The notes below the pieces were generated by a model. It ran no database searches. It was not told where the DNA came from and was given only the letters and a program-made list of their open reading frames with translations. A DNA stretch of 41,321 bases from a virus (lineage: Duplodnaviria; Caudoviricetes): IMG/VR virus record IMGVR_UViG_3300009149_000092, positions 1 to 41,321 of that record, one strand, 5' to 3'. This document shows positions 1-41,321 of this stretch, piece by piece (within the stretch, counting starts at the first letter, position 1; the number at the start of each line of letters is the position of its first letter). The position numbers were made by a program, and so were the translations under genes.

Positions 1-1
1 A

Positions 2-118
2 TATGATTCTTATATTTGTTGACGTGTTTTTGTATTTGACTAAAGAATAATCAAATAGGTCGCCATGTTTGGCTTTAGAGCGCTTTAAGAACTCTGTCTC
101 TGTTATCTTTGTTTCCGT
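2..118 (-). pseudogene. 5' part of a homing-endonuclease-like ORF (DUF723-type repeat), runs off the window; first codon is ACG
   Basis: Manual translation TETKITETEFLKRSKAKHGDLFDYSLVKYKNTSTNIRII resembles the 'EFIxKAxxxHGDxYDYSxVxY' endonuclease-associated repeat. TATTTAT motif at 124-130; ACG at 116-118 where ATG is expected. Confidence 0.55.
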
Positions 119-182
119 ATTATATAAATATTAGTTAGTGGTACAAATATACGGAATACTTTTGACAAAAGCAAGCTTTTTC

Positions 183-401
183 TTATTTTTCTTCTGGAAC
201 CTCTCCAATATTGGTTGTGACAGGCTCTATAATAATGAAGATTTTGGTACCATACCACTTAGATTCGTAGATTACGTTGACAACCATTTTGTACTGACCA
301 TCTATATGAATCAGTTCATCTCTATGAGGTACAGATGCTATCCTCATGGAATCGATATATTTCCATTCCTTATTGATGATGTGTATTTTCTTTCCAAACA
401 T
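183..401 (-). CDS. hypothetical protein
   Basis: 72-aa ORF on the dominant coding strand. Confidence 0.6.
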   Translation of the reverse strand: MFGKKIHIINKEWKYIDSMRIASVPHRDELIHIDGQYKMVVNVIYESKWYGTKIFIIIEPVTTNIGEVPEEK

Positions 402-468
402 AGTACTAATTTAAGTCATTTTTATTGATAATTCAAGACTTTTTTCGTACTCACATATATTTATAGAT

Positions 469-543
469 ATGGAAACACAATTAAACTCATATGATATGAA
501 AGGATGCGGATGTTCAAAACCAAAGCCTAGACCAAGGACTTAA
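469..543 (+). CDS. small Cys/basic peptide (METQLNSYDMKGCGCSKPKPRPRT)
   Basis: Manual translation; directly follows a GACTTTT...TATTTAT promoter-like motif (437-464). Confidence 0.45.
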   Translation: METQLNSYDMKGCGCSKPKPRPRT

Positions 544-900
544 TTAGTACATGTCTGCTTCAGTTTCATTATTACCACTTAGGCGCTCTTCCTGAGCAGT
601 CTTATACCCTTCTTGGTACCCTCTATCGTACCCTCCGTTGTTGTTCTGATAATTACCTCCTCCACCATGATTAGTGTCTTTAGGTGACTTACCAGAGAAT
701 AACCATTCTGATGCAGTGAATCCTAGTCCAGCAATAGTAATATATGACATTGAGTTATATACGTGTTCTGCCACCGTCAAATCCCACCCTAAGTCACCAA
801 TGAACGCTGCCGACATTAATATGAACGATGTGATAGTGATTACTCGCTTACTTGAAACCTTACTGTCTGAACTTAATGCTTCCCTGATTAGATTTGCCAT
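544..900 (-). CDS. small two-TM membrane protein, possible holin
   Basis: SSKR followed by a hydrophobic helix, a second hydrophobic helix and a hydrophilic tail; TATTTAT motif at 915-921. Confidence 0.55.
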   Translation of the reverse strand: MANLIREALSSDSKVSSKRVITITSFILMSAAFIGDLGWDLTVAEHVYNSMSYITIAGLGFTASEWLFSGKSPKDTNHGGGGNYQNNNGGYDRGYQEGYKTAQEERLSGNNETEADMY

Positions 901-933
901 AATAGTGTTTAGTTATAAATATGGCTTGGTCTG

Positions 934-973
934 AAAAAGAAAAGCCCCCGACATGGAGCTTAGTCGGAGGTCT
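934..973 (-). terminator. intrinsic terminator
   Basis: Minus strand: AGACCTCCGAC-loop-GTCGGGGGCT followed by TTTCTTTTT. Confidence 0.6.
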
Positions 974-1049
974 TAGTTCCACTCGCGTGGAAGCATATAG
1001 CATCTTAAATATTTTTGGTGGGTTCTATTAAATATGTGGAATTTCAATA

Positions 1050-1084
1050 AAAAACGAAAGGTACGTAAATTTTACGTACCTTTC
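1050..1084 (-). terminator. intrinsic terminator / near-perfect inverted repeat
   Basis: GAAAGGTACGTAAA-T-TTTACGTACCTTTC (1056-1084), followed by a T run on the minus strand. Confidence 0.65.
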
Positions 1085-1099
1085 AAGCGATTAATATGG

Positions 1100-1118
1100 G
1101 GTGGAGTCGGAGGGAATC
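1100..1118 (-). other. orphan 3' end of a tmRNA/tRNA-Ala-like gene (relic)
   Basis: Minus strand GATTCCCTCCGACTCCACC reads as T-loop/T-stem 3' half + acceptor strand CGACTCC + discriminator A + CC; no 5' half found in the window. Confidence 0.4.
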
Positions 1119-1484
1119 TTACTCGTACAATGACGGATACTTGATTTTCATAAACTCCTTATCAAAAGCTTGTTTAAATAACCAGTGGGTTCTAAATAAT
1201 CTATCATAGGACATCCTATCACAAATATAGTGACACTCACCAGTGAATTCTTCAACCAATTCTTGTGAAGTTATTTCTGAGTACTCAGTGTTCTCTTTGT
1301 GTAAGTCTTTCCAGTTCTCCATATCGAAGTCATAGAATAGGCTATCGATAATCTTTTGATTATACCCAAGTCTAAGTGATTTCAAAAAGTGTGTAAAACA
1401 CTGATGCCACTTATAATGCAACTCATCAAACTCCATTTCTGAGTCCATTTTACACATTAAATCGTAATAGTCGTCTTTCTTCAT
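1119..1484 (-). CDS. hypothetical protein (start re-called at 1484)
   Basis: ATG at 1484 lies directly after a TACCTTTG promoter element (1489-1496). Confidence 0.65.
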   Translation of the reverse strand: MKKDDYYDLMCKMDSEMEFDELHYKWHQCFTHFLKSLRLGYNQKIIDSLFYDFDMENWKDLHKENTEYSEITSQELVEEFTGECHYICDRMSYDRLFRTHWLFKQAFDKEFMKIKYPSLYE

Positions 1485-1501
1485 AAAACAAAGGTACGAA
1501 A

Positions 1502-1678
1502 TTATTTCGACATTTCCAAATGTGACCAAGTTTTTCCCTTATTAATATCACATATACAAGGTCTGGATACACCAAATTTTGTTGCAATCTTACTCTGAGA
1601 TAACTTTCCGTCAGAGAGCAATCTCTTAATTTCTAAAACTACCTCTTTGGTTAATTTACTATTACCATTAGAGATACC
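1502..1678 (-). pseudogene. relic C-terminal HTH domain of a homing endonuclease
   Basis: GISNGNSKLTKEVVLEIKRLLSDGKLSQSKIATKFGVSRPCICDINKGK then, after a frameshift in an A run, TWSHL; no start codon or nuclease domain. Confidence 0.6.
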
Positions 1679-1719
1679 AAAAAAACCAGAAAGAGTATAC
1701 GAAAACTTCTATTATAGTG

Positions 1720-1771
1720 GATTTTTAAATGATAAGTCATAAATTAATTTATGACTTATCATTTAAAAATC
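1720..1771. repeat. 52-bp perfect palindrome
   Basis: GATTTTTAAATGATAAGTCATAAATT|AATTTATGACTTATCATTTAAAAATC, 1 bp from the clpP stop. Confidence 0.95.
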
Positions 1772-1772
1772 A

Positions 1773-2459
1773 TTATTTATCTCTCTTATTAGTAATTATT
1801 CCCTCTAAAATACCATACTCTTGGGCTTCTTCCGCAGACAACCACAAATCTCTAGAGGCGTCAAGTTTGACCTGTTCTGCCGTCTTACCGCAAAAGTCAC
1901 CTAACATCTTGAATAGTGTATCATTACACTTTTCCGCCTCCGTTAATGATATTCTCATATCTTGAATGTTACCCGTACTTCCTCCCGATACTTGGTGAAG
2001 CATTACTCTTGAGTGGGGTAAGGAGTATCGTTTACCCTTAGTACCCGCACCTAGTAACACACTACCCATACTAGCGGCCATTCCTGTGTTGATTGTGGTG
2101 ATGTCTGACTGAGTATAGTTCATAACATCAATCATACTCAATCCAGACTTGACTGACCCTCCAGGAGTGTCAACATGCATCGTAATATCTTCTTGACTCT
2201 GTAGGTCCATCCACATCAATTGAGCCTGTACCACTGTTGACATTCCATCATGAACAGGACCAGCAATCCAAATGATTCTATCCATCATCAATCTAGAGAA
2301 GATATCCATCTGAATGGCTCTCATTTCTCTTTCCTCAACGATGTAAGGTGTCATAGATGCTTGTGCTCCGTATAGGCGCTCTTGCATCTTTTCCCAATTA
2401 TGGAGTTGCATACCGCTAACTCCTAAATGGTTTTTTGCGTAATTTTCGAAATCGTTCAT
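1773..2459 (-). CDS. clpP: ATP-dependent Clp protease proteolytic subunit
   Basis: DIFSRLMMDRII, TPGGSV, GMAASMGS (catalytic Ser), RVMLHQ (His), RDLWLSAEEAQEYGI. Confidence 0.95.
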   Translation of the reverse strand: MNDFENYAKNHLGVSGMQLHNWEKMQERLYGAQASMTPYIVEEREMRAIQMDIFSRLMMDRIIWIAGPVHDGMSTVVQAQLMWMDLQSQEDITMHVDTPGGSVKSGLSMIDVMNYTQSDITTINTGMAASMGSVLLGAGTKGKRYSLPHSRVMLHQVSGGSTGNIQDMRISLTEAEKCNDTLFKMLGDFCGKTAEQVKLDASRDLWLSAEEAQEYGILEGIITNKRDK

Positions 2460-2929
2460 TATCCTACTATTGCTTTAGTTTCGTCTTCTTGGTCTCTCTT
2501 TTGTGTGTAACACGCCTTAACGGTTTCTCTCACACCTTCCATAATATCATGACCATGCTTTTGAGCAATCAATGACATTACTTGGTAATCTGGCTTGGTA
2601 ATAGTAACCTTATCAGATTCAAAGCTGTAAGAAATTTGAGCTATTGTTTCTTCAGCTATAATTGCTTGATGAGCTGGATTTAACATCTCAAAGATGGCAC
2701 CGTTAACTTCGATTTCTACATCGAAACCGTTCTCTTCTCCACCAGTGTGATATTTCACTTTTGGTGAAGCTTTGGCTACTTTAGTAGGTAGTCCATTGGT
2801 AATCGGAAGGTTTAGGGTGTTGATAACGCATAGGTTAACATTTCGCTCTAAATCAGCTAGGCTGAAAGATGCCCTGAATATATCCTCTAGGTCATCGAAT
2901 AATTGACTATATTTTGGTTGTTTTGACAT
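2459..2929 (-). CDS. hypothetical protein, possibly a degenerate phage metallopeptidase-like fold
   Basis: Coupled to clpP; no intact HExxH motif. Confidence 0.6.
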   Translation of the reverse strand: MSKQPKYSQLFDDLEDIFRASFSLADLERNVNLCVINTLNLPITNGLPTKVAKASPKVKYHTGGEENGFDVEIEVNGAIFEMLNPAHQAIIAEETIAQISYSFESDKVTITKPDYQVMSLIAQKHGHDIMEGVRETVKACYTQKRDQEDETKAIVG

Positions 2930-3007
2930 AATTAATCGTAAGTTTATTTCTTCGTTATTATAATGCGAAGATACTCAATAATTATGACAATTTCAACCCT
3001 TAGCCAA

Positions 3008-3985
3008 TTAATGTTTCAGTTGACGGATAATTTCTTTGTCTTCGTCAGATACTTCAGTTGGCATGGTTACCCAAACCTCAATAGTCATGTCACCCCTATT
3101 CTCCTTCACTTCTGAGGCGCTTCTATGGAATAATCCCTGTCCTTTAAGTCGCAACTTAGCTCCATTCTGAGTTAGAGAAGGTACAGTCAATTTTAATTTC
3201 TTACCCTCAATGTTAGGTACCGTTTTCTCACACCCTAGAACCATTTCTGGGTAGGTCAATTCTAATTCTTGGACTAGGTTGAATGGGGACTGGTGAGTCT
3301 CATTGCTGAAGATGTCATGTTCCTTCACTGCGATTTTAACTCGTAATTCTCCGAATCGACCCTTAGAAACTTCGTTACCACCACCACCAGACACCAACAT
3401 AGAACCATTCAAAAGGCTTGGTGGGATGTTGACGACTGTATCGACAGCGTCTTGCGCATGACCAGTGGACTCACACTTAGTACATGGGTCTACATTCATA
3501 CTACCACTACCACTACATGTTCTACACTCAGCCATTAATAAGTTCCCACCCATATTGAATTGGATGTGACCCTGACCTCCACATTCTGAACAGGTCGATG
3601 GATTTGTACCACCTTCTCCATTACAGTCATTACAGATAGCTGACCTATTGTAATGGATGTTCATATCTGCACCATTAAAGCATTGCTCTAAGGTGATTGT
3701 TATGTTCACTGTGATATGTGGCGTTACCCGTGTCTGCCTACTGGCAGCTTGTTGCCTACCAAAAAAGTCATGGAAGTTACCCATTCGTGGAGCTGGTGTA
3801 TCATATTCTTTGCGTTTCTGTTCATCACTTAGAACCTCATTGGCATCATTTATTTTCTGGAACTCGGCCACATCACCACCCCTATCTGGGTGATGGGTTT
3901 TCGAAAGGCTCCTATACGCTTTCTTGATATCCGCTTGGGTTGCATCCTTAGATACACCTAACACCTCATAATAATCTTCCATCAA
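3008..3985 (-). CDS. dnaJ: DnaJ co-chaperone
   Basis: DYYEVLGV J-domain with HPD, four CxxCxGxG-type repeats, C-terminal LRLKGQG domain. Confidence 0.95.
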   Translation of the reverse strand: MMEDYYEVLGVSKDATQADIKKAYRSLSKTHHPDRGGDVAEFQKINDANEVLSDEQKRKEYDTPAPRMGNFHDFFGRQQAASRQTRVTPHITVNITITLEQCFNGADMNIHYNRSAICNDCNGEGGTNPSTCSECGGQGHIQFNMGGNLLMAECRTCSGSGSMNVDPCTKCESTGHAQDAVDTVVNIPPSLLNGSMLVSGGGGNEVSKGRFGELRVKIAVKEHDIFSNETHQSPFNLVQELELTYPEMVLGCEKTVPNIEGKKLKLTVPSLTQNGAKLRLKGQGLFHRSASEVKENRGDMTIEVWVTMPTEVSDEDKEIIRQLKH

Positions 3986-4031
3986 CTATTGAATTTTAGA
4001 CAAATATACGTATTATTTATGGAAAAACCAA

Positions 4032-4691
4032 ATGTATCGAACAATATTAGTTGGTAATGGCAAATATCGCAAGACTATTCATAGATGTATGAAGGAGACC
4101 ACTGCGTATATTAACTACAATAGGATTAGAGAGGAAAACGAATCAGTTGTCTTCCCCAAGAGGTTCGTGAACGATAAAGTAATCAAACCTGTCAAATATC
4201 AAATCTTCCTAGTCAAGGACATCGAAGATGGCGACAGAAATAGATTCATTAGAGACGACATTGGGAGGCTTCATGAGGAAACCCCCATCTTCGACCTATG
4301 GACTGTTAAAGAGTCTTGTTCGTACTCTGTTGAGGAAACCTTCTGGATATATGGTCACCCATCAAAAAAGAATAGGAAAACCTTCAACGATGTACTGGAT
4401 TTGGTCTTCTTGGATTCTGCCAATGCGGATAGTAGTAGACAAGCGATTGTCGTACACAATAAACTGGTCGTTCAGAATGAGGACCGTTTCGATATGATTA
4501 TCTGTAAGAATAAGAAAGATTGCCAACGCCTACACCACAAACTACGTGACTATGGTAAGGACAATAAAATAAAAGGCGTTCTATTTATGGGGACATGCGG
4601 TCCAGCAAATATCTCAATGATGTATGACATTATAGTAGAACGTACTAGTTGGGATATTAAAAAGGTTAGGAGAACCTCAACAAGACCTTAA
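4032..4691 (+). CDS. hypothetical phage protein; C-terminus duplicated at 5201-5263
   Basis: 219-aa ORF ending KKVRRTSTRP. Confidence 0.8.
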   Translation: MYRTILVGNGKYRKTIHRCMKETTAYINYNRIREENESVVFPKRFVNDKVIKPVKYQIFLVKDIEDGDRNRFIRDDIGRLHEETPIFDLWTVKESCSYSVEETFWIYGHPSKKNRKTFNDVLDLVFLDSANADSSRQAIVVHNKLVVQNEDRFDMIICKNKKDCQRLHHKLRDYGKDNKIKGVLFMGTCGPANISMMYDIIVERTSWDIKKVRRTSTRP

Positions 4692-4769
4692 TTTTGACTC
4701 TATTAAAAAATGTTATTTTTATAACACTTTTATGATTTTCTAGATATTTATTATTAAAGAATTAATATT

Positions 4770-4940
4770 ATGGGAAGAAAGAAGATTAAGAATAAAAAGG
4801 TAAGGTTTTCTATTACTATGAATAGTGAACTCAGTAAGATAGTAAAGGACTTACGACCAAATATGTCTAAATATCTTGAGTGGTTGGTATATCGAGATTT
4901 ATATAATCATAACAAGTTAGATGATGACTTCATATTATGA
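4770..4940 (+). CDS. small ribbon-helix-helix-like DNA-binding protein (56 aa)
   Basis: MGRKKIKNKKVRFSITMNSELSKIVKDLRPNMSKYLEWLVYRDL...; ATGA overlap with the next ORF; TATTTAT at 4745. Confidence 0.7.
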   Translation: MGRKKIKNKKVRFSITMNSELSKIVKDLRPNMSKYLEWLVYRDLYNHNKLDDDFIL

Positions 4941-5179
4941 TTATCAAGGGTAGAGTTTGTAATAAATGTGATACGTTTAAGGGGTTCTCATATTTTAGTA
5001 AGAATAAATATGGGAAGTATGGATATAAGAGTATCTGTAAAATATGTCAAAAGTTACCACCAAAGAAAGTAGCCACACTAAATGAAAACGTTAAAAGGTG
5101 TAACTGGTGTGACGAAATTAAGAATAAAGACGAATTTAGTAAAGTTAATAGAGACATTAAAAAAGACCTCATACTTTAA
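4937..5179 (+). pseudogene. truncated HNH-family endonuclease (N-terminal Zn-ribbon repeats only)
   Basis: CNKC...FSKNK...CKIC and CNWC...EFSK repeats as at the N-termini of the 10651 and 30733 HNH proteins; catalytic domain absent. Confidence 0.65.
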
Positions 5180-5200
5180 AGTTATCTCTAATGTCCGTTT

Positions 5201-5263
5201 ATCATCCACGATAACACTGAGTGGCCTTATAAGAAGATTAGACGCACTTCAACTAGGCCATAG
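5201..5263 (+). pseudogene. orphan duplicate C-terminus of gene 4032..4691
   Basis: IIHDNTEWPYKKIRRTSTRP* vs IIVERTSWDIKKVRRTSTRP*. Confidence 0.9.
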
Positions 5264-5355
5264 CCCTAAGGCCAATGTATACCTTGACCCACTTGTTCGT
5301 TAAATACTTTATAACTAGAGCGTCCCACTCTAAAACATTTTTACACTCTTCCGAC

Positions 5356-5652
5356 TTAATCATTTACTAATTCTTTTAACTTCTCAATCACGTTCTTCTT
5401 CAAGAACAATGGGTAATAATGCCAATCAGTGGAATTTATAATCAGGTCAAAATCTATATTCTGACCAGTTCCTATACACTTCATAAATACAAATAAGACT
5501 TCAGAAGGTGAATCGGGGGAAGACGTGATAGTAAAATAAATGGTACCAATTTCGACAAACTCTGCACTGTCAATGGAATTAAGAATTCCATTATCTAGGT
5601 AATAATACCTATCCAATAACGTCCTTGGGTCTTCGACTGTCTGATTATTCAT
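5356..5652 (-). CDS. hypothetical protein
   Basis: 98-aa ORF overlapping the upstream gene, operon-like. Confidence 0.65.
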   Translation of the reverse strand: MNNQTVEDPRTLLDRYYYLDNGILNSIDSAEFVEIGTIYFTITSSPDSPSEVLFVFMKCIGTGQNIDFDLIINSTDWHYYPLFLKKNVIEKLKELVND

Positions 5653-5941
5653 CCTTATTCACAAATTCATCAGCAACGTCTTCTCCAAGTTGGAAGTTCT
5701 TCTTGATGTCCTCGATGATTTTTTCGAGCTTGTCCATATCCTCATACGTGTGCATAACTGGATTGATACATTCGATTCGTTCATTATCATCCGTAGGGAT
5801 GAAGAAAGCTATCATATTATCACTTTTCTCTGCAATGATTTGATTTATAAATTCGGTGTAAGGTAGAAATACATCTGCGTCAGCCATAAGTTCTCTATCC
5901 AAATAGAAAACCAGTACTGTTGGTGTTGTTTTTGGTTCCAT
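5645..5941 (-). CDS. hypothetical protein
   Basis: 98-aa ORF, translationally coupled. Confidence 0.7.
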   Translation of the reverse strand: MEPKTTPTVLVFYLDRELMADADVFLPYTEFINQIIAEKSDNMIAFFIPTDDNERIECINPVMHTYEDMDKLEKIIEDIKKNFQLGEDVADEFVNKDE

Positions 5942-6198
5942 TATATATACTGTTTGTCAAATTCTTCGAATGCTACTTCTTCAATAACATCCTCTAAGTT
6001 ATAATTACCGTTCTGGTCGAAATTCTCTCCCAATAGTCGGTCTACTAATTCATTTTTTGAGTCATCTCCATAAATCATATCAACTGATATCTTTACGTCC
6101 TCATCCATTAGATAGACCAAGTACTCGTTCATCACCTTTGATTCGTGGAACGTACTTACAAGTCTATCACTATTCTTCACTATTATTTTCATCGTCAT
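5941..6198 (-). CDS. hypothetical protein (start re-called at about 6198)
   Basis: The longer ORF start lies inside a terminator hairpin; MTMKIIV is more plausible. Confidence 0.6.
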   Translation of the reverse strand: MTMKIIVKNSDRLVSTFHESKVMNEYLVYLMDEDVKISVDMIYGDDSKNELVDRLLGENFDQNGNYNLEDVIEEVAFEEFDKQYI

Positions 6199-6254
6199 TT
6201 TTGATTTATAGTTTAAGTTTAAACAAAAAAAATAACATAGTAAAGTGGAAACGC

Positions 6255-6290
6255 AAAAAAGGTGAAGAATCTTTCGAAACTTCACCTTTT
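6255..6290. terminator. intrinsic terminator, possibly bidirectional
   Basis: AAAAAAGGTGAAG-loop-CTTCACCTTTT. Confidence 0.7.
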
Positions 6291-6333
6291 AAGGGTACGT
6301 TAACCCGTACCAAGCGTCTGTCAGTCGCTAAAC

Positions 6334-6453
6334 TTACACTGTGACTACATCGTACCTTTCGGACCCGATGATGTCATACATCATTGACTCTGGAGTCATG
6401 TTCTTCCCAGCCAACAAAGCCTTAAGCAATGCTGGAGAAAATCCACTCACCAG
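6334..6453 (-). pseudogene. orphan duplicate C-terminus of the DUF2828/vWA gene
   Basis: LVSGFSPALLKALLAGKNMTPESMMYDIIGSERYDVVTV* vs LVSGFNVNLLTNLLAGKDLSPYSMMMSTLNDDRYASITV*. Confidence 0.92.
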
Positions 6454-6558
6454 TATTCATAGTACAAAGATACGCATTTATTCGTAATTTGTCAAGGTTA
6501 TACTACTTTTATACTACTTTTATAGTTTATCAACCTATTTATAATAAAGACGAATAGT

Positions 6559-6714
6559 ATGAGTAAGAAATCACTACCAATAGAAGAAACTAAAATAAAG
6601 TTAAGTATTACCTTATCTAGAGAACTAAATAACAAGTTAAGGTGCTTATCTAAGAATAAATCTAAATTAATAGAATCAATATTATCTAAACATATCGATG
6701 AATGGAAACATTAA
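6559..6714 (+). CDS. small ribbon-helix-helix-like DNA-binding protein (51 aa)
   Basis: MSKKSLPIEETKIKLSITLSRELNNKLRCLSKNKSKLIESILSKHIDEWKH; overlaps the GIY-YIG start; TATTTAT at 6536. Confidence 0.7.
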   Translation: MSKKSLPIEETKIKLSITLSRELNNKLRCLSKNKSKLIESILSKHIDEWKH

Positions 6715-7394
6715 CATATATTTATACGTTATCAGACCCTAGAACCGACATATTTTACTATGTCGGTAAAACTATAACACCCGAAAATAGATTAAAGGGA
6801 CATATTAAGGACGCTAAAACCAAAAGGCGTAACAATTTATCGTGTAATTGGGTTAAATCACTGTTAAAGGAAGGGGTAGAACCAAAAATGGACATTATAG
6901 ACGAAGTATACGGAGAATGGGAGTGGTTGGAGAGGTATTGGATATCTCAGTTTAAAACGTGGGGATTCGAACTTAAAAATATGACCAATGGTGGTGATTC
7001 TAACCCAATGTCTAATCCATCATCAAGAAAGAAAGTATCTGATAAGTTAAAAGGGGTATCATTATCAAAGGAACATAAAGATAATGTATCGAAAGCTAAA
7101 ACAGGAGTTCCTATTCATTCTGAAAAACAAAAAGCCAACTATAGTAAAATGAATGGCGGCATTAATAATCCCATGTTCGGTAAAAAACATAGTAATACCA
7201 CCCTATTAAAAATGAAAATACCCATATTACAGTACACTCTAGACGATGATTTAGTCAGGGAGTGGGATTCTGCGGCTGATGTTGAGCGTGAATGTGGTCT
7301 GATAGCCAAATGTATTAATAGGTGCGCTAAAGGAGATAGAGCAACTGCATATGGTTATAAATGGGTATACAAAAATGGGAAAGGTAGAGATTAA
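6702..7394 (+). CDS. GIY-YIG homing endonuclease with NUMOD-type DNA-binding repeats
   Basis: YIYTLSDP...YYVGKT...RLKGH, ERYWI, LKNMTNGGD, NPMFGKKHS, TAYGYKW. Confidence 0.9.
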   Translation: METLTYIYTLSDPRTDIFYYVGKTITPENRLKGHIKDAKTKRRNNLSCNWVKSLLKEGVEPKMDIIDEVYGEWEWLERYWISQFKTWGFELKNMTNGGDSNPMSNPSSRKKVSDKLKGVSLSKEHKDNVSKAKTGVPIHSEKQKANYSKMNGGINNPMFGKKHSNTTLLKMKIPILQYTLDDDLVREWDSAADVERECGLIAKCINRCAKGDRATAYGYKWVYKNGKGRD

Positions 7395-7407
7395 TCTACC
7401 TACCCAA

Positions 7408-8511
7408 TTATACGGTTATAGACGCATATCTGTCATCGTTAAGCGTACTCATCATCATACTATATGGAGACAAATCCTTACCAGCTAATAGATTTGTTAG
7501 TAAATTAACGTTGAATCCACTTACCAGTGCAGTCCCTTGCTTGTCGAATTCTACTGGACTGTCGCCATTTCTAGCGTTCAAATTCCAGTAAACCAACTTT
7601 GGCACTTCGTACCCAGCATCTTCATACATGGTTTCAATCATCTTTTGAGCCGTTGGGTTCCACTCCGAAGAGGTTTCACGCCAATAGGTAGTTCTTACAG
7701 CTTGATTGAACTGCATATCACTAAGAATCGTAACTATGGTAGGCATTTGGTCTTGTGAGACTTTATTAGCCTTAGCCTTAGCTAGAATAAGCTTGAATAC
7801 CGCCTCAACGTTGGTACTCATACCCCATTCTGCACGTCTTAGTTGGTTACACCTCTCACTCAATGACCCCTTAAGGTATTGAAGCTCTGGTGTACTGGAG
7901 AAAGTGACGAATGCATCCTTGAATGCACCTTCATTTCTCTCGGAGATGTATAGTCCTAAACTTACAGCTACGTCAAGGCACGAAACCGAACCTTTACCGC
8001 TTGCTGGACAAGTCATTGAACCAGATACGTCTACAACTGGCAATAACCTTTCGGCATTACCTTCCAAATAGTTAGGAAGCGCATTCCATTGAGCGTTTGC
8101 ACCTTGGGCGTTGCCTTGGTTCAACGAATTAACAACGTTGTATGGGTATACAGCGCCAGCGTTGATTTTGGCTTCGCCCTTTTCTACAGAATTCAAGTAC
8201 TCAACGAACCTTTCAGTATCGCGCTTACCGAATGTCTTCATGTAGTCGGACATTGCTTTAGAAGGAATCTTCCCGTACTCGATAGATGACCAGTCTCCTG
8301 AACACATGGCATTTTCAACCACGTTAGTCAGTTCAACCAACATCTTACGGTACTCCTTTGGAGACAAACTTAATTTCTCTCTTAATACTTTTACCACTCT
8401 CTTCTTGTCCGCGTTTTTCACGTTTGGACGTGGCATCCACTTAGCGACCAAAGATGACGACATCATCTCAGATTCTAAAAATCTTTTTAATTTTAACTTA
8501 TTTTCATTCAT
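7408..8511 (-). CDS. DUF2828-type (TROVE-like + vWA) protein, C-terminal fragment
   Basis: AKWMPR, MIDAS DVSGSM, ILSDMQF, YWNL, VSGF. Confidence 0.85.
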   Translation of the reverse strand: MNENKLKLKRFLESEMMSSSLVAKWMPRPNVKNADKKRVVKVLREKLSLSPKEYRKMLVELTNVVENAMCSGDWSSIEYGKIPSKAMSDYMKTFGKRDTERFVEYLNSVEKGEAKINAGAVYPYNVVNSLNQGNAQGANAQWNALPNYLEGNAERLLPVVDVSGSMTCPASGKGSVSCLDVAVSLGLYISERNEGAFKDAFVTFSSTPELQYLKGSLSERCNQLRRAEWGMSTNVEAVFKLILAKAKANKVSQDQMPTIVTILSDMQFNQAVRTTYWRETSSEWNPTAQKMIETMYEDAGYEVPKLVYWNLNARNGDSPVEFDKQGTALVSGFNVNLLTNLLAGKDLSPYSMMMSTLNDDRYASITV

Positions 8512-8571
8512 AATTCACTTTTCATTAAATTTCTTATATGTATCTCTAGGCATCCACTTAAAATTAATATC

Positions 8572-9375
8572 ATGAATACTACTCCTTATACTTACAAACT
8601 TGTTTTTAAACCTACTGGTCAATATTATTATGGTGTTAGATATGCTAACGGTTGTCATCCGAATGACTTGTGGGACAAATACTTCACATCCTCCCGTCAC
8701 GTCCACAACCTAATTAAAGAATATGGATTATCTTCATTTGAATATGGGGCGACTAAAACCTTTACTAATAAAAAGGACGCTATTAATTATGAGCATCAAG
8801 TATTATTACGAGTTAAAGCTGATGTAAATGGTAAATTTATTAATAAGACCATTTCAAAAGCAATACCGTCAATGGATGGTTTAATTATCATTAACCATAA
8901 AGAATCGAAATTACAAACATTTCACGACCCATCATTACCAATACCAGAGGGGTGGGTTAGAGGTCTAAAACAGTCCCATATAGACACCATGTCTAACTCT
9001 AGATGTGGTTTACCAGCCCATAATAAGGGTAAAAAAGGTAAATCTACTGGCGTATGCTCTGATGAAAGAAAATACAATATTAAAAAAGCTAGATTACTAA
9101 CCAAAAAAATTGACTGTGTATTTTGTGGTAGGCAATCTGACCCAGGAAACCATAAAAGATTTCACGGTGAAAATTGCAAACACAATCCTAATATTAACCA
9201 ACAAGTTATCAAAGAACGTAGTGAAATAGCTAAAAAATCATACATAAAGCAGATTAATAATGGCAATTTCAGTATTGTCAAACCACCAATTGGTGATTTT
9301 AAGTGTCCCAATTGCGATAAAAAAATCAACAATAAGGGTGCGATGACTAATCACATTAAATCTTGCCAAAACTAA
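8572..9375 (+). CDS. Seg-like GIY-YIG homing endonuclease, antisense, separating the two DUF2828 halves
   Basis: PYTYKL...YYYGVR...YFTSS N-terminal motif; AHNKG repeat; C-terminal Cys/His fingers. Confidence 0.8.
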   Translation: MNTTPYTYKLVFKPTGQYYYGVRYANGCHPNDLWDKYFTSSRHVHNLIKEYGLSSFEYGATKTFTNKKDAINYEHQVLLRVKADVNGKFINKTISKAIPSMDGLIIINHKESKLQTFHDPSLPIPEGWVRGLKQSHIDTMSNSRCGLPAHNKGKKGKSTGVCSDERKYNIKKARLLTKKIDCVFCGRQSDPGNHKRFHGENCKHNPNINQQVIKERSEIAKKSYIKQINNGNFSIVKPPIGDFKCPNCDKKINNKGAMTNHIKSCQN

Positions 9376-9850
9376 CTAAATAGTCTCGACATTCTTCATC
9401 GCTTAAGTCATCAATTTTATTTAAAATGGATTTAAACTTTTTTCCCTTGTGTAACGCTGAAGCAATCATTTCTGCTGCTGCCGCTTCCAATGGAGTATCG
9501 AACAACACGATAGTGTCATCCCATCGTCCGAATTCTGGAATCAAGTGAAGGTTCTTAGCTAGAACGGCTGTTCTATTTATTGCCAAGTATTTGAAGATAT
9601 CTCTGGATACTTTTCTTTCACCAGCACCACCACGCACGTCTCTAACCCAGAAAAGAATTTTCATGGCTGTTAGCGCATCCTCATCGAATGCCTTAACAAA
9701 TAGGTTAATAACTTCTTGTGTTGGTTGTGTTCTCATTGCACCTACTCGTGAGAATAGGTCTACACACATGTTAAGGGTCGTGGAATTTGTTGTCATTCCG
9801 TTTTCCGTTAACTTATCTTCTGTTCTTAATGCGTTGATTAATGTACTCAT
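9356..9850 (-). CDS. DUF2828-type protein, N-terminal fragment
   Basis: TENG...CVDLF...FWVRDVRGGAGER...IPEFGRWDD; TATCTTTG promoter element at 9889-9896. Confidence 0.85.
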   Translation of the reverse strand: MSTLINALRTEDKLTENGMTTNSTTLNMCVDLFSRVGAMRTQPTQEVINLFVKAFDEDALTAMKILFWVRDVRGGAGERKVSRDIFKYLAINRTAVLAKNLHLIPEFGRWDDTIVLFDTPLEAAAAEMIASALHKGKKFKSILNKIDDLSDEECRDYLVSFGKI

Positions 9851-9969
9851 ACTATAAAATTTAAATGTCTGTTATCACTTAAGGACTACAAAGATACTTT
9901 AATTTTTACGTTCTGTCAAGTAAAATACGAAAATAATTTGTAACTAGCTGATAATCAGGTGAATAAATT

Positions 9970-10206
9970 TTATTCTTCTTGGGTTACGGTAACGTTTATA
10001 CCACCTATTTCGATTTCTATCACCTCTTGGTGTTCGAAATCAGTTCCATTCGGATTGTGACGATAATATAGTTCCTCGTCTAGTTTGGTATGATTCAAAG
10101 ATGGGATTACGTATTGAATGGTTAGTCCGTCCTTAATTATCCCCTTGTTATTTACCATCTCAGAGACGGTTTGTATGATGTCTTCGTATGTTAGTGTATA
10201 GCTCAT
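9970..10206 (-). CDS. hypothetical protein
   Basis: 78-aa ORF in an operon. Confidence 0.7.
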   Translation of the reverse strand: MSYTLTYEDIIQTVSEMVNNKGIIKDGLTIQYVIPSLNHTKLDEELYYRHNPNGTDFEHQEVIEIEIGGINVTVTQEE

Positions 10207-10208
10207 GA

Positions 10209-10529
10209 TTAAAACTTGGCGAATAGACTAGCAAAGAACTTTTTAACTGGGTTCTCTTTAGGTTTCTCAACTCTTTTAACTCCAACACCTTTACTGTCCT
10301 TGATTACTTTACCTAGGTCACTTCTAATGTCTTTAATGAAGCGTTCCTTTTTTGTCTCGGTGTTCATTACGATAGCTTTGATATCATTCTTAACCGTATC
10401 AACGGTTTCTAGTTCGTTCTCTAACATATTAATATCATCCTCGTTTGTGAATGTCTTAATATAATTGTGGACCAGATTTGGTATTTCCTCTTGTCCTACT
10501 TCTATTACTTTTCCGAGTTCTTTTGACAT
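10209..10529 (-). CDS. hypothetical protein
   Basis: 106-aa ORF; its start overlaps the end of the NUDIX relic. Confidence 0.7.
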   Translation of the reverse strand: MSKELGKVIEVGQEEIPNLVHNYIKTFTNEDDINMLENELETVDTVKNDIKAIVMNTETKKERFIKDIRSDLGKVIKDSKGVGVKRVEKPKENPVKKFFASLFAKF

Positions 10530-10651
10530 AATTTTTCTATTTTATCTTTGGTTTTAGGGAATAAAGGTGACGGTAAATCATCTTGTGAGTACCAGCCGTA
10601 GTTCTTATTCTCCTCATCCAATTTAGGGATAAATTCTGACTTTGTAAAGCC
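10505..10651 (-). pseudogene. orphan duplicate C-terminus of the NUDIX gene
   Basis: GFTKSEFIPKLDEENKNYGWYSQDDLPSPLFPKTKDKIEKL vs GRSKNEFTPTLDEENEDYGWFSIGELPSPLYPKTNEKIMKL. Confidence 0.93.
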
Positions 10652-11451
10652 TAATTACCACTTTTAACAAACCTATTATTATAACCGCATAGTGGTTGAA
10701 GATTGGTGAAATGATTTAACTTGATTAATTCACTCTCATTTAATGCCGAACTGGTAGGTATAATATGGTCAACATCCCACGTCTTATTCGATTCATATAT
10801 ACCGTCTTTAGGGTTACCATAATTATCCCAATTCATCCATGGCTCCCATAATGATTCTAGATGAGTTCTAAACTCTTCAAATGAACAACCTAGTATATCT
10901 ACAGTCTTATTTTTCTTGGTGAATCCAGCAGATATTATCCCATATCGTATTAGTCCACTTATATTGCCCCGAATCTTAAATAGTGAATCGGATTTCCTTC
11001 TATTGTTTTGATATTTATTTCTACGCAGCTTGACCGCTTCTTTATTATTTTGTCGATATATTTTAATATTCTCCTTAAACATATCTTTATTATTCTCATA
11101 ATACTCCCTACTCTTTTCCTTAATTATAGCTTTATTCTCTTTATTATAGTCAACCCTCCATTTTTTAATTCTATCCTTATTCTTAAGATTATACTGAGCC
11201 AGTTTCTCTTTATTGTTCTCACTATAACGCTTACTAATTTCTTTAATTTTATTCTTATTATTTTTACGATATGTCTTATTACGCAGTAAGATGGTAGACT
11301 TGTTAGCCTCGTATCTTTTTCTATTAATCTCCTTTAAACAACCTTTACAATAATTGGTCAGACCAGTCTTACGAGCCTTATCTTTATTAAATTCACACAC
11401 CAATTTAATATTATTACATTTACTACAATTTTTTTCTAATATCAGCATCAT
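10651..11451 (-). CDS. HNH homing endonuclease (WDNYG...WDVDHIIP family)
   Basis: N-terminal CxxC ribbon, K/E/Y-rich helical repeats, ILGCSF...WDVDHIIP...LNHFTNLQPLC. Confidence 0.88.
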   Translation of the reverse strand: MMLILEKNCSKCNNIKLVCEFNKDKARKTGLTNYCKGCLKEINRKRYEANKSTILLRNKTYRKNNKNKIKEISKRYSENNKEKLAQYNLKNKDRIKKWRVDYNKENKAIIKEKSREYYENNKDMFKENIKIYRQNNKEAVKLRRNKYQNNRRKSDSLFKIRGNISGLIRYGIISAGFTKKNKTVDILGCSFEEFRTHLESLWEPWMNWDNYGNPKDGIYESNKTWDVDHIIPTSSALNESELIKLNHFTNLQPLCGYNNRFVKSGN

Positions 11452-11885
11452 TCTTTAACGTTAAGTAACTTCATTATTTTTTCGTTGGTCTTTGGATATA
11501 ATGGGGAAGGTAGCTCTCCAATAGAAAACCACCCATAGTCTTCATTTTCTTCATCCAACGTGGGAGTGAATTCATTTTTACTCCTACCTTCGTAATAATG
11601 AAATGTGGTACCATCAGAATTTCTTTCTGTAGTGACGAATTCTAACCTTAATTTTGCATCAACATCGATGCTGATTTCTTCCATTATCTCTCGTTTGAGT
11701 GTTTCGAGTTTATCCTCACCTTCTTCCATTCCACCACTAAGAATTGACCACTCACCTTTATGTGGTGCCCACCCTCTAAGTAATAGAAGGACCTTATTGG
11801 TGTCCTCAGCTACGATGCAAACACCGACAGCTTTCTTATGGTCACCTTCCAGCAGTCTGTGTCTTAAATTTTCTCTGATATTCAT
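11448..11885 (-). CDS. NUDIX hydrolase
   Basis: Nudix box GGMEEGEDKLETLKREIMEEISI. Confidence 0.9.
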   Translation of the reverse strand: MNIRENLRHRLLEGDHKKAVGVCIVAEDTNKVLLLLRGWAPHKGEWSILSGGMEEGEDKLETLKREIMEEISIDVDAKLRLEFVTTERNSDGTTFHYYEGRSKNEFTPTLDEENEDYGWFSIGELPSPLYPKTNEKIMKLLNVKE

Positions 11886-11940
11886 CTTCTCTTTACTTAT
11901 TCGTCTATTATAAATATATTACAACCAAATAAAGAACAAA

Positions 11941-12276
11941 ATGAGCATATTTACTACATTATTCGTATTCATGTTTCTAGCATATGGCTGGACTAACATC
12001 ATGGTATTCGGGTCCATCTTTGATGGGTGGCGGGAATTCTGGAAAAGAATCAGCCCTAATTTCTTTGGTAAATTGTTTACCTGTCCTATGTGTCTAGGTA
12101 CTTGGGTTGGTATTTTCCTATCTAGTACCTTCCATTATTTTGGTTGGCATACTCCAATGGAGATGTTCGGAATCGACATCTTATTCGCAGCTATATTCCT
12201 TGATGGAATCGTAACCTCTGGATGTGTATGGTTTATTCATAATTTAGAAGAGATGTTTGAACGATTAGGGTCATAG
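11941..12276 (+). CDS. membrane protein with CPMC motif (DUF1360-like)
   Basis: Three hydrophobic segments, GKLFTCPMCLGTWVG. Confidence 0.75.
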   Translation: MSIFTTLFVFMFLAYGWTNIMVFGSIFDGWREFWKRISPNFFGKLFTCPMCLGTWVGIFLSSTFHYFGWHTPMEMFGIDILFAAIFLDGIVTSGCVWFIHNLEEMFERLGS

Positions 12277-12579
12277 AGATAGTAGCGAATTAACATCCTC
12301 AACATCATTAATAATTATTAGTGTAATGTCGTTATTGTGACAATAACTTTTCTTAATCTCATCTTTCTTCTTCTGCAATTTAAAAGTAGTGTCACCACCG
12401 AAAATGTCTACTGGTTCGTAATGTTGCCTACCATTATACTCTACACATATGTTATATTCTGACAAATAAAAGTCAAATGGTAGCGGTCTAATATTTCTAC
12501 AATCTTTAAATTTATGTTGTGGTATGTATTCGATATCATTATCGATTAAAAATTCTCTTATCGCCCGTTCACCTTTAGA
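12271..12579 (-). pseudogene. 5'-truncated Vsr/DUF559-like PD-(D/E)XK endonuclease
   Basis: Frame extends upstream of the listed ORF: SKGERAIREFLIDNDIEYIPQHKFKDCRNIRPLPFDFYLSEYNICVEYNGRQHY; no start codon. Confidence 0.75.
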
Positions 12580-12584
12580 AAAGA

Positions 12585-12638
12585 TGTGTGTGGTTAATTC
12601 ATACCGTTCAAGAATGGTTTGAATATAGACCAGAGTAA
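12585..12638 (+). pseudogene. orphan duplicate C-terminus of membrane gene 11941..12276
   Basis: CVWLIHTVQEWFEYRPE* vs CVWFIHNLEEMFERLGS*. Confidence 0.85.
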
Positions 12639-12641
12639 TGA

Positions 12642-13232
12642 TTAGTAATCAGTACATTCAGGACAGTTTTGTCCGTCTCCACAATTACATGACGGGGTTG
12701 AGAACTCCTCCAATGTTGGAGCCACTGGCTTTTTTGGTGGCAGCTCTACTTTAGGTATCTCCAGTTCTTCTTTAGGTTCTTCAGCTATTGGCTCTTTATC
12801 CTCTAGTTTATCATCTTTAGGTGTAAGCTCCAATTCAAGTTCCAATTCGTCTTCTAATTCGTCTTCTAATTCGTCTTCTACAAATCCAAAATATAAGTCC
12901 TCTAACCTTTGTAATGTGTTACTATTAAAGACTTCCTTTAGTTCTTCAACCTTAGACTTAAGCAATGCTGTCTTATGCTCCCTCTCTTTATTAATTTTAA
13001 TTGTTTGACCAACGTACTCTAATACGTCATCGATTGATACGTCATCTAATTCGCTGTATATAATACATTCAGTTATCAAGTTACTCTCACCTTCAACCAC
13101 CTTAACGGCAATCTTATCATGCTCCTGTATTCCCCATGATTTAGGGAAGGCAGTTTCAACGATAGGAATTTTACCGTATCGTATTGTGGTGACATAAGGA
13201 CTTAAGTCGTCCAATTTTTCTTGTACTGTCAT
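12642..13232 (-). CDS. hypothetical protein with acidic EDEL repeat and C-terminal Cys cluster
   Basis: 196-aa ORF; 12-bp repeat x3 at 12844-12879. Confidence 0.75.
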   Translation of the reverse strand: MTVQEKLDDLSPYVTTIRYGKIPIVETAFPKSWGIQEHDKIAVKVVEGESNLITECIIYSELDDVSIDDVLEYVGQTIKINKEREHKTALLKSKVEELKEVFNSNTLQRLEDLYFGFVEDELEDELEDELELELELTPKDDKLEDKEPIAEEPKEELEIPKVELPPKKPVAPTLEEFSTPSCNCGDGQNCPECTDY

Positions 13233-13242
13233 TTGATTTGCT

Positions 13243-13461
13243 TTATATAACTATTCCACTAAATATTGACATTAATACGAACGCAACGGACGTACCTAAT
13301 ATTAATAATCCACTGGTTGATAACAAGTATTTAACGGACTCGTTTTCCGTGCTGGCAAAGAATGTTTTTGCTAGGTTGAATATGTGTCTAAAAATGTTTA
13401 GGCATGCCATAAAAAATACGAATAAAAATACCTTATTCAGTATCGCTAGTAATATTATCAT
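13243..13461 (-). CDS. small membrane protein
   Basis: Two hydrophobic segments. Confidence 0.55.
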   Translation of the reverse strand: MIILLAILNKVFLFVFFMACLNIFRHIFNLAKTFFASTENESVKYLLSTSGLLILGTSVAFVLMSIFSGIVI

Positions 13462-13705
13462 CTATATCTTGTTTTAATTTTTCGTTTAATGTTATTTCTG
13501 GTACTACCTCTGGCTTTATTTCTGGCTTTATTTCTTGCCACTTAATTATTTTAGAGTCTACCAAAACTAACTTATCTAGAAGTGCGCTGACCTCAACCAT
13601 TTTTGCAGTCGCATCAGTGTCACTATTCATCGACCTCTCTAGGTCGGATTCGACTTTACTCTTTTCATGGATTAATCCAGTGAATATTGTGTTCCAAATT
13701 CTCAT
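13433..13705 (-). CDS. hypothetical protein
   Basis: 90-aa ORF directly after a TATCTTTA promoter-like element. Confidence 0.7.
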   Translation of the reverse strand: MRIWNTIFTGLIHEKSKVESDLERSMNSDTDATAKMVEVSALLDKLVLVDSKIIKWQEIKPEIKPEVVPEITLNEKLKQDIDDNITSDTE

Positions 13706-13736
13706 AAGCTAAAGATACGAATTTCTAAACCATTTA

Positions 13737-14195
13737 TCAAGGCTTACTCTTAACTGATTTATCAAACAGTTTGTAAACCTCTAAGAATCCATCAATATCA
13801 GCTCTAGTCTTCTCCCCCATATAATCGAATAGTTGGTACCATAGGTCTCTAGTCTTACCAACGGCAGTAGAGTCTGGACTCTTATCTAACGCATTATAGT
13901 AGAATTCTATCATGAAATCTTGGAAATAGGCTCTAACATTATGTAGTTTGCCTAGATTTATCCCTTCTTCTTTGAAATTGTTCACTACTTTGTCCCAACA
14001 CCAATTAAAATGGTGTAGCTGTTCCAAGTCACTGGTCACTTCATCACCCATATATGTCGATAACGACATATTTATGAACGAGTTAACGAAGTCACCGTAT
14101 AATACAACTTTCTCGTACTCTACATTATTACTATTGTATAGTATCTCAATACTTTGCCTAGTGATAGGCGTTCTGATGTGTTTTAATAATCCCAT
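13737..14195 (-). CDS. hypothetical protein
   Basis: 152-aa ORF. Confidence 0.75.
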   Translation of the reverse strand: MGLLKHIRTPITRQSIEILYNSNNVEYEKVVLYGDFVNSFINMSLSTYMGDEVTSDLEQLHHFNWCWDKVVNNFKEEGINLGKLHNVRAYFQDFMIEFYYNALDKSPDSTAVGKTRDLWYQLFDYMGEKTRADIDGFLEVYKLFDKSVKSKP

Positions 14196-14245
14196 TGGTA
14201 TATGTAAATAATAACCAATCTAGGTTTAAAGTGAATAGTTCAATG

Positions 14246-14962
14246 TTACAAATTACGTAACATCGTTACTAGGTTCTTCTGTGGAGAACAATCTGTATCA
14301 AATTTATCCAAATTATTTAATACCAATTCCTCAGTATATAATCTATCATCACATACTGAAATTGACCAACCTTTACATTTATACGATTCTCTTTTAATGG
14401 CCGATTCGATTGATTGATATTTGGCACCTATCTCTTTTGCCGCATGCGCATAACTCATACACCTAATAGTGGTATCATCTTTTGTTATTATCAGTTCTTT
14501 CCTTAGTGGTGCGTTAATACGTCTGAGGATACCCTCTTTTTTAGTGGTATTACACCACCTATTTGCTTGCATTTTATCTATCAACCATTTAGGTCGCTTC
14601 TTACCAAACATAGGATTATTCTTACCCTTAGTGGCTTTAGATATTTTAGACAGGGTTTCTTTTGTATGTCTCTTGCCCGTCATTGGTGCCTGAGCATCAG
14701 TAGCAATGTTGAATAAATTTTCGTTGTTATCTATGTGGTATTGTTCTCGCCCTAATATCATATCATCTTCACATTCCTCTAAAATATTCATCGTTAAAGT
14801 ATCGACACCATATTTATCCACAAATCTCTGTAAATGATTATTATGATGATTACCATTATTCAAGTCTCTAAAATGTTCTTTTTCTCTATGGTTAAAATTA
14901 ATAGAGCTACCAACATAAGTTCTAGAATCTAAAGAGTTAATTATCTCATATACAACACCCAT
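14246..14962 (-). CDS. GIY-YIG homing endonuclease (I-TevI-like) whose last ~17-20 aa duplicate the amidase C-terminus
   Basis: GVVYEI...YVGSS...REKEH...HNNHLQR; tail TDCSPQKNLVTMLRNL vs amidase TDCYPDNRLVTMLKSL. Confidence 0.9.
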   Translation of the reverse strand: MGVVYEIINSLDSRTYVGSSINFNHREKEHFRDLNNGNHHNNHLQRFVDKYGVDTLTMNILEECEDDMILGREQYHIDNNENLFNIATDAQAPMTGKRHTKETLSKISKATKGKNNPMFGKKRPKWLIDKMQANRWCNTTKKEGILRRINAPLRKELIITKDDTTIRCMSYAHAAKEIGAKYQSIESAIKRESYKCKGWSISVCDDRLYTEELVLNNLDKFDTDCSPQKNLVTMLRNL

Positions 14963-15903
14963 TACAATGATTTTAACATAGTGACCAACCTGTTATCAGG
15001 ATAACAATCTGTCTTGTCTCGTCTAACATTTGTATGTGTAAGAATACCTTTAATCTTACCATCATAAGCCGCTTTGTTGAATCCGAAAGCCGCGAATGTG
15101 TCCATATTCATTAACATCTCAGGTAACCCTAAACAAATGTCTACTTTTGGATGTCTACGTGCTATCTCGTGAATTAACAACTTTAGTGATTGGACTTGAG
15201 CATCTGTATACTTGTGATAATAGTAGTATCCGTTAAACTTTTTAGGAAGTCTAGCTACTTGTTCTTTAGGAACCTTAATATCAACGTAATTAAAATAATC
15301 GTCACCATCTTTATATAAATAGCCCCAATTGTTCAGTTCGATACCGATTGAATGGGTGTGCATGTGATGACTACCTGTTTTACCTAGGTGCCATGCGAAA
15401 TATTCGTCAGGAAAACATTCTACAACCGTTCCATCGTGTTCAGTATTACCATTAAGTGACATACCACCAATAATATATTGTGTGGCAATTCTACCTCTAG
15501 TATCTAAGTTCCAATTCTTGGCTGTTTTGTATGGATTAGCTCTACCCGCTGTATGGTGAATGAATATAGTATCCTTATCTGTCGTACCACGGTCCGTAAC
15601 GTACTCATCGGTGTCCATATACACTTTATCTATTAAAAGTCCGTCTACGGTCGTATATGAGCCTCTACGGTCAAGAATACCATCATTATCAATGAAGGTT
15701 CCATCAGATATATCACTAGTAAAGGATATTAGAGCCGCATAAGTGTTATCACCTACCTCTCCATCGGCCTTTAGTCCTCTACTTTGTTGGAATTTCTTTA
15801 CTGCGGCTTCAGTGCCTCCACCAAAATCTCCATCAGCTTTAATCCCCAATAATCGTTGAATCTCCTTTACGGATGCTCCTTTATCTCCTATTTTTACCCA
15901 CAT
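14962..15903 (-). CDS. endolysin: peptidoglycan-binding domain + N-acetylmuramoyl-L-alanine amidase (Amidase_2)
   Basis: DGDFGGGTEAAVKKFQ...DGEVG (PG_binding_1); IFIHHTAG, AWH, SIGIEL, HTNVRRDKTDC. Confidence 0.9.
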   Translation of the reverse strand: MWVKIGDKGASVKEIQRLLGIKADGDFGGGTEAAVKKFQQSRGLKADGEVGDNTYAALISFTSDISDGTFIDNDGILDRRGSYTTVDGLLIDKVYMDTDEYVTDRGTTDKDTIFIHHTAGRANPYKTAKNWNLDTRGRIATQYIIGGMSLNGNTEHDGTVVECFPDEYFAWHLGKTGSHHMHTHSIGIELNNWGYLYKDGDDYFNYVDIKVPKEQVARLPKKFNGYYYYHKYTDAQVQSLKLLIHEIARRHPKVDICLGLPEMLMNMDTFAAFGFNKAAYDGKIKGILTHTNVRRDKTDCYPDNRLVTMLKSL

Positions 15904-15910
15904 AATTTAA

Positions 15911-16198
15911 TTATTTAACACATGAACAAACGACTTCTACATCGTGACCATTTCCCGTACTGGTTTCATGGCTACCTTCACCACCACAATGTTCGCAATC
16001 AGGGTCAGCCTTACTATTTGTTGTATCAGCTTCTTCCATCATATCGTCACCGTTTACAAAGCCACTAGAGCCGTCTGCGAAACCTGGCGCATGTGCCATA
16101 CCTGAACCTTCTGGTAGTATACCTTTTGATTCAAGGTGACGATTTTCAGCTAACGTATTAGCTTTTTTCATATTCTTTACTTTGTCTCTTCTTCTCAT
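15911..16198 (-). CDS. hypothetical protein with C-terminal CxxCxGxG...CxC
   Basis: 95-aa ORF. Confidence 0.65.
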   Translation of the reverse strand: MRRRDKVKNMKKANTLAENRHLESKGILPEGSGMAHAPGFADGSSGFVNGDDMMEEADTTNSKADPDCEHCGGEGSHETSTGNGHDVEVVCSCVK

Positions 16199-16217
16199 TT
16201 GATTATTTGTTTAAAAA

Positions 16218-18020
16218 TTATATTTGCTTGAAGCTATTAGGTCGTACATCAAATCCTAACTCATCTTTAGCGATTTTAGCTAGATACATTGCAGTCTTAC
16301 GGTCTACTTGAACATTGGCACCGTGAAGGTCTCTTACAGATGGTTGATTTTGATTTATTACCACTTTTAGACCTATACCTTCTTGGTCTCTAGTTGTAAT
16401 TACGTTTATTGTATCTTGGGCAGCGTTGATTGTCTCAATCTCAGCTTGTTCCGTTCCGTTCAAACCGTCAGAAAAGGTTATCATATTACCAGCGTATAAT
16501 TTAGCTTTTTGTGATTGGGCTAGATTTGCTACTCGGTCTCCTTTACCATCTCCCCTAGTTCTACCAGCAACCATAGCTGAATCGTAAGCGGCAGGTGATA
16601 ATTCACCCATTCCTTGTGGTTGCTTTCCTTTTGGTCGGCTAAATCCGCCACCCATTGGTGTTTCAGCGAAACCAGCAGCGTGTGCTTTACCAGCTAATTC
16701 ATTAAGCATTGAGATTACATCGTCTTCAACAGATTCGTTGAAGCTGCCGTCTTTGCCGACATTCATGAATGGGTCTACACCATTATGACCATATTCATTT
16801 TCGTCTAGCCCTTCCTTATCAGCGTGTTCACCACAGTCAGAACATCGGTCACCCTGAACGAAAGAAGCACCACAACAGCCCGACTTAGCCCCTTCGGGTT
16901 GGTCGCTGTGATGGTACTCATCTTCTTTGTGTTCCTTATTCTTCCTATCGGAAGTCTCAGTTACGACTTTTTTTTTTTCGACTTCGGTGTCAGCAGTAAT
17001 TGGAGCAGCGTCATCGATATCTTCTTTTAGAAGACCGAATGCATCTCTTGTTCCTTCACTAATTAACTCCTCACCTTCTTCTTCGGATTCAGCAAGTATC
17101 TCTCTAGACTTATTAAGTAAGTCCAAGAAGCTACTATTCTCGCTCAATCGTTCAGCTCCAGTAGGTATTCCCAAGTCAGACTTGAATCCCATCAAGTGAG
17201 CCATGTGCTTCATATCAGATTCAACCAACGTTTTGTCAGATGCTATCAATACGATTGCCTCACCTTCATTAAGGTCACCTTCCCATCTAACTCTGTAATT
17301 TTCATTACCATCAGTGATTTCAAAGATTTTGTTATCTACTTTGTAGCTTTCTGGGATTAAATTCAATGCGTTATCAACGCCATCAAACTTGCTTTTGAAT
17401 CTCAATCTTTTCATTTTATTAGTTTCCATAATTGGTTGTTTAGTTTCTTTTTTTGATTCCACCGCAACAGATTTACTGTCGATGGATGGTTTAGTTGTAC
17501 TCTTAGTTCCTTTGATACCAACATTCTTTTCTTCAATGTCATCACCAAATTGGTCAAGAGCTGGAGTGGCAGCATCTCTTTTCTTTGCACTATCTTTAAT
17601 TTTCTTAATAAGGTTCTTACCGAAATCTGGGTCTCCGCCTTGGCCTTTAGCCACAACGTTAGCATAGTCAGGGCTATTACCCATCAATGCGTTACCTTCA
17701 ATCGACATGTTAGCTCTTTCTTTGAATCGCTTACTTGGTTCATTATCGTATCGAAGCATTTCTTGACCATTCATGATTTCCATTTCATCATGGTATTCTT
17801 TCTCACTTCCTTCATAATTAAACTTAGGTTCTTCAATTGAATCTTTAGCACCCTTAGTAGTATCCTTCTCGTACTCACCCATCTTCTTCTCCACTTCTTT
17901 ATAATACTTATCGTTCTCACTCTTTGACTTTGCCTGTACTTTATCAGTCACAGACGCACCTGGAACACTAGCCTCAGCTACTGTCTTTCTTAAACGATTT
18001 TTAATCAATTTTTTATCCAT
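16218..18020 (-). CDS. large acidic protein, putative virion/head-internal protein
   Basis: 600 aa, K/E rich, N-terminal LIKNRLRKTVAE; TATTTAT motif upstream. Confidence 0.7.
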   Translation of the reverse strand: MDKKLIKNRLRKTVAEASVPGASVTDKVQAKSKSENDKYYKEVEKKMGEYEKDTTKGAKDSIEEPKFNYEGSEKEYHDEMEIMNGQEMLRYDNEPSKRFKERANMSIEGNALMGNSPDYANVVAKGQGGDPDFGKNLIKKIKDSAKKRDAATPALDQFGDDIEEKNVGIKGTKSTTKPSIDSKSVAVESKKETKQPIMETNKMKRLRFKSKFDGVDNALNLIPESYKVDNKIFEITDGNENYRVRWEGDLNEGEAIVLIASDKTLVESDMKHMAHLMGFKSDLGIPTGAERLSENSSFLDLLNKSREILAESEEEGEELISEGTRDAFGLLKEDIDDAAPITADTEVEKKKVVTETSDRKNKEHKEDEYHHSDQPEGAKSGCCGASFVQGDRCSDCGEHADKEGLDENEYGHNGVDPFMNVGKDGSFNESVEDDVISMLNELAGKAHAAGFAETPMGGGFSRPKGKQPQGMGELSPAAYDSAMVAGRTRGDGKGDRVANLAQSQKAKLYAGNMITFSDGLNGTEQAEIETINAAQDTINVITTRDQEGIGLKVVINQNQPSVRDLHGANVQVDRKTAMYLAKIAKDELGFDVRPNSFKQI

Positions 18021-18068
18021 TATAGAATGCTTTACATATAAATATCGACATATCCCTTAAAGTTAGTC

Positions 18069-19799
18069 TTATTCCCCTTTTTGATTAGAAATTACGGATT
18101 TATTACTCTTTCTGGCAGTTTTCACTACTCCACTATCCCCTTGGTTACACCCACCGTTCTCAGCTTCTTTGTTGTTATTTAACTTAGTACAATCATCGAT
18201 ATCAACGAACCGTCCGTCTGGCCAGCCTGTGTCATCTATGTTACTAACCTCAGCTAGAGCGTCCTTAATAGTCTCGTGAATATATGATTCACCAGTACCG
18301 ACTTCTTGTCCTTTATCTTGCAATACGTTAGGGTATTTAGCTGCCATCTCATCTACCTTCTTAATGATGAATGTGGCCACATTACTAATCAACTCTAAGT
18401 TAGCTAGAATCTTATCCTTATTAGCCTTCCATAACACCAAGTACGTTGGGTGATGGGTTACTGGTAATCCGTAATGCTTTAATACTGTATACGATACACT
18501 TTCAGCCTGTAGTTCATACAACGCTGTGTCTCTCGTAAACACCTTCTTCAGTTCGTCACCATCATCTCCGTGTTGGTAGTATGGGGAAGACGTCTTCCAG
18601 TGCATTAGTTCATGAGCAAATTCGTGAGCCAATGTGGACGCCTCACCAGCACCTTTAACATCAGAACTTAAATTAATATGACCACCAGCGCTGAATCCTC
18701 TTTCACCACCTTTAGCGTCATCATTCGTCACATTAATACCCATATTCTCAATGGCGTACTTAAGGTATTCTACTAGTTCGGACGCTATTTCACTTTCATC
18801 GTCACCACCATACCATTTAGGACTCTCTGGGATTGCCCCTTCTTTCTCATCTAATGCGTATGTGTCAGCGATGTCAAAAACGTTAACGCCTTTGTATCTT
18901 CCTGTGAATACTTCTAGAGGAACTTTAGCCATTTTACCAGTCTTCGGGTTCTTCTTTAAAATATATTCACCAGCCTTATCTTTCTTGTATTGTCCAGGAA
19001 TTCGTTTCATAACTGGGGCTAGAATTGAGATTGGTTTACTACCTCTCTTAACAGCCCTACTGAAGTTACTTTGCCACGTCCTAAAACCAGCTACGTGTGT
19101 AGCTGATGGGTTCTGAATGTAAATTAACATTCTGTTATGTAGTGTATACTTATGAAACTTAGTAAAGAAGCTCAAATATCTTCGTATTTCAGAAGATAGT
19201 GCCGCCTCATCAGTTATATTAGCCAAATCCCTAACGTAGTCATTGATTTTGTCTTTAATATTCTGTCCCGCATCTGGAATGTTATCCACTACGAATTCTT
19301 CTAGGTCTTTTAAGTCACCTATAATCTCTTTAGCCTTTTCTCTAGCCTTACTAACCCTAGCCGACTTAGTTTCTTCGTCACCATAACTTCTGTACTTACT
19401 AGTGGTCGCTTTCTCTATATCGTTTGCCAATTTATCATTTGCCTTAGCAATTGTTGTCTTAGCTTTTTCAAATTGACTATCTTCAATTGACCATGCTCGA
19501 CCATCCCACTTAAATCCGTCCTTCTTGAGTACGTCCTTAATCATGAATGTGTCTTGTGAATTGAATTGTGCGTCACCTTCATCAGAGACTGCCGATAGTC
19601 TACCAGTCTCCTTGTCGTGTTGTAGGTTAAGTGCCATCTCCATAATACCACCATTCACCTTACTTCCGTCATGCCCAAATACATCAAAATTCTGCTTTGT
19701 GCCGCCACCTAGATTCTTACCGTCTTTACCTTTAGCAAATCCTGGAGCGTCATACGCACCAACACTGGTTCCACCACCATAACTTGTAGATTCGTCCGT
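18069..19799 (-). CDS. ArdC-like ssDNA-binding domain + zincin metallopeptidase; in-frame continuation of 19800..21089
   Basis: FHKYTLHNRMLIYIQNPSATHVAGFRTW...RAVKRGSKPISILAP, VFDIADT, AHEFAHELMH, ELQAESVSY; frame is open back to the TAG at 19800-19802. Confidence 0.8.
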   Translation of the reverse strand, partial: TDESTSYGGGTSVGAYDAPGFAKGKDGKNLGGGTKQNFDVFGHDGSKVNGGIMEMALNLQHDKETGRLSAVSDEGDAQFNSQDTFMIKDVLKKDGFKWDGRAWSIEDSQFEKAKTTIAKANDKLANDIEKATTSKYRSYGDEETKSARVSKAREKAKEIIGDLKDLEEFVVDNIPDAGQNIKDKINDYVRDLANITDEAALSSEIRRYLSFFTKFHKYTLHNRMLIYIQNPSATHVAGFRTWQSNFSRAVKRGSKPISILAPVMKRIPGQYKKDKAGEYILKKNPKTGKMAKVPLEVFTGRYKGVNVFDIADTYALDEKEGAIPESPKWYGGDDESEIASELVEYLKYAIENMGINVTNDDAKGGERGFSAGGHINLSSDVKGAGEASTLAHEFAHELMHWKTSSPYYQHGDDGDELKKVFTRDTALYELQAESVSYTVLKHYGLPVTHHPTYLVLWKANKDKILANLELISNVATFIIKKVDEMAAKYPNVLQDKGQEVGTGESYIHETIKDALAEVSNIDDTGWPDGRFVDIDDCTKLNNNKEAENGGCNQGDSGVVKTARKSNKSVISNQKGE

Positions 19800-21089
19800 C
19801 TATGTTGCCATCCTAACCAAGATGTCACTAATAGTATTTAGATTATCGTGGTATACTTCTGGAAACGCCTTAAATGCTGAAATAGCATGAGTTTCATCCA
19901 CCGCATACATAAGACTTACCTTATGGTTTTGATTATTATATCGAAATAATAAATGACTCTCGCTTAGTTCACCTTCTTTGTCTTTAAGTCCCACCATGAA
20001 TATAGTGTTACCTTCAGTTGTTACGAATTTGTCTACTATTCCGTCTACTCGATAGTATTCAGTGTTAGTGCCAACCTCAAGACCTTTAAGTTCTTCAGTG
20101 TTAGTTACCGCATCTGTTATTATACCTTCCTCGTTATCCGCTACTTGATTGCTTGGTGATAGTTCATCATTAAACTCATCGCTTGGTGAGCCACCGAACG
20201 CACCTACAAAGGCACCGCTAGATGGTGCACCTGTAGACTCAGCCGAACCCCACTTCTTAAGCGTATCTCCTTTAGCTTGGTTATACTCACCTCTCCATTG
20301 TTGGAATGTTGGGTTCAGTACTTCTATATTTCTTCCGTTTAATGAGAATATCGGCATTTCACCGAATCTCTTAACAAAGTCCTTAACATATCCCTCCTCA
20401 GCTATCTTTACTCCTTTCCTAGTCTCAAACTCTCTACCCGTAAAGAACTCTTTTTCGTGTACAATTGTACTTGCATCGGCAGCACCTAAACTAGGAATTC
20501 GATATTCCTTTCTAGCGCCCCAATCTACCTCAGCTCTGGTAGCTGGCAAGTCTAATAAAGGTATAAGTTCCTCAGCACTAAGTTGTACCCCAGCACCATC
20601 AGTTTCTACAACCCCTTCAGCAGCACCTGCTTGTTTAGGTCCTAATAATGTCCTAAGTACGGACTTTAATCCTCTACCTAGCGCTTTTACTTTGTCAGTG
20701 TATGGTAATTTAAAGAATACGTAACCCCATAATCCAGCATCAGCTAGTGCGCTGAACATTTCACCTCTAGTAATACCCATATCTCTCCAAATCCTATCTA
20801 GACCGTCTTGAGTCGGGTCATTAAGTGTTGTAAGCATGGTTTCTACGATAGAACGTACGAATTCTAGTAGCTCAACGCTACCATATTCGTTAATAAGTGT
20901 TTCTTCGAATTTAAGGTTATTAAGTCCGTCACCCCTTTGGGCTTCCTTCTTAAAATTGTTGGTTACTGCCTTACCACCTAGGGACTCTTTAATCATCTCT
21001 AATTGTGATTGAGTGATTTTAAGTTTCTTCTTACTTAGTTTGCTGTATATTGCCTCAGCTTGAGCTTCAGTGATTTTGATTTTCTTCAT
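19800..21089 (-). CDS. putative virion protein, N-terminal part of a ~1006-codon frame interrupted by one TAG
   Basis: MKKIKITEAQ / KLKITQSQL repeats; same frame as 18069..19658. Confidence 0.75.
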   Translation of the reverse strand: MKKIKITEAQAEAIYSKLSKKKLKITQSQLEMIKESLGGKAVTNNFKKEAQRGDGLNNLKFEETLINEYGSVELLEFVRSIVETMLTTLNDPTQDGLDRIWRDMGITRGEMFSALADAGLWGYVFFKLPYTDKVKALGRGLKSVLRTLLGPKQAGAAEGVVETDGAGVQLSAEELIPLLDLPATRAEVDWGARKEYRIPSLGAADASTIVHEKEFFTGREFETRKGVKIAEEGYVKDFVKRFGEMPIFSLNGRNIEVLNPTFQQWRGEYNQAKGDTLKKWGSAESTGAPSSGAFVGAFGGSPSDEFNDELSPSNQVADNEEGIITDAVTNTEELKGLEVGTNTEYYRVDGIVDKFVTTEGNTIFMVGLKDKEGELSESHLLFRYNNQNHKVSLMYAVDETHAISAFKAFPEVYHDNLNTISDILVRMAT

Positions 21090-21343
21090 TATGACGCTCT
21101 GTTCTTTAGTCCTGACTTCCAGAAGTTTCTCTTAACCCATAGTGCCTTATGAAATTGTGTTAGAACGTTCTTCGTTATATCAACGACCATATCTTCTAAC
21201 TCTCTATTGTTCTTAAGATTATTCTTGATAATCTTTTCTATTTTTTGGTCTAACTCTTTTGAGGACATGACATGAGTTTTCATCTCAGACTTATCCGCTT
21301 TAGTTAATTCCTCATGTATACGTTCTCTAATTGAATTGTCCAT
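21089..21343 (-). CDS. hypothetical protein
   Basis: 84-aa ORF, TATTTAT motif at 21363-21369. Confidence 0.75.
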   Translation of the reverse strand: MDNSIRERIHEELTKADKSEMKTHVMSSKELDQKIEKIIKNNLKNNRELEDMVVDITKNVLTQFHKALWVKRNFWKSGLKNRAS

Positions 21344-21383
21344 ATGAAATAGTTATTCTCATATAAATATAGCTCTAAACCAT

Positions 21384-21407
21384 AAAAAAAGCACCCAAAG
21401 GTGCTTT
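21384..21407 (-). terminator. intrinsic terminator
   Basis: AAAGCACC-loop-GGTGC followed by T7 on the minus strand. Confidence 0.7.
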
Positions 21408-21433
21408 ATACTTCTTATGGATTTACTCTGACA

Positions 21434-21973
21434 TTATCTACTCATTAAAACTCCTATGATTACCCCCAATAGTAGGCCACCTAATGCACCCCCACCTATA
21501 CCTAGACCTTTCTTTAATTTCTCCTTCTTAATTGCCTTCTTAGCCTCCTCAATGGTCATATCCTTATACCCAGTTATCTCTTCTAGATTATCTAACCTAT
21601 CTTCAAGGTTTTTAATCTGGCCCTCCGATGCGTTATTCTTAGATTGTAACTTCTTTATCTTCCCTATGTTCAGGAAGATGGCATGGTTGTGTAACGCAGC
21701 TTCACGAACATATTGTGGTAGTACGCTATCAACTATTAGCTCATAATCCAATAGGTCTGTTAAGAATATCTTCGCATCCTCTATATGCATGTGAAGATAC
21801 ATATCTCCGTTAGCATCCGAAGTGGCAATTATGGTACCTCTTGGAATACTATCCATGTAAGTTAAATTATGTTCCTTACGGTGTTCCCCTCTTAGTTCTA
21901 CGTTGGAGGTATCTTGTGAATTCCCCAGCAACGGAATCATTAGGAAGCTCACCAACAAAATTAGGTATTCCAT
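21434..21973 (-). CDS. signal peptide, coiled coil and C-terminal TM protein (spanin-like?)
   Basis: N-terminal hydrophobic leader, Gly-rich C-terminal helix, overlaps the upstream gene by 98 nt. Confidence 0.6.
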   Translation of the reverse strand: MEYLILLVSFLMIPLLGNSQDTSNVELRGEHRKEHNLTYMDSIPRGTIIATSDANGDMYLHMHIEDAKIFLTDLLDYELIVDSVLPQYVREAALHNHAIFLNIGKIKKLQSKNNASEGQIKNLEDRLDNLEEITGYKDMTIEEAKKAIKKEKLKKGLGIGGGALGGLLLGVIIGVLMSR

Positions 21974-22262
21974 CTCTTAATCCATTTAATCTTTTAATCT
22001 CAGCGTTACTGATTAGTAACTCTTTCGAAACTTTAGTTAGGTCTTCATCGTATTTGGCGATATCTTCATCATATCCATCCTTAATACCACTTAACTCTTC
22101 GTTTTTCTCCTCTAATCCTATGTTAATAGTAGTTAGAGTAGCAATTTCGGCATCGTACTCTTCGATTGGTTTGGTTCTACCAAACACTATGAATAATATC
22201 AATACCACTACCAATAAAACATTACCAATAATTGACCCTATTACGAGTTTATTAGTACCCAT
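21876..22262 (-). CDS. N-terminal TM + coiled-coil protein (i-spanin-like?)
   Basis: LVIGSIIGNVLLVVVLILFIVF followed by a heptad-rich region; start re-called at 22262. Confidence 0.6.
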   Translation of the reverse strand: MGTNKLVIGSIIGNVLLVVVLILFIVFGRTKPIEEYDAEIATLTTINIGLEEKNEELSGIKDGYDEDIAKYDEDLTKVSKELLISNAEIKRLNGLRDGIPNFVGELPNDSVAGEFTRYLQRRTKRGTP

Positions 22263-22815
22263 CCCTTCTTGGCTTGTAATCTGTTCTAAGTTTTTTTGCC
22301 CACTCATCTGACCAGTTATTAGCGTATTTCTTTAGGTTGTATACCATCTCCATATCCCTATCTTCTAGTTCTAGGTTATCGGCTTTGATAACAACATCAT
22401 CATTCTTGGATAGTCTCCATTTAATGCCCTTACCCATTTGCCCAGTCCACACAACGTTGTTGTCATGAGGATAAATCTTAAATGTAGAGCTACCATCTTC
22501 ATTAACATCAAATATTACATCTTGGGTTACGTGCTCACCGAACGCATCCTCTTCTGACTTTAATTCTGCACCAGATAATGTGATAGCATCCTCCTTTTGT
22601 GAATTAGCGTCTGGTGTAGATACGGCACCCATAGTATCTTGTTGACCAAGGTCTTCATTTAGCGTTTTAAGCATAGACTTTGTTTGGTCGTACTCAGTAA
22701 GAACTGTTTCATCCGTTTCTTGCTTAACACCTTCAGTCATAAATCTAAGCATGTCCTTTGTTTGGTCGTGCTCATTGATTATGGACTCATTTCGTTTCGT
22801 TCTTGTATATTTCAT
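22252..22815 (-). CDS. hypothetical protein (start re-called at 22815)
   Basis: ATGA overlap with the stop of the extended amidase-like frame; internal repeat EHDQTKDML/EYDQTKSML. Confidence 0.7.
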   Translation of the reverse strand: MKYTRTKRNESIINEHDQTKDMLRFMTEGVKQETDETVLTEYDQTKSMLKTLNEDLGQQDTMGAVSTPDANSQKEDAITLSGAELKSEEDAFGEHVTQDVIFDVNEDGSSTFKIYPHDNNVVWTGQMGKGIKWRLSKNDDVVIKADNLELEDRDMEMVYNLKKYANNWSDEWAKKLRTDYKPRRDGY

Positions 22816-23432
22816 ACTGTCTCTTTTATTGTAAATAAGGTGAAATCCCACGCTGGTGATAAATCACAATAATATTTATCGAAATTACTCCGATACATAA
22901 TACCTTTAAAGGCTTCAGGAGAGTCTATCTTAATATTAGATGGAGCCGAATCCCTTTCAATGTCGAAAGTCTCGCAGAGGGCTTCTATGAGGCTTACAGC
23001 ACTCTTTTTCTGCTCTTCTGTGTACGGCTCCCAATATCTATAGCCTCTCTATCTCTTCTCAAACACCTCTTCACCATTATAAATATCTCTCAACCACGTA
23101 ATAAACCCAGTTTCTGGGTTTTCCATCTTGAGATGACCGTAATTAACCAACGATATAGGTATTATCCTTTCATCCACATTCTTATTGAATATTTTGGAAT
23201 GGTACTTTGGGTCATAATGTTGATGGATGGTGCCATCTCTATCAATGGTGAACGCACTGGTATATTTGTGCTGTCCATCCATTCTATTCTTCCACCCCGT
23301 AACATGTGCCATACCCGAATTAAGGGTATTCATCAATACTATCTTATCTTTAGGGGTTTCTAACTTCACATAGTTAGTCTCTCTCAACTTGTAATCCTCT
23401 CTGTTTATCTCCATGAACCTTTCTTGTGCCAT
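22812..23432 (-). pseudogene. amidase-fold protein with one in-frame TAG at 23049-23051
   Basis: ...EVFEKR*RGYRYWEPYTEEQKKSAVSLIEALC...DLSPAWDF...; the second half parallels endolysin FNGYYYYHKYTDAQVQSL; Zn-ligand His residues appear absent. Confidence 0.75.
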
Positions 23433-24607
23433 ATTTTCTTATCCTCCTCAGCTTTAGGTTCCTCTTCAAGAACTTTAGGTTCAGGAATCTTAACTGAGAA
23501 CCCTCTATCATCACCTCTTAGCATTGGGATGTCGTCCTCATCGATTTTACCCTTAGCAACGACACCTTTAGTCGGTTGTGCTACTGGTTCCTCCTCTTTA
23601 ATCTCTTCTTCGATAATAGGCTCTTCAACCTCTATAACATCCAACACCTCTTCTTCGATAATAGGCTCTTCAACAACCTCTACCTCTTCTAATACTTCGA
23701 CTATCGGAACTTCTTGCACCTTTGGCTTTCGTTTAGGTATCCACGATTTTATCTTGTCTATTGTAATCCACGGCTTCCGTTCCTTTTTCACCTTTTTAGG
23801 TTTCTCTTCCACTACCTCTTCTTTCTCCATTTCCAATATCTTATTACCCAATATTAGTAACGTCACAGCCATAGGGTCAAAAACTACCATGATTATAATA
23901 ATCAACCAGTTTACAACATTATTCATCGGCATACCTGTTATCTCAGATAAGTACTTAAGTGGCCCTAGCTCGGCAGTAACCTCACTGGTAGACTTAATCT
24001 CCAATATCTTACGTTGGTATACAATTGATGAGTCGGATAGCTCAACGTTTTTCACCATTAACACGTCTATATCATCATTAAGCTTCTGAATCTCCTTATT
24101 AGCTTCAGCTATATCCTTCCTAACCCTATTAGCATTAGTAATATAGTTCTTAGCCAATAGAGAGTCAAGTCTTACTTCTTGATTGTTTCTAAGGTTAGTC
24201 AGAGTAGAAGCTCTTTTATTCTTATTATCGATTATACTAGTGTTTCCTAGTTTTCTGTTATCAAATGTCGCCTTTTTATCCTCAAATATCCCGATTTCAC
24301 TACTCTCTATGACAAACTTATCGGCTGTCTTCTGATAACCATCTGACAAGAACCCATAGATATCCATTGACGTTAGGGAGATTAAGAAAATAACCCCAAC
24401 CGTTAAATAGAACTTCATAAGTCCATGTAGTTTATCCCAATATCGATGTAATGCGCTGGCACCTACTAATTTGGCGAATTCAAGCCCACCGACAATCACT
24501 AACATGACCGTTCCAGCTCCAGCGAATAGCGAACCTAGTCCAACTACGGACACAAAGGCGGCACATCCAGCTAAAATGAAGGCTGCTAACCATACTAAAT
24601 ATTTCAT
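23405..24607 (-). CDS. multi-TM membrane protein with coiled coil and acidic repeat tail
   Basis: SVVGLGSLFAGA, LEFAKLV, TSMDIYGFLS, ELGPLKYLS, VFDPMAV. Confidence 0.8.
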   Translation of the reverse strand: MKYLVWLAAFILAGCAAFVSVVGLGSLFAGAGTVMLVIVGGLEFAKLVGASALHRYWDKLHGLMKFYLTVGVIFLISLTSMDIYGFLSDGYQKTADKFVIESSEIGIFEDKKATFDNRKLGNTSIIDNKNKRASTLTNLRNNQEVRLDSLLAKNYITNANRVRKDIAEANKEIQKLNDDIDVLMVKNVELSDSSIVYQRKILEIKSTSEVTAELGPLKYLSEITGMPMNNVVNWLIIIIMVVFDPMAVTLLILGNKILEMEKEEVVEEKPKKVKKERKPWITIDKIKSWIPKRKPKVQEVPIVEVLEEVEVVEEPIIEEEVLDVIEVEEPIIEEEIKEEEPVAQPTKGVVAKGKIDEDDIPMLRGDDRGFSVKIPEPKVLEEEPKAEEDKKIWHKKGSWR

Positions 24608-24629
24608 ATCGTTTTTTTTTATAAATATA

Positions 24630-25478
24630 TTATTCAGTCATTGCCGCAACCAAACCTTGTGAATTATGTCGCAATTTCTTAATAGCAATCTCCTTTATTT
24701 GTCTAACACGCTCCTTAGTTAAGTCATATCTGTCACCAACACCTTCCAGTGTCATAGGCTCACATCCAGTACCTATACCGTAGTAACATCGTACTATATC
24801 TCGCTCTCGTTCATCTAGAACTTGCATAGTCTCATCTAATTGCATCTTCAATTTTGAATCTATCGCTAATGCTGATTCTTCTTCACTTTCGTTTAGGTCG
24901 TGTGATAACATATCTGCACGTTCATACCCCTCATCATCCCAACTCTTCTCATTTAGAGAGATTGAAGTGCTAGCGTTTAGATTAAAGTCGTATGTGTCAC
25001 CTTCATCGTTCAGTATCTCACCAAATACTGGCGCCCTCTCGTTACTCTGTTCGAAACTATCCAACTGAGACTTTAGGGTTGAAATCTTATTGATAACATT
25101 GACTGGTAATCTTACAGTTCTAGAATTGTCGTTAAGTGATTGTAAGATAGATTGTCGAATCCACCATACTGCATAGGAGATGAATCTAAACCCTCTTGTT
25201 GGGTCGAACTTCCTAGCCGCTTTGATCAATCCGTAATTTCCTTCTGATATTAAGTCACTAAGTGCTAATCCACTTCCCTGATATTCTTTAGCTACGGAGA
25301 CCACGAACTTCAAATTCGCTACCGTTAAATCTCTTATCGCATCCTCATCACCATACTTGACTCTCAATGCTAATTCATGCTCTTCATCTTTAGTTAATAA
25401 TTCCGTTTTTCGGACATCTTTAAAGTAAGCTGTTAGAGTCTTATCCTCTTCATAATTAATGTACTTTTGTCGTTTCAT
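24630..25478 (-). CDS. RNA polymerase sigma-70 factor (RpoD/SigA-like, no region 1.1)
   Basis: ANLKFVVSVAKEY, DLISEGNYGLIKAARKFDPTRGFRFISYAVWWIRQSI, LTKERVRQIKE. Confidence 0.95.
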   Translation of the reverse strand: MKRQKYINYEEDKTLTAYFKDVRKTELLTKDEEHELALRVKYGDEDAIRDLTVANLKFVVSVAKEYQGSGLALSDLISEGNYGLIKAARKFDPTRGFRFISYAVWWIRQSILQSLNDNSRTVRLPVNVINKISTLKSQLDSFEQSNERAPVFGEILNDEGDTYDFNLNASTSISLNEKSWDDEGYERADMLSHDLNESEEESALAIDSKLKMQLDETMQVLDERERDIVRCYYGIGTGCEPMTLEGVGDRYDLTKERVRQIKEIAIKKLRHNSQGLVAAMTE

Positions 25479-25550
25479 TTGTGTTCAATTTCTAATGTAA
25501 AATGTTATGTTTCTCTCCTATATAAATATCTGGAAATAACTGAAAGTCAG

Positions 25551-27794
25551 TTAATTAAGGTCTATTTTGGAGATATCTTCCACTTTACTTATGGTAATAA
25601 TTTGCTCTGACCAATCCTTCGCTAAATCATCGTGAGTTATAACAAATACCTTGTCATACATGTCTTTTACTTTATCAAAAAGCGGCCTCATTTGTGGTAT
25701 ATTTTCTGGCGCTACTTTATCTAGAACCTCATCAAACGTAATGAAGTTTGGCATTGGGAGAGTTGAGACAACTCCTAGTACGGTTCTTAGTGCTACCCCA
25801 GCTACAGTTTTTTCAAATCCTGATACACCAGTAAGTAAGCCTTCTACTTCATTTTTAATTATTAGTAGGTGGACTTCATTTTTATCATCCATTCTAACTT
25901 CTATGTCGAAATCGCAAACCCCTTCTAATAAACGCTCCAATTCAGAGTTGATTATTGGGAGTACTGACCTCAAGACTATTTTAGAAACCCCTTTCTTACC
26001 AACCATATTGATATAGACTTTAAACAGTCGTTCTACCTTAGCTTCTGTACTCATTACGACTAATAATTCGTTGATTCTCTTAACGTTAGCAGTTAGATTG
26101 CTAATTTCGTTATTAATCATCTGAATCTTCTTGATAGTCTCATCTTTCTGGTAGTTTTTAGCTTGGGTATCGGAATTAATTAAATCCAACTTAGATTCAA
26201 CCCCCTTATTGAACTCGATAGATTTGATATTTTCTTCGTACTCCTTCTGAGTGTTTAGAGCTTCTCTAAGTTTATTCCTATGGGCTTCTAATTTAAGTTT
26301 GATTCTCCCTATCTCTAGTTCTAATCTTTGTTTCCTATCTAATTCTTCTTTTACACCTTTGAACGCATTTACTTGGTCGAATAACGATTTTTCCTCTTCG
26401 GCTAATACTGTCACTTCCTTTGATAAGGATACGCCTTTTTGAGTTAAATCCCCAATATGGTCTTCGTGGTTAACATCGTCTAGTGGTCTATCGCATGAGG
26501 GACATATACCTGCCTTCTTCAATATACCTATTTCGCTTCTAAGTCGCTCAATCTCAGCCTTCTTAATCGCTATTGTCGTTTTAACTTCGTTAAGAGAATC
26601 GTTAGTTCTCTTTTCTTTATATTCGTCAAAGTCTACTTCACCAATACTAGCCAATGATTCGGCTAATTCGTCCAAGTCGGTTTTAATTTTCTTACCGCCT
26701 CTGGTAATCTCGTCTATATTGGCCTGTAAGGTAATTGGGTTGGTAAGAACTAATCGTTCATCAACCTTCTCCTTGCTATTTAATAATTCAGTTTTTTTCG
26801 CGTCTAGTATTGCTAGTTCGGTAGTTACTTCCGCTAACTTAGTATTAGCATTGACTAATAGTTCGGCAGTTAGCTCAAGTTTAGCTTCGTCTTGAGCTAT
26901 CTCGTCCGAAAGTTCTACGTTATTATAGATGTTGGATTTCATAGTCTTAGCGTATTTCGTGTACATTTCCCTAGCTAAGGTTTCTTTTAATTCCATAATT
27001 TCCAAACCTATAAGCTTGGTGAATATCTTACCGCTTTGACCAACAGGCATGTCGATAATATTATCCAAATTTTTACCTGTGGCCAAAGTTACTATATCAA
27101 AATCTTCCACCGTTCCGACTACCGTACGAATCTTCTTAGTTGTTACGGCAGCATCTTCTTCATTTAATAAATCTTCTTCACCATCTGGTAATATACGATA
27201 ATACTTTAACGAATTAACTACAGTCCACTCACCACCTTTTTTGGCTCTTCTAGTTAAGATTCTCTCAATGATAATTTCATCATCCCCCTCAATCTTCAAT
27301 AACCCTCTAACGGTTAAAGTATTCTTATCTCTATATTTATGAAATAGTTGTTCGTTCTTCTTATATTTACTCGTCACCCCGAATAGTAAAAACTTCATAG
27401 TATCTATTAATAATACCGTATTATGAGATACAATTCCGTTAGTATAATACTGATGAACTTCGTCTACTTGTATATCATATAAAGTATCTTTAAAGTCTTG
27501 TAATTCTACCGATTTTACTTTAGATGTTTCACCACCAATAATTTGGATAGTTTCTCCAACCTCAAGTTCTTTTAATACTACGAATCCTCCGTCTTCTTTT
27601 TTTAATCTGTGGTAATCAGCACCCTCAACGTATTTACCATCTTCTAATTCACATCTATAAACATCAGCATTCTCTTCCGTGATTCCACACCAACTTATAT
27701 TATAATACCCATACGGAGTTTCGATTTTAAATCCCAAATCACCATATTTTTCATAAATATCGTTTAGTTTACCTATTTCCAATTCTTTAATCAT
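25551..27794 (-). CDS. sbcC: SbcC/Rad50 (gp46-like) C-terminal fragment preceded by a 125-aa C-intein
   Basis: ...LYDIQVDEVHQYYTNGIVSHN|TVLLID; coiled coil; Zn hook CPSC; signature SGFE; Walker B FITFDE; H-loop VITH. Confidence 0.92.
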   Translation of the reverse strand: MIKELEIGKLNDIYEKYGDLGFKIETPYGYYNISWCGITEENADVYRCELEDGKYVEGADYHRLKKEDGGFVVLKELEVGETIQIIGGETSKVKSVELQDFKDTLYDIQVDEVHQYYTNGIVSHNTVLLIDTMKFLLFGVTSKYKKNEQLFHKYRDKNTLTVRGLLKIEGDDEIIIERILTRRAKKGGEWTVVNSLKYYRILPDGEEDLLNEEDAAVTTKKIRTVVGTVEDFDIVTLATGKNLDNIIDMPVGQSGKIFTKLIGLEIMELKETLAREMYTKYAKTMKSNIYNNVELSDEIAQDEAKLELTAELLVNANTKLAEVTTELAILDAKKTELLNSKEKVDERLVLTNPITLQANIDEITRGGKKIKTDLDELAESLASIGEVDFDEYKEKRTNDSLNEVKTTIAIKKAEIERLRSEIGILKKAGICPSCDRPLDDVNHEDHIGDLTQKGVSLSKEVTVLAEEEKSLFDQVNAFKGVKEELDRKQRLELEIGRIKLKLEAHRNKLREALNTQKEYEENIKSIEFNKGVESKLDLINSDTQAKNYQKDETIKKIQMINNEISNLTANVKRINELLVVMSTEAKVERLFKVYINMVGKKGVSKIVLRSVLPIINSELERLLEGVCDFDIEVRMDDKNEVHLLIIKNEVEGLLTGVSGFEKTVAGVALRTVLGVVSTLPMPNFITFDEVLDKVAPENIPQMRPLFDKVKDMYDKVFVITHDDLAKDWSEQIITISKVEDISKIDLN
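27420..27794 (-). mobile_element. split intein C-fragment (IntC)
   Basis: Block B-like VEGADYHRL, block F LYDIQV, block G SHN followed by Thr+1. Confidence 0.88.
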
Positions 27795-27795
27795 C

Positions 27796-28308
27796 TTATT
27801 GTAATTTAAACCAATCTCTAATTATACTGTTAGGGGAATACCATTCGTTAATGAATTTATCGGTTGTAACACCGAAATTTTCAGCAAAGCTCGTAACAGT
27901 ACCATTATCACCAACTCTATAAATGTAAAAGGGGGTGAAACAATCTAGTTTAATCGTTAAACGAGTATTTTTATTAACATTGTATTTATTTTCCACAAAT
28001 TTAACTAACTCTTTAGCATCTAGGTCACGAACATAATTCTCAGAATTTATTAGTTTTGAAAGTTCACTTAAAAGATTATTAATAAAGTCACCATTAAAAT
28101 CTAAACTACTATTTAATTTTAAAATATTACGTAAAACTGGGAACGATACAATGTTAATATACTCATCAAGCTCCCGACCATCATTTAACGCCTTACTCAT
28201 ATACTCAAAACCGTGAGCCAGTTTATATCTATCTTCTTCGGATAACCCGTCTAAAAACCCATAATGTACCCATTTATCTACCATTTCTTTATTTTTCATA
28301 TCGTTCAC
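27796..28308 (-). CDS. hypothetical passenger protein inside the fractured sbcC locus
   Basis: 170-aa ORF coupled to the endonuclease and to IntC-sbcC. Confidence 0.7.
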   Translation of the reverse strand: MNDMKNKEMVDKWVHYGFLDGLSEEDRYKLAHGFEYMSKALNDGRELDEYINIVSFPVLRNILKLNSSLDFNGDFINNLLSELSKLINSENYVRDLDAKELVKFVENKYNVNKNTRLTIKLDCFTPFYIYRVGDNGTVTSFAENFGVTTDKFINEWYSPNSIIRDWFKLQ

Positions 28309-29317
28309 ACTTTAAAAATTTTATACAATTATCAACTACTTTTCGTTTATTTCCCCACCTATATTCGCTGTCCCATATAACCAAGGTCTCGTACCCATTA
28401 TTTTTAGCTACTTCTAGTTTTAATTCATCCTTATCCCACATCTCCTGTGCCGTAGTATCTTTACTGAACGGATGTGGACAATCCTCAGCAAGGTATTTCC
28501 TCGGATTTCCGTGATACATATCACCATTGTATTCAATTATCTTTTTATTAGTTAAATCAACGAAATCGTATAACCAGATTCCACCGTTATCTTTATCCAA
28601 CTTAAGCTCACCATTATGGGTTGCGAACTTAATACTTTCCTTCTCCGTAACATCATAATACCCCAACAATTCATAAAATAATTCCTGTGATATCTTTGAG
28701 TACCCCATTTTCATATTACCATTCTCGTTTAGAGACTTAGACCAATTTCTCTGCCTTTCAGTAAAAACCTTCAATCCCTCTACCTCTCCGTATTTCTCAA
28801 TACATATTTCTTTTGAAAATGTAGTTTGTCGTTCCGATAATTTAATTTTAGCCTCATCATCCGAATAACCCTTATTCATCCAATACTGGATGTTTGTAGA
28901 CCCCATCTTACCCCACTTACGTCTTTTACCTTCACGCTCGTTCCACACCTTAGTACCATCAATTTCACCGAATCTAGCCACACACCCCCTAAGTGATACT
29001 AATTTCTGACCTTCCATATGGAGAATAGCTTCTTCCTCCGAATACCCTAGTTTAACCCAATATTCTATATTTACGGGGCGCAACTTTTTTATATGATATT
29101 CAATATCTTCTTCAGACATGCCTCTATCCAACCAATATTGTTTACTATAAGCCGACCCCTTGGGTATAATCACACCACCGCTTTTTAGTCTAGTAGTAAT
29201 AACGCTTGGGTCAACATTGTATTTGTCGGCTATTACCCTAGTCGATTCAAAGTCATTAACATACATGCTTACCATTTGCTTAATTTCGTCCTCATTAAAT
29301 TTATATTTTTTACCCAT
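28289..29317 (-). CDS. Vsr-like PD-(D/E)XK homing endonuclease
   Basis: N-terminal HTH, YWxxxGxSxE repeats, YDF...IIEYNGDMYHGNP...KD...GYETLVIWDSE. Confidence 0.82.
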   Translation of the reverse strand: MGKKYKFNEDEIKQMVSMYVNDFESTRVIADKYNVDPSVITTRLKSGGVIIPKGSAYSKQYWLDRGMSEEDIEYHIKKLRPVNIEYWVKLGYSEEEAILHMEGQKLVSLRGCVARFGEIDGTKVWNEREGKRRKWGKMGSTNIQYWMNKGYSDDEAKIKLSERQTTFSKEICIEKYGEVEGLKVFTERQRNWSKSLNENGNMKMGYSKISQELFYELLGYYDVTEKESIKFATHNGELKLDKDNGGIWLYDFVDLTNKKIIEYNGDMYHGNPRKYLAEDCPHPFSKDTTAQEMWDKDELKLEVAKNNGYETLVIWDSEYRWGNKRKVVDNCIKFLKCERYEK

Positions 29318-29380
29318 AATAGATTACATTTAACTATAAATATAACCTTATAATCAGAAAGGTAAAGATATTGGGTATTT

Positions 29381-29971
29381 TTATTTCAGTTCGTCTGGCA
29401 AAAATCCCAACTTTTCTATTATTTTATCCTTATCATACTCTACTTTTATTTTAGTGTTATACCTAATACACTTACCACCTTGATTGGCTGGGTTAGAATT
29501 AACCATAACTAATCCGTTGTATTTAGATACAGGAAAAAAGTTATCGTCCCCATATGAAAGAAAATTATCAAGATAAATCCATTCGAATTCCCACTTTCTA
29601 TTCACGCTTTCTGCAATATCAACATTAAGGTCTCCGTTGACCTTATCGTCCAATTTCATTAACGCATCAAAGTCGATATTCTTATCGTTCATGGCTAACC
29701 ATGCTTTAAATAATTGTCTTTGGTAGGTTACGTCACCGATATTATCAATTTTAATACCATCCATCTTAATAATATTACCCTTATTATCGATTTTAACGGG
29801 TCTGTAAACGACTTTCACCGAATCTTTGTCAATACCGTACTTCTTAGCGAATTTACTACGTATAAGGTTCATATTTGCCCTTGAGTAATTCTCTGGACGT
29901 TCATTCCAGTAAATCTTCACTTTGGCGTATGGTGGGATAGTAGCTATCGCTCCACGTTCTATAGTTATCAT
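29381..29971 (-). CDS. sbcC: SbcC/Rad50 N-terminal fragment ending in a 29-aa N-intein
   Basis: IYLDNFLSYG...GLVMVNSNPANQGGK|CIRYNTKIKV; Walker A lacks its final Thr. Confidence 0.9.
   Translation of the reverse strand: MITIERGAIATIPPYAKVKIYWNERPENYSRANMNLIRSKFAKKYGIDKDSVKVVYRPVKIDNKGNIIKMDGIKIDNIGDVTYQRQLFKAWLAMNDKNIDFDALMKLDDKVNGDLNVDIAESVNRKWEFEWIYLDNFLSYGDDNFFPVSKYNGLVMVNSNPANQGGKCIRYNTKIKVEYDKDKIIEKLGFLPDELK
29384..29470 (-). mobile_element. split intein N-fragment (IntN, 29 aa)
   Basis: CIRYNTKIKVEYDKDKIIEKLGFLPDELK*: Cys1 and block A pattern CxxxxTxI. Confidence 0.85.
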
Positions 29972-29974
29972 AAA

Positions 29975-30514
29975 TTAATCTAATAAATTGGAGCCTAGCT
30001 TACCGATGGTACGCTTTTCCCCATATATGTCACCGTCTTTTGGTTCGACCTTTGACATTTTATCGATTTGCTCGTCTTTCTCAGCAATCGTCTTTCTCAG
30101 CTCGACTATTTTAACGTCAAGTTCACCTTTCTCGTTTTCTAACTTCTCCACCTCACCCTTATAACCGCTATTCTCGGTTAATCTCATGTTCTCAACCTCC
30201 TCCAATTTCTCCAATAACTTATTGGTCTCAATATCATCCGTAATCCGCACTATCTTCTCTACTTCCACCTCCTTAATCACTTCTACCTCTTTAATCACCT
30301 CCACTGGTACTTCCCTAATCACTTCCTTAACAACCTCTTTTACGACTTCTATCTCAATAGGTTTCGCTACGCCTTCACCTTCTGGAGAATAACCATATCT
30401 TTCTATCGTAAACGCAGTCTTAACCAGATCAACCATGAACTCATCGATATCAGTGATATCGTTAGCTCGGCAGTAATCTTTAATCTCATTATCTAATATT
30501 TTCGGCAATAGCAT
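29975..30514 (-). CDS. hypothetical protein with V(I/V)KEV repeats and coiled coil
   Basis: 179-aa ORF directly after TATCTTTG (30519-30526). Confidence 0.8.
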   Translation of the reverse strand: MLLPKILDNEIKDYCRANDITDIDEFMVDLVKTAFTIERYGYSPEGEGVAKPIEIEVVKEVVKEVIREVPVEVIKEVEVIKEVEVEKIVRITDDIETNKLLEKLEEVENMRLTENSGYKGEVEKLENEKGELDVKIVELRKTIAEKDEQIDKMSKVEPKDGDIYGEKRTIGKLGSNLLD

Positions 30515-30518
30515 GTTA

Positions 30519-30526
30519 CAAAGATA
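30519..30526 (-). promoter_or_regulatory. Bacteroidetes-type -7 promoter element TAnnTTTG (representative copy)
   Basis: Also at 144, 1489, 4001, 6465, 9889, 33604, 36210; variants at 2966, 13710, 38115, 40610; all intergenic on the minus strand. Confidence 0.8.
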
Positions 30527-30538
30527 CCGAATTTTATC

Positions 30539-30566
30539 GACTTTTTCAAGATTACCACATATTTAT
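30539..30566 (+). promoter_or_regulatory. putative phage-specific bipartite promoter (A)CTTT-N~15-TATTTAT (representative copy)
   Basis: TATTTAT precedes starts at +458, 4745, 6536, 30560, 36243, 38268 and at -124, 915, 11910, 18038, 21363, 24621, 25522, 29336, 32858, 40519. Confidence 0.7.
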
Positions 30567-30583
30567 TATTAAACGTATGTACA

Positions 30584-30727
30584 ATGGATAAACAAATAGA
30601 AAGAATAATACTGCGAGTAGACCCAGAATTGAAGGCTGAGTTCAAGAAGGTGTGTGATGAACAACATATGACCATATCTGGCAGAATAAAGCATCTGATG
30701 AAGATGGACGTGAAAGGAGAAAAATAA
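30584..30727 (+). CDS. small ribbon-helix-helix protein (47 aa)
   Basis: MDKQIERIILRVDPELKAEFKKVCDEQHMTISGRIKHLMKMDVKGEK; TATTTAT at 30560; 5 nt before the HNH gene. Confidence 0.78.
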   Translation: MDKQIERIILRVDPELKAEFKKVCDEQHMTISGRIKHLMKMDVKGEK

Positions 30728-30732
30728 GACGT

Positions 30733-31386
30733 ATGAAAACTTGTAGAACCTGTAAATTAGATAGACCCTTATCAGAATTTAGTAAAGCCCCCACTAATGC
30801 TGACAAATTAAATAATCGTTGTAAATCATGTAGTAATGATTATTATAAAGATTATAGGACTAAAAATTACGATAAAGTTATCGCTTCAGAACGAAAATAT
30901 GAAGAGAAAAATAGTCATAATCGTAAAGAGTATCGAGAAGAACACAAATACGAGATAAATAAATACGCTAAGAAATATCGACTAACCAACAAAGATAAAG
31001 TAAAGAAATCTATTAGCGATTCAAAACTTAAAAGATATCACACTGACCCAACATTTAGATTAAAATCAGTCATTAGGAGAAGTATTTCTACATCCTTAAG
31101 TGGTAAGGGTTATTATAAGACTTCTAAGACTACTAAAATTCTTGGTTGTTCTTTTGAACTATTTAGAGAGCATATAGAATCTCAATGGGAAGATTGGATG
31201 AATTGGGATAATTATGGTAAGTATAATAGTGAATATGAATATGGGTGGGATATAGACCATATAATTCCTAGTAGTTCCGCATTAACTGAAGAAGATGTAA
31301 TCAGATTAAATTATTATACTAACCTACAACCACTATGTAGTTATATTAATAGGCATATTAAAAAAGATACTATGATATTTCGTTAA
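30733..31386 (+). CDS. HNH homing endonuclease
   Basis: CRTC...CKSC; ILGCSF...WDNYG...WDIDHIIP...NLQPLC. Confidence 0.88.
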   Translation: MKTCRTCKLDRPLSEFSKAPTNADKLNNRCKSCSNDYYKDYRTKNYDKVIASERKYEEKNSHNRKEYREEHKYEINKYAKKYRLTNKDKVKKSISDSKLKRYHTDPTFRLKSVIRRSISTSLSGKGYYKTSKTTKILGCSFELFREHIESQWEDWMNWDNYGKYNSEYEYGWDIDHIIPSSSALTEEDVIRLNYYTNLQPLCSYINRHIKKDTMIFR

Positions 31387-31601
31387 TTATCATATTTCAC
31401 ATTTTTCCAAACCTCAAAATCTGTATGGTTTGCCACCTTCCTAAAATGAGCTTTAACTGCTCTACTATGACGACAAAGTATGTCAATACTATCGACAAGT
31501 GGGTCAAAATTAAGGAAGTCTCCTTCCACAATATGTGTAGAATATTTTATACCTTTGTCTTCGTCAAAAGTTATATCTCCAGAAAATTTTCTCTGATACA
31601 T
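31383..31601 (-). CDS. hypothetical protein (inside the inferred insertion)
   Basis: 72-aa ORF. Confidence 0.5.
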   Translation of the reverse strand: MYQRKFSGDITFDEDKGIKYSTHIVEGDFLNFDPLVDSIDILCRHSRAVKAHFRKVANHTDFEVWKNVKYDN

Positions 31602-31683
31602 TATATATTTGTAGTCAGATTCAGATTAACCTCAATCTCTTTGTCGTGTAATTTGTAAAATGGCATCTTTTCTCAATTTAATT

Positions 31684-31728
31684 TTAGTAATCCCATATCT
31701 CGTCTTTTAGGTTCTTAGGTAATTCCAT
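31684..31728 (-). pseudogene. orphan duplicate N-terminus of gene 29975..30514
   Basis: MELPKNLKDEIWDY* vs MLLPKILDNEIKDY; ATG overlaps the sbcD-C stop (TAATG). Confidence 0.8.
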
Positions 31729-31955
31729 TATTCGTTTGTAAATATTTCTTTATCCTCTTCCAAATCATCCACAGAATTTATCTCAAATTGATAGAATCCG
31801 TAACTACTTGGTAGGTCAATCTCTTCGTAGGTTCTAGTCGGTACGTCCCACCATAAAAATCCGTGCTTACCCACTGTTTCACCGAAATCTTGTTGTATAA
31901 GGGAACCAGGATACACAATAGGGGTTATTTTCTTTATTTTAATCTTCTTTTTCAT
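31728..31955 (-). CDS. sbcD: SbcD/Mre11 (gp47-like) C-terminal fragment
   Basis: MKKKIKIKKITPIVYPGSLIQQDFGETVGKHGFLWWD: YPGS...FGE...G motif following phosphoesterase motif V. Confidence 0.85.
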   Translation of the reverse strand: MKKKIKIKKITPIVYPGSLIQQDFGETVGKHGFLWWDVPTRTYEEIDLPSSYGFYQFEINSVDDLEEDKEIFTNE

Positions 31956-32823
31956 AATATTCCTCTTTATTAGTTTTAAACCAATATAATAAATCACTAT
32001 ATTTATTTTCATTTTTCATGAAATCTAAACGATAGTCTATTTTTAGAGAACTAAAATATTCTAACGCTGCAACACATTTCAATTTAAAAATTCGCTCGTC
32101 TTTTATGTAACCTTTAACCTCTAATATACTTTCAACACCATTATCAATTAAAAAATCTGGTAAATATCTTCTCCTTATATTACCATCATAATAAGCTATA
32201 ACGTGTCGATGTTTCTTAGTCCAAAAGTTTACTTTATCATCTCCATCTAATTCAACCATTTTTAATTCCTCCCACGAAGAATGATAATACTCATTATCAT
32301 CAGTTTTAGTTGATTTGTACCACCCACGCTTACAATTATTATATGCGCCATAACTAGGTTCACACATTAACCGTTTTATACTAGCTTTAGAAATTCTATC
32401 CCTAAAAAACTCGTCTTGCCAATCAAAACTGCCATCCGATAACCTATGACGATTTAAAAATTCCAAATGCTTTTCCAACCGTTCTGGGTTTTCCCAACTA
32501 TTTTTAACTTTAACACTTATTTCTCTTCTCTTCTCTAAACTATGGGTACCCCAACTATTTTTTCTACCATAATTACCATTATTTTCACCTAACTGATAGG
32601 TTTTTTGCCAATTATTTTGACATGTAGTCGAACAGAACTTTTTAACCTTATTAGATTTACTATCCTCATAGATATCAAATATTTTTGTACAACCACTATA
32701 CTCACATTCTTTATTAACCTTATTTAGACTATTAGCCTTACCGCTGCACTTTTTACTACAATACTTCTGCCCACTCTTATAAGTTTTAAACTCACCATTA
32801 CAATTTTCACATATCTTTATCAT
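31939..32823 (-). CDS. Zn-finger + TnsA-like PD-(D/E)XK endonuclease separating the sbcD halves
   Basis: CENC/YCSKKC/FCSTTC; YHSSWEE...RRYLPDFLI...LEVKG. Confidence 0.8.
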   Translation of the reverse strand: MIKICENCNGEFKTYKSGQKYCSKKCSGKANSLNKVNKECEYSGCTKIFDIYEDSKSNKVKKFCSTTCQNNWQKTYQLGENNGNYGRKNSWGTHSLEKRREISVKVKNSWENPERLEKHLEFLNRHRLSDGSFDWQDEFFRDRISKASIKRLMCEPSYGAYNNCKRGWYKSTKTDDNEYYHSSWEELKMVELDGDDKVNFWTKKHRHVIAYYDGNIRRRYLPDFLIDNGVESILEVKGYIKDERIFKLKCVAALEYFSSLKIDYRLDFMKNENKYSDLLYWFKTNKEEYYEKED

Positions 32824-32887
32824 ATTCTACTATTATTTATTTAGGCGTTATCCTTATATAAATATCGGTAAACATAATGAAAGAACA

Positions 32888-33586
32888 TTAATTATCAATT
32901 TCCCACCCCATTTTAAGGTATTTATCTAATTCATCTTCGTAAATTTCTTTCTTATCCGTTAGATAAAAACAACTCCGCTTATGAATATCACCCATCATAA
33001 CGATGTCACAGCCCTCAAAATGTGAAAGTGGTGTACCAGTATCAAACTCATATCCGATGTCCGTAGAAGCGCCTAGAATAGATGCGTGGTACAGACCGAT
33101 ATATGTGAAATCATCATTTTCGTTTGCAGTACCGACAAGTGAAGCCTTAAAAGCCTCAATGTCTGGTCGCTCGTTATGGTCAAAAATGGAGTAGTTGCAC
33201 CAAACGATATTATCATCTACATAACACTCTCTACCCTTGTAATAAGATATGTTAAGTGAGTTAATTAGTGTCACAATTGGTGTAATACTGTCTACCCGTT
33301 CTTTATTATTCTCCAATAAGTCATGATTTTCAGCAACCAGTACAACGGGCGCTATAGCCGCCAATTCGGTTAGGAAAGTGGAGGTCATCATTAGTAACTC
33401 ATTTGAAATGGTAATCTTCTGATGAAGAAGGTCACCCGCTATCACAATTCTCACCTCATGGTGGTCGTAATCTTTAGTAAGTTCCCGACATTTGTCGTAA
33501 AGCTCCTCAAACACAGCTTCGTAGTCACCATGCATTCGATATGTCCTGATATGAATATCGGCCATGTGAATTACGGATTTTATCAT
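32888..33586 (-). CDS. sbcD: SbcD/Mre11 metallophosphoesterase N-terminal fragment
   Basis: HMADIH, IAGDLLH, (A)ENHD in place of GNHD, LYH, MGDIHKR; start re-called after TATCTTTG at 33604-33611. Confidence 0.9.
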   Translation of the reverse strand: MIKSVIHMADIHIRTYRMHGDYEAVFEELYDKCRELTKDYDHHEVRIVIAGDLLHQKITISNELLMMTSTFLTELAAIAPVVLVAENHDLLENNKERVDSITPIVTLINSLNISYYKGRECYVDDNIVWCNYSIFDHNERPDIEAFKASLVGTANENDDFTYIGLYHASILGASTDIGYEFDTGTPLSHFEGCDIVMMGDIHKRSCFYLTDKKEIYEDELDKYLKMGWEIDN

Positions 33587-33656
33587 AATATTAAAATTTA
33601 CTACAAAGATACGCAATTTAATTGACTTTTTCAATGTTATCATTTTATTTACTAAT

Positions 33657-34424
33657 ATGAATTATGTAACTCAAATACTTTCAACTATGACACCAGAAGA
33701 GAAAAAAGAAAGAAAAAGACTATATCAGATAGAATATAGAAAAAAAAATAAAGAAGCTCTGCGAGAAAAAAAGCGAGAATATGATAAAAAATATAACGAG
33801 AAAAATAGAGATAAGAAGTTGGCGCAGTCTAAAGATTATAGGAAAAGGAATCCTGATACTATTAAAAAATGGCGACTAAATAATGTTGATAGAATAAAGA
33901 AGTGTTCTCACGAATATTACGATAAACATTCTGAACATATTAAAGAAAAGAGTAAAGAGTGGAGGTTGGCTAACGTTGAGTCGGTCAAATCGTATAATAA
34001 AAAGTGGAACAACGATAATCCCAACTATAAAAAGAATTATTATCTTGAAAATAAAGAACAATTATTAACAAATCAGAAAGTTAGGCTACTCAATGACCCT
34101 GTATTCAAATTATCTAGAAATATCAGAAAACGGATTTGGGAGGGGTTTACTGAAAATGGATATTCTAAGGAATCTAGAACCTACAAAATATTAGGATGCA
34201 CATTCGAACACCTCAAAGAACATATTGAGTCTCAATGGGAGGATTGGATGGATTGGGATAATTATGGTGAGTATAACGGAGAATTAAATTATGGTTGGGA
34301 TGTTGACCATATTATACCTATCAGTTCTGTGTTGACTGAAGAAGATGTAATAAGTTTAAATCATTATACTAATCTACAACCCCTATGTAGTAAGACCAAT
34401 AGAGATATTAAAAAGGCTAACTAA
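33657..34424 (+). CDS. HNH homing endonuclease
   Basis: ILGCTF...WDNYG...WDVDHIIP...NHYTNLQPLC. Confidence 0.88.
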   Translation: MNYVTQILSTMTPEEKKERKRLYQIEYRKKNKEALREKKREYDKKYNEKNRDKKLAQSKDYRKRNPDTIKKWRLNNVDRIKKCSHEYYDKHSEHIKEKSKEWRLANVESVKSYNKKWNNDNPNYKKNYYLENKEQLLTNQKVRLLNDPVFKLSRNIRKRIWEGFTENGYSKESRTYKILGCTFEHLKEHIESQWEDWMDWDNYGEYNGELNYGWDVDHIIPISSVLTEEDVISLNHYTNLQPLCSKTNRDIKKAN

Positions 34425-34429
34425 ATATT

Positions 34430-36202
34430 TTATCCCATCTGTACCTTATATTTATGTAGGGTTAAGAGTTGCTTTGCTTCGTGCTTCATATACATTATGG
34501 GAATCTTACTCATTGTCTCAGTTATCTTATCCCAGTAACCAATCCAGATATGTCTACATTTTCTACCAGTCTCTAACTCATACATGTAAGCGTAAATGCT
34601 TAGTTGGAGAGTATAAATAGACCATTGGCAGTTTTGCATGTGCTCTACGGGCTTTAACAACGTCTCATTCCCGTATGGGTTGTGGAAGTGAAATGCTTTG
34701 TTGGTGTTATGTGTTACTGATAATGTATGACCATATAGGAATGTGGATGTAGGACTATCTACCTCAATACATCTGGTTGATACTGAATCTACTTTATTAA
34801 CCGATATAACATTCTTAAAGTTACTATGGTTACGTTTGGGGTATTCTAACCCCACTTGATTTCTACATAAAAACGGGTTTACCGAATCTGTAGTAAAACA
34901 AACATCATAAACATCAATATCTTTACCATTAAATTTTTTAATGAATGGTATTACGGTAGTTTTAATACCTAAACTTGATACTATTTGTACCGTTGCGTCT
35001 ACTTGCCATTGTCTGGTGGTTGACATCACGAATCTCTTTCTAGACTTATTGTAATGACCATCAGCGTCCATAAGACCCCTCAATAAATCCAACCTCTGCT
35101 CATATGATGATAACATGTAAACGTCTGGTATATGTTTATTACCTAATAAATCTAATTCGGATAGGACATGTCTTAGATTGAATACTGTTCTAGTTTGAGC
35201 CTTACCAGCACCCCCTTGACTTACGTCATCACCTATTTCGTAACCCCTACGTTTAATTTCTAACCACACCTCGGAATCCATGTTGGTTATCTTATTATCG
35301 GCACTATGTCCATCCCCCAACCACACACCTAAAACATATGGGTCTATAGGTAAACTAGAAGTTAAATTCTCCAACCGTCTAGTTATTTTAACTTTAGGTA
35401 GTTTATGTGACCACCTTTTACCAGACTTATTCATCTCATCAATATATTCTGACAGTTCCTTCGTTGTCATAATAACGTCTTTAAAGTTTTTATCTCGATA
35501 AAAAGATATTAGCCACCTGTGGTCTTCATCTGCCACTATGATTTCATTGTTATCAAATTTAACTTCATAACATGGAACATTTTTAATATTAGACGTATGT
35601 AGTACTCTACTTAAATTACCAGCCATATCATAAACCAAATCCGATGTGGTTATAGTTCCCATAGTTTTCCAACCAGAATCGGTTAATATTGGCGTATTAA
35701 TATCTAACCCCTTCCAGTCACCAACATCGAAGAATACATCGTCAATATCAATAATAAGGTCACCCATACCAGCCAGTTCGTAATACTCAGAGAACATAAT
35801 TCTCTCTGGCCACATTGTAACCCCTTCATCTACGTTCAGACTATCATACCCATCAATAGCTTTCTGCTGCAATTCAACCTCTGGAAACCATAATTTACCT
35901 TTTAGAAGGTACTCTTCAATGGCCTCGTGAACATAAGTACCGTACTCATTGGCCGTATCATTCAACTCTTGCCAGTAATCTAATATCTGTTCTTTTGTCC
36001 ACCCAATATACGTCTCGTTCTTACTTCCGTTAGTGTCGCTCTGCTTTGAAATGGCAGTTGCAACACCATCAGCATCGAAGTGAGGCTCTATATTGGCCAA
36101 CGTAGTTGTTACCGACCTATATCTCTTCCCACTTTCTCTGTGGATGTAGACGTGCTCAATCGGCTCTAGATAAACTTTTGATTCGTGTTTTCCTATATTC
36201 AT
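34430..36202 (-). CDS. PD-(D/E)XK exonuclease (Cas4/RecB-like phage type) containing an intein
   Basis: SVTT, GTYVHEAIE, E...AGMGDL, DWK|intein|TNK, YTLQLSIYA. Confidence 0.88.
   Translation of the reverse strand: MNIGKHESKVYLEPIEHVYIHRESGKRYRSVTTTLANIEPHFDADGVATAISKQSDTNGSKNETYIGWTKEQILDYWQELNDTANEYGTYVHEAIEEYLLKGKLWFPEVELQQKAIDGYDSLNVDEGVTMWPERIMFSEYYELAGMGDLIIDIDDVFFDVGDWKGLDINTPILTDSGWKTMGTITTSDLVYDMAGNLSRVLHTSNIKNVPCYEVKFDNNEIIVADEDHRWLISFYRDKNFKDVIMTTKELSEYIDEMNKSGKRWSHKLPKVKITRRLENLTSSLPIDPYVLGVWLGDGHSADNKITNMDSEVWLEIKRRGYEIGDDVSQGGAGKAQTRTVFNLRHVLSELDLLGNKHIPDVYMLSSYEQRLDLLRGLMDADGHYNKSRKRFVMSTTRQWQVDATVQIVSSLGIKTTVIPFIKKFNGKDIDVYDVCFTTDSVNPFLCRNQVGLEYPKRNHSNFKNVISVNKVDSVSTRCIEVDSPTSTFLYGHTLSVTHNTNKAFHFHNPYGNETLLKPVEHMQNCQWSIYTLQLSIYAYMYELETGRKCRHIWIGYWDKITETMSKIPIMYMKHEAKQLLTLHKYKVQMG
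34706..35710 (-). mobile_element. 335-aa intein with LAGLIDADG endonuclease and class-3 WCT signature
   Basis: Starts GLDINTPI; block B ADEDHRW; LGVWLGDG and LRGLMDADG; block F TRCIEVD; ends VTHN before Thr. Confidence 0.92.
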
Positions 36203-36256
36203 AATATTACAAAGATACCGAAATTATCTGATAATTTCCACATATTTATATACAGC

Positions 36257-36481
36257 ATGAAAGATTCAATAAAGAAACAATTAGGTGAAGGCTTAGAGCA
36301 GTACACAACCGACATTAAGGAAAACGAATTCGAAGTTGACCAGGATTTGAAGTATGAAGAGGTCAGAGTGGATGTGGTTAATGTTATGACAAAATTAGTC
36401 AATAAACACACTGAGACTTTCGGTGATAGAAATTCTTCCTTTGGGGCTGTGTTATCGGTGATAGAAAAGTTATACCTATGA
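36257..36481 (+). CDS. hypothetical protein (start re-called at 36257)
   Basis: ATG follows TATTTAT at 36243; ATGA overlap with the next gene. Confidence 0.7.
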   Translation: MKDSIKKQLGEGLEQYTTDIKENEFEVDQDLKYEEVRVDVVNVMTKLVNKHTETFGDRNSSFGAVLSVIEKLYL

Positions 36482-37143
36482 AAAATAATATTAGAATACG
36501 ATTACGTGAAGGTCTTAATGAGTATAGCGAATATGATGACGACCTAGATAATTTTGACGACCTAGATAATTTTGACGACCTAGATATGGAAGACGAGCCA
36601 GCGGCTCCTGTCAAAAAAATGAGTGGAGTGGTTAAAGCTTTTCATGGTTCTCCAAGTAAGATTAAAAGCTTCAGTGATGAGTTTGTCGGTGGTGAGGAGG
36701 CCAATGACCAAGAGGGTCCTGGAATCTACTTCACCACTGATTATAATGATGCTACTGGTTACGGAAAAGGTGGGTATGTTTACCAAGTATCTTTGAATAT
36801 TAAGAATTTAGTTTCTGACCAACCATCAGGTAGTCTGGATTATTTGGTTGGCCCAGTGACTAAACTAATCAAAATGAACCCTAATTGGAAGAGTGTTGCC
36901 AAAGGTTACGATGAGGGACTAGGTGAAATGATAGCCCAATATTTACATACATCACAAAGCGAAAAAGAAGTATTCGTAGCCGTATGTAATAGTATATATA
37001 CTAACGATTCGGTATCATTCGTTAGGAATATGGTTAAGTTGGGGTATGATGGTCTTCATCTGCCAATGAAAGGTGACGGTGCTAACATCGTAATTTACAA
37101 TCCGAAACTAATACGTGTTGACGGTGTGAAGCAAATTAAATAG
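36478..37143 (+). CDS. ADP-ribosyltransferase-fold-like protein (polyvalent-protein type)
   Basis: AFHGS...GPGIYFT...A..Y...VY.V.L...LGYDG...IVIYNP pattern; recalled similarity, not searched. Confidence 0.6.
   Translation: MKNNIRIRLREGLNEYSEYDDDLDNFDDLDNFDDLDMEDEPAAPVKKMSGVVKAFHGSPSKIKSFSDEFVGGEEANDQEGPGIYFTTDYNDATGYGKGGYVYQVSLNIKNLVSDQPSGSLDYLVGPVTKLIKMNPNWKSVAKGYDEGLGEMIAQYLHTSQSEKEVFVAVCNSIYTNDSVSFVRNMVKLGYDGLHLPMKGDGANIVIYNPKLIRVDGVKQIK
36538..36585 (+). repeat. 18-bp coding tandem repeat (DDLDNF x2.7)
   Basis: GACGACCTAGATAATTTT twice plus GACGACCTAGAT. Confidence 0.9.
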
Positions 37144-38110
37144 TAATACTATTAAGTCTACTCTCACTAGGTACTACAGTGAAGTTCTTAATCAATTCGT
37201 GAATACCTTTATGTCGATACTTCTGATAGATTTCAGATGGGTCACTGTCATTAGGTGGAGTACACAACTTAATCCTACCCTCTAAATCACCAACATTCAA
37301 TTTCTTAAAGTTCCTGATAGCATCTACTCTAGCGTCAGCATCTAATAATATCACAATGTCTGCATTGGTCCCGTATAGGAATTCCATTAGAGTGTCTGAT
37401 ATTATCTTACCCAACAATGGAATTGAATTGGGCACTGGCATATGGTCAAATACCCCTTCGACTAAATATATTGTTGAATCGAGACTTATCTTCTGTTCGT
37501 TGAAAATGATTAGTTGCTTTTCCGCGTCTGGGTTCTTGTAAGCTGGGAAGATATTCTTTAGAAATGACCTAGCTATGAAGTAATTAAGGACTCCACTAGC
37601 ATCATATGATGGGATTATGATACGACCAAAGAATTTACCCTCCATGGTGTACCCAATATCGTAGTAGTCTATCATTTTATCGTCAAGACCCCTCTTTTTG
37701 AGGTACGAGACCGCCTCATCCTTGCCTCTGTAACCGTCTACGGTGTCCGTTAAGCGTTTATACCCTTTCGGTAGCTTAAGTTCGACCTGTAGAATCTTAT
37801 CTACGTCCTCATCATGAGAATACCCGAAATCGGGCTTGATTTGGTTGTAATTGTGGAGTAAATCTTTGGTTCCGTATCGGAAAATCAGCGTACCAATGGG
37901 TCCATGCATGTGATTTTCATCACTACAAGACCAACATTTGAATACCCCTCGCTTGTAATTTATTTCTAGATTCCCCTTACCATCACCATTGGATAACCCC
38001 TTGGACTCTGCACAGGCAGGGCAATCGAAAGCTATTTGACCACTACTCTCGTTATGCTTCTTAGGATGGCCTAGGAAGGATTCTAATATGTCGGGAATGA
38101 AAACAGACAT
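37136..38110 (-). CDS. DnaG-like DNA primase
   Basis: Zn finger CPAC...CWSC, YLKKRG, RIIIP, YFIARS, YKNP, TOPRIM EGVFD and DAD; start re-called after TATCTTCG. Confidence 0.9.
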   Translation of the reverse strand: MSVFIPDILESFLGHPKKHNESSGQIAFDCPACAESKGLSNGDGKGNLEINYKRGVFKCWSCSDENHMHGPIGTLIFRYGTKDLLHNYNQIKPDFGYSHDEDVDKILQVELKLPKGYKRLTDTVDGYRGKDEAVSYLKKRGLDDKMIDYYDIGYTMEGKFFGRIIIPSYDASGVLNYFIARSFLKNIFPAYKNPDAEKQLIIFNEQKISLDSTIYLVEGVFDHMPVPNSIPLLGKIISDTLMEFLYGTNADIVILLDADARVDAIRNFKKLNVGDLEGRIKLCTPPNDSDPSEIYQKYRHKGIHELIKNFTVVPSESRLNSITI

Positions 38111-38165
38111 AATGCGAAGATACACATTATGTCTGACAATTTCAAGCCGAACACAAAAGAGGAGG

Positions 38166-38225
38166 TTAATTCCACCTACCACTTTGCCGTAGAGCACCTA
38201 CCACGCATGTATACGCATCGGTCAT
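38166..38225 (-). pseudogene. orphan duplicate C-terminus of the RuvC-like gene
   Basis: MTDAYTCVVGALRQSGRWN* vs MTDSYCAVIGYMNQVGRWPK*. Confidence 0.85.
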
Positions 38226-38278
38226 GAATATTGTCGCATCATAGGCGTCCTTTCTCAGGTTTAGACATATTTATTAAT

Positions 38279-39073
38279 ATGAGGGATAAAATAGTTAGAC
38301 AATTAGGAAAGACACCAGTAGTAGGTATTTATATGGTTACCAATATAGTGAATTCAAAAATATATATCGGACAATCAATAGATATTGATAGGAGGTGGAA
38401 CCAACATAGGTATGGTAAAGGTAGTATAATATTACGAAATGCCATTAACAAGTATGGTATAGAAAATTTTAAATTTGAGGTGGTTGAAGAGGTGGAGGTT
38501 GAGGGTTTATCTAATGGAGAGACTAAAGAACTATTAACATCGGTAGAACAAAAATGGTTAGATGATGAAAAACCATACCTAAAAGAGAATGGATATAATC
38601 AACAATCTGTCGCCAAACCAAACATACCTATTAAAAGACCAGAAGGTTATGGTAAACTAATCAGCAAAATAAAGATAGATAATAACCATTGCGGTAAAGG
38701 AGTTATCCAATATAACCTAGATGGTGGACTAATAAAAGAGTGGAAGTCTGCTGCCCAGATAGAGCGTGTATTAGGGTATCATGCTGAAAACATATCTGGA
38801 TGTTGTCTTAAAAAACAGAAATCCTCAAATGGGTTTATTTGGAGATTTAAAGGCGAACCGTTAGATAATACTCAATTAAATGAGTTAATAGTGAGAAAAA
38901 AACCAATACATAAACAGATTAAACAAATCGATTCTAATGGTGTGGTGGTTAACGTTTGGTATTCATTAAAACAGTTGGTTGATACTAGCGAATTCGATAA
39001 TAGACCCGTAAAAGCGTGTTGTAACAGTAAACGAGACGAATATAAAGGTTATAGGTGGGAGTGGGCTACTTAG
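38279..39073 (+). CDS. GIY-YIG homing endonuclease with two NUMOD1-like domains
   Basis: GIYMVTN...IYIGQS...RRWNQH, GYN; start re-called after TATTTAT at 38268. Confidence 0.92.
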   Translation: MRDKIVRQLGKTPVVGIYMVTNIVNSKIYIGQSIDIDRRWNQHRYGKGSIILRNAINKYGIENFKFEVVEEVEVEGLSNGETKELLTSVEQKWLDDEKPYLKENGYNQQSVAKPNIPIKRPEGYGKLISKIKIDNNHCGKGVIQYNLDGGLIKEWKSAAQIERVLGYHAENISGCCLKKQKSSNGFIWRFKGEPLDNTQLNELIVRKKPIHKQIKQIDSNGVVVNVWYSLKQLVDTSEFDNRPVKACCNSKRDEYKGYRWEWAT

Positions 39074-39722
39074 GCCATCTGCCGACTTGGTTCATATAAC
39101 CTATGACGGCACAGTAACTATCCGTCATATCGTAGTTTTCTTTCTTCAGTATCATTTTTGGCGTATATAACCACTTGATTAGTGGTTCTACATCTGCTAC
39201 CTTATTCCAGATAACATCCTTCTTATCAATATCATACGGAAGTCCTCCGAATAATACAGCCTTCTTCTTTTCTATCTGCTTGTCAGTAAATGCAACACCG
39301 TCTTTCTTATGTGTTCTCTTAGCCATTAGCTCTGGGAATCCGAAGGCTCTAGCATCATATGATGAAATGAATTGTGGTGCTACTCCTAACGTTTCGTATA
39401 CTGACCTACAAATCATTCCATTGAATCGTAGTAGTGTCGCCACCGTATACACGTTATTAGAGCGCAATAGTGGTTCCTCGATAATAACATCTGTTATCCC
39501 GATATCCGCATACTTGTTTAAGAATTCAGTTTCGAATATCTTTGCCTTATCACACAGCTCCTGAATTTTATCCTTTGGCGCTGGCTTGATTTTAGGACTA
39601 ACATGGTGTAACAGTTTTAACTGACCCTTATCACCTAAGTCCTCGAATAGCGCTATTCCAATGGTTTTCGTGCTAACGTCCAATCCGAGCAAATAATTTT
39701 TCTTATCTTTATTTTTTTTCAT
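39066..39722 (-). CDS. ruvC: RuvC-like Holliday junction resolvase
   Basis: LLGLDVSTKTIG, VIIEEP, LLRFNG, YDMTDSY catalytic acidic residues. Confidence 0.82.
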   Translation of the reverse strand: MKKNKDKKNYLLGLDVSTKTIGIALFEDLGDKGQLKLLHHVSPKIKPAPKDKIQELCDKAKIFETEFLNKYADIGITDVIIEEPLLRSNNVYTVATLLRFNGMICRSVYETLGVAPQFISSYDARAFGFPELMAKRTHKKDGVAFTDKQIEKKKAVLFGGLPYDIDKKDVIWNKVADVEPLIKWLYTPKMILKKENYDMTDSYCAVIGYMNQVGRWPK

Positions 39723-40506
39723 AATCACATTTTTTTTTCCATTTAAACCCAGCGGCAGTTTTTTGTTTACCGTTCGTACAGTTTGATATACCACTTTTAA
39801 TGTTTACACCTTCCTGTGCCACTTTTATAGATTCCCATTCTTTAATAAATTTACCATCTTTTGTTAGTTGTATAACTGGTACAGCAAAAGTATCCGATAA
39901 CAGTTTTTTGGTCTTTTCACTATGGTGTTTACCATACATAGGGTGGGCTTCCCCACTGTAAACTCCAATATGTGCCTCACTCATTTTCCCCCTTATTATC
40001 ATCGCAACCTTCTCACCATAGATATCTTCATAAGTTTTACCCTTCTTTTCGGACACCCTACCCTTACATGATTTACTCAAATTATCTCTATGCTCTTGAG
40101 ACCTAACTTCACCGTTATTCAACCAAGGAATAGCTTTACCATTTTTTGTTTCAGACATTCTTCGTTTAGATTCTTCAGTATGTTTCCTACCTTTGGTTGA
40201 GGGTGGTTGGTCACCGCCATCTGTACTGTTAGTTAATCTAACACCTAATCCCCTATAATACGCAATATAATGCTGTTCCCAATACTGCCATTCTTCTTTT
40301 AAAACTTCATCAATAATTATAAGCTCTGGTCTAGATTCAGAATCAACCATCTTTCTAATCCACCTATCTTTATAACTATCATGTTTAAATCTCTCTGAAA
40401 TATGTTTCCGTAACCTAACTTTAGGGTCTTTACTTTTACCCACATACCTTAATTCTTTTGTGGTTGGTTCCACCAACCCATAAATATAAACTATCTCTTT
40501 ATCCAT
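39709..40506 (-). CDS. GIY-YIG homing endonuclease (paralog of 6702..7394)
   Basis: YIYGLVEP...YVGKS...RLRKH, EQHYI, LTNSTDGGD, HPMYGKHHS, TAAGFKW. Confidence 0.9.
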   Translation of the reverse strand: MDKEIVYIYGLVEPTTKELRYVGKSKDPKVRLRKHISERFKHDSYKDRWIRKMVDSESRPELIIIDEVLKEEWQYWEQHYIAYYRGLGVRLTNSTDGGDQPPSTKGRKHTEESKRRMSETKNGKAIPWLNNGEVRSQEHRDNLSKSCKGRVSEKKGKTYEDIYGEKVAMIIRGKMSEAHIGVYSGEAHPMYGKHHSEKTKKLLSDTFAVPVIQLTKDGKFIKEWESIKVAQEGVNIKSGISNCTNGKQKTAAGFKWKKKCDYEKK

Positions 40507-40530
40507 AATATTTTCAATATAAATATATCG

Positions 40531-40590
40531 TCAGCGTGAAAAAGTCTTTGTAGAGACATCTAGCCCCAATACCTTTTTACTTTGTTCCAT
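40531..40590 (-). pseudogene. orphan duplicate N-terminus of the RuvC-like gene
   Basis: MEQSKKVLGLDVSTKT(FSR*) vs MKKNKDKKNYLLGLDVSTKTIG; preceded by a TTGAC...TATATTGG promoter. Confidence 0.92.
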
Positions 40591-40647
40591 TATAAGTGAA
40601 TTATAATGTCCAATATACGAAAGATTAAATAAATGTCAAGTGTTAAC

Positions 40648-41321
40648 TTATACGTTGATTCTAACCGCGAAGACTTTCAGCTCATTAGGCGTCTTTGTAA
40701 TATGTGCATCCGTCTTACCGTACGCAATCAACGTACCGTTGTTGTCGTATAAACCAATTTCAGATATGCGTGGAGTATCACCATCTGAGAATGTTGAGTT
40801 TGCAGACCTAACAAACTCACCTCTACCTGCAAGGCAGATAACTTCTTGACTTACCGAAGTACTAACACTGTTATATACTACAGTTGAGGCTGTTTGGCTT
40901 ACTATCACAATGTCATCAACAATTGTTGGGTCTGTGATAATTGCTATTCCTTTATCTAGATATACTACCCCTACTGCGGTATCCGCTGTTTGGTTAATAT
41001 TAGTATTGGTCTGTAAGTTGAATCTCTCCTTTTTGTTTGCCGTAAATGGCTTTGTGGTATCAAATCCTGTACTCCAAGACTTAGACGCATCTCCATTTGG
41101 TCGATTTATCTGGTCAGAGAATAGGAACGCATAATTGGTCCCGAATGACGTAGTTTGGGTAGAGGTTTCTCCGTATCTACCGTCTTCTGCGCCAACGTTA
41201 CCTTGTTTCTTTTGGAATGTACTATAAATGTTGTATGTTCCACCAGTGGTACCAGTCAAAGTAATACTAACTGCTTTACCGTCTAACATGTCACCATATT
41301 CAGCTTCTGGAATTGATATTG
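40648..41321 (-). CDS. virion structural protein (tail/baseplate type), 5' end outside the window
   Basis: T/S/N/G-rich, C-terminal ISEIGLYDNNGTLIAYGK motif; frame appears open to the window edge. Confidence 0.65.
   Translation of the reverse strand, partial: ISIPEAEYGDMLDGKAVSITLTGTTGGTYNIYSTFQKKQGNVGAEDGRYGETSTQTTSFGTNYAFLFSDQINRPNGDASKSWSTGFDTTKPFTANKKERFNLQTNTNINQTADTAVGVVYLDKGIAIITDPTIVDDIVIVSQTASTVVYNSVSTSVSQEVICLAGRGEFVRSANSTFSDGDTPRISEIGLYDNNGTLIAYGKTDAHITKTPNELKVFAVRINV

Follow-up and report, generated by a model that had tools for sequence, protein, structure and literature searches.

How can a nuclease gene settle inside the coding end of another gene and leave that gene whole? 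The question is raised by 41 kb of DNA from an uncultured large phage (a virus record of 41,321 nucleotides, here called the window). It contains eight genes for DNA-cutting enzymes, two of them decayed, each of which separates the working start or end of a host gene from a stranded second copy, the scar. The relatives used for comparison (designated L and G) are viral contigs of up to 380 kb.

Duplicated gene ends at nuclease genes

The eight duplicated termini claimed in a preliminary description were all recovered (Table 1). They belong to seven host genes, the RuvC-like gene being counted twice: NUDIX, amidase, RuvC-like, TROVE-like, DUF1360 and two genes without a family. The insertion point lies 14-48 codons inward of the host gene end, and it is this end that is duplicated. 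Scar and working end could be aligned over 13-41 codons, with residue identities of 13/20, 20/39, 26/41, 8/13, 10/16, 9/14, 10/18 and 9/15. Nucleotide identity was 49-74% over 39-123 nt, in agreement with the earlier statement that the copies are similar in protein, well diverged in DNA and no target-site duplications; the near-identical short direct repeats of insertion sequences are not of this kind.

Table 1. Features of the eight loci in the window
Locus	Feature	Position	Strand	Remarks
1	Host (hyp219)	4032..4691	+	Protein of 219 aa without Pfam/PHROG assignment; working end ~4611-4629 to 4691
1	Small ORF ahead of relic	4770..4940	+	Weakly ribbon-helix-helix (RHH)-like, CcdA E 0.12
1	HNH-type nuclease relic	4937..5179	+	Lacks the catalytic part; retains the zinc-finger start and the final residues
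1	Scar	5201..5263	+	20 codons + stop, old C-terminus
2	Scar	6334..6453	-	39 codons + stop, old TROVE-like C-terminus
2	Promoter-like motif	6465..6473	-	Within cassette; points into scar and downstream genes
2	RHH-like ORF (6559-6714), GIY-YIG/NUMOD3 nuclease (6702-7394)	6559..7394	+	Antisense to host
2	Host, C-terminal half of TROVE-like DUF2828/DUF7788 gene	7408..8511	-	Working end 7408-7527
3	Scar	10505..10651	-	48 codons + stop, old NUDIX C-terminus; overlaps next gene's start
3	HNH-type nuclease	10651..11451	-	phrog_1035, E 9e-16; start overlaps NUDIX stop
3	Host, NUDIX hydrolase	11448..11885	-	Working end 11448-11588
4	Host, DUF1360 protein	11941..12276	+	Working end 12223-12276
4	Nuclease relic	12271..12576	-	Catalytic C-terminal part only
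4	Scar	12585..12638	+	17 codons + stop
5	Scar	14246..14296	-	~16 codons, in-frame end of nuclease ORF
5	GIY-YIG/NUMOD3 nuclease	14246..14962	-	Stop-start coupled to amidase
5	Host, N-acetylmuramoyl-L-alanine amidase	14962..15903	-	Working end 14962-15012
6	Host (hyp179)	29975..30514	-	Protein of 179 aa without PHROG assignment; working start 30473-30514
6	Promoter-like motif	30519..30527	-	Just ahead of substitute start
6	RHH ORF (30584-30727), HNH-type nuclease (30733-31386)	30584..31386	+	Antisense to host
6	72-codon ORF	31383..31601	-	Between nuclease and scar
6	Scar	31684..31728	-	14 codons + stop, old N-terminus
7	Scar	38166..38225	-	19 codons + stop, second RuvC C-terminus
7	GIY-YIG nuclease	38280..39073	+	Antisense to RuvC; absent in G001
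7, 8	Host, RuvC-like resolvase	39066..39722	-	phrog_159, E 3e-6; working end 39066-39128, working start 39663-39722
8	GIY-YIG/NUMOD3 nuclease	39709..40506	-	Overlaps substitute RuvC start
8	Scar	40531..40590	-	Second RuvC N-terminus; homology stops ~40543

As a control for chance, 88 termini of the listed non-nuclease genes of the window were compared with their own 2.2-kb flank and with 150 random window flanks. Seven termini outscored all 150 null flanks; all seven lie at nuclease genes and are cases described beforehand. No terminus without a nuclease beat all nulls among the 88. The eighth case, the hyp179 N-terminus, reached p=0.04 on its own flank search alone, and weak values of like size occurred at two termini without a nuclease (ART N 0.033, sigma C 0.04); this case is supported by the near-complete match of its scar to a nuclease-free relative (41/42 nt, see below). 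Each affected terminus in the window carries one nuclease, without tandem clusters of successive elements. Four of the 12 free-standing nuclease genes of the window have no scar.

We consider it probable that these loci are homing cassettes, i.e. a free-standing nuclease together with a divergent copy of the host gene end, the old end being left behind as a scar.

The three nuclease folds named earlier were assigned as follows. Four nucleases are GIY-YIG enzymes according to Pfam, and two are of HNH type by their matches to PHROG 1035 (E 9e-16 and 6e-17), those to Pfam HNH being weak (E 0.41 and 0.016 only). The other two are relics: an HNH type with an internal deletion (locus 1) and an N-terminally deleted gene (locus 4), 83% identical in amino acids to a full-length nuclease of 363 aa that L156 carries at this position, and present in L157 too. 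The latter is termed Vsr-like after a motif that we take to be of this type together with matches to the nucleases of PHROG 559/9084, and not by a Pfam cut-off. The small ORF ahead of the first relic resembles that at 6559-6714 and is possibly an autoregulator.

In C-terminal cassettes the nuclease either follows the host stop in a coupled arrangement (directly in two cases, in one case with its frame continuing through the scar) or lies antisense, where it would use a promoter of its own. In N-terminal cassettes the nuclease would take over the old promoter (RuvC) or the cassette would supply the host with a new one (hyp179). The promoter-like motif, which resembles the Bacteroidota -7 box, has 6 matches in the window where 0.5 are expected.

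Which end is ancestral

The scar had been taken as the ancestral end throughout. This holds at five of the eight loci (hyp219, TROVE-like, NUDIX, DUF1360 and hyp179), because there the closest nuclease-free relative has a scar-type end. Counted over nuclease-free homologues, which are interrelated, the end was nearer to the scar in 22/34 (hyp219), 30/35 (TROVE-like), 27/49 (NUDIX), 75/91 (DUF1360) and 32/32 (hyp179).

The hyp219 end of G001 matches the scar at 6/7 diagnostic residues and the working end at 0/7 (48/63 vs 37/63 nt). In L156 the working hyp219 end is found, with 60 nt (4611-4670) identical to the window, and neither nuclease nor scar was detected there. The nuclease-free TROVE-like end of L156 agrees with the scar at 101/120 nt and with the working end at 74/120. 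Moreover, the G001 scar is identical to this L156 working end at 117/120 nt, the gene bodies at 85%, as expected for a functional end that was displaced only recently. The TROVE-like host is itself split by a further nuclease, so the statement that the neighbouring genes are intact does not apply here.

The NUDIX scar matches L155, L156 and G001 at 123/147, 120/147 and 108/147 nt, the working end at 93/141, 89/141 and 85/141. Its overlap with the start of the next gene measures 25 nt and is shared by the intact gene of G001, which confirms the wiring described earlier. The scar-type end of DUF1360 occurs in G001, L159, L164 and L160. For hyp179, the intact start in nuclease-free G001 matches the scar at 41/42 nt and the working start at 27/42, and the stop-start coupling noticed at 31728 is that of the intact G001 gene. 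At this place the promoter-like motif is absent from G001, where hyp179 couples to the upstream stop; the motif was probably supplied by the cassette. The 72-codon ORF of this insert matched no family and is missing from this site in G001.

At the amidase the picture is mixed, and the sequences of the two RuvC ends do not single out either copy as the old one. Among nuclease-free homologues, 5/36 are nearer to the amidase scar and 21/36 nearer to the working end; for the RuvC C-terminus the numbers are 13 and 26 of 48, and for the N-terminus 3 and 43 of 49, the last comparison including residues past the junction. A possible interpretation is that these three termini still have their native end as the working one, the scar being a captured flank brought along with the nuclease from a former host genome. 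The raised identity of the TROVE scar with G001 (86%), shared with the rest of the cassette, would fit as well. We nevertheless regard this as unlikely: in L159 and L164, both nuclease-free, the intact amidase gene ends in the scar type; L160 is an ex-carrier with a nuclease stub and the scar; in G001 and L158 a new front is joined to a scar-type tail; and the explanation fails at the other five loci. Furthermore, the amidase nuclease, which occurs in deleted form in L163, L156 and L160, is 85% identical in nucleotides between the window and L162, vs 75% for the body, 63% for the scar and 65% for the next gene, i.e. the scar diverges as much as the flanks do.

Behind the RuvC C-terminal scar lies a primase-upstream motif that G001 has after the stop of its intact RuvC gene. 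Upstream of the N-terminal scar, which with a nuclease homologue is present in G001 too, there is a motif similar to the one ahead of the intact start of nuclease-free G002. Both RuvC scars begin or stop at acidic motifs that we take to be catalytic.

The description of the substitute ends as recoded was not borne out. They alter 35-49% of the residues and exist as functional alleles in relatives, and are thus divergent natural alleles rather than purpose-recoded ends. Only the RuvC start motif, where 9/9 shared residues are encoded by other codons, looks synonymously recoded.

Distribution and decay of the cassettes

Judged by comparison with the relatives, the cassettes look mobile, as had been proposed. 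The end types are scattered over the gene-body tree (10 taxa, three neighbouring genes, support 66-100), so that host end and host body are discordant. Between carriers, the cassette is more alike than its flanks at two of the three loci for which identities were calculated. Besides the amidase locus, the cassette shared by the window and G001 at the TROVE-like gene is 86-88% identical in nucleotides (substitute end and nuclease) vs 79% for the gene body; between the same two, the RuvC N-terminal nuclease shows no excess (71% vs 75-78% in the flanks). Conversely, an 84-aa gene that has a scar-type end and no nuclease in the window carries an HNH cassette in G001.

Relatives display intact, partly deleted, stub-plus-scar and traceless stages of decay. 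Current ends in nuclease-free relatives, which had been named as a refutation, do occur in part, namely for hyp219 (L156), DUF1360 (L158) and amidase (G001, L158, L160). At two genes they lie beside nuclease stubs or leftover scars, with L158 (DUF1360) and L160 visible as ex-carriers; the remaining ones are chimeras of new front and old tail, which would be excision products. L156 has mirror arrangements at DUF1360 and amidase, hinting at switched specificity.

In related phage DNA, a terminal copy was found across 23 of 57 evaluable nuclease-like ORFs vs 15 of 565 control genes; the top-scoring of these 15 look like neighbouring paralogues. This association bears on the possibility that the nucleases are passengers and that ordinary recombination between divergent phages in one cell, with homology at one junction and illegitimate joining at the other, duplicated the ends beside any foreign gene. 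One-sided repair, with microhomology at the junctions, is known from T4 (PMC2988022), and a few terminal duplicates without an intervening nuclease occur in L226, L009, L220, L202 and L107. Yet the copies are tied strongly to nuclease genes, including all seven top matches of the window, and the same target is hit by different nucleases (RuvC C-end: HNH in L113, GIY-YIG in L116), which makes such a passenger role very unlikely.

Still less probable is a long target-site duplication whose unused copy drifted afterwards. Short words are shared at the junctions, and the two RuvC starts of G001 have a 17-nt repeat in common; the unused copy, however, kept its frame and is the one closer to relatives (41/42, 123/147, 101/120 nt), which contradicts this explanation at five loci.

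That the inserts are introns or bypassed segments, with the scar as expressed last or first exon, has almost no probability left: scars do retain open frames, and the C-terminal ones their stop codons, but no intron family was found in the window by Rfam at E up to 1 (three weak matches of another kind), the nuclease ORF occupies the entire gap at the NUDIX and amidase loci and so leaves no space for a ribozyme, and the working end already completes the protein. Strain-mixing misassembly, for which the low depth of the metagenome contig (about 6-10) and a related nuclease of depth 5 overlapping the DUF1360 relic could be cited, is equally negligible, as a second assembly, from a run that is possibly the source, bridges loci 1, 2, 3 and 5, each within one contig and with 1-2 differing letters, and G001, L162 and L157 show the same layouts; the worry voiced earlier is thereby dismissed for the left loci.

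Probable homing by end replacement and its known counterparts

For a homing cassette we propose the following cycle. In co-infection, the nuclease is predicted to cut an empty allele close to the boundary of the scar. The break would be repaired by pairing with the gene body to one side and, across the cut, with the scar of the donor, so that the displaced old end serves as homology arm and substitute end and nuclease are copied in. The host gene would stay whole without splicing, and the substitute end, being another allele, would escape cutting. If the two copies recombined at a later time, the nuclease would be lost and a mosaic end would remain. Against homing stand the hyp219 end and the mirror arrangements of L156, which require an extra assumption, the homologue counts at the amidase and both RuvC ends, the identity values of the RuvC N nuclease and the TROVE scar, and nuclease genes without a scar (34/57 in relatives, 4/12 in the window).

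The mechanism as such is already published, among others for the WHO elements of Torulaspora and Lachancea yeasts, which the preliminary description did not name and for which the same model has experimental support (PMC7282813; bioRxiv 10.64898/2026.08.13.744650). According to the parts of these sources available, WHO elements likewise combine an endonuclease gene with an alternative host gene end without splicing, push the old end aside as second homology arm, owe resistance to allelic difference, decay to pseudogenes and engage in an arms race of nuclease and target. In the window, too, the nuclease lies between substitute end and old-end fragment, with this polarity at 5/8 loci. In contrast to the phage cassettes with their GIY-YIG, HNH-type and Vsr-like enzymes, many host genes, 42-147 nt at both termini and one element per terminus, the WHO proteins are related to HO and of the intein-like LAGLIDADG/zinc-finger type (PMC7282813); their main target is FBA1 in budding yeasts, the replaced stretch is ~400 bp long and confined to the 3' end, and successive elements accumulate in tandem. 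The preprint calls the category considerably rarer than introns and inteins (bioRxiv 10.64898/2026.08.13.744650), whereas in the phage clade it comprises 23 of 57 nuclease genes.

Mobile endonuclease ORFs of fungal mitochondria are reported to form gene hybrids with atp6, atp9, cox2 and nad3 of Glomus, i.e. four genes in one genome, and with Allomyces atp6 and Rhizopus atp9 (PMC3630166); in Endoconidiophora, the C-termini of cob and atp6 are duplicated (PMC6279837). There a foreign C-terminus comes with a GIY-YIG or LAGLIDADG ORF, and the native C-terminus downstream is nearer to relatives (PMC3630166), as we found for hyp219, TROVE-like, NUDIX and DUF1360. The cases in these excerpts are mitochondrial, concern C-termini only and involve no HNH- or Vsr-type enzymes (PMC3630166; PMC6279837); N-termini, antisense layout and supplied promoters go beyond them.

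The seg and mob genes of T4, also a large phage, are free-standing GIY-YIG and HNH genes adjoining conserved genes, with allele-specific cutting and co-conversion (PMC2988022); the GIY-YIG and HNH-type genes of the cassettes likewise sit outside any intron or intein. Unlike the phage cassettes inside coding ends, they are intergenic, cut hundreds to thousands of bases away, and the accessible text of this review does not contain the words 'duplicat' or 'remnant' (PMC2988022). Fractured genes with free-standing endonucleases, where the element supplies stop and start signals, match in kind the window's three other nuclease insertions, but break the host into two proteins with no restoring substitute end (PMC2677866, as far as available). 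Among these other insertions are a nuclease enclosed by a split intein and an SbcD-like gene that is divided and has gained terminal residues.

In engineered home-and-rescue drives, the rescue is reportedly a recoded gene end. Such drives target an essential gene and rescue it, but are synthetic, CRISPR-based and made in Drosophila (PMC7968924, in the part available). Our literature search found no description of end-replacing nuclease cassettes in phage. New here are the density of the cassettes, their occurrence at both termini and with three nuclease classes, their frequency across the clade and the stages of their life cycle.

Duplicated gene ends beside nuclease genes

The preliminary description had claimed that eight gene ends in the window exist in a second copy, and all eight copies were found at their positions. 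They belong to the C-terminal ends of hyp219 (locus 1), the TROVE-like gene (2), NUDIX (3), DUF1360 (4), the amidase (5) and RuvC (7), and to the N-terminal ends of hyp179 (6) and RuvC (8). A free-standing nuclease gene or relic lies between the gene body with its working end and the stranded copy, the scar; the nuclease and the substitute end together are called a cassette here. When 88 window termini were tested, seven scored above every one of 150 random flanks, each of them a listed case; the start of hyp179 (14 codons) reached p=0.04 on its own in this test, and relatives confirm it. Between scar and working end, 51-65% of the residues and 49-74% of the bases are identical.

Misassembly of mixed strains had been raised as a possible source of the duplications. 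Loci 1, 2, 3 and 5 are bridged by contigs of another assembly, whose run is possibly the source of the record and which covers window positions 3500-16500. This argues for real duplications there. Locus 4 is bridged in part, with a break at 12245-12274, and the related contig L157 has the end and the nuclease laid out as at this locus.

The window contains 12 free-standing nuclease genes or relics, plus one intein-borne LAGLIDADG. A terminal copy accompanies eight of the 12, three others interrupt a gene (Table) and one does neither. No scar was found by the terminus search against 150 random flanks around the HNH gene at 33657-34424 (+), which sits between the exonuclease-like and SbcD-like genes; at the equivalent site of contig L103 an HNH gene occurs with a weak C-terminal copy.

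The halves of the split TROVE-like gene carry an added tail of ~30 residues and an added head, both absent from the intact homologues compared; the gene is intact in the related contig G001. The SbcD-like gene is unbroken in G001 and in a second relative, G002; in six contigs (L103, L108, L128, L125, L130, L138) either this nuclease or a Vsr-like one interrupts it near the same position. The split in the window is of the kind described in PMC2677866 for a fractured SbcD-like locus. In the SbcC-like gene, what look like the N-part (~30 residues) and the C-part (125 residues) of an intein enclose a nuclease-like gene together with a 170-aa ORF; this arrangement recurs in G001, and the gene is unsplit in G002. 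Reading the nuclease inserts as introns was rejected after an Rfam search of the window that gave no intron family at E up to 1.

Table. Split genes and small ORFs in the window (positions, strand) and states of the amidase locus (genomes)
Feature	Position or genomes	Strand	Remark
TROVE-like gene split by antisense SegE-like GIY-YIG gene	9356-9850, 8572-9375, 7408-8511	-, +, -	
SbcD-like gene split by nuclease-like gene	32888-33586, 31939-32823, 31728-31955	all -	added terminal residues
SbcC-like gene, apparent atypically split intein	29381-29971, 28289-29317, 27796-28302, 25551-27794	all -	Pfam intein weak, E 7e-4
Exonuclease-like gene with LAGLIDADG-bearing insert of ~330 codons, read as intein	34430-36202	-	absent in G001
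Small ribbon-helix-helix-like ORFs directly 5' of three nuclease genes	4770-4940, 6559-6714, 30584-30727	+	one only with E <0.001
Amidase, intact cassette	window, L162		
Amidase, truncated cassette	L163		
Amidase, 14-codon nuclease stub + scar	L160		
Amidase, nuclease-free, new front + scar-type tail	G001, L158		
Amidase, empty, scar-type end	L159, L164		

Ancestral ends, decay and mirror loci

That the scar is the ancestral end was borne out at hyp219, the TROVE-like gene, NUDIX, DUF1360 and hyp179, whereas at the amidase and at both ends of RuvC the homologue counts lean to the working end. The gene order of G001 follows that of the window, at about 70-85% nucleotide identity, and the nucleases of loci 1, 3, 4, 5, 6 and 7 are missing from it. 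Its diagnostic residues are of the scar type at 6 of 7 positions in hyp219 (none of the working type), 11 of 19 in NUDIX (3 of 19), 6 of 9 in DUF1360 (0 of 9) and 5 of 5 in hyp179, where 41 of 42 bases agree as well. For the TROVE-like gene the closest nuclease-free relative is L156, in which 15 of 19 diagnostic residues are those of the scar and one is that of the working end. G001 carries the window's TROVE cassette, and its scar is identical to the L156 working end at 117 of 120 bases, the bodies being 85% identical.

Among nuclease-free homologues the scar was closer in 22/34 (hyp219), 30/35 (TROVE-like), 27/49 (NUDIX), 75/91 (DUF1360) and 32/32 (hyp179) sequences, whereas 5 were nearer the scar and 21 nearer the working end for the amidase (n=36), 13 and 26 for RuvC C (n=48), and 3 and 43 for RuvC N (n=49); the sequences are related, so that these counts are not independent, and the sets include some carriers with stub nucleases or nucleases cut by a contig end (L157, L160). 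It is only their position that would favour the RuvC scars as the old ends, both adjoining a motif which borders the intact RuvC gene in a nuclease-free relative. Had the copies arisen by duplication and the unused one then drifted, the scar should be the one farther from the relatives; the opposite was found at five loci.

At the amidase locus every stage from intact cassette to empty allele is represented among nine close genomes (Table). For DUF1360, L158 has the new end and the scar with the nuclease gone, and L162 and L163 have the old tail behind the new front. In hyp219 of L156, 60 bases are identical to the window's working end, the rest of the gene is 75% identical, and a scar-type tail follows. 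We infer that such chimeric ends are excision products of recombination between the two copies. Nuclease-free relatives with the current end, which the preliminary description had named as counter-evidence, do exist, yet they look derived from carriers, with stub or scar remnants or chimeric tails. The end types are scattered over a 10-taxon tree (support 66-100) built from three neighbouring genes after trimming off the swapped ends. The window and L162 are 85% identical in the amidase nuclease, 75% in the body and 63% in the scar; between the window and G001 the TROVE cassette reaches 86-88% compared with 79% in the body, the raised identity including the scar, and identity is not raised for the RuvC N cassette.

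In L156 the DUF1360 and amidase cassettes (7434-8901 and 10537-11690) are mirror images of those in the window: the type found as scar in the window forms the working end in L156, and the window's working type forms the scar. The nucleases are homologous to the window's, the one at DUF1360 being full length (83% identical to the window relic) and the one at the amidase deleted, and the scar at DUF1360 is similar to the empty, chimeric allele in L162. Such loci would be expected if a variant with switched specificity had re-invaded a resistant allele; they could also arise by exchange between the repeats once the nuclease had died. It is possible, though we would not call it probable, that terminus replacement is a main route by which free-standing nucleases with three unrelated folds invade in this phage clade, that it affects the starts as well as the ends of many genes, and that it is cyclic: spread, decay, excision to a resistant mosaic end and re-invasion by a homologous, specificity-switched nuclease bringing the former end, with the two L156 loci as two flips.

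Frequency in related phage DNA and setting of the window

The survey set comprised 232 related loci (2.47 Mb) with proteins de-duplicated by sequence; L154, which is the window itself, was removed before all counts, and the near-duplicate pairs L113/L125, L162/L163 and L181/L211 were left in. Among 62 distinct nuclease-like ORFs 57 were evaluable, and 23 of these had a copy of the neighbouring gene's facing terminus on the far side of the nuclease, compared with 15 of 565 control genes; the scars of L107, L130 and L103, likely true, lie below the score threshold and outside this count. By PHROG, most intervening ORFs belong to GIY-YIG, HNH/endonuclease VII-like or other nuclease families. C-terminal targets included RuvC, primase, SbcC, amidase, NUDIX, TROVE-like, endolysin-like and metallophosphoesterase genes and an 84-aa gene; N-terminal targets included ClpP, RuvC and a 400-aa gene. 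Both sides of a phage lysozyme gene (L055:1414-3375) are occupied by a GIY-YIG-family nuclease with a scar, as at RuvC in the window. In 150 kb of G001, 4 of 15 nuclease-like ORFs have a terminal copy, and for one of these the allele in the window is empty and of the scar type; compared with 8 of 12, this makes the window unusually dense.

The 84-aa gene at window 21089-21343 (-) is an empty allele; in G001 and L040 an HNH cassette has taken the place of the gene's end (L041:365-1338; L040:930-1897), with a nuclease ORF that continues into the scar. An unbiased survey of 4950 termini gave 122 matches, 30 of which passed the filters; among the matches listed, those of L084, L095, L140 and L143, tandem paralogues, were set aside by eye, together with L097. 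Neighbouring genes in L164:11112-13064, L178:679-1963, L214 and L224 have 20-25 N-terminal residues in common on unrelated bodies, and such runs were the chief source of control matches in both surveys.

The window takes up all 41,321 bases of its virus record. Its genes include ClpP-like, DnaJ-like, TROVE-like DUF2828, NUDIX, amidase, sigma factor, SbcCD-like, primase and RuvC-like genes (the ClpP, DnaJ and SbcCD names were assigned by reading the sequences), in an order shared with uncultured viral contigs as long as 380 kb. Neither hyp219 nor RuvC had a match among 50,697 phage records, and no match of SbcC or amidase reached 60% identity, those with the best coverage being at 21-35%, indicating a phage without a close cultured relative there. 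A 9-base promoter-like motif occurs six times (0.5 expected) and resembles the Bacteroidota -7 promoter box, a hint at the host. A near-perfect hairpin directly 3' of the ClpP-like gene (1717-1774), which matches an Rfam microRNA family weakly on each strand, is probably a terminator. An ART-PolyVal family ADP-ribosyltransferase with a short acidic repeat (36478-37143, +; Pfam E 6.5e-10) occupies a site that holds an unrelated 142-aa gene in G001. The protein at 18069-19658 (-) weakly matches the N-terminal domain of the anti-restriction protein ArdC (E 8.5e-4); in G001 a single 946-aa ORF spans the positions of this gene and the upstream 429-aa gene.

Proposed mechanism, known systems and meaning

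The comparisons establish the layout, the polarity at five loci, the discordant ends, the decay series and the tie to nuclease genes. By the mechanism we propose, the nuclease would cut near the scar boundary, repair would use gene body and scar as two homology arms, and the substitute end would resist cutting through its allelic difference. The cassette would also restore host expression, by stop-start coupling behind NUDIX and the amidase and by taking over the RuvC promoter; promoter-like motifs at 6465 and 30519 may serve the displaced host genes which they face. The ribbon-helix-helix-like ORFs are possible autoregulators of the nuclease genes.

The substitute ends had been described as recoded; they turned out to be natural alleles and not synonymous rewrites, the RuvC start motif being the sole exception in codon pattern. 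Other codons are used at 62 of 105 shared residues (59%), compared with 42% genome-wide to G001, a difference for which divergence of the donor can account. At the RuvC start motif 9 of 9 codons differ between the window copies, as in 0 of 171 pairs among 19 relatives, and each copy differs at all nine from one relative; this is a single site, noticed post hoc.

For yeast WHO elements, homing elements carrying an endonuclease gene and an alternative host-gene end, PMC7282813 and bioRxiv 10.64898/2026.08.13.744650 propose the same model and demonstrate allele-specific cleavage; according to the latter, a preprint of 2026, homing elements that replace gene ends form a third, rare category, known from one yeast family. 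The phage cassettes would work like WHO elements (PMC7282813) and resemble fungal mitochondrial mobile ORFs (PMC3630166, PMC6279837), but they belong to neither, with other nucleases and other targets, in phages. Unlike T4 intronless homing, as presented in PMC2988022, they insert inside the coding end. Passages of PMC10448857, PMC12724721 and PMC2988022 do not describe end-replacing phage cassettes, nor did we find a description in a search of largely open-access literature; a phage precedent may exist. The feature is real, and what it adds to the known kind is its density, the use of both termini, the three nuclease classes, the clade-wide frequency, the visible life cycle and the two mirror loci.

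Eight of the window's 12 free-standing nucleases have this layout, as do 23 of 57 from relatives, in three classes and at both ends, which points to a general homing-endonuclease strategy and not a family trait. Terminus replacement is a candidate reason for the clustering of free-standing nucleases at the edges of conserved phage genes. The scars would predict each nuclease's target within tens of bases and provide substrate pairs (body plus scar, body plus working end), and the mirror loci make nuclease retargeting directly testable. Protein termini in such phages would move horizontally, separately from the gene bodies, and if the cyclic reading is true, they would toggle between allele classes in a natural gene-drive arms race.
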